Positions 1 to 64,000 of a stretch of 64,000 nucleotides of DNA are shown one piece after another (the stretch's first letter is position 1; each line of letters opens with the position of its first letter). Source of the DNA: Thermoanaerobaculia bacterium (GTDB lineage: Bacteria; Acidobacteriota; Thermoanaerobaculia; Multivoradales; Multivoraceae); contig OY761158.1 in the NCBI GenBank assembly GCA_963664405.1, positions 3,456,001 to 3,520,000 on the forward strand, written 5' to 3'. The position numbers were made by a program, and so were the translations under genes. The notes beneath the pieces are model-generated. The model did not search any database. It was not told the origin of the DNA and saw only the letters and a program-made list of their open reading frames with translations.

Positions 1-1104
1 AGGGAACCGGGCCAGCCAGGACAGAACATCGAGTCGACTCTCGATCTCGATCTCCAGCAGGAGGCGGAGCGCTTCTTCCGCGACAAAGTCGGCAGCGCGA
101 TCGCAATGGATCCGCGAAACGGAGAAATCCTGGCGATGGTCTCTTCGCCCTCCTACAATCCGAACGCCTTCGCCCGCAGGCTGGATTCGAGCGAGTGGCG
201 CAGTATTCTGGCCGCTCCCCATCAACCCTTGCAGAACCGCGGGGCGCAGAATGCGTACCCGCCGGGATCAGTATTCAAGATCGTCATTGCGATTGGCGCC
301 CTCGAAGAGGGCATCGTCGACCCGACCGAGACGCGCTTTTGCGGAGGCTCGACGCGGATCTATAACCATCGCTTTCGCTGCTGGCGTCGGCAGGGCCACG
401 GCGCCGTGAACCTGGCTGAGGCTCTAAAGCAGTCTTGCGACGTCTTCTTCTACCATCTCGGCCCCCGACTCTCGATCGAGCGCATCGAAGAGTGGGCTAA
501 GCGGTTGGGCTTCGGTGCTTTGACCGGTATCGACCTCCAGGGCGAGCGGCCGGGGCTGGTACCGGGCCGGGAGTGGAGCTTGCGCCATCGCGGCACGATC
601 TGGTACCCCGGAGAGACCGTTTCGGTGTCGATTGGTCAGGGCCCTTTACTGGTGACGCCCCTTCAGATTGCGGTGATGATGAGTGCGGTCGCGAATGGAG
701 GAACGATCGTTCAGCCCCATCTTGTACGCGGGCTCGGACACGATGAATCGAAGCGCCTCGATTTGGACCCCGCAACGGTGGAATTGGTGCGAGACGCGCT
801 GGTCGCGGTGGTCAATGAAAGCGGCGGCACAGGAGCCTCGGCGCGAGTTGCCGGGCTCGAGGTCGCGGGGAAGACTGGAACCGCGCAGGTGATCAACCAG
901 CCGGTCGAGGTCGATTCTGACACGCTACCCTATTTGCAGCGCGATCACGCCTGGTTCGCGTCGTTCGCGCCGGCGGGTAGTGCCGAGCTTGTTGTGGTCG
1001 TTTTTGTCGAGCACGGTGGGCATGGAAGCACCGCTGCGGCTCCTTTGGCCCGGCTTCTTTATGAGAGACATTTCCGGTCGCTTTCCGACGATCTCGATAC
1101 CTGA
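1..1104 (+). CDS. mrdA: Penicillin-binding protein 2, 5'-truncated by the window edge
   Basis: Frame open from base 1; transpeptidase motifs SVFK (SxxK), SCD (SxN-like) and KTGTAQ; lies directly upstream of rodA. Confidence 0.93.
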   Translation, partial: REPGQPGQNIESTLDLDLQQEAERFFRDKVGSAIAMDPRNGEILAMVSSPSYNPNAFARRLDSSEWRSILAAPHQPLQNRGAQNAYPPGSVFKIVIAIGALEEGIVDPTETRFCGGSTRIYNHRFRCWRRQGHGAVNLAEALKQSCDVFFYHLGPRLSIERIEEWAKRLGFGALTGIDLQGERPGLVPGREWSLRHRGTIWYPGETVSVSIGQGPLLVTPLQIAVMMSAVANGGTIVQPHLVRGLGHDESKRLDLDPATVELVRDALVAVVNESGGTGASARVAGLEVAGKTGTAQVINQPVEVDSDTLPYLQRDHAWFASFAPAGSAELVVVVFVEHGGHGSTAAAPLARLLYERHFRSLSDDLDT

Positions 1105-2200
1105 GGAGCATCCGCTCCTCCGGCGCTTCGGGAGCCTGTCATGGGGACTCGTCTTCTGTGCCTTCGCGCTGTCGCTGGTGGGGCTAACGGTGGTTTGGAG
1201 TGCCAGCGCTGAGCTCGCGACGGATTACCTGACGCGCCAGACGTCTTGGGTCGGTCTCGGTTTGCTTGCCCTGATGTTCGGCTTCTCGCTCAATTATTCG
1301 ACCCTGTTACGCTTTGCCGTCGTTCTCTACGGCCTCGGCCTGGCAATGTTGGTTGCGATCCTGTTCTTTGGCCACGAGGCGGGTGGAGCGCGGAGCTGGG
1401 TCGGGTTTGCAGGCCTGGGCGGCCAGCCTGCTGATTTTGCAAAGCTGTCGACTGTGCTCCTTCTGGTGCGTTACCTGGGAGTTAGTGAGGGTCGCTATCT
1501 TCAGCAGAAAGAGGTGTTGGTGGCGGCCCTCATCGCCGCTTTGCCCGCCGCGCTCATCGTGCTGCAGCCCGATCTGGGAAGTGCGCTGATCTTGGTTCCC
1601 ACCGTCGCCACCATGGTCTGGCTGAGTGGGATTCGTCCGAAGATGGTGGCTATGATCGCCTTGGTCGTCTTGATCGCCGCCGCCGCCGCTTGGACCTTCG
1701 GACTCAGGGACTATCAACGAGATCGGCTGCTCACTTTCTTCTCACCGCAGAGCGACCCACTAGGCTCGGGCTATCAGCTGCAGCAGAGCAAGATCGCTGT
1801 CGGTTCCGGAGAGCTCCTCGGCCGGGGCTTTCTCCAGGGTACCCAGAGCCAACTTCGTTTCCTGCCCGCCCGCCACACGGACTTCGCCTTTGCCGTGCTG
1901 GCCGAGGAGCGAGGCTTTGTCGGGGTGGTCGCTGTCATGGGGCTCTATGGTTGGTTTCTCTGGAGTGGGTTGCGAGTGGCGGGCCGGGCGCGCGATCGCC
2001 AGGCGTTGCTGCTCGTCATGGGGCTCTTGGCGGTGCTCGTTTGCCATGTCTTGTACAACACGGCGATGATGATCGGATTGATGCCCATAACCGGAATTCC
2101 TTTACCCTTCATCAGCTATGGTGGCTCTTTCACCCTTTTCTGCTTCTTTGCCACCGGACTCATTCTCGGCGTCGACTTTCGCCGTTGGGTGAACCGCTAA
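1061..2200 (+). CDS. rodA: Rod shape-determining SEDS protein RodA (start uncertain)
   Basis: Multi-pass membrane protein with GARSW, LQPDLG, FLPARHTDF and GIPLPFISYGGS motifs. Confidence 0.93.
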   Translation: MRDISGRFPTISIPEEHPLLRRFGSLSWGLVFCAFALSLVGLTVVWSASAELATDYLTRQTSWVGLGLLALMFGFSLNYSTLLRFAVVLYGLGLAMLVAILFFGHEAGGARSWVGFAGLGGQPADFAKLSTVLLLVRYLGVSEGRYLQQKEVLVAALIAALPAALIVLQPDLGSALILVPTVATMVWLSGIRPKMVAMIALVVLIAAAAAWTFGLRDYQRDRLLTFFSPQSDPLGSGYQLQQSKIAVGSGELLGRGFLQGTQSQLRFLPARHTDFAFAVLAEERGFVGVVAVMGLYGWFLWSGLRVAGRARDRQALLLVMGLLAVLVCHVLYNTAMMIGLMPITGIPLPFISYGGSFTLFCFFATGLILGVDFRRWVNR

Positions 2201-3700
2201 ATGGCGATCAACAAGAGGATGTTGGTGGAGCGTGATCCGCATCAGACGCGGATCGCGGTCTTGGAGGACGACCGCCTGGCCGAGATCTTCCTGGAGAGTC
2301 ACCGCCACCGCGGCTTGGTTGGAAGTGTCTTCTTGGGACGCGTGATCCGAGTACTGCCGGGTATGCAGGCCGCATTCGTCGACCTCGGACTGAGTCGTGA
2401 CGCCTTTCTCTATGTGAGCGATGCTGCCGTGGGAGAGGACGACACGGCGGTCGAGTCGGGTGAAGCGTTGGAGACCGGCGATCTGCGGGTCGACGCCGAA
2501 CCGTCGATCGAGGATCTACTCAGAGTCGGACAGGAGATTTTGGTTCAGGTCAGAAAGGACTCGATCGCCAACAAAGGTGCGAGAGTCTCGGCGCAGATCA
2601 CGCTTCCAAGCCGCTACGCAGTGTTAGTTCCTCGCTCGAAGCAGCTCGGCATCTCGCGGCGCATCGAAGACGAGGCGGAGCGTGAGCGTCTGCTGGCCCT
2701 ACTCGAGGAGCTCAAACCGGAGGACGCCGGCCTGATCGCCCGCACCGAAGCCGAGGGAAGAGGGCGAGAAGAGCTGGCGCAGGACATCACTCAGCTGCTC
2801 AGCTCCTGGGAGGAGATTTCGGCCCGGGCCGAGAGCAGTGCGGCCCCTTGCCTCGTTCACGGCGACGTTAGCCTGATCTCGAGAGCGGTCCGGGATCTTT
2901 TCAATCAGGACTATTCAGCCCTGTGGGCGGATAGCGAGGAAGCCTACGAGGAGATCGCCGAGCTCCTGGCTCGTACCCAGCCCGAGCTGCTCGGTACCGT
3001 GAGGCTCGACCATCATGAGCTGGGTCTCTTCGAGCGCTTTGGAGTCGACAAGGAAATCGAGGCGGCACTGGAAAGCAAGGTCTGGCTCCGATCCGGGGGC
3101 TACCTCGTCATCAACCCAACCGAGGCGCTGGTAGCCATCGACGTCAACACCGGTCGATTCGTGGGCAAGGACAGCCTCGAGGACACCATTTTCCGCACCA
3201 ATTTGGAAGCCGTTCGTGAGATCGTGCGCCAGATCCGCCTTCGTGATCTCGGAGGGATTCTCGTTCTCGACCTCATCGACATGGAGGAGGAAGCGCACCG
3301 AGTAGAGGTCTTCGAGTTTCTCGAGGAAGAGCTGAAAAAGGATCGGTCGCGGACTCGAGTTCTCAACATCTCTGAATTTGGGCTGGTCGAGCTGACCCGC
3401 AAGCGGAGCCGGTCGAACCTCCGTTCGTTGCTCACCCGAGCTTGCCCCCATTGCAAGGGTAGCGGCACCATAAGGTCCGTGCGCACCGTGTGTCTGGACT
3501 TACGCCGAGAGGTCCTGAAACGACCTCGGCTCGCGCCAGACACCGAGCTACTGCTGAGGGTGCATCCGGAAGTCGCCGATGCACTGCACGGCGGAGAGAG
3601 CGCGATCCTCGAGGAGCTCGAAGGCCTACTCGAAGGCAGAGTGCTCGTGCGCGGCGACCCCGAACTCCATCATGAGCACTTCGACGTCTTCGAGCTCTGA
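2201..3700 (+). CDS. rng: Ribonuclease G (Rne/Rng family)
   Basis: LPGMQAAFVD S1 region, IDVNTGRF, RQIRLRDLGG and CPHCKG; 499 aa. Confidence 0.93.
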   Translation: MAINKRMLVERDPHQTRIAVLEDDRLAEIFLESHRHRGLVGSVFLGRVIRVLPGMQAAFVDLGLSRDAFLYVSDAAVGEDDTAVESGEALETGDLRVDAEPSIEDLLRVGQEILVQVRKDSIANKGARVSAQITLPSRYAVLVPRSKQLGISRRIEDEAERERLLALLEELKPEDAGLIARTEAEGRGREELAQDITQLLSSWEEISARAESSAAPCLVHGDVSLISRAVRDLFNQDYSALWADSEEAYEEIAELLARTQPELLGTVRLDHHELGLFERFGVDKEIEAALESKVWLRSGGYLVINPTEALVAIDVNTGRFVGKDSLEDTIFRTNLEAVREIVRQIRLRDLGGILVLDLIDMEEEAHRVEVFEFLEEELKKDRSRTRVLNISEFGLVELTRKRSRSNLRSLLTRACPHCKGSGTIRSVRTVCLDLRREVLKRPRLAPDTELLLRVHPEVADALHGGESAILEELEGLLEGRVLVRGDPELHHEHFDVFEL

Positions 3701-5903
3701 TCCGCCGGTCGAAGTGCTACCGATCGACACCGCGGAGTTTCGCGGTGAGCGGTCGGGCAATTTCGCTGTAGACGATCTACAGGATTTACTTCGACTCGTT
3801 GATCCCACGGTCGCGACGCGGACCATTCACTGGGGGAGGAACTACCTCTACGAGGCGCAGCTGGCGACTTCTGCCGGCATGGTTCCGGTGGTGGTGAAGG
3901 TGTTCACGAGCCGGGGGCTTCGAGAGAGCCTGTCTCGTCGCCGTAAGGGAAGCAAAGCACTGCGCAGCTGGCGTGCCTCGTTGGCAATGCTCGAGGCCGG
4001 CGTACCGGTGCCGGAACCCATCGCGCTGCTGGAGTCGATCGATCCCGATGGCCCCTCCTACTTCGTCAGCGCGCTGGTAGAGGGAGTTTTGGAGGCGCGA
4101 TACCTGTTCCGGGCGATGACTGCCCGCCGCGAAAGGGAGCTCTATCCCGACATTCGAGTCGATCTCTTCCTCGAAACTCTCGGCCGGCTCTTGCGCCGTC
4201 TTCACGAGGCCGACCTCTGGCATCGAGATGTCTCGGTCGGCAACATCCTGCTCCGCGAGGACGGGTCGATCGAGGGGGGCGGCCTCTTTCTCCTCGATTT
4301 AAACCGCACTCGAATCGGCACGGCTCTGAGTCGTAGCGAGAGGATGAGGGATCTGAGTCGTCTTCCGCTGGCCCGCCCCGAACACCGCCGCCAGCTGATG
4401 GAAGGCTATTTCGGCAGCTCCCCTGGCGGCCTTGACCGCGCCCTCTTCTTGCTCTACCACCACGGCTTCATCGCCAAGAACCGACTCAAGGAGCCCGTTA
4501 GAGGACTGCGCAAATGGCTGCGAGGCCTGCGCACTCGCTCAGCCCATGTCTACATCCCGGCCCCCGATGCCGGCACTCAAGGCCGCGACCGTGTTGCTTG
4601 GGATCCACTGTCGGACCAGCCGCATTTGCACGCCGGCCGAATGTCCAAGTTGCGAGTTCGTCTTGGTGACGGCGGTGTCCACCTTCGTGAGCTGGGGGTG
4701 CTGGTCCGGGGTCTGCCACCGATCCATCGTCGCTACCGAGAGCTGAAGGAAGGCTTGTACCGCTCACCGATTGCCTGGGGTGAGATGGGAGTCGGGATCC
4801 ATGGAGGGTCAGCGTCTCCACGCCAGCTCGTCGAAGAGCTCGAGGCGCTCGGCTCGCGCCATGTGTTGCTACGCCTTCATCTTTGGGAAGACCAACTGGC
4901 TCGCGACGAGGAATTGGCAAAGGAGCTGCATCGAAGAGGATTCGATGTCGCGCTTGCCGTGCCTCAGAATCGGCAGCTGGTGAAGGACTCCGAGCAGTGG
5001 AGATCCGGGTTGATGGAAGTAGCCGAGCGGTTCGCCGGCGTCGTAACCCACATTCAGGCCGGGCACGCCATCAATCGCAGTAAGTGGGGGATATGGAACC
5101 AGCGAGAGTACTCCCTTCTGATTGCGCAAGCTCGAGACGCCCTCTCATCGATGCCCGGTGTCAAACTGATGGGTCCCGCGGTGATCGATTTCGAGTTTCA
5201 CCAAACCTTAGTGGCGCTCAATTGGCCTGAGAGGGAGGCTCCGCTCGATGTGGTGAGCAGCCTCCTGTATGTCGATCGGCGCGGTGCCCCGGAAAGGGGT
5301 CAGGCCGGTCTGGACACGGTGGACAAAGTGGTTCTGCTCCGGGCTCTGATCCAAGTGTCTCGCGAGGGCGAGCGTCCCTCCTGGATCACCGAAGTGAACT
5401 GGCCTCTGAGAGAGGGACCTCACTCCCCCGCAGGCCGACATGTCGCCGTGGACGAGGAGAGGCAAGCGGACTATCTTGTTCGCTTCTACCTGCTTGCCTT
5501 GGGGACGGGCCTGGTGGAGAGGATCTACTGGTGGCAGCTGGTGGCTCGTGGATACGGCTTGGCGCATGGTGGCGGTGACCTCTTGAAGCGGCGTCCGGCC
5601 TTTGCCGCTCTCAGCTTCATGCACGAAGTGCTCGAGGGTAGCCGCTTTCTCGGACCGCTACCGTCGCCGCTGCCGGTCCGTCTCTATTCTTTCGGGAGTC
5701 GAGACGGCGTCGCCTGGGTAGTAGCGTGGCGGGAGAGTGACGATCAGGGAAACTGGCGTCCCCCGGTGGCGCCTCTCCGCGTCCTTGGTCGCGATGGCGA
5801 TGAGATCGCTGCCACCGGTACCAGCGAGCTGACCTTAAGTGGCTCGCCCACCTATCTAGAGCTCGAGGATCAGGACTGGGAGGCGTGGAGCAGTCCCCGT
5901 TGA
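3672..5903 (+). CDS. Fusion of a Kdo/WaaP/InaA-like LPS kinase domain and a clan GH-A-like glycoside hydrolase barrel
   Basis: N-terminal VVVK, HRDVSVGNILL and LLDLNR kinase motifs; C-terminal WITEVNW and RIYWWQL GH-A-like motifs; ATG at 3672 overlaps the end of rng. Confidence 0.72.
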   Translation: MSTSTSSSSDPPVEVLPIDTAEFRGERSGNFAVDDLQDLLRLVDPTVATRTIHWGRNYLYEAQLATSAGMVPVVVKVFTSRGLRESLSRRRKGSKALRSWRASLAMLEAGVPVPEPIALLESIDPDGPSYFVSALVEGVLEARYLFRAMTARRERELYPDIRVDLFLETLGRLLRRLHEADLWHRDVSVGNILLREDGSIEGGGLFLLDLNRTRIGTALSRSERMRDLSRLPLARPEHRRQLMEGYFGSSPGGLDRALFLLYHHGFIAKNRLKEPVRGLRKWLRGLRTRSAHVYIPAPDAGTQGRDRVAWDPLSDQPHLHAGRMSKLRVRLGDGGVHLRELGVLVRGLPPIHRRYRELKEGLYRSPIAWGEMGVGIHGGSASPRQLVEELEALGSRHVLLRLHLWEDQLARDEELAKELHRRGFDVALAVPQNRQLVKDSEQWRSGLMEVAERFAGVVTHIQAGHAINRSKWGIWNQREYSLLIAQARDALSSMPGVKLMGPAVIDFEFHQTLVALNWPEREAPLDVVSSLLYVDRRGAPERGQAGLDTVDKVVLLRALIQVSREGERPSWITEVNWPLREGPHSPAGRHVAVDEERQADYLVRFYLLALGTGLVERIYWWQLVARGYGLAHGGGDLLKRRPAFAALSFMHEVLEGSRFLGPLPSPLPVRLYSFGSRDGVAWVVAWRESDDQGNWRPPVAPLRVLGRDGDEIAATGTSELTLSGSPTYLELEDQDWEAWSSPR

Positions 5904-5907
5904 GGGG

Positions 5908-6216
5908 TCAGTCTAGATCGAAGGGGCGGAGCGGCGGCGCGTCGTCGTCGAGCTTTTCAGCTTCCTCCATCGCGGCGCGGAACTTCTCCTCGAGCAGTCG
6001 ATCTCGGTCCTTCATCGCCGCCTTTTCGCGCTCGAAGATCTCTTCGGCTCTCGATTTTTCTGCGTCAAGTCCCTCGAGAAGGGCTTCGAAGGACTTGCCC
6101 TCGGCGATGGCTTGCTTTATGGGCTTGTGGTGGATTACCTCGCCGGTCTCGGCGTCGATCACGAGATCCGCGGAGCACTCTGGGCAGGAGATGCGGTGGG
6201 TGCGATTCGCGGACAC
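5908..6216 (-). CDS. Small hypothetical protein with an N-terminal CPEC motif and a charged helical C-terminus
   Basis: ISCPECSADLVID motif; GTG start at 6216 inferred. Confidence 0.7.
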   Translation of the reverse strand: MSANRTHRISCPECSADLVIDAETGEVIHHKPIKQAIAEGKSFEALLEGLDAEKSRAEEIFEREKAAMKDRDRLLEEKFRAAMEEAEKLDDDAPPLRPFDLD

Positions 6217-6341
6217 GATGAAGATCCTATCGCAGCGCCGGAGCGCCGCACGGCTGCTCAGACCCACTACACTATGCCCTAGCTCGAGCGGCTCGCAGAG
6301 CAAGAGCGTTTTGCGCAAGCGATTGGGGACGGAGTGAGACG

Positions 6342-7139
6342 TTGACGATTGCAGGAAGAATCTTCAAACGGCGTGGGCTACTGGCGGTAATGACCATCAG
6401 GGAGCTCAAGGCGCGGTATCGCGGTTCTGCTCTAGGCTTTCTCTGGTCGTTGGTGAATCCTCTGCTCTTGCTCGGTGTCTACTCGTTTGTTTTCAGCCTG
6501 GTTTTTCAGCCCCGAGTGGAGGGAGCGAATCCTTATCCCCTGTTTCTCGTCACCGGTCTCTTTCCTTGGTTCTGGCTCTCCTCGTCGATTGCTGAGGGTA
6601 CGTCTTCTCTGATCAGCAATGCCAGCTTGATCCGGCGCTCGGTCTTTCCCACCGAGCTACTCCCCCTGGTTCCCGTGCTTTCGAACCTTGTCAACTTCGC
6701 ATTCTCTCTTCCCATCGTCGTGCTCGGCTTGATTCTCGGCCAATTCGCCGGTCACTCCGTCGGCGGACCCGGATTCGCGGCCCTCGTCCTGGTCGTTCTT
6801 GTCCAGCTGCCGATGTTGGCGGGTTTGTGTCTGGGCCTCGGCGCACTGGCGGTCCACTTCAAGGACGTGAGAGACATTGTCGCCAACGTACTGACTGTGT
6901 GCTTTTTCATGACTCCGATTCTGTACTCTCTCGACGGGGTGCCTCATCGCTCTCTTCGTGTATTGATCCAGCTCAATCCGTTTACCCCTTTCGTTCTTGC
7001 CTATCAGGAGACGCTCTTCCGCGGTGTTGTTCCGGGGCTGGCTCTTTGGGGAGAGATGATTCTTGCGTCAGTCTTCTTTTGGTTGCTCGGAGCCTGGCTC
7101 TTCGACCGGCTCAGTGAGACGTTGATCGAGGCCGTGTAG
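6342..7139 (+). CDS. wzm: Polysaccharide ABC exporter permease (Wzm/ABC-2)
   Basis: RELKARYRGSALGFLWSLVNP and FFMTPILY motifs; about six hydrophobic segments. Confidence 0.9.
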   Translation: MTIAGRIFKRRGLLAVMTIRELKARYRGSALGFLWSLVNPLLLLGVYSFVFSLVFQPRVEGANPYPLFLVTGLFPWFWLSSSIAEGTSSLISNASLIRRSVFPTELLPLVPVLSNLVNFAFSLPIVVLGLILGQFAGHSVGGPGFAALVLVVLVQLPMLAGLCLGLGALAVHFKDVRDIVANVLTVCFFMTPILYSLDGVPHRSLRVLIQLNPFTPFVLAYQETLFRGVVPGLALWGEMILASVFFWLLGAWLFDRLSETLIEAV

Positions 7140-7161
7140 TCGTGACAGTCGGAGACCGATC

Positions 7162-8466
7162 GTGACAGACACCGCGGTACGTGTGGCCGGGGTTCACAAG
7201 AGTTTTCGCCGAGTTGCCTCGGGGTATGCCTTTCGTACTCTCAAAAGTGCATTGGTCAGCCGTAGCTTGGTGCAGGATCTCCGTCCCGAGGAGGCAATCC
7301 GCGCCTTGGAGGGAATCAGCTTCGAGGTGACGAAAGGGGAGGCCGTTGCGCTGATCGGGAGCAATGGATCGGGAAAGTCTACCCTTCTCAAGATCATTGC
7401 TGGGCTGCTTCGGCCGACCGTTGGAACGATCGAGCTGAGCGGACGGGTGGCGGCCCTGATCGAGCTCGGGGCGGGCTTTCATCCCGAGATTTCCGGCCGG
7501 GAGAATGTCTTCATCAACGGTGCGGTCCTGGGGCTCGATCGTCGCGAGATCGAGGCTCGCTACGATGAGATTGTGAGCTTCGCGGGCCTCCACGACTTCA
7601 TGGAGGAGCCGGTGAAGAACTATTCATCCGGCATGTACGTCCGGCTCGGCTTCTCGGTCGCGATCCATACTGATCCGGAGATTCTGTTAGTGGACGAGGT
7701 GCTTGCCGTCGGTGACGAAGCCTTCTCTCACCGCTGTCTGCGCAAGATAGAGGAGTTTCTCGGTCGCGGCAGGACCCTGTTGTTGGTGAGTCATGACCTC
7801 GGCCTGGTGGAAGAGCTCTGCGATCGTGCGATATGGCTTGATGGCGGCACACTACGGGCGTCGGGCCCTCCCCGACAAGTGATCGATGGCTATCGGGAGG
7901 CGGTTGCCGATGCCGAAGCCCAAGAGCATCTAGATGCGAAAGGCGCCGAGGACGACCCGGTACGGGAGTCGGCGGAGGATCTCTCGAGCGCCGGGGAGGG
8001 GGCGCTTCGTTGGGGCTCTGGCGTAGCCGAGATTACGAGCGCCCGGTTGCTCGACGCCACGGGGAGCGAGACCTATCATCTGAGGAGCGGCTCGGCGGCG
8101 AGCTTCGAGGCGAAAGTGACAGCCCTAGAGCCCCTCGACGACCTGGTGTTCGGGATTGGCATCTTTACCCCTCGGGGTACCGAGTGCTGGGGTACGAACA
8201 CCGACCTCGGGGGCATCGTGCTCAGTACCCGTAGCGGCTCGTCCACTATTACTGTCGATTGCCCCGATCTTCGATTGGCGCCTGGCGAGTATTTCGTGGA
8301 CCTGGCAGTTCATGCCCGCGATGGTGCGCCATACGACTATCGGCGCAGAGTGTTCGCCTTCTCCGTGACCGCCAGTGACCGTGGGGTCGGACTCTACTTT
8401 CCGCGCCACGAATGGCGCTTTTCCGCTGAGCTGCGCTCAGGGCAGCGAGGAGCCGAAGAGGAGTGA
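7162..8466 (+). CDS. wzt: Polysaccharide ABC exporter ATPase with a C-terminal Wzt_C carbohydrate-binding domain
   Basis: GSNGSGKST, YSSGMYVRLGF and DEVLAVGD motifs; extra C-terminal domain (RWGSG...LAPGEY). Confidence 0.9.
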   Translation: MTDTAVRVAGVHKSFRRVASGYAFRTLKSALVSRSLVQDLRPEEAIRALEGISFEVTKGEAVALIGSNGSGKSTLLKIIAGLLRPTVGTIELSGRVAALIELGAGFHPEISGRENVFINGAVLGLDRREIEARYDEIVSFAGLHDFMEEPVKNYSSGMYVRLGFSVAIHTDPEILLVDEVLAVGDEAFSHRCLRKIEEFLGRGRTLLLVSHDLGLVEELCDRAIWLDGGTLRASGPPRQVIDGYREAVADAEAQEHLDAKGAEDDPVRESAEDLSSAGEGALRWGSGVAEITSARLLDATGSETYHLRSGSAASFEAKVTALEPLDDLVFGIGIFTPRGTECWGTNTDLGGIVLSTRSGSSTITVDCPDLRLAPGEYFVDLAVHARDGAPYDYRRRVFAFSVTASDRGVGLYFPRHEWRFSAELRSGQRGAEEE

Positions 8467-8467
8467 G

Positions 8468-8752
8468 ATGACAGAAGCCCAGAAGGGAGCTATCAATATC
8501 AAGATCGGTGACGACGAGCAGAAGGGGCGCTATTGCAACCTGCTGCGGATTGCTCATACCCGTGAGGAATTCATCTTGGACTTCATCAACCTGGTTCCGC
8601 CGCAGGGGGTGGTGACCGCGCGAATCCTCACCTCGCCCGGGCATATGAAGCGGATCATCGGCGCACTTCAGTCGAACCTGCAGCGTTATGAAGAGGCCTA
8701 TGGAGAGATTCAAGCAGCGCCCGAGCCTACGGCGGACGGTGCCGTCAATTGA
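8468..8752 (+). CDS. DUF3467-like small protein
   Basis: GRYCN, HTREEFILDF and RILTSPGHMKR...L..NLQRYE pattern. Confidence 0.75.
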   Translation: MTEAQKGAINIKIGDDEQKGRYCNLLRIAHTREEFILDFINLVPPQGVVTARILTSPGHMKRIIGALQSNLQRYEEAYGEIQAAPEPTADGAVN

Positions 8753-8833
8753 ATTGCGTGCCGTGTTGGTGCTGACGATATACTCGAGGGGTCGTTGCTG
8801 GCCGGCTGCGGACAACGCCCGAAGGAGCTTGAG

Positions 8834-9726
8834 TTGACCGTAGCTGGTTCGACCGAAAAGGCTTATACGCAGACCGAATGGGATCTGTCCCAGCTTTTCT
8901 CCGGCACCGATGATCCGCAAATTGACGAGGCGCTAGGGTCGCTCGAAGAAAGCGTATCCGAGCTGGAGTCTCGGCGTGACGCGTTGGACCAGGCGAGCGG
9001 GGGCGAGCTTCGAGACACGCTACAGCTCTACGAGCGGATCATCGAGAAGATGACCGTCCTCGGTGCTTTTGCCGGTCTCCGCTTCTCGGCCGACACTCAA
9101 GATGGCGAGGCGCTCAGCCTGCGCAACCGCGTCGAGCACGAGCTCACGGCCTTCGAGAACCGCGTCCTCTTCCTCCCGCTTTGGTGGAAGGCTCTTTCGG
9201 AGAGCAGAGCGAAGAAGTTGAGCGAGGGTGCCGACCTCGATCATGACCTCAGCTTCTATCTCGAGCACCAGCGTCGTCTGCGTCAGTACTCTGTCGACGA
9301 GGCGGCTGAGCAGCTCATCAATACCAAGGACGCGGACGGTGTAGGCGGCCTGCTCACCCTTCATTCGATGCTGACCAACCGACTCAGCTTCACGCTGCGG
9401 GTGGACGGCGAAGCCAAGGAGCTCACCCGAGACGAGCTCATGGTCCATGTCGCCTCTCCTAGAGCAGACCTGCGGCAGCAGTCTTATCAGGAACTGGGAC
9501 GAGTTCTCGAGCGAGAGGCACAGGTCCTGTCGCAGATCTACTCTCACCGAGTGCGCGACTGGCACAACGAGAATGTGAACCTGCGCGGCTATGCCTCTCC
9601 TCTTGCTGTAAGAAACGTTGCCAACGATGTGCCCGACGCGGCGGTGACGGCTCTGCTGGAGACTGCGGAGCGCAACACCGGAGTGTTTCATCGCTATTTC
9701 CGACTCAAGGCCTCCTGGCTAGGTAG
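8834..9726 (+). pseudogene. pepF: Oligoendopeptidase F (M3B family), 5' part, interrupted by IS21-like element 1
   Basis: WDLSQLF N-terminus; AAGGAG ribosome-binding site before TTG 8834; joins in frame to 13058 after removing the IS and one GGTAG copy (about 599 aa restored). Confidence 0.88.
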
Positions 9727-9738
9727 TGTTATCGGCGG

Positions 9739-10092
9739 TCATAAAGTGCGGGATTCCGGCTGTGTAGTGGCGCTTTTGGTTTCATCCTCCTCGAGAAGGG
9801 ACCGGTGCCGAAGGAGGATGTAGCGGACGTATTGAGGGTCGAGCTCGTCGTTGGTCAGGGCTCGATGTACGGAGCGGTAGTAGGCAAGTGAGTGAATCTG
9901 CGGCAGCGGATCGGTGCTGAGGCGCCGTCGCAAGGTGGCGAGTCGAATGGCATGGGCAAGCTCTTCGAGGGGGACGTTGGCTTGATAGAGCTTGTCGGCG
10001 ATGGCCCAGTCTCGGCGCCGAGGTCTAGGCGGGGTTTTAGGAGCGTCGAGGTAGAGGCGGATGAGCTCGGCGCGATACTCCTGTCGGATCAC
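9739..10092 (-). CDS. IS-encoded accessory ORF4 (117 aa), homologous to 46639-46995
   Basis: GTG start overlaps the istB TGA; shares RLY..P.TP, LP.I.SLAY and Y..Y motifs with the element 2 ORF; stop codon lies inside the terminal repeat. Confidence 0.75.
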   Translation of the reverse strand: MIRQEYRAELIRLYLDAPKTPPRPRRRDWAIADKLYQANVPLEELAHAIRLATLRRRLSTDPLPQIHSLAYYRSVHRALTNDELDPQYVRYILLRHRSLLEEDETKSATTQPESRTL

Positions 10093-10862
10093 GAGGTCTT
10101 CGCACTGCGCCGTCGAGGGCGAGTGCCGCTTCGGCGGGCCGAAGCGCGCTTCTTGGCGTGCTCCTTGGACTCCTTGAGCCGATAGGAATCGCCCTCGATG
10201 TTGACGAGCTCGCAGCGATGGACGAGGCGATCGACGATGGTGACGACGGTAGTAGCGTTGGGGAAGACCTCTCCCCATTCTCCAAAGGACTTGTTTGTGG
10301 TGATGAGAAGGGACTTATTTTCGTACCTGCGGGAAACGACCTCGAAAAGTAGATCGGCGTGGCGCGTGTCGTAGGACAGATATCCGAGCTCGTCAATGCA
10401 GAGCAGGGATGGGCGCGCAAAGAGCGCGAGCTTGCGCTGAAGGCTGGTCGAGGAGTCTTGTTCGGCGAGGGTGTTGAGCAGCTCCGAGGCGGTGAGGAAT
10501 CGGGCGGTGGCTCCACGTAGTACGGCTTGATGGGCGAGATTCTTGGCAATGAGCGTCTTGCCGATGCCGTTTGGCCCTATCAAGACAGCGTTGTGCCCTC
10601 GGGCGAGCCACTCGAGCCGAAAGAGATCTTCGATCTGCTCGCGGTCGATCTTCTTGGGCCAATTCCAGTCGAAGTCGGCCAGCGGCTTGAAGGTGCCGAG
10701 CCGGGCCCGACCCAGGCGTCGCTCCAGTCCGCGACGGGCTCGCTCCTGCTCTTCCCAGTCGAGCAGGTCGGGGAGCCAGGGTTGGTTGGCGACCTCATCC
10801 CAGTGGGCTAGGAGGCCATGGAGTTTCAGGGCTGTGGCACGCTCTTGGTCGGTGTTGTTCAT
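10089..10862 (-). CDS. istB: IS21 helper AAA+ ATPase IstB
   Basis: Walker A GPNGIGKT, Walker B IDELGY, TTNK, DRLVH and GDSYR. Confidence 0.95.
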   Translation of the reverse strand: MNNTDQERATALKLHGLLAHWDEVANQPWLPDLLDWEEQERARRGLERRLGRARLGTFKPLADFDWNWPKKIDREQIEDLFRLEWLARGHNAVLIGPNGIGKTLIAKNLAHQAVLRGATARFLTASELLNTLAEQDSSTSLQRKLALFARPSLLCIDELGYLSYDTRHADLLFEVVSRRYENKSLLITTNKSFGEWGEVFPNATTVVTIVDRLVHRCELVNIEGDSYRLKESKEHAKKRASARRSGTRPRRRSAKTS

Positions 10863-12358
10863 TCGTCGTCCTCCTCGTCGTTGGGGTTGTCGTAGTCGGC
10901 CAGTGCATGGGGAGTGACCGTGAGCTCCCGGATCCTGGGATCGTCGGGGAGCTGGACAGGCAGCGCGGGTAGGAGTCCCCGCTCGTGGCGCCGACGATCG
11001 AGGATGAGTCGCACCGCTTCGGGATGCGGGGATCCTTTTTCGAGGGCCTCGTCGATCGCCACTGCAAGCTCCCTGGGTCCACTCTCGGCAAGGAGCTCGA
11101 GGAGTCTGGCGACGGCACTCGAGAGTCGTCTCTGCCGTCGGGCCAGCTCCCGCAGGAGCTCTTCGGCCTGGGGCACCGTACGCAGCAGGTAGTCCTGGCC
11201 GCGCTGTGTACGTGCCTCGCGTTTCTGTCGTTCCAGCTCTTCTAGGTGACGGGGGTCTTCGATGATCTGGCCCTTGTCCCAGGACCTTGTGTGCTCGGCG
11301 ATGAGCTGCTCGCGATCGAAGATGCGCACACGCTCCGGGTCTGCGGCGATCTGTAGCGAGCGGGCGATGCGATCATGCGGGATCGAGTAGCGATTCGCAT
11401 CGAAGCTCAGGTAAGGAGTGCGCCGCGTGATCCGCTCGACCCATTCGTGGCAGGGGAAAGGCTGCGCCGGAAGGCTCACGAGATGAGAGCGCTCCTCGAG
11501 ATAGGCCTGCTCGACGGTGCGACGCCGGTCCTGGGGCCACGGGCGCTTCATCGCTCGGTCGCGACACCACTCCAGAGCGTCCCGGTTCAGCGCTTCTCTG
11601 TCCCAGGTGCGACGCAGCGGAAAGAAGGAAGTTCTGACAAAACGAATGGCTCGTTCGACGCGACCTTTTTCATTTCCTCGTCTGGGAGCAACGGGCCTTG
11701 GATCAAAGCCGTAGAAGTCGGCGAGCTCGAGAAGCCGTGGATGAAAGCGAATGGCGCTGCGGCGCCGCTCGAGCACAGCGCTGCGCAGATTGTCGTAGAG
11801 GTGGATCTTGGCCAGACCCTCAAAGAAGGAGAAGGCGAGGACATGCCCGGTCAGGAAGCTCGGCAGACGAGCGTCGTAGAAGAAGTGCAGAAAGAGAGCT
11901 CGCGAGTAGCTCAGCACCATGACGAAGGCGTAGAGACGGCGCTCTCCGCCATCGACCTTTCGGGTGCCGAAGTGAGCCCAGTCCACCTGGGCCTGTTCGC
12001 CGGCAAGCGTACGGAGCACAAAGAAAGCCTCAGGCGCCTTGCGGGGGCGCAGGCCGAGCTCGGCAATGCAGTGGCGGAAGTGATCCTCCCCACCGGGATA
12101 GTCACGCTTCTTGACCATCTCGTAGAGCACGCTCGCCGGCAGCTCCGGGTAGCGCTCAAAGACTTCCTGGATGAAGGGGACGAAGCGATCGACCATGGAC
12201 GCTCGTCGCGGCGATCGAGGCCGGCTCAGCCCTTCGCGTCGAAGGACTCGAGTGACCGTCGAGTGATGGATTCCCAGATGGCGGGCGATCGTGTTGCGCC
12301 GCCAGCCCTCCGACTCATAGAGACGGCGGATCTCGGCGGCGAGCTCGGGAGAGATCAT
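10859..12358 (-). CDS. istA: IS21 DDE transposase IstA
   Basis: N-terminal helix-turn-helix; QVDW, YDN and KGRVE catalytic motifs; NRYSIP. Confidence 0.95.
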   Translation of the reverse strand: MISPELAAEIRRLYESEGWRRNTIARHLGIHHSTVTRVLRREGLSRPRSPRRASMVDRFVPFIQEVFERYPELPASVLYEMVKKRDYPGGEDHFRHCIAELGLRPRKAPEAFFVLRTLAGEQAQVDWAHFGTRKVDGGERRLYAFVMVLSYSRALFLHFFYDARLPSFLTGHVLAFSFFEGLAKIHLYDNLRSAVLERRRSAIRFHPRLLELADFYGFDPRPVAPRRGNEKGRVERAIRFVRTSFFPLRRTWDREALNRDALEWCRDRAMKRPWPQDRRRTVEQAYLEERSHLVSLPAQPFPCHEWVERITRRTPYLSFDANRYSIPHDRIARSLQIAADPERVRIFDREQLIAEHTRSWDKGQIIEDPRHLEELERQKREARTQRGQDYLLRTVPQAEELLRELARRQRRLSSAVARLLELLAESGPRELAVAIDEALEKGSPHPEAVRLILDRRRHERGLLPALPVQLPDDPRIRELTVTPHALADYDNPNDEEDDE

Positions 12359-12806
12359 CCCGCGCCCGCCTGCGCACCGGGCGTACTCGGCGCGATCGCA
12401 AGAAGTCGTGGCGGACAATCGGCTCGCAAGGATGGCGGCACAGCCTGCAGAGAAGCTCCTCGTTCCGACCTCCAACGGACAAGCCTTGCAAAAACAACGG
12501 AAGCGGCGCGGTGGGCCATGACGCCACCGTCGCAGGGCAGCCCCCGGTGCGGCAACTGTGATGCGTCACTTTCTTTGAGCCTTGCTGCTTGCGATCTCGA
12601 TAGGCCTGCTGACGACGAGCATGCAAGCGGCGCCCTCGCGGCGTCTGCTGATAGCGACGCCCGGCCCCGCGAAGGCTGTGGCGCCGAGCCTCATCCCGGC
12701 ACTCCGGCGTGCAATAACGATGGCCGCGATCGCACCAAGAGCAAATGTAGACAGCTTGCCGGCAACGATCGCAAACGAAACGGCGACAATCGGGACGGCG
12801 GCGCAC
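12315..12806 (-). CDS. IS-encoded Cys/Arg-rich putative zinc-binding ORF1 (about 163 aa)
   Basis: CDRC-x5-CSWCDRGHRYC...KVTH...CRLC motif shared with 49265-49660; AGGAGG ribosome-binding site before GTG 12806. Confidence 0.75.
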   Translation of the reverse strand: MRRRPDCRRFVCDRCRQAVYICSWCDRGHRYCTPECRDEARRHSLRGAGRRYQQTPRGRRLHARRQQAYRDRKQQGSKKVTHHSCRTGGCPATVASWPTAPLPLFLQGLSVGGRNEELLCRLCRHPCEPIVRHDFLRSRRVRPVRRRARDDLSRARRRDPPSL

Positions 12807-13057
12807 GGCCCAGGCCTCCTTCGGCCTGGACTTCGCCACCCGCAGGCGGAATACTCCCTCTTCTGGGGCGTCATACCCCAGGCCTTCCGGCGGTGGGCGG
12901 TCACCTTGCTTGGAGTCGCCCCCGCCGGTCTCCCCATACTCCCACCTGCCACGCTGCTCGCGCGCTCGCGCGCGACGATGATGCTGAAGAGACTCTCAGC
13001 AGGAAACGCGGTCAGAAAGCCGGGATCGCGCGCTTCTTAAGCGCCGTTGACAGGTAG

Positions 13058-13964
13058 TGATCGACTTCGGCGCTACGACCTCTACGCCCCGGCCACGGCG
13101 GGCGAGCGGAGGGTCGACTATCGAGATGCGGTGGACGCGGTTCTAGCCACCTTCGGCGACTTCCATCCGCGTTTCGCTCGCGAAGCCCGACGCGTCTTCG
13201 ACGATGGGCACATCGACAGCGAGATTCGAGCCGGCAAAAAAATGGGGGCGTTCTGCGCCTCCGCCGTGCCACACCTCGCCCCTTGGGTGCTGGTGAACTT
13301 CGCGGGTCGTTTACGTGATGTGGCGATACTCGCTCACGAGCTAGGCCACGCGGTTCATGGCATGCTGGCATCTGAGCACTCGGTTCTCACATTCCATCCC
13401 TCGCTACCGATGGCCGAGACCGCGTCGGTTTTCGCTGAGATGTTGATGACCGATCGCCTGCTGCGGGATGAGTCCGACCCGGATTCGCGGCGGGAGCTCC
13501 TGGGTGGCGCCCTCGACGACATATACGCCACGGTGCTGAGGCAGGCTTTCTTCGTTCGTTTCGAGATCAGTGCCCACCGAGCGATATTGGAGAACGCGTC
13601 GACCGAGGATCTCTGCGATCTCTATCTCGAGAACCTATCGGAGCAATTCGGCGACAGTGTGGAGATACCGCGGGAGTTTCGCTACGAGTGGCTTGGTATC
13701 CCTCACATATTCTCGACGCCTTTTTACTGCTACGCCTACAGCTTCGGTCAGTTGCTGGTACTAGCCCTCTATCGGCGCTATCAGAAGGACCCAGACGCTT
13801 TCCTACCTGGCTACCTGCGAATGCTGTCCTACGGTGGTTCGGCCCGCCCCGAACAGATCCTGGCAGAGGCCGATATCAATGCCTCCGACCCCGCCTTCTG
13901 GCAAGGCGGCTTCGACATCGTCGCCGAGATTGTCGACCAGCTCGAATCTCTACCGGCCGCGTAG
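13058..13964 (+). pseudogene. pepF: Oligoendopeptidase F, 3' part containing the catalytic HELGH motif
   Basis: GKKMGAFC, AHELGH, AETAS and FYCYAYSFG motifs. Confidence 0.9.
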
Positions 13965-13970
13965 CCTCCA

Positions 13971-14376
13971 TCCTCGACGCCATGTGGTGTAGCCGTAGGA
14001 AGTGATAGCGATCACTTCCGTATGCGTCGTCCTCGACGCCATGTGGTGTAGCCGTAGGAAGTGATAGCGATCACTTCCGTATGCGTCGTCCTCGACGCCA
14101 TGTGGTGTAGCCGTAGGAAGTGATAGCGATCACTTCCGTATGCGTCGTCCTCGACGCCATGTGGTGTAGCCGTAGGAAGTGATAGTCATCACTTCCGTAT
14201 GCGTCGTCCTCGACGCCATGTGGTGTAGCCGTAGGAAGTGATAGCGATCACTTCCGTATGCGTCGTCCTCGACGCCATGTGGTGTAGCCGTAGGAAGTGA
14301 TAGCCATCACTTCCGTATGCGTCGTCCTCGACGCCATGTGGTGTAGCCGTAGGAAGTGATAGCCATCACTTCCGTA
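13971..14376. repeat. Tandem array of seven 59-bp units, each forming hairpins (GTAG-REP/BIME-like)
   Basis: CATGTGG recurs at 13981, 14040, 14099, 14158, 14217, 14276 and 14335; stems GGAAGTGAT-N4-ATCACTTCC and GCGTCG-TCCT-CGACGC; fills the gap between convergent pepF and fadD. Confidence 0.95.
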
Positions 14377-14378
14377 GG

Positions 14379-16172
14379 CTACGTTAGCCGCTGGGACTTC
14401 AGGTACATCGAAGCGACGTCGTCCGCGTAGCGCTCCATGACCACCCGGCGGCGGATCTTGAGAGTCGGAGTAATCTCGCCCTCTTCTACGGAGAACTCTC
14501 TGGGCATCAGCTTCCAACGACGTACTCTCTCGTGTTCGGCCAACTGGCCGTTGACCTTGGCGACGGTGGCCTCGACGCCCTCCAGGAGCCTGGGATGGGT
14601 AAGTCGCTCTAGGGCCTCCAACTCTTGGATCTCTTCGGGTAGCTCTTCCAGACCCGGAACCAATAGCGCGGTGATGTAGGGGTAGTTGTCGCCGATGACC
14701 ACCGCCTGGGAAAGGACTCCGTCGGCGACGAGAAGCTGCTCGATCGGCTGCGGAGCCACGTTCTTCCCGCCGGAGGTGACAATGAGATCCTTCTTGCGGT
14801 CCGTTATGTAGAGATAGCCGTCGTCGTCGAAATTGCCAACGTCACCGGTGTGGAACCAACCCCTCGCGTCGATAGCCTCTGAGGTGGCCTCCGCGTTGCC
14901 CCAATACCCTTGCATGATCCCCGGTCCCTTGGCCAGAATCTCGCCGTCTTCGGCCAGATCGAGCTCAACGCCAGGAATCGGTTGACCTACGCTGCCGTAG
15001 CGACACGCTCCAGGTCGATTCAGACAAAGAACCGGGGACGTCTCCGTAAGCCCGTAGCCTTCGTATAGACCTACCCCGATTGCATCGAAGAAGCGGCCGA
15101 CGACCTCCGGCAGCGCGGCGCCACCGGCAATTGCCATGCGCAGCCGACCCCCGAGTCGTTCTTTGACCTTGCTGTACACGAGCTTCTCGGCGAGCCTCCT
15201 CTGCAATGCGAGGTGAGGCGCGAATCTCTTCCGCCCGGGGTCGCTGCTCCTCCTGCCGACGTCGAGAGCCCACTCAAAGATGCGCTGTTTGCCGGGCCGC
15301 TCTTTGCTCAGGTTCGCCATCACCCGGAGGTACGCGCGTTCGTAGAGGCGGGGGACCGAGGCCATGACCGTAGGTCGCACGTCGATGAGGGCCCTTGGAG
15401 CTTGCTCGATCGAGGTCAGGTAGTGAATGGCGACACCTCTGTAGAGAAAGAGGTAGTCGGCGATGCGTTGAAAGACGTGAGAGAGGGGTAGGAAGGAGAG
15501 AGTGACGTCTTCGGGCCCGACCCGGAACAACTCAGCACAGGCGCGGAAGTTCGAGACCAGATTGGCATGGGTGAGGACAACGCCCTTTGGGTTTCCGGTA
15601 GTGCCGCTGGTGTAAATGAGGCTCGCGATCTGTTCGGGCTGGACCCTTCCGCGAAAGCCGTCGAGTGGCCGCGTGTCGGCGAGGCCCTTCCCTTCTTCTA
15701 GCAGCGTACCGAGGCCCAGCTCGGACCCTGAGGCATCGTCGTCGTCGATCGCGACCGCGGTGAGAGTGCCCTCGAGAGCTTCGGCCGCTTCTCGAAGCAC
15801 GTCGCCTTTAGCACGGCCGCGATAAAACGCCCAGAGGGCGTTGCTGTTACCCAGGATGAAAGAGATCTGATTGGCTGGAAGAGTAGGGTAGACAGGGACC
15901 GTGATCGCTCCGAGCAGCTGACAGGCAAAGTCGATCGTGTGCCATTCCGGGCAATTCTCTGAGAACAAGGCGACCCGATCTCCCTGAGCGACTCCCCTCT
16001 CCTCGAGCGCCACAGCCAAGTAGTGAATCCGGCTCAGCCAGCTTTCTGTCGAGAGCCACTGCCAGCGCCCTCGACTCTTCCAAGCCACCAGATGCTCTCT
16101 ATCAGCCTGTGCCTCAGCGATGTAGAAGGCGAGCTCGGAGAGGGTCTGGGGTGGTGTCGGGCCGCCAGTCAC
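14379..16172 (-). CDS. fadD: Long-chain fatty acid-CoA ligase (AMP-binding)
   Basis: YTSGTTGNPKG, GYGLTE, FHTGD and TSGGKNVAP motifs. Confidence 0.88.
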   Translation of the reverse strand: MTGGPTPPQTLSELAFYIAEAQADREHLVAWKSRGRWQWLSTESWLSRIHYLAVALEERGVAQGDRVALFSENCPEWHTIDFACQLLGAITVPVYPTLPANQISFILGNSNALWAFYRGRAKGDVLREAAEALEGTLTAVAIDDDDASGSELGLGTLLEEGKGLADTRPLDGFRGRVQPEQIASLIYTSGTTGNPKGVVLTHANLVSNFRACAELFRVGPEDVTLSFLPLSHVFQRIADYLFLYRGVAIHYLTSIEQAPRALIDVRPTVMASVPRLYERAYLRVMANLSKERPGKQRIFEWALDVGRRSSDPGRKRFAPHLALQRRLAEKLVYSKVKERLGGRLRMAIAGGAALPEVVGRFFDAIGVGLYEGYGLTETSPVLCLNRPGACRYGSVGQPIPGVELDLAEDGEILAKGPGIMQGYWGNAEATSEAIDARGWFHTGDVGNFDDDGYLYITDRKKDLIVTSGGKNVAPQPIEQLLVADGVLSQAVVIGDNYPYITALLVPGLEELPEEIQELEALERLTHPRLLEGVEATVAKVNGQLAEHERVRRWKLMPREFSVEEGEITPTLKIRRRVVMERYADDVASMYLKSQRLT

Positions 16173-16181
16173 GTGAGCACC

Positions 16182-16448
16182 CTAACTTGCTGCCAAGGCG
16201 AAAGAGAAGAGGGCTCGGCGGGCGAGAAATAGCAGAGCGAGCGCGAGCATAGGAGATATATCGATGCCGCCGAGTGCCCGTGGCGGAGCCAGTAAACGCA
16301 AAGGTGCGAACACCGGCTCGGTAAGCTTGGTCAGCAGCACCAACGCTGGATTGCGGGGATTCAACCTGAACCACGACAAAACAGCGCTCAGGATGATGAC
16401 CCAGGAGTACAGAGTGAGGGCCTGTGCGATGAGCCAGAGGAGCGCCAT
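16182..16448 (-). CDS. yggT: YggT family membrane protein
   Basis: LSW...NP...LTEP and GGIDISP motifs; follows yggS. Confidence 0.88.
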   Translation of the reverse strand: MALLWLIAQALTLYSWVIILSAVLSWFRLNPRNPALVLLTKLTEPVFAPLRLLAPPRALGGIDISPMLALALLFLARRALFSFALAAS

Positions 16449-16455
16449 GGAATTC

Positions 16456-17193
16456 TCAGCTAACAGTGAGCGGGGGACGAGGGCCAAAGAGCGCTGTGCC
16501 GACGCGGACGTGGGTGGCTCCTTCTTCGATTGCGACTTCGAAGTCCTCGCTCATCCCCATCGAGAGAAGACCTCGAAAAGCTGGACCGTCCGGGAGCGCA
16601 GCGATGCGGTCCCTCAATCTTGCCAGGCGGCGAAACCAGGGGCGCGCAGCTTCCGGGTGAGGGCCTCTGGGTGGAATCGCCATCAAGCCGAGGAGCTCGA
16701 TTCGGGTCAGCTCGCCGAGCCGGGGTAGGGCAGCGATCAGCTGGTCTTCATCGAAACCGTGTTTGCTTTCTTCGGAGGCGAGGTTCACCTCGAGAAAACA
16801 GGGAATCGTGCGCTCCGCCCGTTCACCCTGGTGCTGAAGAGCCTCGGCAATTCGCAGGCGGTCAACGGAGTGTATTGCGTCGAAGAGCTCGACGGCACGA
16901 GTCGCCTTGTTGGTTTGTAGCGGGCCGATGAGGTGCCACTCAGCCTCCTGCGGGAGCTGGGGAATCTTGGTGACGGCCTCTTGCACCCGGTTCTCTGCGA
17001 AGATTCTGAGACCGGCTTCCCACGCTTGCTGCAGAACCTCTATGCTCTGCCGTTTGCTGGCGCCGAGAAGATTCACTTCGCCTGGCCTCCTTTGCGCTCG
17101 ACGCTCGGCGTCTGCAACTCGTTCTCGTATCTTGGCGATACGCTCTTCGATCGAGGGCTTGGAAGCTGCGCCCCGGGCGACGACGCAACTCAG
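16456..17193 (-). CDS. yggS: PLP homeostasis protein YggS (probable CTG start at 17193)
   Basis: ENRVQE, WHLIGPLQTNK, LSMGMS and VRVGTALFG motifs; the conserved N-terminal helix extends upstream of GTG 17076. Confidence 0.9.
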   Translation of the reverse strand: MSCVVARGAASKPSIEERIAKIRERVADAERRAQRRPGEVNLLGASKRQSIEVLQQAWEAGLRIFAENRVQEAVTKIPQLPQEAEWHLIGPLQTNKATRAVELFDAIHSVDRLRIAEALQHQGERAERTIPCFLEVNLASEESKHGFDEDQLIAALPRLGELTRIELLGLMAIPPRGPHPEAARPWFRRLARLRDRIAALPDGPAFRGLLSMGMSEDFEVAIEEGATHVRVGTALFGPRPPLTVS

Positions 17194-17930
17194 ACCGGAT
17201 CCTCGATGTGGAGGAAGCGGTGGCAGCTCTCGCAGGCGATGAGGCTACCTTGGTCCTTGATCTGCACGATGACCTGCGGTCTCACACTGTAGTTGCACAC
17301 CGAGCAGTGCCAGACTCCGGCTGCCCGCGGCGAAGTCTGAACCTTCGTGACTGCGGCGAAGGCGTGGCCGCCGTGACGCTCGTAGAGGCGCTCGAACTGG
17401 GCTACCAGGTGGCGAGGGATCGACTCTTGTAGTCGCTCGATCTCCTTCGTCACATCGTTGAGGCGGGCGGCGACGCTGGGCTTCTCCTGCTCCCACGCCG
17501 CGAGCAGCTTCTGATAGCTGCTGTCGAGCTCGGAGAACTCGCCCTTTTGCGTCTCGATCTCGCTCTGGGCAGCGTCGGTTCGCTCGATGAGCCCCAGCGC
17601 CTCTTCCTCGTGCGAGGAGATCTCGGCCTTTACGGTGTCGATCTCTGTGAGTAGTGAGCCGTACTCACGCTGGGTGGTAACGCGGTTGACCTGCTGTAGA
17701 TAGTGATCGAGCTTGCTTTGGGCAGCCTCTGCCGCAGCCTCGGCTGCTCGCCGAGAGATCTCATCGGCCAGGATCTGTGCCTCGAGCATCTCTATCGTCG
17801 CCCGATGCTCCAGATACTGATCGTGGGTCTCGCGCATCGAGTCCGGAACGCCCTCGAGTTGTCGGCGTGCTGTTTCGGCCTCTTCCAAGACCTGTTGAAG
17901 TTCGACCAAGGCATCAACATCTCGAGCCAT
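17190..17930 (-). CDS. Coiled-coil protein with a C-terminal C4 zinc ribbon (CT398/HP0958-like)
   Basis: Long coiled coil followed by CSVC...CESC. Confidence 0.85.
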   Translation of the reverse strand: MARDVDALVELQQVLEEAETARRQLEGVPDSMRETHDQYLEHRATIEMLEAQILADEISRRAAEAAAEAAQSKLDHYLQQVNRVTTQREYGSLLTEIDTVKAEISSHEEEALGLIERTDAAQSEIETQKGEFSELDSSYQKLLAAWEQEKPSVAARLNDVTKEIERLQESIPRHLVAQFERLYERHGGHAFAAVTKVQTSPRAAGVWHCSVCNYSVRPQVIVQIKDQGSLIACESCHRFLHIEDPV

Positions 17931-18012
17931 GAATGAGGCGTCCCTCCGTCGGATTGTTATATATGAGCCGCCGCCAGGCTACCATCGAGCACCTGAGTCC
18001 TCGTACAGCTCC

Positions 18013-18088
18013 TGGTGGGTCCACCTGGATTCGAACCAGGGACCGCCCGGTTATGAGCCGGATGCTCTAACCGCTGAGCTATGGACCC
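18013..18088 (-). tRNA. tRNA with CAT anticodon, most likely tRNA-Ile2 (lysidine) rather than Met
   Basis: GGGTCCATAGCTCAGCGGTTAGAGCATCCGGCTCATAACCGGGCGGTCCCTGGTTCGAATCCAGGTGGACCCACCA; 76 nt, encoded CCA, G1-C72 paired, no initiator GGG/CCC anticodon stem. Confidence 0.92.
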
Positions 18089-18245
18089 GGATGGCCCCCA
18101 GCCGGGGGAACGCAGTATAGCACTGGCGGATGGTGGCGAATGCCCCCCCCGTAAAGGGAGCCTTCGACGCCCCTGAGCTGCTATACTCCTTCGCCTACTA
18201 GGGGTGTTTTAGCCGTTCAGTCTCTCAGATCGACGGGAGGTAGCG

Positions 18246-18962
18246 ATGTCGAGTAGGAAGGTTCTTGTCGCGTTGGCTGGCGTTTTTTTGTTGACTCTAA
18301 TCAGCTGCGGCCCTTCCGAGGAGGAAGTAAAGGCTGCGGCGCTCGCCGAGGAGTGGGCTGCGCTTCAGGTCAAGCAGAGCGACTTGATGGAGCTCCGGGG
18401 CGAGGCCGCCGAAGCGCTTGTGAGCGAAAGGCAAGGTTTGGAGTCGCAGGTTAACGATGCCGCCGACGCGTTCGCCGAAAGACTGGTGACTTTCATCAAT
18501 GAGTACGCAGGTTTTGAAGGAGAGGAGCCGCTGCCGGAAGTGAAGGCAGCGATAGGCCTCAAGAGTATCGAGGACATCGAGCTGGCTCGGGAGTACGTCG
18601 CGAAGGGAGGCGACTACGCGAAGGCCATCGACATCCTCAGAGGCGCACTGATTGCCGATCCGGGAAACGCTGCTCTCGAAGCCGAGTTGCGTGCTGCGGA
18701 GGGCCTTCGTTTCATGAGCGAGGAGCGTTTCTCGGCGGTCGAGAAGGGCATGACGGAGGATGAGGTGAGAGCGCTGCTCGGCCAGGTCAAGCCTCAGAAT
18801 GTACGCGACTACAAGGAACAGAATGCGGTCGCGTGGTTCTTCCCCAAAGAAGGTGGCGCCGCGGCCGCCGTGTTTTTCAGAGAGAAGGACGGGCAGCTGA
18901 AGGTCGACAGTCTCCAGTTCGACGCAGTCGCGACAGCGAGTGATCGAGCCGCGGAGGGCTAG
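18246..18962 (+). CDS. Lipoprotein with a C-terminal BamE/SmpA-like domain
   Basis: Lipobox LISC; F..VEKGMTEDEVRALLG motif. Confidence 0.72.
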   Translation: MSSRKVLVALAGVFLLTLISCGPSEEEVKAAALAEEWAALQVKQSDLMELRGEAAEALVSERQGLESQVNDAADAFAERLVTFINEYAGFEGEEPLPEVKAAIGLKSIEDIELAREYVAKGGDYAKAIDILRGALIADPGNAALEAELRAAEGLRFMSEERFSAVEKGMTEDEVRALLGQVKPQNVRDYKEQNAVAWFFPKEGGAAAAVFFREKDGQLKVDSLQFDAVATASDRAAEG

Positions 18963-19041
18963 AGGTGTTCGGACTCTCAGGGTAGAAGAGCTAGCTTCCC
19001 AAGGCCGATTCGCCCTGCGCCCTGGGCTCGCGAGCGAGGGA

Positions 19042-19070
19042 TTGACTTCGGTTGCATGATGGTGCAGACT
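19042..19070 (+). promoter_or_regulatory. Putative sigma70 promoter for rpsU-dnaG-rpoD
   Basis: TTGACT-17 bp-CAGACT about 60 bp upstream of rpsU. Confidence 0.45.
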
Positions 19071-19127
19071 ACTCGGCCCGCTCTCGTAGCAGGGGCGATG
19101 CTCAAAAAAGTGAGGTGAAGTCCATTT

Positions 19128-19337
19128 ATGCCGGTCGTGCACGTTCGCGAAGAAGAGAGCTTCGAGAACGCCCTCAGGCGCTTTAAGAGAAAGTGCGAGA
19201 AAGAGGGAATTCTCACTGAGCTCAAGAAGCGACAGCACTTCGAGAAGCCTTCGGTCAAGCGCAAGCGCAAAGCCCTACAGGCTCGCAAAAAGATGCTACG
19301 CAAGTTGTCGGAAGAGCGCCGCTCGGGGCTCAGCTGA
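19128..19337 (+). CDS. rpsU: 30S ribosomal protein S21
   Basis: [12 protein letters not shown]...FEKPSVKRK. Confidence 0.97.
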
Positions 19338-19367
19338 AGAATCACTCATATTTTTCGGATATGGGAT

Positions 19368-19402
19368 GGGAGTGGTGTGAGACACCACTCCCTCTTTGCT
19401 TT
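19368..19402 (+). terminator. Intrinsic terminator between rpsU and dnaG
   Basis: GGGAGTGGTGT-GAG-ACACCACTCCC followed by TCTTTGCTTT. Confidence 0.8.
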
Positions 19403-19493
19403 CAGGGCATTGGAAAGGAAGTTCCCTGGTTTTGGCCTGGACTGATGATCCGGGTCCGTTGCGCGGGGCCATGCCCTAACTGAGCTTGGCATC

Positions 19494-21272
19494 ATGGCGC
19501 TGGGTAACGTAAACCTGACACCCCAGCTGATCCAGGCTGTCCGTGACAGTGTGGATATCCTCGATGTCGCCGCGCCGGTCACTCGACTCGAGAAGAAGGG
19601 AAACAGGCATGTTGGCCTGTGTCCCTTCCACAAGGAAAAGACCCCTTCCTTCAGCGTTGACCCTGAGCGAGGTCTCTATTACTGCTTTGGCTGCGGTGCG
19701 GGTGGGGATGCGATCAAGCTGCATATGGCTTCGAGTGGCGACGACTTCCCTGCCGCGATCGAAGCCTTGGCGCGGAGCCAAGGCATTCCCTTACCGGCGG
19801 TGGGAGGGCGCTCGGGCCAACCTGAGCGAGATCTGGAGGGAGTGCTGGCTGCCGCTGCTGAGCTCTTCCAAGAGCAGCTGGAGAAGGTACCGAAGGCCCG
19901 TGACTATCTTGCCGGCAGACGCATTCCCGCGGATGTTCTGAAGGCGTTTGGCGTCGGCTACGCTCCCGACAGCTTCGATTTTCTGGTCACGGCCTTGGGG
20001 AGCCGATTTCCGCGCAGTGATCTTGAGGCTGTCGGACTGATATCGAGTAGAGAGAGGGATGGCGGTAGGCATGCATGGGATCGCTTTCGCGATCGCCTCA
20101 TGTTCCCGATTCATAACGCGTCCGGGCGCTTGGTTGGTTTTGGCGGGCGCACCCTGGGAGATGACAAAGCCAAGTACATAAACACTCCTGAGACTGCACG
20201 CTTTCAGAAGCGGCATCTCCTCTACGGCCTCGACCAATCCCGTAAATCGGTGCGCGAGAAGAGCTCGATCCTTCTGGTGGAAGGGTACTTCGACGTGCTG
20301 GCAGCTGTTGCCAGTGGGGTCTCCTGGGTCGCCGCCACGATGGGGACGGCGCTTTCGGCCGAGCAGGCTCGATTGTGCTCGAGGTATGCCGAAGAGGTTG
20401 TCTTGGGCTACGACGGGGATGAGGCGGGCCAGCAGGCGGGTCGCCGTGCTTTGCCAACTCTTCTCGCGCAGGGGCTGGGAGTGAGAAGGGTCCGGTTGGA
20501 GGCAGGAACGGATCCCGACTCTTTTCGACTCGCCGAGGGTGAGGAAGCCCTGCGAGCGCGCGTCGAGGAGGCTCGCGACCTCGTGGAGGAGGAGCTTGAT
20601 GGCATTCTCTCGCACCGTGGGGAAGCGGACCCGCGATCCCGTGCGCAGGGGGCCCGGCAGGTCCGAGAGCTTCTGAGCCCGGTTCGTGACCCAATCCTGC
20701 GTTTCGCCTATGGCCGGCAGGCGGCGGATCGCCTGGGCATACCCGCCGACCTGCTGTGGAAGGGGGACGGAAAGAGCCGGCAGTCGAGGCACGCGGAAGT
20801 AGAAGAGGCGCCAATGCCCCAGCGGCGGGACGTGATGAGTCTCGAAGAGCGGACGCTTCAGCTACTCTTGCGCGGCGAGGTCGTGGTGCCGGCACTGGAG
20901 GAGTTACCGCCGCCCGAGATCTTCCTCAATACCGCGTGCGGGAATATTTATCGTCAGTTTCTCGCTATGTATGTAGCGGGCGAGAGCCCTCCGGCGGGGA
21001 GGAGCGTACTGGTAGCGCTGCCTGCAGAGGGCGAAGCCCTTGACCTAATGGCCAGAATTCTGCTAGAAACGGCCTCTTATTCGGGGAGACCCGAAGAGCT
21101 TGAGGAGTTCTTGCGTCAATTGAACAGGCGGTGGCAGCAGAGCCGGCTCAAGAAGCTGGCTCTCGACATCCGCGAAGCCCAACGACGCGGAGAGTCGGCT
21201 CAGCTCGACGTCTTGATCGAAGAGAAGAGTGCTCTGACAAGGAGCCTGCACGAGATCGGGTCCGGCACCTAG
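19494..21272 (+). CDS. dnaG: DNA primase
   Basis: CPFHKEKTPSF...CFGC zinc finger; KYINTPET, EGYFD and YDGDEAG TOPRIM motifs. Confidence 0.97.
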   Translation: MALGNVNLTPQLIQAVRDSVDILDVAAPVTRLEKKGNRHVGLCPFHKEKTPSFSVDPERGLYYCFGCGAGGDAIKLHMASSGDDFPAAIEALARSQGIPLPAVGGRSGQPERDLEGVLAAAAELFQEQLEKVPKARDYLAGRRIPADVLKAFGVGYAPDSFDFLVTALGSRFPRSDLEAVGLISSRERDGGRHAWDRFRDRLMFPIHNASGRLVGFGGRTLGDDKAKYINTPETARFQKRHLLYGLDQSRKSVREKSSILLVEGYFDVLAAVASGVSWVAATMGTALSAEQARLCSRYAEEVVLGYDGDEAGQQAGRRALPTLLAQGLGVRRVRLEAGTDPDSFRLAEGEEALRARVEEARDLVEEELDGILSHRGEADPRSRAQGARQVRELLSPVRDPILRFAYGRQAADRLGIPADLLWKGDGKSRQSRHAEVEEAPMPQRRDVMSLEERTLQLLLRGEVVVPALEELPPPEIFLNTACGNIYRQFLAMYVAGESPPAGRSVLVALPAEGEALDLMARILLETASYSGRPEELEEFLRQLNRRWQQSRLKKLALDIREAQRRGESAQLDVLIEEKSALTRSLHEIGSGT

Positions 21273-21311
21273 GCCCGAAGACCGAACCATTCATCAAGTC
21301 AGGAGAGCGTT

Positions 21312-23012
21312 TTGGCCATCGGAGGTATTGCACGGATAGAGACCCGTCACAGCTCGGTGAAGCAGCTTCTCGAGCTGGGCAGGGAAAAAGGATACGTCCT
21401 CTACGACGAGATTCACGACGTCCTTCCCGATGAAGTGACGGCGATTCAAGAGGAACTTGACCAGGTCTTTGCGACCCTCGAGCAGGGCGGGATACCGGTT
21501 ATTCAGCGCCCGGAGCGCTTCATTAACCGGGAAGAGGACGACTCTACGACCCGCGAGTTCGACAAGAAGGACGGCATACCCGCGGATTTCCAGCTTCGGG
21601 ACCATGAAAAGACCGGTGATCCCGTGCGCATGTACTTGCGCGAAATGGGAACCGTGCCGCTGCTCGATCGCGAAGGCGAGGTTGAGATTGCTCGGCGAAT
21701 CGAGCAGGGCGAGTGGCTCGTCTACGAGTCACTGTGTGACAACCCTGTCGTCCTGCGAGAGCTCCTGCGACTTCACGAGCTTTCGCAGAAGGGCAAGATC
21801 ACCCTGGAAGAGGCTGGAGATGCCGACGACGAGCTTCGCGAAGAAGTAAAGAAACGGATCGATCGCAATCTGAAGATCTTCAAGCGTATTCGCGATTACG
21901 ACGAGAAAGTCGAACAGCTTCATCGACGTCGTAAGAAGCAGGCTGCCAAGGAGGAGGTCTGCCTCGAGATCGACCGCGAGGTGGATCGACTCACGGCGAG
22001 GATCTCCGAGGAGATTCGCAAGATCGATTTCACCCTCCAGACCCGCAACCGGTTGGTGGACTGGCTCAAGCGGATTGATCGGGAGTTCTCTCATATTGGA
22101 GCCGATATCCGCCGAGCGCAGACCGCTCTCAAGCAAGAGTCGAACAAAGAGATTCAAACCCTCCATCGGCGCCGTATCGCCAAGTATCGAAAGAGGCACC
22201 GAGAGCTGGAGCAGCGTTACGGCAGCACTCGCGCCTCGCTGGAGAAGACGCTGACCAAGATCCGCCGCGGCGAGGCTCTAAGCGAGCAGGCCCGCGAGGA
22301 GCTGATCGTCGCGAATCTGCGCTTGGTGGTGTCGATCGCGAAGAAATACACCAATCGAGGCTTGCAATTTCTCGACCTGATCCAGGAAGGGAACATCGGC
22401 CTGATGAAGGCCGTCGAGAAGTTCGAATACAGGCGGGGCTATAAGTTCTCCACCTACGCGACCTGGTGGATTCGTCAGGCGATAACGCGAGCCATTGCCG
22501 ATCAGGCGCGGACGATCCGCATTCCCGTGCACATGATCGAGACCATCAACAAGCTAACGCGAACGAGCCGTTCATTGGTGCAGGAGCTGGGTCGCGAGCC
22601 GACCGCGAAGGAGATCGGGCTTCGGATGGACCTTTCCGCCGACAAGGTGCGCAAGATCATGAAGATCGCACAAGAGCCGATCTCTCTCGAGACTCCTATC
22701 GGAGAGGAAGAGGATTCCCATCTTGGTGATTTCATCGAAGACAAAAACGCGGTCTCCCCGGTGGAGTCGGTGATCTCGACCAATTTGAAGGAGCAGACCG
22801 GAGTGGTTCTCAATAGCCTCTCGCCACGAGAGGAGTTGGTACTTCGGATGCGCTTTGGCGTCGGTGAGGGCTCAGAGCACACACTGGAAGAGGTCGGGCG
22901 CTCTTTCAACGTGACTCGTGAGCGGATCCGACAGATCGAGTCAAAGGCACTCAGGAAGTTGCGCCATCCCAGCCGGGCCGGCAAGCTGAAGCCGTTCTTG
23001 GACTCCGCTTGA
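21312..23012 (+). CDS. rpoD: Primary RNA polymerase sigma factor
   Basis: [34 protein letters not shown] and TRERIRQIE motifs. Confidence 0.97.
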
Positions 23013-23117
23013 TAAGCAGCATACGAAGGTCGAGACAGGTCTGATCTAGACTCGAGGCAGAGGCCGAGTTGTGATTCTTATTAATAGAGCGAGGATGTTG
23101 GGAGGATAGAGAGAGTC

Positions 23118-23630
23118 ATGGCAAAAAGCAGGGCTAACAAGGTCGAGACCACTGGGGTCGACAAAGATCTGATCGAGAAGTACGAGAAGGGCCTCCAGCA
23201 GGTGCACAAGGGCCAATGGTCCTCTGCCGAGAAGACCTTCTCCCAGGTGCTTGCATCCGACGGCGAGTCTTCGCTTGCGCAGCGGGCCCGGTGCTATCGC
23301 GGGATCTGTCAAGAGAAGCAGTCAGGTAGCGACGAAACGGATCAGGCTGATGCCTATCTGGTCGCGGTGATGGCAAAGAATAGTGGGGATCTCGACGCCT
23401 CGATGAGTCGATGTGATCGAGGCGGGCTCAAAGGCCGTGATCCTCGCTATGCTTATTTGGCGGCGACCGTAGAGGCCTTGCGGGGCAATCACGACGAAGC
23501 GGCCAAGCTCCTCGCCAAGGCGATCGAGCTGGAGCCGACCAGCCAGGTTCACGCTTTCTGGGATCCGGACTTCGAAGAGCTTCGTGTAGATCCGGAGCAC
23601 TCGGCTCTGTTCGAGACGCCGTCGTCATAA
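23118..23630 (+). CDS. TPR-like protein
   Basis: TPR-like helices ending in LAKAIELEP...DPDF. Confidence 0.65.
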   Translation: MAKSRANKVETTGVDKDLIEKYEKGLQQVHKGQWSSAEKTFSQVLASDGESSLAQRARCYRGICQEKQSGSDETDQADAYLVAVMAKNSGDLDASMSRCDRGGLKGRDPRYAYLAATVEALRGNHDEAAKLLAKAIELEPTSQVHAFWDPDFEELRVDPEHSALFETPSS

Positions 23631-23647
23631 CCGCTAGTTGCGCACCC

Positions 23648-24391
23648 GTGGACAGATCGAGGGTCGCGGTTGTACTGGCGGCCGGCAAGGGGACGCGGAT
23701 GCGCTCCCCGACGCCGAAGGTTCTTCACCTTGCCGCCGGTAGGCCGCTACTTCACTGGGTCCTGGATATGGCTCGGGAGATCCCCTGCGAGCGCGTGGTA
23801 GTCGTTGTCGGCTATGGCGCGGAGGAGGTGAGGCGGCAGACCGAGGGTGTCGGCATCGAGTGGGTCGTTCAGAGACAGCAGCTCGGTACCGGAGACGCGC
23901 TCACCCAAGCAGAGGGCGTGATCCCCGAGGATGCTCTGGTCCTGGTATTGTCCGGGGACGCTCCGTTGCTCCGTTTGAGCACTGCTCGCGGGCTCTTCGC
24001 CGCTGCCGGTCGCGGTTGGGGGGCGATGGCGGTTGCCGAGCTTGATGACCCGGGGCAGCTTGGCCGTGTCGTCACGACACCCGATGGGTTGTTGCTAAGG
24101 TCGGTGGAGGCGGCAGACGCGTCTCCGGAAGAGCTCAAGAACACTCTCGTCAACGCCGGCGCTTATGCCCTTCCAGCCAACGAGATCTTCGGCTATCTTC
24201 ACCGCTTGAGCGCGGAAAATGCTCAGGGCGAGATCTATCTCCCCGATGCACTCAACCTGGCCGCGGCGGAGGGTCGCAGGGTCTTCTGCCTCCCAGTCTC
24301 CGACACCAGCGAGGCTTGGGGTGTGAATACTCCCGATGACCTCGCTAGGGTCGACGACCGTCTTTCGGCTCGCGAGGGCGATCCCGAGTGA
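23648..24391 (+). CDS. GlmU-like nucleotidyltransferase, N-terminal domain only
   Basis: LAAGKGTRM, PKVLH, QQLGTG, NAQGEIYL and GVNT motifs; ends at 247 aa with no hexapeptide domain. Confidence 0.85.
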   Translation: MDRSRVAVVLAAGKGTRMRSPTPKVLHLAAGRPLLHWVLDMAREIPCERVVVVVGYGAEEVRRQTEGVGIEWVVQRQQLGTGDALTQAEGVIPEDALVLVLSGDAPLLRLSTARGLFAAAGRGWGAMAVAELDDPGQLGRVVTTPDGLLLRSVEAADASPEELKNTLVNAGAYALPANEIFGYLHRLSAENAQGEIYLPDALNLAAAEGRRVFCLPVSDTSEAWGVNTPDDLARVDDRLSAREGDPE

Positions 24392-26559
24392 GCGCGTTGG
24401 ATCTCGAAGGGCGGTTGAATGAGGCGCAGCTTGCCGCCGTGACCCACGGTGAGGGGCCGCAGCTGGTTTTGGCGGGAGCAGGCTCCGGCAAGACCAGGGT
24501 CATTACCCATCGGATCGGATGGCTGATCGAGGAGATGGGTGTCGACCCCCGCGCCATCACGGCGATGACCTTTACCAATAAGGCTGCTCGTGAGATGGAG
24601 TCTCGGGTCGAGACCCTCCTTCGCACGGATCGCCTAGAAAGCTCCGTCGGAACCTTCCATCGCTTCGGTCTGAAGTTGCTCAGGCGCTTCGGCGAGCGGA
24701 TCGAGTTGAAGCGCGGGTTCACGGTCTTTGACGATACCGATCAGATCGCGCTGGTGAAGCGCTCCCTCAAAGACGAGGGCCTCGACGAGGGCTCTTTCCC
24801 GCCGAGAACGATGCTCTCGCGAATCAGCGATGCCAAGTCGCGACTGCTCACCCCCGCCGCCCATGCAGCGGGCGCCGAGACTTTCTTCGAAAAGCGCCTT
24901 GCGCAAGTCTTTCGTCGATACGAGCATCTTCTGCAGCGATCGTCGGCGGTCGACTTCGACGACCTCATTGGTTTGCCGGTTCGTCTGCTCGTCGAGGATG
25001 CGGAGATCGGACGGCGCATTCGTGGCGGTCTCCGCCATCTTCTCGTGGACGAGTTCCAGGATACGAATCATGCCCAACTGCGCCTCGTTCGAGAGCTCAT
25101 CGGTCCGGGCGGGAACATCACTGCGGTTGGCGATGAGGACCAGGGGATCTATCGCTGGCGGGGGGCGGATCTGGCTAATGTTCTGGAATTCGAGAAAAGC
25201 TTCCCAGACGCGGTGGTGCGCAAGCTCGAGCAGAACTACCGATCGACTCAGACCATTCTCGACGCCTCCGGAGGTCTGATCGCGCACAATGAGGGACGTC
25301 GCGGTAAGCGCCTGTGGACCGATAGAGGCGCAGGAGACCCGTTAGAGCTGTTCCGGGCTAGGGACGAGATCGACGAGGCGCGTTGGGTGGTTCGTACGGC
25401 CAGGCAGCTCGAAGCCGAGGGCGCCAGATGGAGCGAGATTGGCGTGCTTGTGCGCACCAATGCGCAGACACGAGCGCTCGAAGAGGAGCTCCTGCGTACC
25501 GAGACCCCTTACACCTTGGTCGGAGGAACTCGCTTTTACCAGCGGGCCGAGATCCGCGATCTGGTTGCCTATCTGCGCGCGATCGGTGATCCGCGCGATC
25601 AGATCTCGATGGAGCGCATTCTGAATCAACCTCCGCGCGGCATCGGACGCAAGACCCAGCGGCTTGTCGCCACCGAGTGCGAGCGCCAAGGGCTGACGCT
25701 ATGGGATTTCTTGGTGGTCGATCAGTTCGAGAGTCTTCCTGAACGCAGCGCGAAGGCCTTGCGCAGGTTCCGGGACTTGTTGCAGGCCCTGCAGGGGGAT
25801 CTCGACCAATTGCCGCTGGTCGCCTTCCTCGATCAGCTCCTGGAGCGTACGGGCTATCTAGGCCTCTTCGCTGGCGATGATGAGGACTCGAGGGGGCGGC
25901 GCGAAAATGTCGGCGAGTTCCTCTCCGCGGCACAGGGTTTCGGTGGTGAGAGCGAGTCTGGTCGCGTTTCTCTTACGGAGCTTCTCGACCACATCGCCCT
26001 GGTCTCGGATCTGGATGGTTGGAAGGTGGAGCGTGGGGTCTCGTTGATGACGCTGCACAGCGCCAAGGGCCTCGAGTTTCCGCTGGTCTTCGTCGGCGGC
26101 CTCGAGGAAGGAGTGATCCCTCACTACAACGCCAAGGAGCCCGCCGACATCGAGGAGGAACGCCGTCTCCTCTACGTCGGAATGACTCGTGCGGAGAGGC
26201 GCCTTTTTCTCTCGTCTTGCCTTCGCCGCCGAGTCGCCGGTCGCTTTCAGGACCAAAGGCCTTCGCCCTTTCTTGATGAGATTCCGTCTTCTCTCGTCAT
26301 CGTCCACGACAGTCCATCCCTCTTCGAGGGCGAAAGAACCCGTGGCGCCGCGACCTTCTTCGGTCGCCAGCAGGCCCCCTCTGAGCCGGAGTCAGGCAAG
26401 CTCGCCAAAGGCAGCCGAGTCCGTCACCCCAAGCTCGGCGACGGCGTAGTCCTCAGTGTCGAAGGCTACGGCGACGGCGCCAAGCTCACGGTCTTCTTCG
26501 CCAGCGCCGGCAAGCGAAAGCTCGTCGCCAAGTTCGCCAACCTCGAATCCATCAGCTAG
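24388..26559 (+). CDS. uvrD: UvrD/PcrA ATP-dependent DNA helicase
   Basis: AGAGSGKT, TFTNKAA, DEFQD, QNYRS, HSAKGLEF and EERRLLYV motifs; C-terminal Tudor-like domain. Confidence 0.95.
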   Translation: MSALDLEGRLNEAQLAAVTHGEGPQLVLAGAGSGKTRVITHRIGWLIEEMGVDPRAITAMTFTNKAAREMESRVETLLRTDRLESSVGTFHRFGLKLLRRFGERIELKRGFTVFDDTDQIALVKRSLKDEGLDEGSFPPRTMLSRISDAKSRLLTPAAHAAGAETFFEKRLAQVFRRYEHLLQRSSAVDFDDLIGLPVRLLVEDAEIGRRIRGGLRHLLVDEFQDTNHAQLRLVRELIGPGGNITAVGDEDQGIYRWRGADLANVLEFEKSFPDAVVRKLEQNYRSTQTILDASGGLIAHNEGRRGKRLWTDRGAGDPLELFRARDEIDEARWVVRTARQLEAEGARWSEIGVLVRTNAQTRALEEELLRTETPYTLVGGTRFYQRAEIRDLVAYLRAIGDPRDQISMERILNQPPRGIGRKTQRLVATECERQGLTLWDFLVVDQFESLPERSAKALRRFRDLLQALQGDLDQLPLVAFLDQLLERTGYLGLFAGDDEDSRGRRENVGEFLSAAQGFGGESESGRVSLTELLDHIALVSDLDGWKVERGVSLMTLHSAKGLEFPLVFVGGLEEGVIPHYNAKEPADIEEERRLLYVGMTRAERRLFLSSCLRRRVAGRFQDQRPSPFLDEIPSSLVIVHDSPSLFEGERTRGAATFFGRQQAPSEPESGKLAKGSRVRHPKLGDGVVLSVEGYGDGAKLTVFFASAGKRKLVAKFANLESIS

Positions 26560-26646
26560 CCCCGGAAAACGGGCCTGCGGCCCGTTCTCCGGCCCATCCC
26601 CCCCTAAGAACTACTCGCCTGTCCGAATTCTCGGACACGCTCCTAG
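26556..26646. repeat. 91-bp CTAG-bounded structured element, copy 1 (MITE/REP-like)
   Basis: Reverse complement of 43244-43334 with no differences seen by eye; CTAG at both ends; internal hairpins. Confidence 0.9.
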
Positions 26647-26850
26647 GCAAGGCTCTTCGCGGGCTGGGGGGGGCCGGCCCCAAAGATCCCCCGCCGCAGA
26701 CACCCTGAAGCCGCCTCCGTGTTTCGACTAGCAGACACGGTTGGTGCCGGACGAGGCCGCCGCCGAGCGGGGGACAGGCTGGTGGGGACAGAAAGCCGGT
26801 CCCAACGCCCACCCGCGGCCGGGCCCCGGCGACAACGATCGCCGGAGAGG

Positions 26851-27402
26851 CTACTCCGCAGGGAGGAATTCGTCTCGGGTGAGGCCGTAGAGGTAGTGAT
26901 CGACTCTGCGGTCGGCGAGGACGAAGTAGCCGCGGAGTTTGCCTTCGCGGGTGAAGCCTGTGCTTTCGAGGACTCGCTGGGAAGCGTGGTTGTCGACCGA
27001 GCAGCGGGCCTCGACCCGGTAGAGGGAGCTGGCAAGGAAGAGCTCGGGCAAGAGGAGGCCGACGGCTCGAGGCATGATGCCGCAGCCTTGAAAGGGCGAC
27101 GACAGGGCGAAGCCGATCTCACAGAGGCCATGCTCCCAGTTGGCTACGACCAGCGTGATCCAGCCGGCCGGTGTTCGTCCGGCCTCGATTACCCACTGAA
27201 ACCGATCGCCTCTCGAGCGGTAGAGGTCGTCTACGTTCTGCGCCGCGAGATCGGCGCGGATGTGGGAGACGGCGACGTCGCGCAGCGGTTGATGCTTGCG
27301 AACGCTCGGCTCGGATCTCCAGGAGCGGAAGAGGGCTGCGTCCGACACCCGCGCTGGCCGAATTCGGACCCGCTCGGGACGAGGATCGGGAGAGGTGACC
27401 AC
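26851..27402 (-). CDS. RimJ/RimL-type GNAT acetyltransferase
   Basis: CEIGF, FQGCG and NHASQRVLESTGFTREG motifs. Confidence 0.88.
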   Translation of the reverse strand: MVTSPDPRPERVRIRPARVSDAALFRSWRSEPSVRKHQPLRDVAVSHIRADLAAQNVDDLYRSRGDRFQWVIEAGRTPAGWITLVVANWEHGLCEIGFALSSPFQGCGIMPRAVGLLLPELFLASSLYRVEARCSVDNHASQRVLESTGFTREGKLRGYFVLADRRVDHYLYGLTRDEFLPAE

Positions 27403-27447
27403 GGGCCTCTAGTTTATCCCTGGCCCGCTGTTTCTGGGGCCGAGCGC

Positions 27448-28977
27448 TCAGGGCCGCGGCTCGAGCTGGAGGCTCCCGCTCGGAGAAAGACCCTCTTGGT
27501 CGAATGCCATGACCGGCACGGATCGCTGCTGCCGGGCGCCGACGGAGAGAAGAAAAACGTAGAAGTAACCGCGGAAGAACAGATAGAGGAAGGGCATCGC
27601 CAACCACATGCCGAGCACCGCCGCAGCACTGGTGCATACCGCGAAGTAGAGCGCGAAGGCCCCTTCGAGGAGAAAGGTAGAGCTAAGCCGCGATCGATAT
27701 CGAAGAGGAGGGGCAAGAGCACCATCCCTTCCCTCGACGCTGTACTTGGGCGTTCTCACGAAAACGCCGCCTTTCTTCAACAATCCCGCGATCACGGCAC
27801 GAGCACTGTTGAGAGATAACCCGATACCGAGTGCTAGAACTGCCGGCATGAGCCGCAGCGGCGACTTTTCACCGGTTGGAGAGAGTCTCTGACTGGCGAA
27901 GAAGAAGACGACCACAGAGGCCGTTGCCGCCAGAAAGAGCGGAAGGTCGATCGCCAACAGTTTCCACTGGCCGGCACCCTGGCGCACTAGCATCGCCGGA
28001 AAGATGAGCAGAGATAACGCCACCATGAGCACCGCACTGAGGTTGTTGGTCAGGTGCAAGGACGCTTCGAGTTTCTTCCACCAGGGCTCCGTCGAGAGCA
28101 GGATCGACCCGAGGAGCTTCCTGCCGGTCTGGATCGAGCCTTTAGCCCAGCGGTACTGCTGGGTCTTTAGCGCGGCGATGTCGACTGGGAGCTCGGCAGG
28201 TACAGCGACTTCCGGCAAGTACACGAAGCGCCAGCCGGCGAGCTGTGCCCGGTAGGAGAGGTCGAGGTCCTCGGTCAATGTGTCGTGCTGCCAACCTCCA
28301 GCCTCGAGGATGGCTCTCTTGCGCCAGATGCCCGCCGTACCGTTGAAGTTGAAGAAGCGACCGCTCACAAATCGCGCGCTGTGCTCGATCAGAAAGTGGC
28401 CATCCAGAAGAATGGCCTGCACTCTGGTCAACAGAGAACGCTTCCGGTTCAAGTGCTCCCACCGCGCCTGCACCATCCCGACTTTCGGATCGCGGAAGGG
28501 TGCGAGCGTCCTGTGCAGGAAGTCCGGGGGCGGCACGAAGTCGGCGTCGAAGACCGCGATCAGGTCGGCTTCCGCGCTCTCGAGACCGGCGGCAAGCGCG
28601 CCGGCCTTGAAGCCCTTGCGCTCGGTCCGATGAAGGTGTCTGACTCGGTAGCCGCGTGCTCGCCACTTCTGTACGGCCGCGTCGACGATTCCGACAGTCT
28701 CGTCATTCGAATCGTCAAGGACCTGAATGTCGAGGAGCTCTTGCGGATAGTTCATCGCACATACGGCGTCGAGCAGTCGGGGAGCCACGTACATCTCGTT
28801 GTAGAGTGGCAACTGAACCGTGACCCGAGGGAGGTCGTCTAGAGCGCTTACCGGCGTCGGAGGGCGCGGGTGGCGAGCCAAGAGCGCCAGGAGCCAGGCG
28901 CGGTGGATGCCGTAGAGAGCCAACACCGTGAGGATGCCGTAGTAGAACGGCAGAATCAGATTCCAGGTTGAAAACAT
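27448..28977 (-). CDS. Processive GT2 glycosyltransferase (cellulose-synthase-like)
   Basis: QLPLYNE, DDS, DAD, TED and QxxRW (QQYRW) motifs; C-terminal membrane segments. Confidence 0.9.
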   Translation of the reverse strand: MFSTWNLILPFYYGILTVLALYGIHRAWLLALLARHPRPPTPVSALDDLPRVTVQLPLYNEMYVAPRLLDAVCAMNYPQELLDIQVLDDSNDETVGIVDAAVQKWRARGYRVRHLHRTERKGFKAGALAAGLESAEADLIAVFDADFVPPPDFLHRTLAPFRDPKVGMVQARWEHLNRKRSLLTRVQAILLDGHFLIEHSARFVSGRFFNFNGTAGIWRKRAILEAGGWQHDTLTEDLDLSYRAQLAGWRFVYLPEVAVPAELPVDIAALKTQQYRWAKGSIQTGRKLLGSILLSTEPWWKKLEASLHLTNNLSAVLMVALSLLIFPAMLVRQGAGQWKLLAIDLPLFLAATASVVVFFFASQRLSPTGEKSPLRLMPAVLALGIGLSLNSARAVIAGLLKKGGVFVRTPKYSVEGRDGALAPPLRYRSRLSSTFLLEGAFALYFAVCTSAAAVLGMWLAMPFLYLFFRGYFYVFLLSVGARQQRSVPVMAFDQEGLSPSGSLQLEPRP

Positions 28978-28981
28978 CGCG

Positions 28982-30361
28982 GTGGCCCTATCAGAGGCGG
29001 TGAGCTGGTTGCGGAAAAACGGCGTTTTCGTCGTACCGCTCTTCCTGTCCCTCGTCGGCTTGTTGTGGGTCTATGATCTGGCCCTTCGCCCCGGTCTCGG
29101 TCTCTTCCTTTTTCTCGGTGCAGGTCTGAGCTTCGCTCTTGTGCTGGGGCGACTTGGCAATTCCGGCGTTCCGGCCTCGGTGGTGTTAGTTGGCGCTGTC
29201 CTACTTCGTTTGCTCGCGCTTCCTCTCGTTCCCAGCCTGTCCGACGACATCTATCGCTACTTATGGGACGGGAAGATCACGCTTGCTGGTTTTAACCCCT
29301 ATTTCCTCGCTCCCGAAGCAGAGGAGCTGCGTCCTCTGAGGGACTCTCTCTGGCACCAGGTTGCCCATCGCGAGGTGGAGACCGTATACCCACCGTTCGC
29401 TCTGGCGCTGTTCAGTATAGCGACACTCTTCTCCGCGCCGCTTCTGGCGCTCAAATGCATGCTGACCGCTATCGACATCCTGTCTTGTGTTCTGCTTGTC
29501 AGCCTAGTTCGCGCCAGGGGCGATCCGGTTGGTCGCTGCATCGGCTACGCCTGGAACCCGCTGGTGGTCGTGGAGGTGGCTGGCATGGGGCACGTCGATG
29601 CGCTCGGAATCGCGCCTCTCATCGCCGGGGCGCTCCTTCTTGAAAAAGCCAGGGACTCGTCGTTGCCGACAGCGGGTCGCCGAATTGCAGAGAGCGCCGC
29701 AAGCGGCGTGCTCGTCGCTCTCGCGGTGCTATCGAAGTTGGTTCCGCTTCTCCTCCTTCCCGCTTGGTCTCGGCGAACGCCTAGGCGGATATTCATGTTG
29801 ATGGCCTTCACCTTGGTGCTGCTCGCGACAACCCTTCCGTTCGCTTCAGGCTTCCGAGCTCCGCCTGGTCCGGTTACGTACGGTGTCTCCTGGGAGTTCA
29901 ATGGTCCTTTGTTCGAGCCACTGTGGAGGGTCTTCGATGCCCTCTCGGTGGATCGCTGGCTCAAGGGCGGACTCAGTGCGATCGAGCGCCTCCCCGGCCT
30001 CGACGGTGTGCTGGGCCCTCTCTACCCATTCGTTTACTCGCAGTTGCTCGCGAAGCTGCTTCTTCTTGGCGGCTTGGTGGTGGCGGTGGTCGTGTCGTGG
30101 CGTCAAAGGGATGTGGTTGCTGCTGCATTCGTAGTGTTCGCCGGCATGGTCCTATTCTCAGCCACGGTCTATCCCTGGTATCTCATCTGGGTACTGCCTT
30201 GGGCCGCTGCTCTTGGCCGCTGGCCGTGGCTGGTCCTCTCGTCGGTGGCGTGCTTTGTCTATATGCCTGAGCTCCTCGGTATACCCTTGATACCGTGGCC
30301 TTTTCTGCTGATGTGGACACCCTTCGTGGTCGCTCTGAACCTGGAGCGACGTACCGGCTGA
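28982..30361 (+). CDS. GT-C (GT87/DUF2029-like) membrane glycosyltransferase
   Basis: LSDDIYRYLWDG, TVYPP, AWNPL, GHVD and VYPWY motifs; multi-pass. Confidence 0.78.
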   Translation: MALSEAVSWLRKNGVFVVPLFLSLVGLLWVYDLALRPGLGLFLFLGAGLSFALVLGRLGNSGVPASVVLVGAVLLRLLALPLVPSLSDDIYRYLWDGKITLAGFNPYFLAPEAEELRPLRDSLWHQVAHREVETVYPPFALALFSIATLFSAPLLALKCMLTAIDILSCVLLVSLVRARGDPVGRCIGYAWNPLVVVEVAGMGHVDALGIAPLIAGALLLEKARDSSLPTAGRRIAESAASGVLVALAVLSKLVPLLLLPAWSRRTPRRIFMLMAFTLVLLATTLPFASGFRAPPGPVTYGVSWEFNGPLFEPLWRVFDALSVDRWLKGGLSAIERLPGLDGVLGPLYPFVYSQLLAKLLLLGGLVVAVVVSWRQRDVVAAAFVVFAGMVLFSATVYPWYLIWVLPWAAALGRWPWLVLSSVACFVYMPELLGIPLIPWPFLLMWTPFVVALNLERRTG

Positions 30362-31113
30362 CGGTCTCCTACCTTGGTACCGCTTACGGGGGTTGGCAGC
30401 GGCAGCTCAACACCGTCGCCGTCCAACAGTTGGTCGAGGAGTCGCTTGAGCAGGTTGTCGGAGAACCGGTTCGAGTAACAGGTGCCAGTCGCACGGATGC
30501 AGGCGTGCACGCCCGTGGCCAGGAGTTGCACCTGCGCCTCTCCAATCCATGCTCGGTGGGGGCCCTTGTAGGAGGCAGCAATCACTACCTGCCGGCCGAT
30601 ATTCGAGTGATGCGGGCGCAGCGAGTGTGCGATGCGTTCAATGCACGTGCCTGGGCCCTTGCCAAGGAGTATCACTATCGAATGTCTCTGCGGCCCGTGC
30701 TCTCGCCCTTCGAGGCGCCGGCGAGCTTGCGGGTCGGTCGCCATTTCGATGCCCACCGTTTTCGTGCCGGCCTGGCTCTTCTCGAGGGTCGCCATGACTT
30801 TGCGGCATTCGCGCGCAGTGGCGGCGCTCATACCCAGACCTGGAGGCGGGTGTTCTTGGCCCAGCTACTCGAGCAGGGGCCGGACTTGGTCTTCCGCATT
30901 GTCGGCGACGGCTTCCTGCGAGGGATGGTGCGGGCACTAGTTGGAACCTTGTTGTGGGTTGCCCGGGGTAAGATGGAGCTCGGCACTTTCTCGAGCCTCC
31001 TAGCCGCCGGCGCCCGATCCCAAGCGGGCCCCTCGGCTCCGGCGAAGGGACTCACCCTGATCCGGGTGCACTACCCCAACGGAGGTTGGTTCTGGCAAGG
31101 GCCGACGTTGTGA
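30295..31113 (+). CDS. truA: tRNA pseudouridine synthase A (start uncertain)
   Basis: YGGWQRQ, SRTDAGVHARGQ and GFLRGMVR motifs. Confidence 0.93.
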   Translation: MAFSADVDTLRGRSEPGATYRLTVSYLGTAYGGWQRQLNTVAVQQLVEESLEQVVGEPVRVTGASRTDAGVHARGQELHLRLSNPCSVGALVGGSNHYLPADIRVMRAQRVCDAFNARAWALAKEYHYRMSLRPVLSPFEAPASLRVGRHFDAHRFRAGLALLEGRHDFAAFARSGGAHTQTWRRVFLAQLLEQGPDLVFRIVGDGFLRGMVRALVGTLLWVARGKMELGTFSSLLAAGARSQAGPSAPAKGLTLIRVHYPNGGWFWQGPTL

Positions 31114-31133
31114 TACTTTGTCGCGGGTTCGTG

Positions 31134-31937
31134 ATGATCGATCTCTCCTCACTAGCCCTCCCGGGATCGTTCGAGGAGCAGCAACTGCGAGAGCTGGATC
31201 TCCAGCGCTTGCCCAAGCACGTTGCTGTGATCATGGACGGCAACGGGCGTTGGGCACAGGGGCGCGCGAAGCCACGGGTCGAGGGACATCGGGCCGGAGT
31301 AAGGGCAGTGCGAGAGACGGTCGAGACGGCGGCTCGGCTGGAGCTGGAAGTCTTGACCCTGTACGCCTTCTCGGCCGAAAACTGGAAGCGCCCTCGTTTC
31401 GAGGTTTGGACCTTGATGAATCTTCTCAAGGAGTACCTGCGGCGGGAGCGCGACGATCTGGCGGCCCACGATATCCGTCTCAAGATCCTGGGAAGGGTGG
31501 AGGAATTGGACGACTCCGTTCGCCGCGAGATAGACCGCGCTCTCGAGGCGACCGCCCACTGTCAGGGCATGACGCTCAATCTGGCCCTCAACTACTCCGG
31601 ACGAAGCGAGATCGTCGATGCCTGTCGTCGAGTCGTCGCCGACTGGGCGGCTGGTGAGAGTGTCGTGATCGACGAGCCCACACTCAGCCAATATCTCTAC
31701 ACCTCGGGCCAACCCGATCCTGATCTCGTAATCCGCACCTCCGGCGAACTGCGACTGTCCAACTTCTTGTTGTGGCAGATCGCTTACTCGGAGATCCACG
31801 TCACAGATACGCTCTGGCCGGACTTCCAGCCGCGCGATTTTTTCGCTGCGATTCTCGGTTTCCAGCAGCGTGAGCGGCGTTTCGGGGCTGTGTCCGAGCC
31901 CGCGAAAGGCCGGAGCCGGGCGAGACAGAGCGGGTAG
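31134..31937 (+). CDS. uppS: Undecaprenyl diphosphate synthase
   Basis: IMDGNGRWA, FSAENWKRP and RTSGELRLSNFLLWQ motifs. Confidence 0.96.
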   Translation: MIDLSSLALPGSFEEQQLRELDLQRLPKHVAVIMDGNGRWAQGRAKPRVEGHRAGVRAVRETVETAARLELEVLTLYAFSAENWKRPRFEVWTLMNLLKEYLRRERDDLAAHDIRLKILGRVEELDDSVRREIDRALEATAHCQGMTLNLALNYSGRSEIVDACRRVVADWAAGESVVIDEPTLSQYLYTSGQPDPDLVIRTSGELRLSNFLLWQIAYSEIHVTDTLWPDFQPRDFFAAILGFQQRERRFGAVSEPAKGRSRARQSG

Positions 31938-31957
31938 GGGGCGGCTCGCCGCCCTCG

Positions 31958-32767
31958 ATGATGAAGCGTCTGCTTACGGGTTCGGTTGCGGCCCTGGCGG
32001 CTGTAGCTGCGATTCTCCTCTTGGATGGGACCTGGATCTTCGTGATCCTGCTTCTCCTGTTCGAGGGCTCGGCCTGGGAGTTGTCGCGCATCGGCAAGCG
32101 GCTCTATCCAAGAGCACCGATCGAAGTGCTCCTCTTGCTGATCCCGGTCGCTGCATTCTCATGGCTGTCGCCTCCGTCATACTTTCCGGCCCTCCCCTTC
32201 GCGGTCCTCGCCGCCTCTCCTCTGGTGCTTGCCGTCTTGCTCTTGAGCCGTGGGGCGAATCCGACCGAGGCACTCGGAGCCCTCGGCTTTCTCAGTTTCG
32301 GGCTTGTCTACCTCAGTGCTCCATTTTGGTCCTTGTTCGAGCTTCACCGAGCCAGCCCGCGCCTTCTCTTGCTGCTGCTGATCACAGTTTGGGGAAACGA
32401 CGCGGCGGCTTTCTGGGTGGGGTCGGCGGTTGGGCGGCGGAAGCTGGCACCTCGGCTCAGTCCGAACAAGACCTACGAAGGCTCCGTCGCCGGTCTTGTG
32501 GCGGCTGCATTGCTTGCCTTCGCGGGTTTGACCTGGTTGGGAGCGGAGAACCGATGGGAGTTGTGGGCTCTGCTCGTTCTGACGAGCGTCGCGGCGCAGC
32601 TTGGAGATCTCATCGAATCACTGTTGAAGCGGGCGGCCGCGATCAAGGACTCGGGGCGTATTTTGCCCGGACATGGGGGTTTGCTCGATCGTCTGGATGC
32701 AATTATTCTTGCCGCGCCGGTGTTCTATGGCTTGCTCGGTCTCTTTTCCACCGGCGTCGACTTTTGA
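31958..32767 (+). CDS. cdsA: Phosphatidate cytidylyltransferase
   Basis: SPNKTYEG and GDLIESLLKR...KDSG..LPGHGGLLDRLD motifs. Confidence 0.95.
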   Translation: MMKRLLTGSVAALAAVAAILLLDGTWIFVILLLLFEGSAWELSRIGKRLYPRAPIEVLLLLIPVAAFSWLSPPSYFPALPFAVLAASPLVLAVLLLSRGANPTEALGALGFLSFGLVYLSAPFWSLFELHRASPRLLLLLLITVWGNDAAAFWVGSAVGRRKLAPRLSPNKTYEGSVAGLVAAALLAFAGLTWLGAENRWELWALLVLTSVAAQLGDLIESLLKRAAAIKDSGRILPGHGGLLDRLDAIILAAPVFYGLLGLFSTGVDF

Positions 32768-32782
32768 TCTGTACCACCGCCG

Positions 32783-34120
32783 ATGCAGATACTCAGCAAT
32801 ACGCTCGCTTTCATCGTTGCCCTGGGCGTCATCGTATTCGTCCATGAGCTCGGTCACTATCTGGTAGCGAAGGCCTTTGGCGTCAGGGTGCTCACCTTCT
32901 CCCTCGGCTTTGGTCGTAGGCTGTGGGGCTTTCAGCGAGGGGGTACCGAGTACCGAGTGTCCTGGGTCCCTCTCGGGGGATACGTGAACTTCGCTGGACA
33001 GGACCCCGCTGAGCGCAGCACGGACCCCCAGGAGTATCAGAACAGACCGCGCTGGCAGCGAGTTCTCATCCTGCTTGCTGGCCCGCTGATGAACGTCGTT
33101 CTTTCCTTGGTCTTGGTGACCGTGGTGTTCATGACCGGGTATGCCGCTAGAGATGCGGGTGATCTGCCCGCGGTTATCGGGATGGTCGAGCCGGATTCAC
33201 CGGGAGCGACCGCGGGCCTTGAGGCTGGCGACCGGATCGTGAGAATCGAAGGCGACGCGATCGACAGCTGGCAGGACCTGATCCTGGCGATCCTCACCTC
33301 TCCCGAGCGGCCCTTACTCCTGGAGTACGAACGCGCTGGCGAAGCTGAGGAAACCGAGGTGCTGCCGGCGAAGATTCCGCGTGACGAGGTGGGAGAGGCG
33401 GGTATTTATCCGCTGATCCTGGTTGGTGAGGTGGTGGCGGGTAGCGCGGCTGAGGAGGCCGGGATCCGAGTCGATGACGCGATTCTCGCAGTTGATGGTC
33501 AGGCCCTCGCCACATTCGCGGATCTGCGTGAACAGGTAATGGACCGACCGGGCGAGACACTGACCCTGCGTATACTTCGGGGTGACGTTATCCAATCACT
33601 CAGTGTAGTGCCACGCGCGGGGCCTCAGGGGGCGCTGATCGGTGTTGGTCAGCCCTATAAGCGCTACGCGTTGGGTGAGGCCGTCGTGGCGAGCGCCCGA
33701 TTCAACGCTGACCTGACCCGGCAGATCCTCTTTTTGGTCGAGAAGATACTCGAGCGTCGGATCTCGCTGAAGGCCTCGTTGGGCGGTCCGATCGAGATCG
33801 CCAAGGTAAGCGGAGAGGCTGCGCGGCGTAGTTTTCGAGACCTGATGCTTTTCATGTCCTTCGTCAGCATCAACTTGTTCGTCTTCAATCTCTTCCCGAT
33901 TCCGATCCTGGATGGTGGTCAGATCGTGATTCTGTTGGTGGAGAGCACCCTACGCCGAGATCTCTCTGCGGCGCTGAAGGAGAGGATCACCCAAGTCGGC
34001 TTGGTAATGATCGTAATGCTGATGGCGATGGCGTTATACTTCGATTTGTCGAAGAACCTGCCCTCACTTCTCCAGTCAGGGGACGGATCCGGCTCGACAG
34101 ACACTCGCATCACCGACTAG
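32783..34120 (+). CDS. rseP: RIP metalloprotease RseP
   Basis: HELGH, two PDZ-like domains and NLFPIPILDGG. Confidence 0.95.
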   Translation: MQILSNTLAFIVALGVIVFVHELGHYLVAKAFGVRVLTFSLGFGRRLWGFQRGGTEYRVSWVPLGGYVNFAGQDPAERSTDPQEYQNRPRWQRVLILLAGPLMNVVLSLVLVTVVFMTGYAARDAGDLPAVIGMVEPDSPGATAGLEAGDRIVRIEGDAIDSWQDLILAILTSPERPLLLEYERAGEAEETEVLPAKIPRDEVGEAGIYPLILVGEVVAGSAAEEAGIRVDDAILAVDGQALATFADLREQVMDRPGETLTLRILRGDVIQSLSVVPRAGPQGALIGVGQPYKRYALGEAVVASARFNADLTRQILFLVEKILERRISLKASLGGPIEIAKVSGEAARRSFRDLMLFMSFVSINLFVFNLFPIPILDGGQIVILLVESTLRRDLSAALKERITQVGLVMIVMLMAMALYFDLSKNLPSLLQSGDGSGSTDTRITD

Positions 34121-34198
34121 GTCGCGTTCCAGAAGAGACCTGTTCGGCGCTACCTTGGGCGGTGTTCCTCCCCCATTTCGAACAAGGACCGAAAAAAG

Positions 34199-34720
34199 AT
34201 GGCAGAGAGAATCTCAATAGGTGACGCGGCACCGGACTTCGATCTGAGCTCCACCGAGGAGGCGCTGCTGACACTGCGCGACGAGATCCCGCGGGCTACT
34301 GTGCTCGTCTACTTTTTCCTGGACATGTCTTCGGAGCGAGTGAAGCGAGACCTCGCGACCCTGGCGAGTCGTAGCTCCGAGTTGGCGGAGAGCCATGCCA
34401 AGGTCTTGGCGGTCTCTACCGCCAAGATGCCTGTCCTCAAGCAGCTACAAGTCGAACTGAATCTGCCCTTTCCGCTACTTCGAGACGACCGGAGCTTCAG
34501 CAGCGAGTACGGCATCGAGGAGGCTGATGAGGGAGAAGAGGCTTCCCCAGCCCTCTTCTTGATCGACAGCCAACAAGTGATTGCCTGGTTGGCAAACCCG
34601 GTCACTTCTGTGGATGACGCCATGCCCCAGGTATTGAAGTCGCTCCAGGGGCAGGGTTCTCCGACGGGGAACTACCCCAAGAGTGTAATCAACCGGGTCG
34701 TAGATCGTTGGGTGAACTAG
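34199..34720 (+). CDS. AhpC/TSA (BCP-like) fold protein with no cysteine
   Basis: GDAAPDFDL, VLVYFF, LPFPLL.D and FLID motifs; no Cys in 173 aa. Confidence 0.75.
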   Translation: MAERISIGDAAPDFDLSSTEEALLTLRDEIPRATVLVYFFLDMSSERVKRDLATLASRSSELAESHAKVLAVSTAKMPVLKQLQVELNLPFPLLRDDRSFSSEYGIEEADEGEEASPALFLIDSQQVIAWLANPVTSVDDAMPQVLKSLQGQGSPTGNYPKSVINRVVDRWVN

Positions 34721-34787
34721 TGCCCTGGCTCGACGCAGCTCGAGCGGGGGTACCCTGAAAAGAGCACAGCAGGCTCACCCGAAAGTA

Positions 34788-35543
34788 ATGCTGCTTCGAA
34801 TTCTTCGCGGCCTCGGAACCCTGGCTTGGGTTGGGCTCTTGCTTGGGGTGTTTGTTCTCTCCGCAAACTTCTCATTCAGCCGCTTTGTTCGCCGCGGAGA
34901 GGTCACCCTTCCGCAGCTTACCGGCCTGTCGCTCGAGGAAGGCTCGGCTCGGCTGGCGGAGGTAGGAGTCGGCCTGATACGCCGGGAGGAGAGAGATCGC
35001 TTTGATAGCGAAGTGCCGCCGGGAAGAGTCGTCGATCAGATTCCCAAGGGCGGAACGCCCGCGAAAAGGGGGAGCCTGGTCGAGGTTGCGCTTTCCCGGG
35101 GCCGTGAGTTGGTCGAGGTGCCGGATCTCCTCGGTCAGCCCATGCAGACTGTGTTGGTACATCTCAAGGCTTCGAGCCTGACCATGGGTCGAGTTCTTCG
35201 GGTATTCGCGACCAGCGGAGAAGAAGGCAAGGTGGTCCGGCAGCACCCCCTGCCGGGAGCCAAGGTGGACCCGATGACGCCGGTCGTTCTCTTCGTGCGG
35301 GTTGCGGACTCAGACGAGAGTCTTGTAATGCCCGACCTGATCTCTCGAAACTATGAAGTCGTCAGGCACTTCTTCGAGCTTAGGGACTTTCGTGTCGGTA
35401 GTATCAAGTACGAGGCCTATGAGGGGGCGGCCCCAGGGACTGTACTGAGACAGTACCCTCTTCCAGGGCACCGCCTAGGCCACCGTAACGTCATTTCTCT
35501 GGTCGTTTCGGCTGGGGGTCGGTTGGCGGAGAACAACTCATGA
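34788..35543 (+). CDS. Membrane-anchored protein with three PASTA domains
   Basis: N-terminal membrane segment; three P.L.G...V..Q.P repeats; upstream of rpe. Confidence 0.85.
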   Translation: MLLRILRGLGTLAWVGLLLGVFVLSANFSFSRFVRRGEVTLPQLTGLSLEEGSARLAEVGVGLIRREERDRFDSEVPPGRVVDQIPKGGTPAKRGSLVEVALSRGRELVEVPDLLGQPMQTVLVHLKASSLTMGRVLRVFATSGEEGKVVRQHPLPGAKVDPMTPVVLFVRVADSDESLVMPDLISRNYEVVRHFFELRDFRVGSIKYEAYEGAAPGTVLRQYPLPGHRLGHRNVISLVVSAGGRLAENNS

Positions 35544-36196
35544 AGCTCGCTCCTTCGATACTTTCCGCCGACCTGGGCGATCTGGATAGCGCGGTGGCAG
35601 CTGCTGTGGAGGGTGGAGCGGATCTTGTTCATGTCGATGTAATGGACGGTCACTTCGTTCCCAACCTGAGCTTCGGGATTCCGGTCATCCGGGCACTGGC
35701 GCGAAGAACCGATTTACCGCTGGATGTTCATCTGATGGTGGCGAATCCTGAGCGGCTACTCGACCGATACATCGAGGCCGGGTCCTCTTGGCTGTCCGTT
35801 CATTGGGAAGCCTCCGTCCATATCCATGGTCTCTTGTCGCGTATTCGGGAGGGCGGAGCGAAGGCGGGTGTGGCGCTGAACCCGGCCACTCCGGTCGAAG
35901 TGCTCCGAGACATTGTTTCGGAGCTCGACTTCGTTCTCGTCATGTCTGTCAACCCAGGCTTCTCCGGCCAGGCCTTCATTCCGGCGGCCCTCGACAAGGC
36001 ACGTCGTCTCCGGCAGATGGTCGAGGAAAGAGGCTTGGCCGTCGAGATCGAGATGGACGGCGGCATCGGCCCAGACAACATAGCTCGAGTCGTTGAAAGT
36101 GGGGTCGATATCTGCGTCTCTGGATCCGAGGTGTTCGGCCAGCCAGATGCGGCGGCGGCACTTCGCGGCCTGCGTAGCGCCGGAGGTGAGGCGTGA
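35540..36196 (+). CDS. rpe: Ribulose-phosphate 3-epimerase
   Basis: HVDVMDGHFVPN, DVHLM, MSVNPGF and MDGG motifs. Confidence 0.97.
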   Translation: MKLAPSILSADLGDLDSAVAAAVEGGADLVHVDVMDGHFVPNLSFGIPVIRALARRTDLPLDVHLMVANPERLLDRYIEAGSSWLSVHWEASVHIHGLLSRIREGGAKAGVALNPATPVEVLRDIVSELDFVLVMSVNPGFSGQAFIPAALDKARRLRQMVEERGLAVEIEMDGGIGPDNIARVVESGVDICVSGSEVFGQPDAAAALRGLRSAGGEA

Positions 36197-37014
36197 ACGC
36201 TCGGGTTCTTCTTGTGCTGGCCCTGACGTTGGTGGGGTGTTTTGGTGGTCTCGACGACGACCCGATCCTTATGCTCTCCTCGACCGAGGCGCTCGAGGAG
36301 GGGCGTGGGCTGCTCGCCCAGGACAAACCCAAGGAGGCGCGACCCTACTTCCTTCACGCGTTCGAGGTAGAGCCCAACTCCGCGACAGGCCGCGAGGGGC
36401 TTCTGCTCGCTTCGGATTCCTTCTTCAGGTCGGGAGGCGAGGCCAATCTCATCAAAGCAGAGGCCAGGTATCGCGACTTCGTCAATCGATTTCCGACCAG
36501 TGAGCACGCTGCATATGCACAGTTCCAGATCGGGCTCAGTCTGGCTCGTCGGGTGGTCAAACCGGACCGAGACCAGTCGGTGTCCGAACAGGCTCTGGTA
36601 GCTCTCGATGATGTTCGGCGCTTCTATCCGACGAGCACCTATGCTGAACAGGCGACCGTCGAGATGGCTCTCGTTCGGAATCGAATAGCGGAGCATGACT
36701 ACCTGGTAGGTCGCTTTTATATCCGCTTTGGGATGCCCTACTCGGCGATCCAGCGCTTCGAAGGCGTCCTCGAGAACTATGCCGACTACCCTGACCAGGA
36801 CAAGGTCCTCTTCCAGCTGTGTCGCGCCTACTTGAAGCGTGGTGCTCCTGGAGACGCAGCTCTTGCCAGTGGGTATTGCGGTCGCTTGGAGCGTGATTTC
36901 CCGGAGAGCGAATTCGCTGGCAAGATCTCGAAGTTGCCGCCGCTTCCGATCGAGGAGCTTGAAGTCGATGAAGAGGACGATACTTCTTCTGAGTCTACTG
37001 ACACTGGCGTGTAG
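36193..37014 (+). CDS. bamD: Outer membrane assembly lipoprotein BamD
   Basis: Lipobox LVGC; TPR helices; RDQ, FYPTSTYA and AEHDYLVGRFY motifs. Confidence 0.85.
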   Translation: MNARVLLVLALTLVGCFGGLDDDPILMLSSTEALEEGRGLLAQDKPKEARPYFLHAFEVEPNSATGREGLLLASDSFFRSGGEANLIKAEARYRDFVNRFPTSEHAAYAQFQIGLSLARRVVKPDRDQSVSEQALVALDDVRRFYPTSTYAEQATVEMALVRNRIAEHDYLVGRFYIRFGMPYSAIQRFEGVLENYADYPDQDKVLFQLCRAYLKRGAPGDAALASGYCGRLERDFPESEFAGKISKLPPLPIEELEVDEEDDTSSESTDTGV

Positions 37015-37747
37015 CGCGCAGCGCCCGCCACCGCCGGCTCAGGATCTGTCGCAGGCAGTGGAGAGCTTGAAGAGGCGCGTGCTCGAGCTTCAACGCCAGG
37101 CCGCGGTGGATAAGGTCGAGATCGAGCGGCTGCGCCAGAAGGTCGCGGCCCTAGAGTCCCGGTTCGACGCCGCGGCCGTGGCGCTGCGACGCCAAGAGGA
37201 GCAGCCGCGCGGGCTAGACGACGAGCACGTGCCGAGTGCGAACGCCGTGCAGGTGATCGAGGTTGCCGATCTGGAAGAGCCCCTCGAAGAGCTCGAGCCG
37301 CCGGAGGAGTCACCCGTGCCCACACCGAAGTCGGAAAGCCCTTCGGCCCAGGGGGCGCAGGCTCAAGAGGTAACGGCGGCGGCACAAGCACTTTACGATC
37401 AAGGCTACTCGCTATTCCACCAGGGTCGCAGTGTTGACGCCGAGGAGACCTTCGAGCGTTTTCTAAACGCGTTTGGGCGCACGGATCTTGCCGACAATGC
37501 TCAGTTTTGGATCGGCGAGTGCCGCCTCTCTAGAGGCGAGCTGCAATCCGCCCTCTCCGCCTTTCGCGAGACCGTGAGGTCCTACGAGAGCGCCAATAAG
37601 GCGCCAGATGCGCTGCTCAGGGTAGGCGACACGTTGAAGATGATGGGCGATCTCGACGGCGCCAGGCTGAGTTATGAGGAGGTTCAACGCCGGTACCCCG
37701 GGGGCCCCGCAAGTGACCGGGCCGCCTCCTTGCTCGATTCGCTGTGA
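36968..37747 (+). CDS. cpoB: CpoB/YbgF-like coiled-coil TPR lipoprotein
   Basis: Lipobox LAC; coiled coil; LADNAQFWIGE and KAPDALL motifs. Confidence 0.85.
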   Translation: MKRTILLLSLLTLACSAQRPPPPAQDLSQAVESLKRRVLELQRQAAVDKVEIERLRQKVAALESRFDAAAVALRRQEEQPRGLDDEHVPSANAVQVIEVADLEEPLEELEPPEESPVPTPKSESPSAQGAQAQEVTAAAQALYDQGYSLFHQGRSVDAEETFERFLNAFGRTDLADNAQFWIGECRLSRGELQSALSAFRETVRSYESANKAPDALLRVGDTLKMMGDLDGARLSYEEVQRRYPGGPASDRAASLLDSL

Positions 37748-37782
37748 GCTCTCAAGCTCAAGTAGTACTTGAGCTTGAGAGC
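37748..37782. repeat. Perfect inverted repeat with 17-bp arms (operator or terminator candidate)
   Basis: GCTCTCAAGCTCAAGTA-G-TACTTGAGCTTGAGAGC. Confidence 0.85.
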
Positions 37783-37790
37783 CCTAACTC

Positions 37791-37819
37791 TTGACAAAAG
37801 AAGGTGGCGCGACTACTCT
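37791..37819 (+). promoter_or_regulatory. Putative sigma70 promoter of the LysM gene
   Basis: TTGACA-17 bp-TACTCT. Confidence 0.65.
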
Positions 37820-37906
37820 TTGCGGACGGCCCAATAGGCTTGTTTCGATAGGGGTATTCGTATTCCCACGTTGTTCTATCTGAAGACTCGCAAGAGGAGG
37901 CCTCTA

Positions 37907-38668
37907 GTGACTCCAACAAGAACGGTGTTGCTCCTCGCCCTCTTGGCTTCTGTCGCCTACGTTGGCGCACAAACGCCGCCGTCAGATCTCCATCAGGTTG
38001 GAGATCATTGGACCCCCTGGGAGCCTCCCACTTCTTTTCCTGAAGGGGCTGAGGTCTACACGATTGTTCCTGGCGACACATTCTGGGACCTGTCCCAGCG
38101 CTTCCTCGGCGATCCCTACCTCTGGCCTCAGATTTGGGAGCGCAATCGCTACGTTCTGGACGCTCACTGGATTTACCCAGGAGATCCCCTTCTACTGGGC
38201 CTTAGTGTTGCCGAGCCTGAGGAGAGCACTCCGGTCGAGCTCACCGACAATGACGATTCGGGGGGTGAGCCAGAGGAGGAGATGGAAGCGGAAGAGGACG
38301 ATAGCGTCGCGGTGAGCACCGCTCCCTACCCCTTCCGTCAGCTCGGCACCGCGGATGACATCTACTGCAGCGGCTATATTGGAAAGACCGATGAGGTATT
38401 CCCTGTAGAGCTCAAAGGGAGCGAATACGAGCAGCTTGTGCCCCGTGTTAAAGCCGGCCAGCGTCAGAGGATCAACGCCCGCTTCGGGTCCACGGACACG
38501 GTGAAGTACGGTCTGAGCTTCGGTGACATCGTCTACCTGGGCGAGGGCGCGGACGCCGGCCTCCTGCCTGGCGACGTGTTGGTTTCGGTGCAGCCGCAAC
38601 TGTTGGTCCGACATCCCATCAGTAACAAGCCGGTCGGGCGCTTCTACTATTACGAGGGACGAGTCCTG
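37907..38668 (+). pseudogene. LysM domain secreted protein, 5' part, interrupted by the IS30/IS3 composite
   Basis: AGGAGG ribosome-binding site, signal peptide, YTIVPGDTFWDLS...LWPQIW...WIYPG LysM motif; joins 40616 in frame (about 394 aa restored). Confidence 0.85.
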
Positions 38669-38746
38669 CTTGGGTTCAAGGGGTCGTCGCAACGTTGCCT
38701 TGGTGAGCAGAGTGTACAAACTCATCGAAGACTTCGGCAGGGGTTC

Positions 38747-39160
38747 TGAGCGGTCACGGTTTCGTGGACACCAAGTTAAGCCCCATCGGGGCAGTTCCTA
38801 TTCTGCATCAGTTCGGGTAGTCAGCTTCGGACGAGGCTGTGCGAGGTTCGGGGAGCGCAGCCTCCCTTCGGATCCGACCGCCGGTCGCGCGTGAGTTCAC
38901 GCTGCCCCTTCGAAGGCCTCGGGGCTCAGGAATCCGAGCGTCGAATGCTGGCGTCTCAGGTTGTAGAACACTTCGAGGTAAGAAACCGCTTCGTCGTGAG
39001 CTCGCTGACGAGTCTCGAAGGGTCGGTCCCAGACCTCGGTCTTGAGACTGTCGAAGAAGCTCTCCAAGACCGCATTGTCATAACAATTTCCGACGCCGGA
39101 CATGCTGCAGCGAAACCGCAGCTCAGCCAGCCGATCCTGGTAAGCCTTCGAGGCGTACTG
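38747..39160 (-). pseudogene. IS3-family remnant: C-terminal integrase core plus terminal inverted repeat
   Basis: QYAS...SMSGVGNCYDNAVLESFFDSLKTE...FYN..RQHSTLGFLSP; IS3-type end TGAGCGGTCACGGTTTCGTGGACAC at 38747. Confidence 0.88.
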
Positions 39161-39167
39161 CTTGGGT

Positions 39168-40565
39168 TCAAGGAGTCGTCGCAGCGTTGCCTTGGTGAGC
39201 AGAGTGTACAAGCTCATCGAAGACTTCGGCAGGGGTTCTCCAGCCGAGGGTCTTGCGGGGTCGGCCGTTGAGTGCGAGCGCGACCGCGGCGAGGTCGTCG
39301 CAGGAGTATCTGACAAGGTCGGTGCCCTTCGGGAAGTACTGGCGTAGTAGTCCGTTGGTGTTCTCGTTGGTGCCCCGCTGCCAGGGGCTGTGCGGGTCGC
39401 AGAAGTAGATCGCGAGGCCGGTATCGACGCGGAGTTGAGCGTGTTGAGCCATCTCGGCGCCCTGGTCCCAGGTCAAGGACCGGCGGAGCTGCTCGGGCAG
39501 CGTGGTGATTGACACCGCGATCGCGTCACGGACGGCTTCGGCGCCGTGCCCGGCGAGGGCCGGCCCGTTCTTCACCCTCGATTCGGTCCCGTGCCCTTCC
39601 ATGCGGGGCAGGTGCAGCAGCATCGTGAACCGCGTAGTGCGTTCGACGAGGGTCCCGATCGCTGAGCTCTCGAGCCCGACGATCAGGTCGCCTTCCCAGT
39701 GACCCGGCACGGCCCTGTCGCCGGCTTCGGCGGGGCGTTCGCTGATCATGATCTCCGGAGTTACAAATTTCTTGCCTCTCCCCCGGGTTCGCGCATGCGG
39801 CACTCGTAGCGCTCGCCCGGTTCGCAGGCACGCGACGAGCTCGCGTTTGAGGGCTCCTCGACCTTGGATGTAGAGCGCTTGGTAGATCGCCTCGTGAGAG
39901 ATCCGCATCGACTCATTATGGGGGAAATCAATCCGAAGCCGGTTCGAGATCTGCTCCGGACTCCAGGATTTCGCCCAACGCCGATCCTGGCGACGGCCGT
40001 GCCGACGGCCGATCCAACGCACATCCGGACCCGGCACCAGCTCCCCGTCAGGCCTTGCGATCACGCCGGCGAGGCGGTTCTGCACGTACTCACGCAAGGC
40101 ATCGTTCGCGGCAAGCTTGGAGACCTTCGGACGGCTGGCGCGCCGCTCCGCGTGCCACTGCGCAGTCGTGGCCCGATAAGTTACGGCACGGCTGCGAGTC
40201 GCCGCGTTGCGGCGCAGCTCCCGCGAAATCGTCGACGGTGAACGACCCAGGCGGCGAGCGATCTCACGTACCCCAACATGCTGAGCGTGAAGGATGGCGA
40301 TCTCTTCACGCTCGGCGAACGACAGATAACGCCCCGACACCGGAGCCAACGAGATAGGTCGCATTCCACCAGCTTGCCTGAACCATCTCGACCCGACAGC
40401 CGGCGACACCCCAGCCTCTGTTGCGGCGTCCTCGCTGGACGCCCCACGAGCGATCGTCTCCCAGAACCGGATCCGGTCCTCGCGCCGCGCTGTCGAGGGC
40501 CGGCCAGGTGACCGCATCTGGCCACGCATCGCTCGAATCGCACCCTGACACTTGCCAACTCCCAT
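39168..40565 (-). CDS. IS30-family transposase
   Basis: Helix-turn-helix RSPSTISRE; WSPEQI, GHWEGD, TWDQGAEM and PWQRGTNENTNGLLRQYFPK motifs. Confidence 0.95.
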   Translation of the reverse strand: MGVGKCQGAIRAMRGQMRSPGRPSTARREDRIRFWETIARGASSEDAATEAGVSPAVGSRWFRQAGGMRPISLAPVSGRYLSFAEREEIAILHAQHVGVREIARRLGRSPSTISRELRRNAATRSRAVTYRATTAQWHAERRASRPKVSKLAANDALREYVQNRLAGVIARPDGELVPGPDVRWIGRRHGRRQDRRWAKSWSPEQISNRLRIDFPHNESMRISHEAIYQALYIQGRGALKRELVACLRTGRALRVPHARTRGRGKKFVTPEIMISERPAEAGDRAVPGHWEGDLIVGLESSAIGTLVERTTRFTMLLHLPRMEGHGTESRVKNGPALAGHGAEAVRDAIAVSITTLPEQLRRSLTWDQGAEMAQHAQLRVDTGLAIYFCDPHSPWQRGTNENTNGLLRQYFPKGTDLVRYSCDDLAAVALALNGRPRKTLGWRTPAEVFDELVHSAHQGNAATTP

Positions 40566-40615
40566 CGAAACACCTCCATCACGAGATGTTGCGACGACCA
40601 GTTGAATCCGCCCTG

Positions 40616-41038
40616 GTTCTTTCGGTCCAAGGCGAGGACGCGATCGGCGAGATCATTCAAAGTTGCGCTCCGATGCATGTCGGTAGCCGGTTGAAGAGAT
40701 TCACTCCGGAGCCAGTACCGTCTGAGCGCAAGGGCCCGATGAGGCCAGCTACAGAGCCCGTCAGCCGCGATTCGCTAGAGGGTGCTGCCACCATCGTTCA
40801 TGCCCGAGACGGGGTGCACACGGTGGCGCAGGACCATGTGGTCTTCATCGACAGGGGCGAGGAAGACAACCTCGTGCCCGGAGACATCATGACCGTATTT
40901 CGAGTGCCCGTTGGCGATGCACCAGCGGTTGTCCTAGGCGAGATCGCCATCCTCTCGGTACGGTCTGAGACCAGCGTTGCAAAGATCGTGTCGACTCGAC
41001 ATCCCATTTACGTGGGCGACGTAGCATTGCTCGAGTGA
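40616..41038 (+). pseudogene. LysM domain protein, 3' part
   Basis: VLSVQGEDAIGEIIQS...VFIDRG...LGEIAIL continues the frame of 37907-38668. Confidence 0.82.
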
Positions 41039-41207
41039 GCGCTGCGCATTCTTCCGAGAAGCTCCTGCCGAGTGGAGGGCCTGAGGTCGGTCCCTCGGAT
41101 CGCAGAAAGAATCCTCTCGAAAGCTGGGGGAACTGTCTTCGATGAGCGCGATTGAAGCGCCATTTGCTGTGGTATGGTCGGCTGGTTTCGGAAGGGAATG
41201 AGCCGCG

Positions 41208-41471
41208 GTGAGAGGTGAAAACCTGAACGGTCAATTGACCCGCTTGGTGAGCGAGTTAGTGGACCGTGGTCTAACCCTAGAGCAGGCGCGAAAAGAGTTC
41301 GAGAAGCAGTTCATTTTGGCTTCCCTGAGAAAGAGCGAGGGGAGCTTTTCTCGCTCCGCGAAGTACTTGGGGGTGCACCGCAATACCCTGCGCAACAAGC
41401 TGTCGACGCTGGGGATCTCATCCTCGGAATGCGCCGACGCGCGCCCTTCGAAGCGTCCGAGGAGGATTTAG
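41208..41471 (+). CDS. Small Fis-type helix-turn-helix protein
   Basis: FEKQFI...SAKYLGVHRNTLRNK. Confidence 0.85.
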   Translation: MRGENLNGQLTRLVSELVDRGLTLEQARKEFEKQFILASLRKSEGSFSRSAKYLGVHRNTLRNKLSTLGISSSECADARPSKRPRRI

Positions 41472-41622
41472 GGGGCTCGCTCCCTCCGAGGAGGGTAGAG
41501 GGGTGGGTACCCGTCCCCTCCGCTCGCCTGCTGATGGCGCCTAGGACGGCTTGTGGGATGGTAGAAAGGGGGTATGGCGCCCCCCCCTCGCTTTGCTTGC
41601 CCTTGGCGCTTAAGACGGGCCC

Positions 41623-41853
41623 TCAGGAGGGTGACGTTGGGTCTGCCGCCTTTTCCGTTTGAACCTCGTTGAGGGCGGCGTCTTCCTCCGCCTTGATGCC
41701 GCTCTTGAAGTTCTTGATTCCCTCTCCAAGTCCCTTTCCGAGCGCAGGAAGCTTTGAAGCACCGAATACGACGACGAGGATGAGGAGAATCACCAAGAGC
41801 TCTTGCAGCCCCAAGGGGCCGATGAGCAGGGGGAACACATTCAGTAGAGTCAT
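41623..41853 (-). CDS. tatA: Tat translocase subunit TatA/E
   Basis: Membrane segment followed by FGASKLPALGKGLGEGIKNFK. Confidence 0.92.
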   Translation of the reverse strand: MTLLNVFPLLIGPLGLQELLVILLILVVVFGASKLPALGKGLGEGIKNFKSGIKAEEDAALNEVQTEKAADPTSPS

Positions 41854-41886
41854 ATCAAGCTCCTATTCTCAGCATCGGTGGGTACT

Positions 41887-42870
41887 CTACCAGACTGCGG
41901 TGCTGTCGATCGCCGGTTTCCAAAGCGCCCTCAGATCTGAGACAAGGGCCTCCGTTTCGGGCAGTCCAGCGAGCTGCCCGAGACTGCGCTCGAGACACTC
42001 ACCAACCATGGGCAGGTATCGCGGCTGACCCCTTTTTGCGAAGGAAACGAAGGTGCCGACGATTTTCAGGGCTCGCTGCGCCGCGCAACGCCGGTACTGG
42101 AGGCTCGAGACCAGCTCCCGCCCGAATAGATCTTCGGTCTTCTCAGCGTCGAGGAAGAGACTGTCGTTGGCGAGTGATGCCAAGTCGTAAAGCGGAGGGC
42201 CGAGCCTCAAGTCTTGATGATCGAGAACAATCACTTCTTTCAACGTGACGTCGGGCACCAGATTGCGAACCATGAAGTCCCGATGACAGGGGACCATTGG
42301 CTCTAGGTCGAGCTGGGAGCAGAGATCTTGGAGACCCTTGTAGAGGCGCCCACTCAGCGGCTTGTTGCCACATAGCCCCGTCGGCCGGAGGAAATTCCTC
42401 CAGGTGCTCTCCAACTCTCGCCACAAGGTGGCACCGTCGAGTGGAGGGGCCGGAAGCTCTGCCGCATCGCACGAGAGGAGGGCGATGCTTGTCGCGGCTC
42501 GCCGGCTTGCCTCGATGAAGGGCTCAATCGCTTGCCACGAGTCACTACGCCAGTCGAAGAGTGTCTCCGCGCCCACGTCCTCCAGCAGCATCAGACCAGC
42601 TCCCTCGTCGCTGTCCAAGATCTCAGGAACGCGGACGCCGGCTTCATGAAGGAGGCGGGTGGATTTGAGGAAGCTCGTGAAGGCCACATTGAGAGTGGGC
42701 GGATAGAAAGCGAGGATGGCGGAGCCTTCTTTGAGCGAGACGCGGAGGTAGCGGCGAGGAGATACGTCACCTGTGAGAGCGGCAATTGTCTTGGGCTCGC
42801 GACCTCTCTCGAAGAGCCAGAGAGAGAGCTCGTCATGCCTCGGGATGTCTCGCTCTTCTGCCATTGACAC
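41887..42870 (-). CDS. APH-family phosphotransferase (AmgK-like)
   Basis: GDVSPRRYLR, LLEDVG, CHRDFMVRNL, LDHQD..LGP..YDLASL and LKIVGTF motifs. Confidence 0.8.
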   Translation of the reverse strand: MSMAEERDIPRHDELSLWLFERGREPKTIAALTGDVSPRRYLRVSLKEGSAILAFYPPTLNVAFTSFLKSTRLLHEAGVRVPEILDSDEGAGLMLLEDVGAETLFDWRSDSWQAIEPFIEASRRAATSIALLSCDAAELPAPPLDGATLWRELESTWRNFLRPTGLCGNKPLSGRLYKGLQDLCSQLDLEPMVPCHRDFMVRNLVPDVTLKEVIVLDHQDLRLGPPLYDLASLANDSLFLDAEKTEDLFGRELVSSLQYRRCAAQRALKIVGTFVSFAKRGQPRYLPMVGECLERSLGQLAGLPETEALVSDLRALWKPAIDSTAVW

Positions 42871-42892
42871 CCTAGCTTAGCCCGCATAATCT
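42864..42892 (+). promoter_or_regulatory. Putative sigma70 promoter of the 42924 gene
   Basis: TTGACA-17 bp-TAATCT. Confidence 0.55.
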
Positions 42893-42923
42893 GCCTCGTG
42901 ATCGTTATTGAGGAAGGTGCCGT

Positions 42924-43247
42924 CTGGAAGAGAAACTAGAGCGTCTGCTGCAGGACTTGGGCGAGGCCTTGGTCGAGGCTATCTCGGACTCGTCTGAGAT
43001 CAACGACGGCCTACGCGACTTGCAGCAGGCGGGCTATTCGCTCTACCTGGTGGTGGATTGCAAGAGCACGCGCAAGCCGAAAGCCAGCCGAGACGAACAA
43101 GTCAAAAAGGCGGTGGCGGAAGCCGAAGCGCGGTGCGAGCGGCCACCCGTTTTCAGGATCGATGGCAAAGACCTTCTGTTCCTGCGGTCTATCGGTATCG
43201 ATCCTACGCGGCGCAGCCGGAGTCGTCGCCCCAGCTTGGAGAGCTAG
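42924..43247 (+). CDS. Small hypothetical protein (probable CTG start)
   Basis: GAGGAAGG ribosome-binding site 6 nt before CTG; EEKLERLLQDLGEAL...DLLFLRSIGI. Confidence 0.65.
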   Translation: MEEKLERLLQDLGEALVEAISDSSEINDGLRDLQQAGYSLYLVVDCKSTRKPKASRDEQVKKAVAEAEARCERPPVFRIDGKDLLFLRSIGIDPTRRSRSRRPSLES

Positions 43248-43334
43248 GAGCGTGTCCGAGAATTCGGACAGGCGAGTAGTTCTTAGGGGGGGATGGGCCG
43301 GAGAACGGGCCGCAGGCCCGTTTTCCGGGGCTAG
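43244..43334. repeat. 91-bp CTAG-bounded structured element, copy 2
   Basis: Inverted copy of 26556-26646. Confidence 0.9.
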
Positions 43335-43380
43335 CATCGCAGTGGTCTTGGCCACAGGCTCGAGCCGCGGGGCGCTCCGC

Positions 43381-44118
43381 TCAGGCGTCGACCAGCCAGA
43401 CGAAGGCGAGGTTCCTGCCCGCCTTGGGCCCCTCCCGCCGGTAGCTCCACAGGCGAGCCGCCTCGCAGCGAGTACACTCCTCGACAGATGCGAAGGGGAC
43501 CGCGCGGGTCCCGTCGAGCTGGTGCCGCACGGCCATTGCAAGATCCAGGTGTGGGCGGGCGCCCTCCCCGCGGTCCCGAATCACCTCGGCTCTCCCTGTC
43601 GCCGCCGCGACACTCGAGGCGACATCCTCGCCAACTTCATAACAGCAGCCACCGATGGCGGGCCCGAGGACGGCGTGTGCCTGGGATCGTGTGCGCCAGA
43701 CCTTCGCTGCTTCGGCGATGATTCGAGCCTGAATCCCACGCCAACCAGCGTGAATAGCGGCGATCCTATCGTCGGAAAGTAGCAGCACCGGCACGCAATC
43801 GGCCGTCACAATCCGAAGCGCCAAGCCGGCCTCGCTGGTGATCAGGGCATCTCCATCGCCGCAGTCCCCGGCCTGGGCCTCGACCACTCTGTTCGAGTGC
43901 CGCTGGGTGAGTCGTGCGACCCTCAACCCTTCTTTCGCCAACTCCTCGAGGATCTCCCTCTCGCCGCTGGTCGTAGGCCTTCCATAAAAGCGGAATCTGG
44001 CCCGACCCAGGGCCCCTTGCCACGACCAGTGGCCCGCGTGAATCGAGGCTTCGAGGCGAGGCCACACGAGCGAGGTCGATAGCTTGCCCTCTCCGGCATT
44101 CTGTGGGGGAAGCGTCAT
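43381..44118 (-). CDS. pgeF: PgeF/YfiH family protein
   Basis: Q.H, GDALIT, TADCVPVLL, HAGWRG, GPAIGGCCYEVG and SYRR motifs. Confidence 0.88.
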   Translation of the reverse strand: MTLPPQNAGEGKLSTSLVWPRLEASIHAGHWSWQGALGRARFRFYGRPTTSGEREILEELAKEGLRVARLTQRHSNRVVEAQAGDCGDGDALITSEAGLALRIVTADCVPVLLLSDDRIAAIHAGWRGIQARIIAEAAKVWRTRSQAHAVLGPAIGGCCYEVGEDVASSVAAATGRAEVIRDRGEGARPHLDLAMAVRHQLDGTRAVPFASVEECTRCEAARLWSYRREGPKAGRNLAFVWLVDA

Positions 44119-44183
44119 TGACTCGGGTAGACTACTAAGGTGATTCGAGGACTCGCCGTGATCAATCTTGGACGCACCGCGCG

Positions 44184-45632
44184 ATGAGCTTTGAAGCCGT
44201 AATCGGATTGGAAGTCCATGTCCATCTGAAGACTCGGACGAAGATTTTTTGTCGCTGTCTCAATCGTTTTGGGTGTGGCCCCAATACGCTCATCTGCCCA
44301 GTCTGCGTAGGGTACCCCGGTTCTCTTCCGGTGCTCAATCGAGAGGCGGTGAACCTGGCGATTCACCTCTCGCTTGCTCTCGGTTGCGAAGTTCACAGCA
44401 CCTCCGTCTTTGCTCGCAAGAACTATTTCTACGCCGACCTCCCGAAGGGATATCAAATCAGCCAGTTCGATCGGCCGTTGGCCGAGGGAGGGTCTCTCCC
44501 TCTGTCGCAGTCGGACAAGCGGGTCCGAATCCATCGGCTGCATCTCGAAGAGGATGCGGGAAAGCTCTTGCATGAGACTCCAGGGGGCGGGGCACTTCCA
44601 GGACAGAGCCTTGTCGATTTCAACCGTTGCGGAGTTCCTCTGGTCGAGATCGTGTCGGAGCCCGATATGTCCTCCGCCTCCGAGGCGCAGGACTATCTTC
44701 AGACGATGCACCAAGTGCTGCTCTACACTGGCACCAGCGACGGCAATATGGAAGAGGGCAGCATGAGATGTGATGCGAACATCTCGATCCGGCCGGTCGG
44801 CACGAGCACCCTCGGAACCAAAGTGGAGGTCAAGAACCTGAACTCCTTCCGCAACCTGGCGAAGGCGGTGGACTACGAGATCGAAAGGCAAACGGGCCGT
44901 GTCGAGTCTGGGCACAAAGTGGTGCAGGAGACTCGTTCCTTCGACGCCGCCCTCGGGGTCACTCGCCCCATGCGCTCGAAGGAGGAGGCCCACGATTACC
45001 GCTACTTTCCCGAGCCGGACCTTCCTCCGCTGGTCCTCTCCGAGGAGCGAATCGACCATGCGCGGGGCACCCTGTCGGAGCTTCCCTGGGAGCGCCTCAC
45101 TAGATTCTGCACCCAGTACTCGCTCTCTCGCGAGGATGCTCGACTTCTCACCACGACACCTGAGCTCGCGACCTATTTCGAGGCAGCCGTCGCGCACTAC
45201 TCCGCCAACCCGAAAGGCGTGGCGAACTGGGTGATGACCGAGGTTTTGCGCGAGCTCAAGTCGTATCGCGGCGCGATCGACGAGGCCCTCTCGCCGGAGC
45301 GATTGGCGACCTTGGTGAAGCTTGTGGACAAAGGAGGACTTTCAGGGCGCGGAGCCAAAGAAGTCTTTGCTGCAATCTGGGGTACCGAGGAGTCGCCCGA
45401 GGCCGCAACCGAGCGGCTGGGCCTGGCCCAGGTGCGAGATTCCGGAGAGATCGGCAACTGGGTGAAGGAGGTACTCGCCGAGCACCCGGGTCCTGTCGAC
45501 CAGTATCTCGAAGGGAAGACGAAGGCGATGGGTTTTCTTGTCGGCCAGGTGATGAAACGTTCATCCGGCCGCGCCGACCCGCGTCAGGCACAGGACCAGT
45601 TGCGTCGTTCGCTCGAGCAGATGCAAGCGTAA
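44184..45632 (+). CDS. gatB: Asp/Glu-tRNA amidotransferase subunit B
   Basis: IGLEVH, RKNYFYADLPKGYQISQ, RCDANIS and DYRYFPEPD motifs. Confidence 0.97.
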   Translation: MSFEAVIGLEVHVHLKTRTKIFCRCLNRFGCGPNTLICPVCVGYPGSLPVLNREAVNLAIHLSLALGCEVHSTSVFARKNYFYADLPKGYQISQFDRPLAEGGSLPLSQSDKRVRIHRLHLEEDAGKLLHETPGGGALPGQSLVDFNRCGVPLVEIVSEPDMSSASEAQDYLQTMHQVLLYTGTSDGNMEEGSMRCDANISIRPVGTSTLGTKVEVKNLNSFRNLAKAVDYEIERQTGRVESGHKVVQETRSFDAALGVTRPMRSKEEAHDYRYFPEPDLPPLVLSEERIDHARGTLSELPWERLTRFCTQYSLSREDARLLTTTPELATYFEAAVAHYSANPKGVANWVMTEVLRELKSYRGAIDEALSPERLATLVKLVDKGGLSGRGAKEVFAAIWGTEESPEAATERLGLAQVRDSGEIGNWVKEVLAEHPGPVDQYLEGKTKAMGFLVGQVMKRSSGRADPRQAQDQLRRSLEQMQA

Positions 45633-45665
45633 AGGGTCCGTTCTTTTTCGAGCCGGTGGCTCAGC

Positions 45666-46373
45666 TTGATCCAGTTCTTCAACGTCACCAAGAAGTTCCC
45701 TTCGGGACCGACTGCGTTAGCCGACGTCTCTTTCAAGATCGACCGCGGCGAGTTCGTCTTCCTCACCGGTCCCAGTGGCGCCGGAAAGACGACTCTGCTC
45801 AAGCTCATCTATCGTGAGGAGCTACCCGACTCCGGCCAGATCTTGGTCACCGGACGCAACGTCATCTCACTACCCCGTCGAAAGGTGCCCTATCTGAGGC
45901 GGTCGATCGGCGTCGTGTTCCAGAGCTTCCGTCTCATCTCGCGCAAGACGGTGTTCGAAAACGTTGCCTATCTGCCCAGGATTCTCGGTATGTCGCGCGA
46001 TGAGCAGCAACGAATGTGCGAGAGGGCGTTGCGTCGAGTGGGCCTCGCTCACCGTCTCAACGCGTTTCCAAAGCAGCTCTCCGGGGGCGAGCAGCAACGC
46101 GTCACGCTGGCTCGCTCGTTGGTTTGCGAGCCCCGAATCCTGCTTGCCGACGAGCCGACGGGGAATCTCGACCCTGAGCTGTCGGAGGAGATCCTCGAGC
46201 TCTTCCAGGAGATCCACTCCCAGGGCACAACGGTGATCCTGGCGACCCACGATAGACGTATCTTGGAGACGATTGGAGGGCGGGTCCTGCTTCTCCATCG
46301 GGGGCGTCTGGCGGCGGACGGTGTTCGTGCTGCCAAGCGGGGCTCCGAGGAGCTCGGGGTGGAAGAATCTTGA
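45666..46373 (+). CDS. ftsE: Cell division ATP-binding protein FtsE
   Basis: GPSGAGKTT, LRRSIGVVFQ, LSGGEQQR and DEPTGNLDP motifs. Confidence 0.93.
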   Translation: MIQFFNVTKKFPSGPTALADVSFKIDRGEFVFLTGPSGAGKTTLLKLIYREELPDSGQILVTGRNVISLPRRKVPYLRRSIGVVFQSFRLISRKTVFENVAYLPRILGMSRDEQQRMCERALRRVGLAHRLNAFPKQLSGGEQQRVTLARSLVCEPRILLADEPTGNLDPELSEEILELFQEIHSQGTTVILATHDRRILETIGGRVLLLHRGRLAADGVRAAKRGSEELGVEES

Positions 46374-46629
46374 CGCTGCTGAAGGCTCTGGGCTACTTCT
46401 CCGCGGAGGCTTGGCAGAGCCTGGTGCGGAGCTGGAAGGTCAGCTTGGTGGCGGTGCTGACGATCGGTGTGAGTCTCTTCCTCACCGGCGGCTTTCTCGT
46501 CACGCTGCGGAATCTGTCGACCGCCGTTGCGGGCTGGCAACAAGAGGTTGCTGTGGTCGTCTACATGCCCGCGGAAGTCAACCCGACAGATGTCGAAGAT
46601 CTGCGATTCGTCTTGGACGCGCCTCCATG
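46370..46629 (+). pseudogene. ftsX: FtsX 5' part, interrupted by IS21-like element 2
   Basis: First membrane segment and start of the periplasmic domain; joins 50025 in frame (DAPP-W-VSEV; about 303 aa restored). Confidence 0.88.
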
Positions 46630-46638
46630 TGTTACCGG

Positions 46639-46995
46639 CTACGAGAAAGCGCACTTAGTTGGCTGCGAGTCGGTTTTTTGTCCCCGCGAGGCGTGACTCA
46701 GGGTGTGGCGCAGATAGTCGAGGTACCCCTCGGGGGGTGGCGTCGTGGGGAGTTCTCGGAGGATGGGGAGAAAGTAGGCGAGGGATCGGATGGGCTGGAG
46801 CTTTGGTAGGCGCGGATCTCGGCATGCGCGTCGGGCGGAGCCGAGGAGGAGGGCGGCCTGGAGGACGGTGAGAGGCAGGTCTTGGTCGAAGAGCTGGTCG
46901 ACGATGACGCGGTCGCCGTGGTGGAAGCGGTGCGGGGTGTCGGGAAGGAGTCGATAGAGGCGGAGGAGCTGGCGCCGATAGTGGCTTCGGGTCAT
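46639..46995 (-). CDS. IS-encoded accessory ORF4 (118 aa), homologous to 9739-10092
   Basis: ATG start overlaps the istB TGA; RLY..LPDTP, LQPIRSLAYF and GYLDYL motifs; stop codon lies inside the terminal repeat. Confidence 0.78.
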   Translation of the reverse strand: MTRSHYRRQLLRLYRLLPDTPHRFHHGDRVIVDQLFDQDLPLTVLQAALLLGSARRACRDPRLPKLQPIRSLAYFLPILRELPTTPPPEGYLDYLRHTLSHASRGQKTDSQPTKCAFS

Positions 46996-47786
46996 GAGCG
47001 TCGTCGTGCTGCGCTCCGCCTTTTGGCGCGGTCCTTGGCCTTTTTTTCAGCAGCCTCCTTGGCCTCCTTGCGGCGATAGGAGTTAGCCTCGATCTTGACG
47101 ATCTCGGCGTGGTGGGTGAGTCGATCGACGAGAGTGACGACGCAGGAGGCGTTGGGAAAGACCTCGGCCCATTCGGCGAAGGGCTTGTTGGTGGTGAGAA
47201 GAATGGGCTTGTTGCCGTATCTCCTGGAGACGACCTCGAAGAGGAGATCCGCGTGGCGGTGGTCGTAGGAGAGATAGCCGAGCTCATCGATTGCCAAAAG
47301 CGAGGGTCGGGTGTATTTGGAGAGCCTTCTCTGGAGCGCCGAGGGGGTTTCCTGGACGGCGAGATCGTTGAGCATGTCGGAGGCGGTGACGAAGCTGGCG
47401 GTGGCCCCTCGTTGCAGCGCCTGGTAGAGGAGGTTCTTGGCAATCATGGTCTTGCCGACACCGTTGGGTCCGAGGAGGATGACGTTGGTGATGTCGTCGA
47501 GGAATTGGAGGGTGAGCAGATCCTGGATCTGCTCGCGGTCGATGCGCTGGGGCCAGGAGAAGTCGAAGTCGGCGATGCTCTTGAAGAGCCCGACGCGGCT
47601 GGTGCGGATGCGCCGTTCGAGGCTGCGCCGTTTGCGCTCGGCCTCTTCTTTGCGCAGCAGCTGTTCGAGCCAGGGCTGTTCTCGGTAGGTGCCCCAGTCG
47701 TCGACGAGGGCGTAGAAGCCGAGGGATCGGGCGAGCTCTCGTAGTGGTTCGTCAGGGATCGTTGGACTCTTCCTGGGTCGGGCCAT
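46992..47786 (-). CDS. istB: IS21 helper ATPase IstB
   Basis: GPNGVGKT, IDELGY, TTNK and DRLTHH motifs. Confidence 0.95.
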   Translation of the reverse strand: MARPRKSPTIPDEPLRELARSLGFYALVDDWGTYREQPWLEQLLRKEEAERKRRSLERRIRTSRVGLFKSIADFDFSWPQRIDREQIQDLLTLQFLDDITNVILLGPNGVGKTMIAKNLLYQALQRGATASFVTASDMLNDLAVQETPSALQRRLSKYTRPSLLAIDELGYLSYDHRHADLLFEVVSRRYGNKPILLTTNKPFAEWAEVFPNASCVVTLVDRLTHHAEIVKIEANSYRRKEAKEAAEKKAKDRAKRRSAARRRS

Positions 47787-49260
47787 CGTCGTTGCCTCCA
47801 AGTTGGTCGTAGTCCTCGAGGTTGTGCGGTCTCACGGAGAGATCTCGCTGTTGGAGCTCCTGGCTGAGCGGCACCGGTAAAGCCGGGGGCTGACCGAGGC
47901 CGCGCTGGTGCCGTTCGAGTAGGAGCCGGACGGACTGGAATCGCGGTGCGTGGTTCAGGAGCGCTTCGCGCACGGCTTTGTCGAGTCGCTGGGGGCCGTA
48001 CTGGCGCAGGAGTCGGAGCAGGCCGGCGGTCTGCGTTCCGAGGTTCTCGCCTCGCTCGGCGAGCTGCTGCATCAGCTCTTCGCATCGAGGCACAGCGGAA
48101 AACAGCCGATGGAAGCCCCGGTGTCGTCGGGCCCTGCGTTTGTGAGCGAGGAGCTCCTCGAGGTGTTGAGGATCGAGGATCTGCTCGCCCCGGGAGTACG
48201 AGCGAGGGTGCTCGGCGAGGAGCTCCTGGCCATCGAGGATCCGCACCCGATGCTCGCTGGCGAGGAGCGTGACGGTCCTCTGCACATGACTGTGCGGCAC
48301 CGAGTAGTCGTTGAGGTCGAAGCGCACGATCGGCGTCTTTCTGACCTTGATCTCCAGTCGCAGGTCGGTTTCGAAGTCGTCTCCGGGAAGCTCAAGCAGT
48401 CGAGGTCGTTCCTGGGCCAGGGCGCTTTTCACGGTTCGCTGTCGGTCCTGCGGCCAGGGTCTGCGCTGCGACCTCTGGCACCATTCCAGGACCTGCCGAT
48501 TCAGACGATCCAAATCGCTCACCGTTCGGGCGCCGAAGAACGAGCTTCGCAGGAAGCGGATTGCGCGCTCGACGCGGCCTTTCTCATTTCCCCGAGCCAC
48601 CGCGGCGACGGTGGGAAGGAAGCCGTAGTGGCTGGCGAAATCGAGCAGCACGGGATGGAAGCGCACCGCGGTTCCCTGCCGCTCGATCACCGCGGTTCGC
48701 AGGTTGTCGTACAGAACGGTCCTGACGACGCCGTCGACGTAGTGGAAGGCCAGCTGGTGAGCGTGCAAGAAGGTTTCGAGACGAGTGTCGAGGGTGAAGT
48801 GCACGAAGACCGTGCGCGAGAACGACAGCACGAAGACGAAGGCATAGAGCCGACGATGTGCCCGGCCGACGCGGAGCCGACCGAAGTGGCCCCAGTCGAC
48901 CTGCGCCTGCTCTCCTGGCAGCATGCGCAGCGAGAGAAACGCCTCGCGCTGGGGCTTCGGTCGCATCGAGGCCACCAGGTGGCGAAACTGATCCGGGCCT
49001 CCTGGATAGCCGCGCTCCACCACCATGGTGTAGAGACGGCTCGCCGGCAGTCGTGGGTAGGTCCCGAGCACCTGCTCGATGAACGGCAGGTAAGGATCGA
49101 TCATCCTCCCTCGTCGCTGCTGGGGTAGCACGCCGGACTTCTCCAGCGCCCGGCGCACGGTTGAGGGGTGCAGCTGTAGCTGTCGAGCGATCGTGCCGAC
49201 TTTCCACTTCTCGACCAGGAACAGACGACGGATCTCCCCGCGCAGCTGTGCGTCGATCAC
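47752..49260 (-). CDS. istA: IS21 DDE transposase IstA
   Basis: Helix-turn-helix; QVDW, YDN, KGRVE and NDYSVP motifs. Confidence 0.95.
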   Translation of the reverse strand: MIDAQLRGEIRRLFLVEKWKVGTIARQLQLHPSTVRRALEKSGVLPQQRRGRMIDPYLPFIEQVLGTYPRLPASRLYTMVVERGYPGGPDQFRHLVASMRPKPQREAFLSLRMLPGEQAQVDWGHFGRLRVGRAHRRLYAFVFVLSFSRTVFVHFTLDTRLETFLHAHQLAFHYVDGVVRTVLYDNLRTAVIERQGTAVRFHPVLLDFASHYGFLPTVAAVARGNEKGRVERAIRFLRSSFFGARTVSDLDRLNRQVLEWCQRSQRRPWPQDRQRTVKSALAQERPRLLELPGDDFETDLRLEIKVRKTPIVRFDLNDYSVPHSHVQRTVTLLASEHRVRILDGQELLAEHPRSYSRGEQILDPQHLEELLAHKRRARRHRGFHRLFSAVPRCEELMQQLAERGENLGTQTAGLLRLLRQYGPQRLDKAVREALLNHAPRFQSVRLLLERHQRGLGQPPALPVPLSQELQQRDLSVRPHNLEDYDQLGGNDDGPTQEESNDP

Positions 49261-49264
49261 GCCC

Positions 49265-49660
49265 CTATCTCCGTCGGCAACGACGAAAGCTCGTTCGCAC
49301 AAACTCTCGGCAGGCCTCTCCACACTGCATGCATCGCGGATTCCTCGGGTCGTAGCGCACTTCGCGCCTCGGAGTCTCGATCCGACACAGTGTCCTCCCC
49401 GAAGTACCGCCTGGGGTACCCTGATGCGTCACTTTCTCTGCCCGCTCGCGCTGGCGCCGACGGTAGCGGGCCTGACGGGCGGCATGACAATGCCGACCTC
49501 GGAGGCTTCGCTGGTACCGATGGCCGGCCGCCCGAGTCGATTCCCGACGAGCCACCAGAGCACAAGCCCGGCAGTAACGCTGGCCACGGTCACAGTGCGA
49601 GCACAGCGAGATACGCCGACGGCATCGAGCACAGTCGAAGAGTCGGTAGTCCGGTCGCAT
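49265..49660 (-). CDS. IS-encoded Cys/Arg-rich putative zinc-binding ORF1 (131 aa)
   Basis: CARC-x5-CSHCDRGQRYC...KVTH...CMQC motif; GGGAGG ribosome-binding site. Confidence 0.78.
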   Translation of the reverse strand: MRPDYRLFDCARCRRRISLCSHCDRGQRYCRACALVARRESTRAAGHRYQRSLRGRHCHAARQARYRRRQRERAEKVTHQGTPGGTSGRTLCRIETPRREVRYDPRNPRCMQCGEACREFVRTSFRRCRRR

Positions 49661-50024
49661 CGTCGCCTCCCATTCGACGACGACCCCGACTCTCTGCCAT
49701 ACTGCAAGCGCAGCTAATGCTGCGGTTTGGGGCAGAGCCCGGGGCGTTTTCTACTTCGCTTTCCCGGGCTCTCGCCGTCTCTGGTCGGCCTGCTCTATCA
49801 GAGCAGAGCCCGCACTGCAAAGCCCTACACCGACTCACGCATCTCTTCCGACCGCAAACACGCCGCCGGGACCACGCACCCGGACCGCCGTTCCGGCGGG
49901 ATGATGCCGCCCTTCCTGAAGAAGGCCTAGCTTTCCCGCGGTCGCGAAGCCCTCAGCTCACTCCATCCCGGAAACTGCGCTCGCAGCCAACGGGATGCGC
50001 TTTCTCGCAGCCATCAACACCATG

Positions 50025-50676
50025 GGTGAGTGAGGTGGCAGAGGTGTCCTCCGCCGAGGCAGCAGAGCGATTCCGCGAGACCTTCCCGCGCCTCACGGAG
50101 GTGGCGAGAGCTTGGGAAGACGAGCTCTTTCCTCGGTCACTCGAGGCCGCACTGGAACCGGACAGGATCGATGAGGCTCAGTTCAGGGAGTGGGTCGAGG
50201 GACTGCGTATCCATCCCGCGGCTCTTATGGTGGATGCTGATCAGGACTGGTTGGATCAGCTGGCCACCGCCGTAGAGGTGTTGCGGGCGGGCGGGCTGAT
50301 CTTGGGGGCGGTATTTCTTGCTGCCGCGGCGCTGACGACAGCTAGCATCCTGCGCCTTGTTGCCCATCTGCATCGCGAAGAGATCGCGATCATGCGCCTG
50401 GTCGGTGCTACCGAGTTCTACATCCGAGGCCCTTTCTACATCGAGGGCCTCCTACAAGGCCTCGGTGGCGCGGTCCTCGCGCTTCTAGGGATCGTCGTCG
50501 GCGTTCGAGCCGTGCCCTCGAGCGAGGACGCTTCTCTTTGGTCCGCGCTCCTCTTCTCCGAGAGCATTCACCTCCAAGAGGTGGCGGTCATTCTTGTCGG
50601 CGGTGCGGTGGTCGGCGTGACGGGCGCGGTTCTCTCGCTGCGCCGCGAAGGCAGCGATTCGGAGGCGGGCGAGTGA
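50025..50676 (+). pseudogene. ftsX: FtsX 3' part
   Basis: REEIAIMRLVGATEFYIRGPFYIEG FtsX signature; three membrane segments. Confidence 0.9.
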
Positions 50677-50709
50677 GGCGATTCACATCAGGCGACGGAG
50701 CGGTCGCTT

Positions 50710-51591
50710 CTAATCGGCTTGCACCTTGGCGCTTATGCGACTCACGTTCCTGGCCACGGCAGCAACGATCAGCGTGTAGCCAGTAAACGTGTTCTCCTGA
50801 TTCGGGCCAAGGACGAGTCTGTATTCACGGGCATCGTCCACCACAAACCCATCGGAGTCCTGAAACTCAACCACCGCATCGAAGGTCGCTGGTTGGTCGG
50901 TGAGGTTCCGCAGCGTCAGTTTCCACGCGAACTTTGACCAACTGTCATTCGACTCGGTAACTCGGGTGTCGACGTCGATTATCTCGAAGCGCTTGCTAGC
51001 ACTCTGGCCCCGGTCCCTCGTTGGGGGTGTGTCTTGAATGTGGTCTGAGCTAGCGGCGTCACCAGATGTTCCGCTACCACGCCCCTCGAGCTTCGGCGAC
51101 GCTAGTCCATATTTGGCGCTCAGGTACCGCTGGTTCAGCATCGCCAGAGTTTGCTCCTGCGTAGCCACTGTGCTCTGCGCGAGAGCCCCAGTCAGACGCC
51201 CCGCGTAGCGAGCGGCTTCACGCTGGGCTCCTTCCAGACTCGTTGTCTGGAGTGCTATCTCCTTTTCAAGAGACGCTGCTAGCTCCGGATCCGGCTGCGT
51301 GCCGGGAACCTCAAGCTTTAGGGGTGCACCCGACCGGACTGACTGAATGCGCTGAGCTAGTAGTGCTTCTGTGAGCCTCAGCGTCTCAAGACGTGCTCCC
51401 ACGAGTGCCTTCACCTGGCCGCCCGCGAGCGATACTTCTTTCTCTTCCGCCTTAGCGATCTCTTGACGAAGGATCTCCTGGTCAACCTCGAGAATCTCAA
51501 TCTGCAACTCATCCTTCTGCGCCAGCTGGTAGGCGTCACAGTAGACGGCAGCGGCCAGGAGTACTACTAGGGCCACTAGTGCTTCCCTCAC
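50710..51591 (-). CDS. Secreted hypothetical protein with a helical repeat region and an FxLYD-like beta domain
   Basis: Signal peptide; FQDSDGFVVD motif; has its own promoter candidate. Confidence 0.65.
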   Translation of the reverse strand: MREALVALVVLLAAAVYCDAYQLAQKDELQIEILEVDQEILRQEIAKAEEKEVSLAGGQVKALVGARLETLRLTEALLAQRIQSVRSGAPLKLEVPGTQPDPELAASLEKEIALQTTSLEGAQREAARYAGRLTGALAQSTVATQEQTLAMLNQRYLSAKYGLASPKLEGRGSGTSGDAASSDHIQDTPPTRDRGQSASKRFEIIDVDTRVTESNDSWSKFAWKLTLRNLTDQPATFDAVVEFQDSDGFVVDDAREYRLVLGPNQENTFTGYTLIVAAVARNVSRISAKVQAD

Positions 51592-51648
51592 GATGTCCTC
51601 CTCTGTTGGCCCGCCCGAGTGTCTGCCTCCGCCAGCTGTTTAGCAACA

Positions 51649-51677
51649 AACGTACGCCTCGCCAGTGGAGGTGTCAA
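51649..51677 (-). promoter_or_regulatory. Putative sigma70 promoter for 50710-51591
   Basis: Minus strand TTGACA-17 bp-TACGTT. Confidence 0.6.
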
Positions 51678-52081
51678 ATGTGAGTCTCCGAGAATGATCG
51701 ACCAAAGGCACCCTTGCACACTGCCCTCAGCGGGGCGACGACGCGCAACGTCAGTTCATCCTCGTCGCCGAGCGTCGGCAGTTTTGCCCCAAGGTTTGGG
51801 TTCAGACTGCTTCTGGTTGCAACTCTGCTGACTCGTGCCGCATTGTGTCCAGCCCGAACTCTCGGGGACCCTGCGTGACCCGACCCCTTGCCGGCGACTA
51901 CCGGACCGTGTATCGAGCCCTGCCCCCGTGGAACTCGAGCTTCGACACGTCCGTTACAGGTGCGCGGTGGTGCGTTCTCGTCGACGACGAGACTAAGACC
52001 GCGGCTACGCGCCACCGGAATCGCGCGCGCTTAGTCGCAACTAACAGAACAAGGCGGAGGCAATGAGTTCCGGGAGCCTGG

Positions 52082-53278
52082 CTAGGGTGCTCCCGCGCCG
52101 GGAAGCGCCTTCATCTCCGCCTCGAGAAGCTTCTTCTCTTCCTCCAGCTCCTTGATGAGCGCGTTCTGCGCCTCGATACCCTTGTTCTCGTCGAGGATGT
52201 CGATGTTCTCTTGGATGCGATTGGCCCCGGCAGAGTCGCCGGCCTTAATGTAGGCAGCTTTCGCCTCCGGAAGGTTCTTTTGCTTCTCGTAGACGAAGCC
52301 CAGCTGCGCCCAGACTTTCTTCTCATCGACCTTGGGCTTGCCCAGGGCGCTCTTCAAGGGGTCCACTGCGTGAGCATATTTCTCGTTGGCCGCGTGCGCC
52401 TGGCCTAGGTAAAACAGAGGGAGCCAAGCGCTCGAGTCTTTGCTGGCGGCCTGGTCGAAGGACTTCGCGGCCTGGTCGTACTGCTTGGCGCCGAGCTCGG
52501 CTTCCCCCTGCAACAGGAAGTTGTCGTACTTCCCCTCGAGACTGGTCAGCTTGTGGGCTGCCGCAGCGGCCTCGGAGTAGATCGTGAGCTTGGCTGCCCG
52601 GTCTCGTTCTTCACGGCCCTTCTGGACGAGGGCTCGGGCATAGACTCGGTGCTTTGCCGGATCGTTGGCGTCGAGGGAAGAGGCCTTTCGCAGGGCGGTG
52701 ATGGCGTCCTCGGTGTAATTCGCAGCCAGGGCTTGCTTGCCGTAGTTGAACTGAGCGGTCGCGTCGTTGGGGTTGAGCTTGGCCGCGTTCTCGAGATTCG
52801 TTAGCAGAAGACCGGAATCACCGGTCTCTTTGTAGCAATGCGTCAGCATATTCGAGATGCTGGTCTGGTGGCCTTGCGGCAGGGAACCCGCGTTGATTTT
52901 CGAGAGCACGTCGATGGCGTTCTTGTGGTCGCCGGCTCTGTAGTAGGCCTGGCCCAGAACGAGCTGCGTGCTGACGTCGGGCTTCAACTTGAGCGCGGTC
53001 TTCAGAGGGTCAATCGCCTCTTTGTACTTCTTTTGATAGTACATCGACCGCCCGAGCATGAAGTAAACCTGAGCATATTCCGGCTTGTCCGCCCCCCCAA
53101 GGTCCGCCGCGTTCTGAAGGAAGGCCTGAAACTGATTGGCCGCCTCTTGATAGTTCTTCGCTTCGAAGGCGGCCACTCCCTCGTCCCAATCTGCGAGAGC
53201 AGTGCTGCCAACCGCCGCCGAGAGCAAGAGGCAGGTCAGGATGTTGATAACTTGCCGCATATTCATGTCCCTTCCCAT
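52082..53278 (-). CDS. Secreted TPR protein (start may be 53266 or 53260)
   Basis: Signal peptide ending ALA; multiple TPR motifs; downstream of tonB. Confidence 0.85.
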   Translation of the reverse strand: MGRDMNMRQVINILTCLLLSAAVGSTALADWDEGVAAFEAKNYQEAANQFQAFLQNAADLGGADKPEYAQVYFMLGRSMYYQKKYKEAIDPLKTALKLKPDVSTQLVLGQAYYRAGDHKNAIDVLSKINAGSLPQGHQTSISNMLTHCYKETGDSGLLLTNLENAAKLNPNDATAQFNYGKQALAANYTEDAITALRKASSLDANDPAKHRVYARALVQKGREERDRAAKLTIYSEAAAAAHKLTSLEGKYDNFLLQGEAELGAKQYDQAAKSFDQAASKDSSAWLPLFYLGQAHAANEKYAHAVDPLKSALGKPKVDEKKVWAQLGFVYEKQKNLPEAKAAYIKAGDSAGANRIQENIDILDENKGIEAQNALIKELEEEKKLLEAEMKALPGAGAP

Positions 53279-53528
53279 TCGGCTCAGACGGGAACTGCCA
53301 TCGCTGCGTCTGTGAACTCTGCTCGACTCAAAGGTCCCGCCGTCTCGGTGACGCGGGTACTTGCCGCGTAACCTAGAGATCTTAGCTCAATCTGGATGAG
53401 CCCGCCCCGTGATCGAAGCCACGAGGTTCCGGCAACTGTCGAAGAGCCTCGCTCCCGAGGTGCCGGCAGTTTGTAAAACAGGTACCCTGCCGCCCGATAT
53501 TCCGCAGCGAAACTTCAGGGATCATCGG

Positions 53529-54242
53529 CTACTGCAGCTGGAAGTTCACCGTCAAATTGAAGTACACGGCAACGGGCTTGCCGTTGAGTGTCGCCGGAGT
53601 GAACTTCCACTTCTCGACCGCCGAGACGGCTGCCTCGGTGAGACCCATCGGAAGGCCCTTGAGGGTTTTGACGTCGGTAATGTTGCCTTCCTTGTCGATG
53701 ATCGTCTGAAGGATCACGACACCCTGAATTCTCGCCTTGCGGGCGATCTCTGTGTATTGCGGCTGTACGTCGGAGATCTTCACCGGCTTCTGCACGTCGC
53801 CGGTGACGAAAAGGGGTCCGGAGGGCTCTGGCGCCGGTGGCGCGTCGGGCATGGCGATGACCAGATCGTCGACATCCGGAATGTCGAGCTCCTCCTCGTG
53901 TTGAATCTCACGGATCGGCTCGGGCTCGTCCGGAGTCGGATCAGGGATCGGCACCTTCTTCGCCTTCGGTTTGGGGATCTGCTGCTCCTGCTTCGGTGGC
54001 GGTGGCTTGAAGCGGACCTGCTGGATCACATAGATCTTCGGCTTCTTCTTCTCCGTGGTCAGGTCCGTGGCCATCGTGGGGAAGTTGATGACGAGCAGAA
54101 TGACGTGAAAGACGATGGCGATGCCATAGGCCCACCGGAGGGTCTTGTTGTCCTCTTCGGTCTCCAAGGCGAAGGTCGTGAACTCGTTGACATCCTCAAT
54201 CTCTGTACTTTTCGGGGCCGGACTAGCCTTTTCCTTAGTCAT
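53529..54242 (-). CDS. tonB: Energy transducer TonB
   Basis: Membrane segment with His, Pro-rich linker, PQYTEIARKARIQG...WKFTPA. Confidence 0.9.
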   Translation of the reverse strand: MTKEKASPAPKSTEIEDVNEFTTFALETEEDNKTLRWAYGIAIVFHVILLVINFPTMATDLTTEKKKPKIYVIQQVRFKPPPPKQEQQIPKPKAKKVPIPDPTPDEPEPIREIQHEEELDIPDVDDLVIAMPDAPPAPEPSGPLFVTGDVQKPVKISDVQPQYTEIARKARIQGVVILQTIIDKEGNITDVKTLKGLPMGLTEAAVSAVEKWKFTPATLNGKPVAVYFNLTVNFQLQ

Positions 54243-54250
54243 GGAAACTC

Positions 54251-54688
54251 CTAAAACCAGAGAGCGTCTATCTCGCGCTGAGTCGGCAACGAGATCCGGA
54301 CCTCTTCCTTCAGACCCTTTTCTTTACCTTGCCGAAGCTCATCCATTACGTCCACCATCGCTCCATAGGGAGCCGCGGGATCGGGCCGAATGATAACGGG
54401 CTTCGCCGGGTTCCGGTCGAGCTTGGGCTTGAGATAGTCGATCAGCGCGTCGAGCTCCATTGGCTTTTGATCGACCACCAGGTCGCCGCGTGGCTGAATC
54501 TCGATGAGGACAGAGTCCTCTTTCTCGATCATTGGCGGGTTGTCGTCGTCTTTGGGGGGAGCGAAGTCCAGACCGCGGGTCGCCGTGAACGTCGTTGTCA
54601 CCATGAAATAGATGATCAGCAAGAAGGCGATGTCCGCCATCGAGGCGGTAGGGATCTCGTCGTCGACGTCGCGCCGTTTCATCTTCAT
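54251..54688 (-). CDS. exbD: ExbD/TolR family protein
   Basis: IPTASMADIAFLLIIYFMV motif. Confidence 0.9.
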   Translation of the reverse strand: MKMKRRDVDDEIPTASMADIAFLLIIYFMVTTTFTATRGLDFAPPKDDDNPPMIEKEDSVLIEIQPRGDLVVDQKPMELDALIDYLKPKLDRNPAKPVIIRPDPAAPYGAMVDVMDELRQGKEKGLKEEVRISLPTQREIDALWF

Positions 54689-54692
54689 TTGC

Positions 54693-55133
54693 TTAGCCTC
54701 CGCCTATCGCCGCATCGACGGTCTCTTGATCAGAGAGTAGGTAGATCATCTCTGCCTTTGCTCGCTTCAGCGCATCGATGACTTCGTCGACATGACGGTA
54801 GTCCGTGTCGTGATCGGCCTTGAGCACGAAAGCCTTGCCGGGCTCCATCGCGACCACACCGGCGGCGAAAGACAGTACGTCCTCGACTCCGGGGACCAGA
54901 GCACTCATCTCTTCGCCGTCAGACACCCGAAGTCGGCCCTCTTTGTCGACGGAGACATAGGCTGCCTTCTTGGGTATTTCCGTGCGCAGCTCAGTTTTCG
55001 GCAGCGTTAGTTGGGTCTTGTCGACCTCGAAGCTGATCGTGAGCATGAAAAAGATGATCAAGAGGAAGGCAATGTCCGCCATCGACGCTGTCGGGATCGT
55101 CGGCTGGCTTCTCAATCGCGCCTGAAGTCTCAT
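54693..55133 (-). CDS. exbD: ExbD/TolR family protein
   Basis: IPTASMADIAFLLIIFFML and LKAD motifs. Confidence 0.9.
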   Translation of the reverse strand: MRLQARLRSQPTIPTASMADIAFLLIIFFMLTISFEVDKTQLTLPKTELRTEIPKKAAYVSVDKEGRLRVSDGEEMSALVPGVEDVLSFAAGVVAMEPGKAFVLKADHDTDYRHVDEVIDALKRAKAEMIYLLSDQETVDAAIGGG

Positions 55134-55181
55134 CGTCTGATTCCTCTCTTGTTCACTGCCTAGCTTCGCCGAGCCTTAACC

Positions 55182-55874
55182 TCACGCTCCATCTCTAGCA
55201 GCTTGCGAGTCGCTGGCCGGTCCGGAATCTGGAGTGATGCCGCTGCGTTCCATTTCTCCAAAGGTCTCGAGCAACATATTAGTCGAGGTCTCGATGTCAC
55301 GGACGAATTTGTTGATGCGGCTCATGAAGTAGTTGTAGACGAGCTGTGTCGGGATCGCCACGCCGAGACCGGCAGCGGTAGTTGTCAGGGCCTCTTTGAT
55401 GCCGATCGCGACGAGCCCCGGGTTTGAAAGACCGGCCTCGGCAAGCGCGTCGAAGGACTTCATCATGCCTGTTACCGTGCCGAAGAAGCCGAGGAGGGGG
55501 GCTACGTTGGCTACGGTAGCCAGCACGACGAGGAAGCGCTCGAGGCGACCCATCTCGAAGAGGGCGGCGTTCTCGATCGTCTTTTCAACGTCTTCTTTTG
55601 GCTGGCCGTACTTCAACAGGCCTGCCTTCATGATCGACGCCACGGGACCGCGATACTCCTCGCAGATCTTGATCGCGTTTCTGATCGAGCGATCCACGAC
55701 CAGGGCCTTACGCACCTTAGCGAGGAACTCGTTGACGTTGATCTTGGCTCTTCGAAGAGAGATAAATCGCTCGATGGACACGGCCACCGCGATTACCGAG
55801 AAGATCAGGAGGATCCACATTACGACCCCTCCTTGTTGCATCAGGCCCCAGAAATTTCCACCAATGTCCACCAT
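55182..55874 (-). CDS. exbB: MotA/TolQ/ExbB proton channel protein
   Basis: APLLGFFGTVTGM and GIKEALTTTAAGL motifs. Confidence 0.92.
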   Translation of the reverse strand: MVDIGGNFWGLMQQGGVVMWILLIFSVIAVAVSIERFISLRRAKINVNEFLAKVRKALVVDRSIRNAIKICEEYRGPVASIMKAGLLKYGQPKEDVEKTIENAALFEMGRLERFLVVLATVANVAPLLGFFGTVTGMMKSFDALAEAGLSNPGLVAIGIKEALTTTAAGLGVAIPTQLVYNYFMSRINKFVRDIETSTNMLLETFGEMERSGITPDSGPASDSQAARDGA

Positions 55875-56081
55875 GACCTCCTCTATCCAGATTAGATTCG
55901 TCTGATGCGAATCCAGTTCCCAATAATTTCAACTACCGTTTGAGGCAAATCCCAGACATAGCGCCAGCTTGCCTCAGATTGACTTCGAACCAAAATCGAT
56001 CCCGTTGGGCAATGAGGCGGGCATGCTAGCACAGCGCAAAAATCACGGTCAACAGACGAAGAGCCCGTGCTCGTCGGTGAA

Positions 56082-56585
56082 TCAGGGCTTCCCGTGACTC
56101 TTCACCAGATGGTCCATACGGTAGCGTCTCGCGCAGCACATCGCGATCGCGAGAGCATCGACCGCATCCTCCGAACGATCCTCCTTGGGTGGGCCGAGAA
56201 ACATCTGAACCATCCGAGCTACCTGCGCCTTGTCTGCCCGTCCGTTGCCCGCGATGGCAGCCTTCACCTCTGCCGGACTGTACTCGCAGATCTCGACCTG
56301 CCGCATCGCCAGCGTCGCCAGGATCGCTCCACGCGCCTGGCACAGAACGATGAGTGACTTGGGGTTGAGGCCGAAGAAAGCCTGCTCCACCGCGACCACT
56401 TCCGGGCTCCAGGCCGTAAGCAGTGCCTCGAGCTCGCCGACCAAGTGGGCGAGACGCTGCGGAAGATCCTGCTTGATCGGTAGGCTGACGCGCCCGTCGG
56501 CGAGAACCTCTTGTTGACCGCCCCGCCAGCGCAGGACGCCCCAGCCGGTGTGCCTGCTGCCTGGATCGATGCCGAGGATTACCAA
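56082..56585 (-). CDS. ruvC: Holliday junction resolvase RuvC
   Basis: ILGIDPG, VAVE, GNGRADKAQV and DALAIA motifs. Confidence 0.95.
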   Translation of the reverse strand: MVILGIDPGSRHTGWGVLRWRGGQQEVLADGRVSLPIKQDLPQRLAHLVGELEALLTAWSPEVVAVEQAFFGLNPKSLIVLCQARGAILATLAMRQVEICEYSPAEVKAAIAGNGRADKAQVARMVQMFLGPPKEDRSEDAVDALAIAMCCARRYRMDHLVKSHGKP

Positions 56586-56597
56586 CAGCCGCGAGCC

Positions 56598-57353
56598 TCA
56601 CGACTCGGCGCTTACCTGCGCCAAGACACTCGGGTCTATGTCGAAGTTGGCCCACACGTTCTGGACGTCGTCTTGCTCTTCGAGTGCTTCGAGAAGATTC
56701 AGCACCGCGCGCAGACCCGACTGTTCCAACTCGACAACGCTCTGAGGGATCATCGATAGCTCTTTGAGCACCTGCGGCAAGTCGCGCTCCTCGAGCTGGA
56801 GACGTACTCGCTCAAAGTCCTCCAGCGAGGTGAAAATCTCGTATTGGCCGCCTTCGACGTTGAAGTCCTCGACGTCCAGCTCGAGTGCGAGCTCCATGAA
56901 AGCCTCTTCTTCAATCGCATCCGACTCGAGAACGAAGTACCCTCGCCGCTGAAACATCCAATTCACGCAGCCAGCCTCTCCCAGGCTCCCACCGTAGCGT
57001 GAGAAGATGTGTCTGATCTCTCCAGCGGTTCGGTTGCGATTGTCGGTCGCGGCTTCGACCAAGACCGCGACACCGCCGGAGGCGTAGCCTTCGTAGGAGA
57101 CGAGCTCCATGACCGAGCCCTCGAGCTCCCCGGTGCCCTTCTTGATCGCGCGCTCGAGGTTCTCCGAGGGTACGTTATTCGCTTTGGCGTCCTGGATGGC
57201 TGCACGCAGGCGGGGGTTGCCGCCGGGGTCGCCACCGCCGAGGCGTGCAGAGATCGTGACCTCTCGGAGTAGCTTGGTGAAGAGCTTCCCCCGCTTGGCA
57301 TCGGTAGCTGCTTTCTTGTGCTTGATCGTGCTCCACTTACTGTGACCGGACAT
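56598..57353 (-). CDS. yebC: YebC/PmpR family protein
   Basis: Canonical MSGHSKWSTIKHKK start at 57353; YEGY and TDNRNRT motifs. Confidence 0.95.
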   Translation of the reverse strand: MSGHSKWSTIKHKKAATDAKRGKLFTKLLREVTISARLGGGDPGGNPRLRAAIQDAKANNVPSENLERAIKKGTGELEGSVMELVSYEGYASGGVAVLVEAATDNRNRTAGEIRHIFSRYGGSLGEAGCVNWMFQRRGYFVLESDAIEEEAFMELALELDVEDFNVEGGQYEIFTSLEDFERVRLQLEERDLPQVLKELSMIPQSVVELEQSGLRAVLNLLEALEEQDDVQNVWANFDIDPSVLAQVSAES

Positions 57354-57465
57354 ACTCTCGGAGTCTATACGAGGAGATCGGTCGACAGCCGCCTTGTGTC
57401 GCAACCGTTGGCTCGAATAAGCTGGCGGTTCGCTGTCGCGGCCCCTGCACGCCTGCGTTTTGCTC

Positions 57466-58314
57466 ATGTCCTGGTTCCGACGCAAGAAAGGCCCCCGCCG
57501 CCGTTCCTCAGAGACGGCTCGCAGACAGGTGCCCGAGGGCCTTTGGGTCAAGTGCGAGTCCTGCAAAGAGATCGTCTACTCGCGAGACCTCGATCAGGCG
57601 AAAGGAGTGTGTCCGAAGTGCGGGTTTCACTTTCGTGTCGACGCGCCGACTCGGATCCAGCTGCTCCTAGACGAAGATCCCGGCCCCGACCTCTTCGCTG
57701 GCGTCCTTCCCGCCGACCCGCTAGGTTGGACAGACACTCGCCCCTATCAAGAGCGGCTCCGTTCTCATCAGGAGCGCTTCGGTGTCGAAGAGGCGGTGGT
57801 GGTTGTAGAGGGCAGACTCGAGGGGCAGCGATTGATCCTGGCGGTGATGGACTTTCGCTTCATGGGCGGCTCGATGGGTTCCGTCGTCGGCGAGAAGATC
57901 ACCCGTGGGGTCGAGCTCGCCCTCAAGCGTCACCTTCCTCTGATCGTCGTTTCAGCGTCTGGCGGTGCCCGCATGCAGGAGGGCGTTCTCTCGCTCATGC
58001 AGATGGCAAAGATCTCGGCCGCGCTGCGTCGCTATCGTGACGCCGGGCTCCCCTACCTCTCGGTGCTGACCGACCCCACCACCGCGGGCGTTATGGCCTC
58101 GTTTGCCATGCTCGGCGATCTCAATATCGCGGAGCCCGGCGCACTCATCGGCTTCACCGGCCAGCGGGTGATCGAGCAAACCATCGGTGAGAAGCTGCCT
58201 GAAGGGTTTCAGCGCAGTGAGTTCCTCTTGGAGAAGGGCTTTCTCGACCTAGTTGTGCACCGTGGGCAGCTCAAGTCGACACTGGGCCGCTGCCTTCGCC
58301 ACTTGACGACGTAG
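57466..58314 (+). CDS. accD: Acetyl-CoA carboxylase carboxyltransferase beta subunit
   Basis: CESC/CPKC zinc finger; GGSMGSVVGEK and GGARMQEG motifs. Confidence 0.95.
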   Translation: MSWFRRKKGPRRRSSETARRQVPEGLWVKCESCKEIVYSRDLDQAKGVCPKCGFHFRVDAPTRIQLLLDEDPGPDLFAGVLPADPLGWTDTRPYQERLRSHQERFGVEEAVVVVEGRLEGQRLILAVMDFRFMGGSMGSVVGEKITRGVELALKRHLPLIVVSASGGARMQEGVLSLMQMAKISAALRRYRDAGLPYLSVLTDPTTAGVMASFAMLGDLNIAEPGALIGFTGQRVIEQTIGEKLPEGFQRSEFLLEKGFLDLVVHRGQLKSTLGRCLRHLTT

Positions 58315-58316
58315 GC

Positions 58317-59711
58317 TTGTTGGCTGGAGACGCGGTGCTGAGCGCTCCCAACAGTCAGTCGCCGGAGGCGATCCTCGCCGAGCTCGAAGTGTTCGGTGTG
58401 CGGCTCGGTCTCGACTCGACGCTTCGGCTACTCAAGGGTGTCGGCGATCCGCAGACAAAGTATCCGGTCGTGCTCGTCGCCGGCACCAACGGCAAAGGCT
58501 CTACCTCGGCTCTGCTTGCATCGATCCTCTCTGCGGCCGGTTACGACGTTGGTCTATTCACCTCTCCGCATCTGGAGAGTGTCGAGGAGCGGATTCGGGT
58601 CGCTGGTCGATGCATCTCTCGGAAAGACCTTGGTAGAGAGCTGGCGACGGTTGTCGCAACGGGCCACCGGATTCTCGGTCACCCTCCGACCTACTTCGAA
58701 GCGCTCACAGTGGCGGCGTACGCCTACTTCGAGCGCTCGGGTGTTGACGTCGCGGTGATGGAAGTCGGTCTCGGAGGTCGACTCGACGCGACCAACGCCG
58801 CCGAGCCGATTCTGTCGCTCGTCACTTCGATCTCACTCGACCATATGCATGTTCTGGGCGAGAACGTCGACTTGATCGCCCGAGAGAAGGCTGGCATCTT
58901 ACGGGCCGGCGTCCCGTCGTTGAGCTGGGTCGAGGACGCCGAGGCCATGAATGCGCTCCAAGAAGAAGCCGGTAGGCGGGGTGCGCAGCTGGTCGATGCT
59001 CGTGTCGGCACGGTGTGGAACGAGATCGGCTCGTACACCGACGGCCGTCATTGGGAGCTCTCGACCGTCGAGGCCAGATACCGATTTGCTCCGCTGCTTC
59101 GGGGCGACTACCAGGCTCGCAATATCGGGTTGGCGGTTCGCGCCGGCGAGACTCTCCAGCGCCGCGGCTGGGCGATAGGGATCGAGGCGATCGAGAGCGG
59201 AGTGCGCGACTGCCTCTGGCCGGGGCGATGCGAGCTCATAACTCTACCGAGCGGGCACCAGGTGCTCCTAGAGGCCGCCCATAACGAAGAGGGGATCACT
59301 CTTCTCCGCCGGCTGATCCAGCGAATGTGGACACCAGAGAAGAGCTCGGGGGCTCCCGGAACCAGTAATTGGACCGTGATTTTCGGGGCGCTCGATGACA
59401 AGCCCTCTGAAGAGATGCTTCGGACGGTCGCCGAGGGTGCCGGTCGCGTGATCCTGACGGCTCCCAAGACACCTCGCGCAACCGACCCGGCGGCGCTGGC
59501 GCCTCTCCTCGAAGCGGGACGCGGAGTTGTTGCCGCCGATACAGGTGCGGCTCTCGACCTCGCGCTCGAAGAGGAGAGCCTTGGAATCGTGGTCTGCGGC
59601 TCGATCTATTTGGTCGGCGAGATGCGCGAGGAGCTTCGGCGCCGCTATGGCCATCCCCCTCCCGCGACCGAAGCACTGACGCTCGAGCGCGGCCGCCGAC
59701 CGAGGTTGTAG
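58317..59711 (+). CDS. folC: Folylpolyglutamate/dihydrofolate synthase
   Basis: GTNGKGS, EVGLGGRLDATN, WPGR and GSIYLVG motifs. Confidence 0.94.
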   Translation: MLAGDAVLSAPNSQSPEAILAELEVFGVRLGLDSTLRLLKGVGDPQTKYPVVLVAGTNGKGSTSALLASILSAAGYDVGLFTSPHLESVEERIRVAGRCISRKDLGRELATVVATGHRILGHPPTYFEALTVAAYAYFERSGVDVAVMEVGLGGRLDATNAAEPILSLVTSISLDHMHVLGENVDLIAREKAGILRAGVPSLSWVEDAEAMNALQEEAGRRGAQLVDARVGTVWNEIGSYTDGRHWELSTVEARYRFAPLLRGDYQARNIGLAVRAGETLQRRGWAIGIEAIESGVRDCLWPGRCELITLPSGHQVLLEAAHNEEGITLLRRLIQRMWTPEKSSGAPGTSNWTVIFGALDDKPSEEMLRTVAEGAGRVILTAPKTPRATDPAALAPLLEAGRGVVAADTGAALDLALEEESLGIVVCGSIYLVGEMREELRRRYGHPPPATEALTLERGRRPRL

Positions 59712-59728
59712 GAGATCAGCGCCGGCTA

Positions 59729-60184
59729 TCAGGCTGCCGGGTCTTTCCCGCCTTCTTCCGCTTTCGCTTCTTCCGGTTCGGCAGCGGGGGCTTCTTCTTC
59801 CTCGGCGGGTGCTGCCGCGGCCTGTGCGGGCTCTGCTTCCGGCTCCTCGGCAGCCTCTGAGCTGTCTTGCTTCTCCTTCGCCGGCTCGGTCGTGACTTCC
59901 GCTTCGGGCTCTACTGCGGTCTCAGGAGCTGGATCAGGAGCGGCCGCGCTTTCGGCTTGTGGCTCCTCCGGCGCCGGCGGCGGTGCCGGTTCTGCCGCAG
60001 GCTCCGCTTTCTTGACTGCCTTCTTGGCGGCTTTTCGTGCTACTGCCTTTTTGGCCTCCGCCTTCTTGCGCGATGACTTGGCGCTCGCTTTACCGCGCTT
60101 GGCGATCTCCTCTTGAAGTTTCTTTTTCAGTCGCTTGCGTCGACGTTGGCGTCGACGCTTTAGCTGTCTATCTTTTTCGCGCAT
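59729..60184 (-). CDS. Low-complexity protein with an Arg/Lys-rich N-terminus and an Ala/Glu/Pro-rich C-terminus
   Basis: AGGAGTAAGG before ATG 60184; MREKDRQLKRRRQRRRKRLKKK start. Confidence 0.65.
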   Translation of the reverse strand: MREKDRQLKRRRQRRRKRLKKKLQEEIAKRGKASAKSSRKKAEAKKAVARKAAKKAVKKAEPAAEPAPPPAPEEPQAESAAAPDPAPETAVEPEAEVTTEPAKEKQDSSEAAEEPEAEPAQAAAAPAEEEEAPAAEPEEAKAEEGGKDPAA

Positions 60185-60325
60185 CCTTACTCCTGGTGTT
60201 GCGTCGCTCTCATAGGGGTCCGTTAGTGGCGGCACCAGAACCCATGGGTCGAATCCGGCTACGCGCCTTTCCTTCTCGTGGCGCGGCGTATCCTACTTCA
60301 ACTGCTCGGTTTGTACCCATCGACA

Positions 60326-60847
60326 TCAGGGGCCGCTCGGTAGGTTCTCCAGCTCCTCCTGCAATCCACGGTCAGCGGCGGCTACCCGCTCGGCCATTGC
60401 CTGGCGATGGTCGCCCAGGCGCTGCTCAAGAGCTGCGTCGTTTCCGGCGAGAATTCGAAGAGCTAGCAGCGCCGCGTTATCGGCTCGACCGATTCCCACG
60501 GTCGCAACGGGGATCCCGCCCGGCATCTGCACTGTGGCGAGCAGGGCGTCCATGCCGACCAGGGGTCCGCTGGCGAGCGGGACCCCGATCACCGGAAGTG
60601 TTGTCTGGGCGGCGACTACGCCTGCGAGGTGTGCGGCAACACCGGCCCCCGCGACGATCGCGGCAAGGCCTCTTTGGCGCGCGCTAGTGGCGTAATCGGA
60701 AGCGGCCTCGGGGGTCCGATGCGCCGAGAGAATGCGAACCTCGGATGCGACTCCGAATTCGTCGAGCGTCTTCTTGGCGGCCTCCATGACCGGCCAGTCG
60801 GATTTGCTGCCCATGATGATGCCGACACGAGGGCTCTTTTCGCTCAT
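60326..60847 (-). CDS. purE: N5-CAIR mutase
   Basis: MGSKSD, SAHRTP and [11 protein letters not shown] motifs. Confidence 0.96.
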
Positions 60848-60856
60848 TGGTTGCCT

Positions 60857-62413
60857 CTAAAGTGGAATGTTGCCGTGCTTCTTGGGCGGCAAGCTCGTCC
60901 GCTTGCTGCTGAGCTGCCTCAGGGCGCGGATGATCTCGGGGCGGGTTACGCGGGGCTTGATTATGGCGTCGATGTAGCCTCGCTCGGCGGCGATATAGGG
61001 ATTGGAGAATTTCTCTCTGTACTCGCGCGCCTTTGTCGCCCGTACTTCTTCCGCCTGCTCTCCTGCCGCCGCGATCTCCCGCCGATAAAGGACGTTGACC
61101 GCGGCCTCGGGGCCCATGACGGCGATTTCAGCATGAGGGTAGGCGAGGTTGACGTCTGTGCGGATGTGCTTTGATGCCATTACGCAGTACGCACCGCCAT
61201 AAGCCTTGCGAGTGATTACAGTGATCTTGGGAACTGTCGCTTCCGCGAAGGCATAGAGGAGCTTGGCCCCGTGCTTGATGATTCCACCGAACTCCTGTTG
61301 GGTCCCTGGTAGGAAGCCGGGTACGTCTTCGAAGGTAATGAGCGGAATGTTGAAAGCGTCGCAGAAACGAACAAAACGGGCGCCCTTGAGTGAGGCGGAG
61401 ATATCTAGAACCCCTGCCAGGTAGCCTGGTTGATTGGCAACGATTCCTACCGATCGGCCGGCGAATCTGGCAAAGCCGACGACGAGGTTGCGGGCATAGT
61501 CCTTCTGTATCTGGAGGAAACGGCCGTCATCGACTACCGAATGGATGAGATCGGTAATGTCGTATGGCCGGTTGGGATCTTCCGGAATGAGCGTGTCGAG
61601 CGACTCGTCCTCACGATCGGGGTCGTCTTCGGTGTCTCGTAGAGGTGGATCTTCGAGGTTGTTGCTTGGTAGGTAGGAGAGCAAATCGCGGATCGCCGCG
61701 ATGCAGGCGGCATCATTCGCTAAAGTGAAATGGCTCACGCCGCTCTTGGTCGCGTGGGTGGCGGCGCCGCCGAGCTCTTCCATCGAGACCTCTTCGTGCG
61801 TCACCGTCTTGATTACGTCGGGCCCGGTCACAAACATGTAACTGGTTTCGGCGACCATGAAGATGAAGTCGGTGATCGCCGGAGAGTAGACCGCGCCTCC
61901 CGCGCACGGGCCCATGATGGCGCTGATCTGGGGGACCACGCCTGATGCGAGTGTGTTGCGGAGAAATATGTCCGCGTAGCCGCCTAGGGAGGCCACGCCC
62001 TCTTGGATCCTGGCACCGCCACCGTCGTTGAGACCGATCAGTGGCGCTCCGTTCTCGACTGCAAGGTCCATGATCTTGCAGATCTTTTCGGCATTGGTCT
62101 CGGACAGGGAGCCGCCGAAAACAGTGAAGTCCTGGGCAAAGACATAGGTGAGGCGGCCGTCGACGGCACCGTAGCCACAGACAACGCCGTCCCCCGGCAC
62201 AAGGCTCTTCTCCATGCCGAAGTCTTGACAGCGGTGCACCACCAGCGAATCGATCTCGACGAAGGACCCCGGATCCAGGAGCAGCTCGACACGCTCGTGG
62301 GCAGTCAGCTTTCCAGCGTCGTGCTGTCGCTTGATGCGCTCGTCGCCTCCTCCCAGCCGAGAGGCCTCGAGCTTTAGATTCAGCTCTTCGAACTTGGCTT
62401 CCGTCGTGCTCAT
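60857..62413 (-). CDS. pccB: Acyl-CoA (propionyl-CoA type) carboxylase beta subunit
   Basis: [19 protein letters not shown] and DVPGFLPG motifs; KKHGNIPL C-terminus. Confidence 0.92.
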
Positions 62414-62552
62414 GCTTGTCTTGGCGTTGATCAGGTTCCTTTTGGCCTGTGGACCGGCGTTGCTTATCACAAGCCCGACCTCACCCTCAATGCCTGAGTG
62501 CGGCTCCCCACCTAAAAGTGCACACTTTGTCGGCCGCGGCTAGAATCGCCAG

Positions 62553-63866
62553 GTGGACTTTCTCGACGTGGATGGGGGCGCCATCGCCAGAGTTCTGAGC
62601 CTGGTCTCAGAAGACCCCGCCGCCCTTGTCGATGCCTTCTTCGAGCGAAGAGAAGAGCTCGAGCTGATGCCGGCCGGGGAGTCCTGTGGGATCCGCACCC
62701 GCAGAGAGGAGGGGTTCGCCATTCGGCTGGTTTCCGGTGATCAGACCTGGATGGTGAGTCGAGACGCGCTCGACGGCGATCTCGTTCTCGAAGCGGTGCG
62801 CCGTACCGCTCGACGCATGGCACAGGGACTTGCGCTGGCGCCGCGGCTGCGCCCGCTGCCCTGGGAGGACTCTGGTGATCGCGCCGAGATGATGGCGTTT
62901 CCAGCGGAAGTCGAGACGCGGCTGCGAAAGCGCCGGCTCGCTTTTCCTTGCCGGCTCTTGCTTCGCCGTCATCGGCGCTGGATCAAGGTGATCGGCCGAG
63001 AGTTCGTAGGTGACACTGAGGTCGAAGAGTTCTGGAGCCTACGCGCGGACTTGCCAGGGGGGCCGTGGGGCACTCTCGTCCCTGCGCTTACAAGCGATGC
63101 AGCCGAGAAGGTGGCCTCGTCGCTCAGCGGCCTGTTCCGTGCTCGGCACGCGGTACCGCCGTCGCGCGGCCGCGTTGATCTCCTCCTCGGGCCGTCGGCT
63201 GCGGCGGTCTTCCTGCACGAGGCAGTGGCGCATGCGCTCGAGATCGACACTCTCGCTGCCTCTGGTGATCCTGAGTCGGCGATCGGATACCGATTGGGGA
63301 GCAGAGTGCTCGATCTGTTGGACGATCCGGCCAGCGGGCCGCCGGGCCTGAGGCGAGTGACCGATGACGAGGGCGCGCCGGTGTTGCGTAGATGGCTTCT
63401 GCGCCGGGGCGAGGTGGCTCAGCCGCTGGCGGATCGGCGCTGGGCGAGACTGTCTGCGACACTGAGCCCTGGTGCCGGACGGCGTCAATCGCGGCACACG
63501 CTTCCAGGTCCCCGCTCTATTCATCTCGAGCTCCTGCCGGGTCGAAAGCCCGTGGCGAAGCTTGCCGAGGAGGTTGACCATGGCCTCTTCGTGCCCGAGG
63601 CCTCGCGGGGACTGCTCGATCCCCTGTCTGGAGAGTTCGAGATCCACTTCTCCCACGGCCGCGAACTGCGGCGGGGGAAGCTCGAGAAGAGGGTCGGCGC
63701 CTTCTCGGTGCGCGGCCGCCTTGGCGACCTGCTTTCGAGAGTATCTGCGATTGGTTCCGATTCGAGCCTGGCGGGTGCCGGGTGGTGCGCCAAAGGAGGA
63801 CAACGTCTGCCGGTATGGAGCACGACTCCGTCACTCCTCATCGCCGGTGTCGAGGTGGAAGGGTGA
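62553..63866 (+). CDS. TldD/PmbA family metalloprotease (TldD-like)
   Basis: HEAVAHALE, DDEG and CAKGGQRLPV motifs. Confidence 0.85.
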   Translation: MDFLDVDGGAIARVLSLVSEDPAALVDAFFERREELELMPAGESCGIRTRREEGFAIRLVSGDQTWMVSRDALDGDLVLEAVRRTARRMAQGLALAPRLRPLPWEDSGDRAEMMAFPAEVETRLRKRRLAFPCRLLLRRHRRWIKVIGREFVGDTEVEEFWSLRADLPGGPWGTLVPALTSDAAEKVASSLSGLFRARHAVPPSRGRVDLLLGPSAAAVFLHEAVAHALEIDTLAASGDPESAIGYRLGSRVLDLLDDPASGPPGLRRVTDDEGAPVLRRWLLRRGEVAQPLADRRWARLSATLSPGAGRRQSRHTLPGPRSIHLELLPGRKPVAKLAEEVDHGLFVPEASRGLLDPLSGEFEIHFSHGRELRRGKLEKRVGAFSVRGRLGDLLSRVSAIGSDSSLAGAGWCAKGGQRLPVWSTTPSLLIAGVEVEG

Positions 63867-64000
63867 TCGGTGAAGAAGGCTCAGCTGTGCTGGCTTCGCT
63901 GTCGCGGCGTGGCTTCGAGCAGGCCGAGGTATTCGCCAAACGCGGACGGTCTCGCCGTTTCGAGATCGGTCCTGAAGGCGTGAGAGTAACCTCGGCGGAA
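63863..64000 (+). CDS. Probable PmbA/TldE partner, 3'-truncated by the window edge
   Basis: GTG overlaps the upstream TGA; GFEQAEVFAKRGRSRRFE; frame open to the window end. Confidence 0.6.
   Translation, partial: MIGEEGSAVLASLSRRGFEQAEVFAKRGRSRRFEIGPEGVRVTSAE

Follow-up and report, generated by a model that had tools for sequence, protein, structure and literature searches.

Two insertion elements in the genome of a Thermoanaerobaculia bacterium carry two further genes besides istA and istB, which raises the question of whether these genes are working parts of the elements or passengers. IS21, described as a system of two proteins, is the structural model for transposases under the control of a dedicated AAA+ ATPase. 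The analysed window, a stretch of 64,000 nucleotides, contains two complete four-gene IS21-family elements on the minus strand, E1 (9727–13052, 3326 bp) and E2 (46630–50019, 3390 bp). The boundaries of E1 were set by its ends, read by eye, and by seven full-length copies in the genome. Those of E2 were set by a 41-nt inverted repeat, which is 80% complementary and was found by repeat detection, and by 21 full-length copies, 15 of which are identical. The inverted ends of E1 extend over approximately 34 nt by eye and are absent from the repeat-detection output. The inverted ends of both elements have the form TGT...ACA, and both elements open with TGTTAYCGGC, beyond which the sequences diverge. 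According to the sequence reading, E1 is flanked by the target-site duplication GGTAG (9722–9726 and 13053–13057) and E2 by CCATG (46625–46629 and 50020–50024). E1 splits a Peptidase_M3 gene and E2 an FtsX gene; by coordinate arithmetic, both frames are restored when the element and one copy of the repeat are removed. The 5-bp duplication accompanies all seven E1 copies and 18 of the 21 E2 copies (25 of the 28 full copies), and no target consensus was found across these 28 insertion sites. The genes of E2 are preceded by a non-coding leader (49661–50019, minus strand), which holds the left inverted repeat (49980–50019) and an internal GCTTTCCCG-type repeat; a search of the leader gave no sigma-70-like promoter. 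E1 and E2 are active mobile elements of the IS21 family.

The gene order in both elements is ORF1, istA, istB, ORF4, all on the minus strand. The Cys-rich ORF1 of E1 is open from GTG 12839 (12315–12839, 174 aa), its probable start is GTG 12806, and it overlaps istA by 44 nt. The ORF1 of E2 (49265–49660) encodes a protein of 131 aa with eight conserved cysteines. Shine–Dalgarno sites are found 5′ of ORF1 in both elements: AGGAGG precedes GTG 12806 in E1, and GGGAGG lies 5 nt 5′ of the ATG in E2. The istA gene of E1 (10859–12358) probably starts at ATG 12358, as indicated by the alignment to E2 IstA, within a frame open to 12475. That of E2 (47752–49260) probably starts at GTG 49260, 4 nt past the ORF1 stop, within a frame that opens at 49323. 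The istB gene of E1 (10089–10862) encodes 257 aa; that of E2 (46992–47786) starts at ATG 47786 after GGAGG, and its frame opens at TTG 47801. ORF4 encodes 117 aa in E1 (9739–10092) and 118 aa in E2 (46639–46995). Its start codon overlaps the istB stop codon, as GTGA in E1 and ATGA in E2, and its stop codon lies within the inverted repeat, 10–12 nt from the element end (12 nt in E1). The homology between the two ORF4 proteins begins at the GTG start of E1. The products of the two elements share 50% identity for IstA, 61% for IstB, 40% for ORF1 (E 1e-16) and 36% for ORF4 (E 3e-7).

The IstA protein of E1 scores 233 bits against the NCBIfam model transpos_IS21, with a cut-off of 160, which identifies it as an IS21 transposase. 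The E2 copies in the genome also exceed this cut-off (246.5 bits); the E2 IstA/IstB pair of the window was scanned against Pfam only. The Pfam domains rve and Mu-transpos_C_2 match IstA in both elements, above the cut-offs in E2, with the rve match of E1 below it (29.7 versus 32.6 bits). IstB is identified as the IS21 helper by Pfam IstB_IS21 (E1, 204 bits, E 3.6e-60; E2, 211 bits, E 1.8e-62) and in E1 also by NCBIfam IS21_help_AAA (218 bits, cut-off 200). As in canonical IS21 and IS5376, the IstA proteins display HTH, rve and Mu-transposase C-terminal domains, IstB belongs to the IstB_IS21 family, istA and istB overlap, and inverted TG...CA ends are combined with internal repeats and a 5-bp duplication. 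Unlike the canonical elements, E1 and E2 have a length of 3.3–3.4 kb and contain a Cys-rich gene 5′ of istA and a gene for a helical protein 3′ of istB, and four genes are likewise found across the clade of elements with ORF1. In the part of the source consulted, IS21 is stated to encode two essential proteins (PMC11208146). The architecture described in an earlier note on this DNA was thus recovered: the four-gene layout with 5-bp duplications agrees with the coordinates and with the 7 and 21 full copies, the terminal repeats differ after their common start, and all four proteins are diverged (36–61% identity). The note was also right that ORF1 overlaps or abuts istA and that ORF4 starts over the istB stop and ends in the terminal repeat.

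Alignment and AlphaFold2 modelling indicate that the product of ORF1 consists of eight conserved cysteines and two long basic, arginine-rich helices. C10, C13, C20, C30, C33, C110 and C113 are invariant in the alignment and C23 nearly so; the model of the E2 protein has a pLDDT of 81.3. The cysteines probably form two zinc sites ahead of the arginine-rich helices, and ORF1 is the predicted nucleic-acid-binding part of the system. ORF1 was found at 318 loci in species-representative genomes. Pfam returned only a weak match to Rhodanese_C, in 9 of 30 members (best E 0.041). No family was matched in NCBIfam or among PDB sequences and none by Foldseek, and the same searches gave no curated zinc-finger or zinc-ribbon model, no solved structure, and no fold or family that would account for DNA binding. 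Relative to ORF1, istA lies in different frames at different loci (+1, 0 or +2, from the coordinates). Other elements with a short ORF4, namely a third element type in this genome (T3) and locus L137, likewise open with a Cys-rich frame. These first-slot proteins show no detectable homology to ORF1, so that the argument from them is one of analogy only.

The product of ORF4 is a five-helix domain; the AlphaFold2 model of the E2 protein has a pLDDT of 89.3, and the residues invariant in the alignment include R55, R56, S71 and Y74. The family comprises at least 1640 clusters at 50% identity (E 1e-3 or better). Apart from the Rhodanese_C match of ORF1, neither ORF1 nor ORF4 has a match in Pfam, NCBIfam, PHROGs, PADLOC or PDB sequences. 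In PADLOC this extends to E values of up to 0.05 and to an ORF1–ORF4 fusion protein and an alternative fourth gene. Foldseek returned no match for the ORF4 model. Structural comparison aligned it with AAA+ lid subdomains (Vps4 and the 55LCC ATPase complex, Z 7.1; spastin, Z 6.6), scores within the tool's chance range for helical bundles. It also aligned with the DnaD-like structures 2zc2 (Z 6.1, 71 of 75 residues) and 2i5u (Z 6.0, rmsd 2.4, 66 of 77 residues), scores that both fall short of what the tool takes as the chance level among helical proteins. In its long forms, ORF4 is extended at the N-terminus by a stretch that matches winged-helix models weakly (HTH_24, E 5.5e-4; HTH_36, E 0.02–0.06 in two proteins), and this part of one long form matches PHROG 186, annotated as a DnaD-like helicase loader (E 0.0038). 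The winged-helix-like domain is fused to ORF4 in L177 and L192, two IS21 elements without ORF1. In L177 the IstB frame continues into a long ORF4 without a stop; in the other copies in that genome the genes are separate frames, of 284 aa. We infer that ORF4 serves as an adaptor or effector, a compact domain of five helices that in every case depends on a partner that binds DNA. This partner would be ORF1 in trans in E1 and E2, a fused ORF1 in 16 proteins, or a fused winged-helix-like domain in elements lacking ORF1.

ORF1 and ORF4 are real coding genes under purifying selection. Across 158 pairs of ORF1 the median dN/dS is 0.285, and across 53 pairs of ORF4 it is 0.176, every pair staying below 1; the values for IstA and IstB are 0.136 and 0.070. 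Between E1 and its 95% variant, dN/dS is 0.36 for both ORF1 and ORF4 and 0.9–1.9 for the other frames, including 1.5–1.9 for the remaining two frames of ORF4. In the same comparison the ORF1 and ORF4 segments and the ends share 77–93% identity, and the istA–istB core 92–100%, mostly 97–100%. The alternative that one or both frames are not genes, kept by chance or by a constraint on the DNA such as transposase-binding sites in the ends, can draw on the final ORF4 codons lying within the inverted repeat and on the many long spurious frames of GC-rich DNA. It is nevertheless of negligible probability: dN/dS is well below 1 solely in the named frame, both families are large, both folds are predicted with confidence, and the alignments have Cys and Arg columns with little or no variation. 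The ORF4 family size and the dN/dS values, both within the E1–variant comparison and across the families, contradict it. Two E2 copies with different target duplications have a common frameshift in ORF4, which shows that an intact ORF4 in cis is not needed for movement. Eighteen full E2 copies have an unchanged ORF4 and could supply the protein in trans.

ORF1 adjoins istA in 71 of 74 loci, and ORF4 adjoins istB in 57 of 58, usually with an ATGA or GTGA overlap; since ORF1 or ORF4 served as bait in gathering the loci, many of which are copies or related to one another, these counts overstate independence. In 47 of 52 loci, the start of the fourth gene lies one base ahead of the istB stop. In the IstA tree all 55 ORF1-positive rows fall within one clade of 60 rows (SH-aLRT 99); ORF1 therefore marks one well-supported IstA clade. 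The fixed positions, the overlapping start and stop codons and the Shine–Dalgarno sites argue against random passenger genes. ORF4 is present in only 8 of the 38 ORF1-seeded loci with enough downstream sequence. A proteobacterial subclade of the ORF1 clade, outside the window, has an unrelated fourth gene of 63–82 aa instead; in all 19 sequences aligned, the C-terminus of its product is an acidic run and then PF (for example DQDLPF, NDEIPF and DDDMPF). Conversely, ORF4 occurs without ORF1 in the IS21 elements L137 and L153, and in T3, which has an rve transposase, it follows an unrelated AAA_22 ATPase that is not IstB. ORF1 and ORF4 are separable modules and not obligate partners. The earlier note had regarded both genes as working parts of a transposon subgroup. 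Purifying selection, linkage to istAB and the confinement of ORF1 to one branch of the IstA phylogeny were all found, and together with the fixed positions they favour this view; its picture of one fixed pair has proved too narrow.

Sixteen distinct natural fusion proteins of ORF1 and ORF4 were identified, with lengths of 246–283 aa and pairwise identities of 36–91% (median 51%). The pair also precedes a tyrosine recombinase in three metagenome contigs (L105, L113 and L155). All three lack istA; the ATPase gene is absent from L105 and L113, and only a relic of it is present in L155. The gene after ORF4 in L155 encodes a tyrosine recombinase with a Phage_integrase catalytic domain (PF00589, E 5.9e-17) and an N-terminal SAM-like domain (PF02899, E 1.3e-6). 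The occurrence of the pair beside a tyrosine recombinase in these three contigs, without istA or a complete istB, and the existence of the fusions imply that its role is not tied to IstA/IstB chemistry. Selection and the occasional fusion into one protein indicate that ORF1 and ORF4 probably work together in the element life cycle.

We propose, tentatively and with a confidence a little short of even, that a large IS21 clade encodes ORF1 and ORF4 as accessory proteins, translated and under selection, which act together as a two-part factor on DNA. The pair is most likely an accessory factor in which one part binds DNA and the other acts as an adaptor, and its most likely role would be to control or assemble the element's own recombination complex at the ends or the leader. 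Since it survives beside tyrosine recombinases, what it serves would be the element and not the IstA/IstB chemistry itself. In this respect the pair may resemble the small DNA-binding regulators that other IS families encode upstream of their transposases, such as InsA of IS1 and OrfA of the IS3 family. Like these, ORF1 is small, basic and probably metal-binding, and it overlaps or abuts the transposase gene just 3′ of it. It differs from them in that no sequence relation was found, there is no conserved frameshift fusion to the transposase, and a partner gene lies at the far end of the gene set. Other transposons that pair a transposase with an ATPase also have accessory proteins, such as TnsD and TnsE of Tn7, TniQ of Tn5053 and the host factors of phage Mu. 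E1 and E2 likewise encode extra proteins besides a DDE transposase and an AAA+ regulator, but no homology to these systems was found, and the insertion sites show no target consensus.

Less probable is that the fourth gene encodes a host-factor adaptor that brings host machinery for replication restart or gap repair to the strand-transfer product. In that case ORF4 would be a partner of the DnaC-like IstB resembling the DnaD C-terminal domain, ORF1 a mere DNA anchor, and the alternative fourth gene a mimic of the SSB tail. The ORF4 model aligns to both DnaD-like domains over nearly the full length of these domains, the long forms combine a winged-helix-like N-terminus with a helical C-terminal domain beside a DnaC-like ATPase gene, and one of them matches PHROG 186. 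Two unrelated genes in the same slot could also have a common role. The acidic C-terminus with PF recalls the SSB tail, DDDIPF or DDDLPF, given as the site that binds partner proteins in the part of the source consulted (PMC5531588), although the alternative protein is short and lacks an OB fold. However, the structural and PHROG matches are weak, the DnaD scores lie below the level that the tool itself regards as common for helical bundles, and the AAA+ lid domains score higher. Furthermore, Pfam DnaB_2 (PF07261) matches none of 31 ORF4 family members at E up to 1 and nothing in the whole genome, in which more than 28 ORF4 copies are present. Its only matches across 401 genomes of the phylum are eight open frames of 576–612 aa from a single family, none of them in an ORF4-positive genome. 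The short ORF4 of E1 and E2 has no winged helix and no match in PHROGs, and the pair is also found beside tyrosine recombinases, which leave no gaps to repair. Rather improbable is the reading of ORF1–ORF4 as a portable two-part module of IS21-type, rve with AAA_22 and tyrosine-recombinase elements that links their DNA to host replication-restart machinery, with ORF4 as the DnaD-like partner of IstB and the alternative fourth gene reaching the same machinery by SSB-tail mimicry. If it held, a large IS21 clade would encode its own primosome adaptors, and, besides IstB, a second component would be related to helicase loaders.

It is likewise unlikely that ORF1 and ORF4 are cargo, be it anti-defence genes, an addiction module or a host regulator, with no part in recombination. 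The genes do move between unrelated machineries (IstA/IstB, the rve transposase with the AAA_22 ATPase, and tyrosine recombinases), their evolution is faster than that of IstA and IstB, and an E2 copy with a frameshifted ORF4 has still moved. Cargo genes are usually variable in content and place, whereas ORF1 and ORF4 keep their places as first and last gene throughout the clade, and starts and stops overlap or abut; PADLOC gave no match, and the ORF1–ORF4 fusions speak against a toxin–antitoxin pair. That ORF4 is instead an ATPase cofactor, a lid-like helical domain tuning in trans the nucleotide turnover or oligomerisation of the ATPase encoded upstream, seems very unlikely. The AAA+ lid subdomains are its best structural matches, ORF4 is said always to follow an IstB or AAA_22 gene with an overlapping start, and L177 joins it in frame to IstB. 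These scores, however, are in the chance range, ORF4 is kept without a complete ATPase gene in L105, L113 and L155 and is fused to ORF1 rather than to the ATPase, and the in-frame case is confined to one locus.

No published description of the four-gene layout was found in the literature, ISfinder being outside the scope of the search, and the ORF1 and ORF4 families have no entry in the libraries searched. The results indicate a large, phylogenetically coherent IS21 clade in which the third gene is always and a fourth nearly always present. Clear and cheap experiments are opened up by the naturally fused proteins and by the reuse of ORF1–ORF4 alongside other recombinases. If the pair regulates or assists transposition, IS21 models that consider no proteins but IstA and IstB would miss part of the system in much of the family, and both genes could be named in genome annotation. 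Elements of the ORF1 clade also occur on reference plasmids of Methylotuvimicrobium and Aromatoleum, whose annotation lists the fourth gene and a portion of ORF1 as hypothetical proteins or omits ORF1 altogether.

The two four-gene IS21-family elements of the window, E1 (9727-13052) and E2 (46630-50019), were correctly placed in the earlier note. Each of them is flanked on both sides by a 5-bp direct repeat, GGTAG in the case of E1 and CCATG in the case of E2. The shared order of the genes ORF1, istA, istB, and ORF4, all on the minus strand, was borne out, and so was the claim that the two elements encode diverged proteins and have different ends. Identity between E1 and E2 across the four genes is 36-61%: 50% for IstA, 61% for IstB, 40% for ORF1 (E 1e-16), and 36% for ORF4 (E 3e-7). 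The ends have in common only the initial TGTTAYCGGC, beyond which they diverge. The terminal inverted repeat of E2 comprises 41 nt with 80% complementarity; the inverted ends of E1, about 34 nt by eye, were missed by the repeat search. The IstA/IstB pairs of both elements match Pfam families, and IstA and IstB of E1 pass the NCBIfam IS21 cut-offs. E1 splits a Peptidase_M3 gene and E2 an ftsX-like gene, as identified with Pfam. According to coordinate arithmetic, removal of the element and one repeat copy restores the host frame in both cases. The split ftsX-like gene (45666-46696 and 50020-50676) is located directly 3′ of a gene that reads by eye as ftsE-like.

The cysteine-rich gene ORF1 is preceded by GGGAGG or AGGAGG in both elements and ends 4 nt upstream of the istA start in E2, while overlapping it by 44 nt in E1. 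A fusion of ORF1 with IstA through a programmed frameshift was rejected, because the relative frame of the two genes varies among loci. The start codon of ORF4, which encodes a five-helix domain, overlaps the istB stop codon (ATGA in E2, GTGA in E1), and the distance between its stop codon and the element end is 10-12 nt. The leader of E2 comprises 359 nt. A search of E2 for promoters of the sigma-70 type gave none, and its terminator-like sites matched the level of shuffled sequence. A 247-nt RNA-library contig is identical to part of istB; none falls on ORF1 or ORF4, so that the library is uninformative on their expression.

The dN/dS comparison suggested in the earlier note revealed purifying selection on both accessory genes. 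Pairs of loci at 80-97% nucleotide identity from other genomes and metagenomes, which are not independent of each other, gave median values of 0.285 for ORF1 (158 pairs), 0.176 for ORF4 (53 pairs), 0.136 for IstA (165 pairs), and 0.070 for IstB (257 pairs), with no pair reaching 1. Between E1 and its variant in the same genome the values are 0.36 for both ORF1 and ORF4, 0.11 for IstA, and 0.15 for IstB, and the other two frames of those stretches give 0.9-1.9. Seven cysteines of ORF1 are invariant (positions 10, 13, 20, 30, 33, 110, and 113) and C23 is nearly so; the motifs RYQ, HA.RQ, and KVTHQGS are conserved. The invariant residues of ORF4 are R55, R56, S71, Y74, Y91, and Y94. The AlphaFold2 models contain two short hairpin strands and two long helices for ORF1 (pLDDT 81.3) and five helices for ORF4 (pLDDT 89.3).

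The ORF1 family comprises 232 proteins at E ≤0.001 among 308 candidates. In a one-genome-per-species set ORF1 is found at 318 loci, from Burkholderiales, Gammaproteobacteria, Planctomycetota, Acidobacteriota, Actinomycetota, Verrucomicrobiota, and plasmids of Mesorhizobium and Hydrogenophaga. ORF4 is represented by at least 1640 clusters (50% identity) at E ≤0.001, 906 of them at E ≤1e-10, and by at least 581 confirmed metagenome loci. All named relatives of both proteins are labelled hypothetical in their sources. The four-gene layout is present on the reference plasmids of Methylotuvimicrobium 20Z and Aromatoleum EbN1, in the annotation of which ORF1 is absent or shortened and the fourth gene, here an unrelated small gene referred to as the alternative fourth gene, is hypothetical. 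Copies of proteobacterial relatives of the elements lie, for example, on NC_016108 and NC_006823. Neither ORF1, nor the short form of ORF4, nor the alternative fourth gene could be assigned to a family of Pfam, NCBIfam, PHROGs, or PADLOC. Profile searches of PDB sequences with ORF1 and ORF4 returned nothing useful, and Foldseek searches of the PDB with both models gave no match at E ≤0.001. IS21 elements with these extra genes are not described in the parts of the literature searched (including PMC7371123 and PMC11208146); supplements, ISfinder, and TnPedia lay outside that scope, and the layout may already be catalogued in the latter two.

Linkage to istA and istB was assessed in the best 80 of the 318 ORF1 loci and the best 80 of the at least 581 metagenome ORF4 loci. 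The gene istA adjoins ORF1 in 71 of the 74 loci with at least 500 nt downstream. In one exception (L075) ORF1 is directly followed by a foreign transposase gene in opposite orientation, which is read as the insertion of another IS; the other two have only about 1 kb of downstream sequence. Likewise, istB adjoins ORF4 in 57 of the 58 loci with at least 900 nt upstream. The earlier note regarded ORF1 and ORF4 as a pair that is kept together. This is true of E1 and E2 and of 13 of the 20 ORF4-seeded loci with at least 3.2 kb upstream; six of the other seven have a shortened istA or istB, and the last, L137, is a member of a diverged group. As a general picture it is too narrow: of the 38 ORF1-seeded loci with at least 3 kb downstream, 33 contain istB and only 8 ORF4. 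Among 401 genomes sampled from the phylum of the window, 19 contain relatives of ORF4. In 30 loci fetched from those genomes, an IstB homologue lies directly upstream in 24 and a different ATPase, that of the third element described below, in four; two loci were too short.

ORF1 marks one IstA clade. The co-occurrence on an IstA phylogeny, also suggested earlier, was examined in a quick tree of 76 rows, reduced from 119 by dropping near-copies and leaving out L202 (from an unpublished genome) and five loci not meant for that test. All 55 ORF1-positive rows fall into a single 60-row clade (SH-aLRT 99, stem length 1.14), the rest of which consists of one ORF1-negative row without an istA start (L127) and four unscorable rows. 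The remaining 14 ORF1-negative rows are placed outside this clade. Three rows found by the IstA model alone (L201, L210, and L213) lie inside the clade and have ORF1, and twelve such rows lie outside and lack it. As these rows obey the pattern, bait bias is real but is not the source of the pattern. This tally takes in the unpublished genome G049, on which no claim rests.

ORF4 is found outside this layout as well. The genome of the window contains a third four-gene element in five copies, none of them in the window. It measures about 3.56 kb, has TGAGAG...CTCTCA ends, and is flanked by 5-bp duplications. One copy was fetched as L001:227-3782, corresponding to positions 4399926-4403481 of the genome contig C1, and four more lie near C1:265038, 540881, 6174168, and 6613399. 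The element encodes a Cys-rich protein with a helix-turn-helix match, an rve transposase below every NCBIfam cut-off (IS481 is the best match, with 124 of the 224 bits required), an ATPase of the AAA_22 type distinct from IstB, and an ORF4 homologue with 38% identity to ORF4 of E2, the start of which overlaps the ATPase stop. The same element is present with 98% protein identity in G164, a genome of the same phylum and a different family, which also has three ORF4 matches equal in score and identity to the E2 copies. These similarities suggest a recent transfer involving G164. The diverged IS21 element of L137 contains a short ORF4 and no ORF1; upstream of its istA (L137:214-1762) are another Cys-rich ORF (178 aa) and a 398-aa ORF that, read by eye, may be ParB-like. 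Neither BLASTP nor hhalign matched ORF1 to the first-slot Cys-rich ORFs of the third element and L137.

A long form of ORF4 follows istB in IS21 elements with a more distant IstB, in which ORF1 was not detected. The open frames encode 271-317 aa (about 235 aa in L192, counted from its first start codon), with a winged-helix-like N-terminus and ORF4 as the C-terminal domain. The N-terminus matches HTH_24 below the cut-off (E 5.5e-4), HTH_36 in two proteins (E 0.02-0.06), and PHROG 186, 'DnaD-like helicase loader' (E 0.0038). In L177:1402-3015 (minus strand) IstB and the long-form ORF4 share one uninterrupted open frame of 538 aa; in other copies of that genome the frames are separate, at 284 aa. 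In a wide structural search the ORF4 model matched lid subdomains of AAA+ proteins (Z 5-7.1) and, with nearly the whole target domain covered, two DnaD-like domains (Z 6.0-6.1), values that according to the search tool are commonly reached by chance for helical proteins. The Pfam family DnaB_2 did not match ORF4. Since the two hints, the C-terminal fold and the winged-helix PHROG match of the long form, are independent and weak, a DnaD-like nature of ORF4 is a lead.

ORF1 and ORF4 also occur fused. At least 16 distinct proteins of 246-283 aa consist of an ORF1 domain followed by an ORF4 domain; the 150 top-scoring profile hits include four of them and the 120 hits listed for a fusion query include 14, two being common to both sets. 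Their pairwise identity of 36-91% (median 51%) implies an old fused family, and a single deletion as the origin of the fusion was rejected on the same grounds. In three metagenome contigs the pair precedes a tyrosine recombinase gene. In L105:2-808 the gene of one of the 16 fusion proteins overlaps the downstream recombinase gene by ATGA. In L113:989-2160 ORF1 and ORF4 are separate and adjacent, followed by the same kind of recombinase. In L155:424-2405 a relic of the IstB C-terminus lies between ORF1 and ORF4, and the recombinase gene, confirmed as such by Pfam, overlaps the ORF4 stop. The simplest reading of these arrangements is that the lineage derived from a four-gene IS21 element, with istA and istB lost, ORF1 and ORF4 kept, and another recombinase now alongside them. 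ORF1 and ORF4 probably work together. L140 also encodes a recombinase of this kind, on the opposite strand immediately beyond a complete four-gene element.

Within the ORF1 clade the gene position after istB is variable. ORF4 occurs in a soil-metagenome branch, in E1 and E2, and in one lineage each of Acidobacteriota, Actinomycetota, and Planctomycetota. A nested 27-row subclade (SH-aLRT 98), nearly all Pseudomonadota, contains in place of ORF4 the alternative fourth gene of 63-82 aa, which shows no homology to ORF4 (hhalign probability 0.3%). A gene follows istB in 52 loci, and in 47 of them its start precedes the istB stop by one base; several of these loci are copies of one element. In all 19 aligned sequences (L020:8678-8893, L011:8783-8983, and 17 others) the product of the alternative fourth gene has acidic residues near its C-terminus, with an invariant PF as the last two positions.

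A DNA-binding partner seems to accompany ORF4, be it ORF1 in trans, a fused ORF1 or a fused winged helix, and ORF1 has the predicted make-up of a basic protein that contains zinc and binds nucleic acids. The pair is therefore taken as a two-part accessory factor acting on DNA. We propose that it would control or assemble the recombination complex of the element or its expression, the most likely reading, at a little short of an even chance. The main rival, in which the two proteins recruit host replication or repair proteins, is unlikely on balance; it is made attractive by the tail of the alternative fourth gene product. The conserved tail of SSB, DDDIPF or DDDLPF, is described as a binding site for partner proteins (PMC5531588), and the likeness between the two tails is one of motif only. 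That ORF1 and ORF4, which stand beside IS21 genes in one setting and a tyrosine recombinase gene in another, are cargo unrelated to recombination is distinctly unlikely. A function of ORF4 as a cofactor of the ATPase, the gene of which it follows both in IS21 elements and in the third element, is very improbable. ORF1 and ORF4 are genes under selection, and their dismissal as a non-coding artefact is hardly credible.

The genome of the window, a single contig of 6.78 Mb, contains seven full-length copies of E1, including a 95% variant, each with a 5-bp duplication, and 21 full-length copies of E2, 15 of which are identical and 18 of which have perfect 5-bp duplications. E1 and E2 are active elements. 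One E2 copy, at C1:2646767, carries two insertions in its istA and is nested in an E1 copy. A target-site preference was rejected, as the duplications of the 28 copies have no consensus. Two E2 copies (C1:449310-452700 and C1:2716753-2720143) have the same one-base insertion in ORF4, at element position 3289, and different duplications, GGTGG and CAGGG. These copies speak against a strict requirement for ORF4 in cis; 18 other full E2 copies with unchanged ORF4 could provide the protein in trans. The E1 variant (L002:234-3547; C1:2512933-2516246) is a mosaic relative to E1: identity is mostly 97-100% in the istA-istB core and only 77-93% in the ORF1 segment, the ORF4 segment, and the ends. The pattern suggests recombination between related elements and, for this one pair, fits modules travelling with the ends. 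An isolated gene resembling ORF1 (150 aa), without istA or istB nearby, is located at L003:1367-1819 (C1:1147866-1148318). The final residues of its product resemble the end of ORF4 of E1, which sits in the inverted repeat, and the gene looks like an internally deleted element.

Follow-up and report, generated by a model that had tools for sequence, protein, structure and literature searches.

We report a conserved third protein, represented by thousands of sequence clusters and encoded before istA in one branch of the IS21 insertion sequences. IS21 serves as a structural model of transposases governed by an AAA+ ATPase and is usually described as a two-gene element. The additional gene, here called orf1, was found in two elements, A and B, in the 64,000-nucleotide stretch of contig OY761158.1 from a Thermoanaerobaculia bacterium that is referred to below as the window. 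We favor, with a probability of roughly one half, the hypothesis that orf1 encodes a zinc-stabilised accessory or regulator in the orf1-istA-istB operon of one large, horizontally spread IS21 branch. In such an operon, the orf1 protein would be co-produced with IstA by means of overlapping stop and start codons, would associate with the IstA transposase and contact nucleic acid through an Arg-rich hairpin, and would serve as an element-encoded accessory or regulator, affecting either how the transpososome assembles or how the ist genes are expressed. An invariant site of 11-18 nt within orf1 would be the candidate cis site of the same circuit.

The two elements are intact members of the IS21 family, and all of the features described below lie on the minus strand. 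Element A (9727..13052, 3326 bp) is inserted in an M3 oligoendopeptidase-like gene and flanked by the target site duplication GGTAG (9722-9726 and 13053-13057), and element B (46630..50019, 3390 bp) is inserted in ftsX and flanked by CCATG (46625-46629 and 50020-50024). The ends are of the TGT...ACA type in both elements, and the gene order is orf1-istA-istB-orf4. In element A, istA (10859..12358) encodes an IS21-family DDE transposase (NF033546, 233.1 bits, cut-off 160) in which rve and Mu-transpos_C_2 domains were detected. Its ATG at 12358 creates a 44-nt overlap with the end of orf1, and its stop codon overlaps the start of istB (10089..10862; AAA+ helper ATPase, PF01695, E 3.6e-60) in an ATGA at 10859-10862. 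The istA frame of element B (47752..49260) is open back to 49323 and likely starts at the GTG at 49260, 4 nt past the orf1 stop codon, and istB is found at 46992..47801. The last gene, orf4, is a conserved hypothetical gene in element A (9739..10278); it overlaps the end of istB, its true start is uncertain and its dN/dS beyond the istB stop codon is 0.34. Its counterpart in element B (46639..46995, 118 aa) forms a small family of its own with 30 relatives, in none of which a Pfam domain was identified.

The hallmarks of the family are present: an IstA-type DDE transposase with an IstB helper encoded directly downstream in element A, a terminal inverted repeat containing a repeated motif in element B, and short target duplications. 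Instead of the two ORFs described for prototypical IS21 members, there is a variant architecture of four conserved ORFs (orf1, istA, istB and orf4). The elements resemble the canonical IS21 and IS5376 in having IstA (NF033546) followed by IstB (PF01695) in overlapping genes, as well as in their TGT...ACA ends, repeated subterminal motifs and short target duplications, but they differ in their length of 3.3-3.4 kb, in a conserved additional gene located before istA and, in the sub-branch to which elements A and B belong, in the fourth gene after istB. The left end and leader cover 246 nt up to orf1 in element A (12807..13052, terminal repeat TGTCAACGGCGC...) and 359 nt in element B (49661..50019, terminal repeat TGTTGATGGCTGCGAGAAAGCGCA...), and the outer limits given for these leaders in the first-pass annotation coincide with the element ends. 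The terminal inverted repeat of element B is imperfect, 41 nt in length and contains the repeated GGCTGCGAG. Terminal repeats vary from element to element, and their automated detection at other loci was noisy, with clear ends in only about seven loci. The elements are active in this genome, which contains 7 A-type and 21 B-type full-length copies. Nearly all of these are 100% identical, and perfect 5-bp duplications flank 25 of the 28. A deletion derivative in the same genome has orf1 as the sole gene between the IS ends; in this solo copy the invariant His and the nucleotide motif are gone, which suggests decay.

The orf1 gene of element A (12315..12806) encodes a Cys-rich basic protein of 163 aa, extending from a GTG at 12806-12804 to a TGA at 12317-12315, with an AGGAGG at 12820-12815, 8 nt 5' of the start, and a reading frame that is open upstream as far as 12839. 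Its paralog in element B (49265..49660, 131 aa) starts at the ATG at 49660-49658, 5 nt downstream of a GGGAGG at 49671-49666. The two proteins are 40% identical over 132 columns (BLASTP, E 1e-16), and the orf1 protein of element B is one identical sequence in all 23 B-type copies of the genome. Both ORFs are present as the first-pass annotation had described them, each standing first in its element and having the good ribosome-binding site claimed for it, and both contain all of the motifs that were listed (RPDxRxFxCxRC, CSxCDRGxRYC, RxAGxRYQ, RGRxxHAxRQxxYR, KVTH, CxxC-x3-C and VRxxF). The proposed CxxC-x5-CxxC spacing was mistaken, since six rather than five residues separate the first two Cys pairs (CxxC-x6-CxxC-x6-Cx2-3C).

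Judged from the sequences, orf1 is a genuine protein-coding gene. The entropy of the three codon positions is 0.77, 0.77 and 1.42 bits for residues 6-80 in 69 distinct sequences, and the invariant Cys, Arg and Gly residues are encoded by several synonymous codons. The dN/dS ratio of 0.36-0.37 for two diverged copies in the same genome signifies purifying selection. Frequent frameshifts among homologs had been named beforehand as evidence against the gene, but they are not common: 56 of 61 non-redundant loci contain an uninterrupted frame of 131-169 aa that starts close to the expected position.

The family to which orf1 belongs is, as far as sequence similarity can tell, large and widespread, and we found no family name or description for it. 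One search recovered 232 relatives at E<=1e-3, and the numbers of cluster representatives at E<=1e-3, 1e-10 and 1e-30 are 3923, 2702 and 567, respectively, so the resemblance at E<=1e-3 is far above chance. At least nine bacterial groups are named in the records, and one copy of the element is carried by the plasmid of Methylotuvimicrobium alcaliphilum 20Z. Annotation pipelines often miss orf1 or call it wrongly. Profile and structure searches with orf1, Foldseek among them, matched no characterised relative or solved fold. With orf1 as the query, Pfam returned only SAP (E 0.049), which does not reach its cut-off, PHROGs a single row (E 0.076), NCBIfam no match and the PDB profile search only ribosomal protein uS14 (E 0.055), and the most common Pfam row among 35 family members was Rhodanese_C (10 of 35, best E 0.041). 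Foldseek searches gave no rows at E<=0.001 against either the PDB, where the best were the MORC3 CW finger (8.3) and YacG (9.4), or BFVD. VIA-align against 48161 chains reached a best Z of 4.2, with only helical-hairpin look-alikes, and the 30 nearest clusters in the ESM Atlas are all labelled hypothetical and have no Pfam family in common. The sequence and fold searches thus detected no similarity to characterised DNA-binding or transposition proteins. Five longer matches of 231-274 aa contained no other domains, which is weak evidence on fused forms of the protein. No description of an ORF upstream of istA was found in full-text searches of the literature; ISfinder or TnPedia may hold a named IS with such an ORF.

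The linkage of orf1 to the transposase gene is tight. Among 80 loci from other species, 74 have istA as the next gene after orf1, and the six other loci comprise four contig ends, one truncated remnant (L051) and one element cut by another IS (L078). Away from an IS21 context, the gene was found only in the latter two loci and in the deletion derivative. At 52 of the 61 non-redundant loci, its stop codon and the start selected for istA overlap, and 31 of these have an overlap of 17 nt. The pairwise identities of orf1 and IstA are correlated (Spearman 0.72), a value that is inflated by relatedness and that was reached by none of 999 Mantel permutations. We also considered a frameshift fusion of orf1 and IstA and rejected it because gaps and frame relations vary and istA has a Shine-Dalgarno sequence of its own. 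One case of a broken in-frame read-through between orf1 and istA was seen. According to passages in PMC10122671, IstA and IstB suffice for transposition in characterised IS21 members, and four distant IS21 copies in the genome studied here are all without orf1, so the gene is not a general requirement of the family.

Complex predictions hint weakly that the orf1 protein may bind IstA. The combination of IstA, IstB and orf1 scored 0.57 (runs of 0.57, 0.51 and 0.59) against 0.00 for the best control, which was also the score when IstB was retained alongside a replacement for IstA, and the runs showed contact agreement of at least 71% and a partner pLDDT of at least 67. Of 157 solved complexes, 116 pass the score mark, as do 2 of 215 mismatched pairs; passing scores of 0.60 or under come from only 18 of the 157 solved complexes and from both of the mismatches that passed, and a prediction scoring in the range of 0.57 is false in the majority of cases if the pairing was not already likely.

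The eight Cys residues, arranged in four pairs, are invariant in 66 aligned orf1 sequences. AlphaFold models of the A and B proteins (pLDDT 78.2 and 82.4) have the same fold, in which a beta-hairpin knuckle module at the N-terminus is followed by an antiparallel helical hairpin rich in Arg, a loose or flexible linker and a C-terminal CxxC hairpin. One Cys pair follows strand 1 and another strand 2, a third lies where helix 1 begins, and the fourth belongs to the C-terminal hairpin. Judging from the Cys spacing, the protein is probably held together by two Zn(Cys)4 sites, and any assignment of the pairs to individual metal sites is a guess. Zinc ribbons and treble clefs are small zinc modules with four ligands per metal and CxxC knuckles placed on beta-hairpins or at the N-terminus of a helix; a comparison with them used the Cys pair positions in the models and gave only non-significant zinc-ribbon rows. 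The view of orf1 as a very basic, metal-binding protein agrees with a pI of 11.5, with 37 Arg among 131 residues and with the eight invariant Cys, which fit metal binding. Part of the C-terminal CxxC-x3-C also held up, in that the CxxC pair is kept family-wide, but the third Cys is not conserved. Being so rich in Arg, the protein could bind RNA rather than DNA. Many surface residues are invariant across the aligned relatives, and a conserved partner in the host, instead of IstA, could account for this.

The KVTH motif of orf1 corresponds to a stretch of 11-18 nt (GTGACGCATCA) that is invariant also at synonymous positions, and the stretch therefore appears to be a cis element as well as a coding sequence. 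It was located as AAAGTGACGCATCA at 12559..12572 in element A (codons K-V-T-H) and as AAAGTGACGCATCAGGGT at 49418..49435 in element B (codons K-V-T-H-Q-G). Its third-position entropy of 0.23 bits over 4 codons makes it the part of the element with the highest nucleotide conservation; the lowest windows of istA (0.69) and istB (0.53) each contain Met or Trp codons. The possibility that the conservation of orf1 is due to an RNA or DNA element, raised in the first-pass annotation, consequently applies to part of the KVTH(Q)G codons, where third positions are invariant, and the rest of the ORF is clearly coding. The 11-mer occurs in 35 copies in the genome, of which 32 have an AA prefix, equal to the orf1 copy number from tblastn when compared by count alone. 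No reverse complement of the motif was detected within 4 mismatches in elements A and B, and no complement was found at the istA start.

The internal transpositional enhancer of phage Mu is a cis site hundreds of base pairs inside the left end, and MuA and MuB are related to the transposase and ATPase of IS21-type elements. By analogy, and for the embedded motif only, orf1 likewise holds a conserved candidate cis site some hundreds of base pairs within the left end. Unlike the enhancer, the motif is part of a coding region and spans only 11-18 nt, and its binding by IstA or the orf1 protein is hypothetical. A more specific version of our hypothesis, which we consider unlikely as it stands, is a three-component IS21 branch in which an orf1 zinc subunit docks on IstA and reads GTGACGCATCA in its own gene.

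A possible though doubtful alternative is that the orf1 protein acts alone as an autoregulator, binding to the DNA or mRNA of the leader, the internal motif or the terminal repeats to repress ist expression and limit transposition without contacting IstA. Such a role would suit a very basic protein whose gene comes first, after a long leader of 246-359 nt, and contains the most nucleotide-conserved site of the element. However, the models show no helix-turn-helix or other known DNA-reading module, the terminal repeats differ among elements while the surface residues are invariant, and the weak complex signal is IstA-dependent. Furthermore, no sigma-70-like promoters were found in the leader and orf1 regions of the two elements, including the vicinity of the motif. 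The nearest precedents are InsA of IS1 and OrfA of the IS3 family, small basic proteins whose reading frame precedes and overlaps that of the transposase and which bind the ends of the IS and reduce transposition. A zinc-finger-like motif is present in InsA, and regulators of this type combine a zinc finger with a following helix-turn-helix and are fused to the transposase by frameshifting. The orf1 protein is similarly small, basic and encoded upstream of and overlapping the transposase gene, but it differs in that its models have no helix-turn-helix, no related Pfam match was obtained, and there is no programmed frameshift fusion, the frame relation and gap to istA being variable and the longer proteins including no fused form. 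The C4 zinc fingers of DksA and TraR (Pfam zf-dskA_traR) were matched by none of the 35 family members at E<=1.

We consider it improbable that orf1 encodes a passenger or host-directed zinc protein acting on RNA polymerase, gyrase, the ribosome or a defence system, outside the chemistry of transposition. The invariance of residues across phyla could mirror a universally conserved host target, the deletion derivative retains only orf1 between the IS ends and the best non-significant matches are to ribosomal or generic zinc-ribbon proteins. Yet the position of orf1 and the overlap of its stop codon with the istA start are fixed across about 60 diverged elements, the PADLOC search gave no match, and the gene was not found outside IS21 contexts except at the three sites mentioned above, of which the solo copy lacks the invariant His and the motif, suggesting decay.

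Even less probable is a target selector similar to TniQ or TnsD of the Tn7-like and Tn5053-like transposons, a role in which the zinc protein would bring the AAA+ ATPase IstB to favoured target sites. The likeness is that of a zinc-containing accessory candidate beside a DDE transposase and an AAA+ ATPase, and TniQ has a zinc finger as well, the TniQ/TnsD core being described in a section of PMC10293859 as about 300 aa with a helical domain, a zinc finger, a connector helix and a second helical domain. In contrast, orf1 of 131-163 aa is less than half of this size, has a single helical hairpin and sits upstream of the transposase gene, a different gene position. There is no sequence similarity: at E<=1 none of the 35 members matched the TniQ or TnsD Pfam models, and a weak match to the TnsD model was seen only in istA. 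No TniQ or TnsD rows were obtained among the Foldseek or VIA matches, an absence with which a relation is still compatible. The predicted contact depends on the transposase and not on the ATPase, as seen from the score of 0.00 when IstA is replaced and IstB kept. Moreover, the 25 perfect 5-bp duplications in the genome have no consensus and lie in unrelated genes, so that the sequence-specific target selection offered as one role in the first-pass annotation looks unlikely. Finally, the idea that orf1 is not a gene and owes its conservation to a DNA or RNA element or an antisense gene is hardly credible: conservation of the KVTHQG codons extends to synonymous sites, and these codons are opposed on the antisense strand by a Shine-Dalgarno-like GGGGA followed by an ATG, where PGAP called an ORF in one plasmid copy, but this reading is already contradicted in the sequence data by the free variation of third positions outside the motif, the dN/dS of 0.36 and the open-frame counts, the antisense frame was rejected as it ends after 5 codons in element A, and an Rfam scan of 49000-50100 gave no significant family and a single row with an E of 0.89.

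The fixed position of orf1 ahead of istA raises the testable question of whether some IS21 elements have an accessory, regulatory or targeting subunit of their own. The protein and the invariant site embedded in its gene provide two handles that can be separated experimentally, and the family merits a profile model for the correct annotation of such elements. If the unlikely three-component version of our hypothesis is true, there would be IS21-type transposons with an element-encoded control module for assembly, or of an enhancer-like kind, that is absent from the IstA/IstB model systems. The orf1 module would then be functionally comparable to the enhancer of Mu together with its accessory proteins.

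The two insertion sequences in the window are IS21-family members with a variant architecture, in which a small Cys-rich basic ORF (orf1), the transposase gene istA, the AAA+ helper gene istB and a fourth small ORF (orf4) follow each other on the same strand. The istA gene was assigned to the IS21 family on an NF033546 score of 233 bits (cut-off 160), and istB matches PF01695 (E 3.6e-60). We located the ends of the elements from the host genes they interrupt: element A (9727-13052, minus strand, 3326 bp) splits an M3 oligoendopeptidase-like gene and is flanked by a duplicated GGTAG, element B (46630-50019, minus strand, 3390 bp) splits ftsX and is flanked by a duplicated CCATG, and both start with TGT and end with ACA. 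With the ends fixed in this way, the "leaders" of the first-pass annotation fill exactly the space between each orf1 start and the end of its element. Remnants of the M3 gene lie at 8795-9726 and 13053-13964, and those of ftsX at 46370-46696 and 50020-50676, with an intact ftsE (45666-46373) directly upstream of ftsX.

Copy A of orf1 (163 aa) extends on the minus strand from a GTG at 12806 to a TGA at 12315; AGGAGG lies 8 nt upstream of the start, and the frame stays open back to 12839. Copy B (49660 to 49265, minus strand, 131 aa) is preceded by GGGAGG 5 nt upstream, and its protein shares 40% identity with that of copy A (E 1e-16). Every motif listed in the first-pass annotation is common to both copies, with the correction that the spacer between the first two Cys pairs is six residues, not five. 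At 29 of 38 loci from other species (L004-L080), the 20 nt ahead of the orf1 ATG contain no Shine-Dalgarno-like core, and a short inverted repeat (CGGC-N6-8-GCCG or GGGC-N6-GCCC) abuts the ATG. This repeat shows compensatory changes from clade to clade and could form a hairpin that controls initiation. In the window, by contrast, both copies have strong Shine-Dalgarno sequences.

Several observations identify orf1 as a coding gene. Among 69 distinct sequences from other genomes, the entropy at codon positions 1, 2 and 3 was 0.77, 0.77 and 1.42 bits (residues 6-80), and synonymous codons vary at invariant residues, with five codons for Arg25, four for Gly26 and both TGT and TGC for Cys. In 56 of 61 non-redundant loci the frame stays open for 131-169 aa and has a start codon close to where one is expected. 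In four others our script identified no start codon, and in the remaining one (L031, 2045-3292), probably a broken copy, orf1 continues in frame into a truncated istA, giving an open frame of 415 aa. Between element A and a diverged copy in the same genome (95% identical overall), dN/dS was 0.36-0.37 for orf1, 0.11 for istA and 0.15 for istB, with most orf1 replacements located in the linker. The divergence of 9727-13052 from this copy (2512933-2516246) is mosaic, orf1 and orf4 having 88% nucleotide identity and istA 98% (dS 0.25-0.29 for orf1 versus 0.067 for istA), which suggests recombination between related elements.

The orf1 gene is tightly linked to istA: among 80 loci from other species, istA follows it directly in 74. 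Of the remaining six, four reach the end of their contig, L051 has been truncated to a remnant and L078 has another insertion sequence just downstream. The orf1 stop overlaps the istA start, a heuristic choice, in 52 of 61 non-redundant loci, by 17 nt in 31 loci and by 4 or 23 nt in others, and the remaining nine have gaps of 12-72 nt. The Shine-Dalgarno sequence of istA is retained within the end of orf1. Pairwise identities are correlated between orf1 and IstA (Spearman 0.72) and between orf1 and IstB (0.67), values that are inflated by relatedness and were reached by none of 999 permutations. The literature describes the IS21 family as having two ORFs (PMC10122671). Not all members of the family carry orf1: four distant IS21-type istA genes in the window's own genome (25-30% identity) have no orf1 upstream.

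The orf4 gene (9739-10278 and 46639-46995, minus strand) follows istB and reaches into the right end. Elements A and B share it as a conserved ORF, as does a subset of other loci (L014, L029, L035-L041, L049 and L065). Its family is small (30 matches) and has no Pfam domain; the dN/dS of orf4 is 0.34, measured in element A downstream of the istB stop. Proteobacterial orf1-bearing elements have a different, unrelated small acidic ORF after istB with the motif WTPE..LLDDL (6754-6945 and 6690-6905 in the plasmid copies L081 and L082).

The orf1 protein is outside every named family, with no significant match in family libraries, solved structures or predicted viral structures. One search yielded 232 relatives (E<=1e-3), and among the 120 listed, none had a Pfam domain and the only name given was "hypothetical protein". 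When 1.84 billion cluster representatives were searched with a profile, 3923, 2702 and 567 of them matched at E<=1e-3, 1e-10 and 1e-30, respectively, and 420 stretches encode a relative among contigs from one genome per species. The records include Acidobacteriota, Beta-, Gamma-, Alpha- and Deltaproteobacteria, Planctomycetota, Limisphaerales, Polyangiaceae, Solirubrobacteraceae and others, and many of the contigs are of element size (3.3-3.8 kb). Within a sample of the window's phylum, orf1 occurred in 17 of 301 genomes (15 of 299 excluding the window's own genome and the unpublished G049) and in none of the five others in the window's family, a patchy pattern that fits a mobile element. The gene is often missed by annotation: 13 of 18 plasmid matches have no feature under orf1 in the gene table, which is incomplete. 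In the RefSeq records of the two plasmid copies (L081 4232-4423; L082 3962-4228), one has just the final 63 codons annotated and the other has an antisense ORF. A full-text literature search, with ISfinder outside its scope, found no description of orf1.

Eight cysteines in four pairs are invariant in 66 aligned sequences (CxxC-x6-CxxC-x6-Cx2-3C, then CxxC near the C-terminus), as are D26, R8, R41, G58, A63, R65, T81 and R132 in copy A numbering; R27, G28, Y31, R51-Y52-Q53, H62, Q66 and H82 are at least 90% conserved. Copy B has a pI of 11.5 and 37 Arg among its 131 residues. Two concordant AlphaFold models (pLDDT 82.4 and 78.2) predict two short N-terminal strands bearing the first Cys pairs and two long antiparallel helices (~31-51 and ~53-75 in copy B) on which the conserved Arg, Tyr, Gln and His lie. 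A linker that varies in length and is modelled with low confidence then leads to a small, confidently predicted C-terminal hairpin bearing the last CxxC. The natural reading of the cysteine pattern would be two putative Zn(Cys)4 sites per protein; which pairs might share a metal is a guess.

Embedded in orf1 is a stretch of 11-18 nt, AAAGTGACGCATCA[GGGT] (12559-12572 and 49418-49435, minus strand), which is invariant also at synonymous positions across distant elements of the L001-L080 set and shows the highest nucleotide conservation of any spot in the entire insertion sequence. It falls on the codons for K-V-T-H-Q-G, with GTG in 64, ACG in 68, CAT in 68, CAG in 56 (CAC in 13) and GGT in 66 of 69 sequences; for comparison, Gly26 has four codons and His59 is CAT in 38, CAC in 29 and CAG in 2. 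Averaged over four codons, third-position entropy at the motif is 0.23 bits, compared with minima of 0.69 for istA and 0.53 for istB, both in windows that include Met or Trp codons. The exact 11-mer GTGACGCATCA (12569-12559 and 49432-49422, minus strand) was present in 69 of 80 loci from other genomes, which had been found via a different peptide pattern. The "KVTH" motif of the first-pass annotation is thus a protein feature only in part, because its codons are also fixed at the nucleotide level. Searches for complements, promoters and Rfam families turned up nothing that accounts for the motif, and it is unlike the end consensus (TGTTnnCGGC...CCGCGTAAATCTGGCG) of those loci whose ends are clearer. 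It may be an internal site bound by IstA or the orf1 protein, or an RNA signal.

The 6.78-Mb genome contains 33 orf1 matches, including 23 B-type copies with identical orf1 proteins and eight A-type copies, six of them identical in orf1 protein, one at 99% and one at 85%. The full-length copies (7 A and 21 B) are almost all 100% identical in nucleotide sequence, and perfect 5-bp duplications flank 7/7 and 18/21 of them, respectively. It had been proposed that orf1 could be a target-selection factor, but the sequence-specific form of this role is disfavoured, since no consensus emerges from the 25 duplicated sequences or from the DNA flanking them. A B-type element is nested within an A-type element at 2641757-2650333, and the B copy at 6339246-6345987 is itself interrupted. 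Outside the window, a ~0.6-kb deletion derivative (G000:C1:1147866-1148318, on a contig of the same genome) retains only a diverged open orf1 (150 aa) between IS-end-like sequences, with VTDH in place of VTH and one change in the embedded motif.

An association of orf1 with IstA is weakly suggested by structure prediction and is a lead only. The predicted complex of IstA, IstB and orf1, from a single set-up with an alignment for each of the three chains and with orf1 scored, reached 0.57 (runs 0.57, 0.51 and 0.59) versus 0.00 for the best control, with contact agreement between runs of at least 71% and partner pLDDT of at least 67. Of 157 solved complexes, 116 reach the mark applied, as do 2 of 215 mismatches; only 18 of the 157, together with both passing mismatches, do so at 0.60 or under. 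Any such signal depends on IstA, because the score was 0.00 when IstA was replaced and IstB kept.

The orf1 gene holds the same "third component" position as TniQ in Tn7-like elements, but it fails the tests of TniQ membership made here. The gene and its linkage to istA are solid. By analogy, the function of orf1 may most resemble that of the small accessory or regulatory proteins encoded ahead of the transposase in other insertion sequences.
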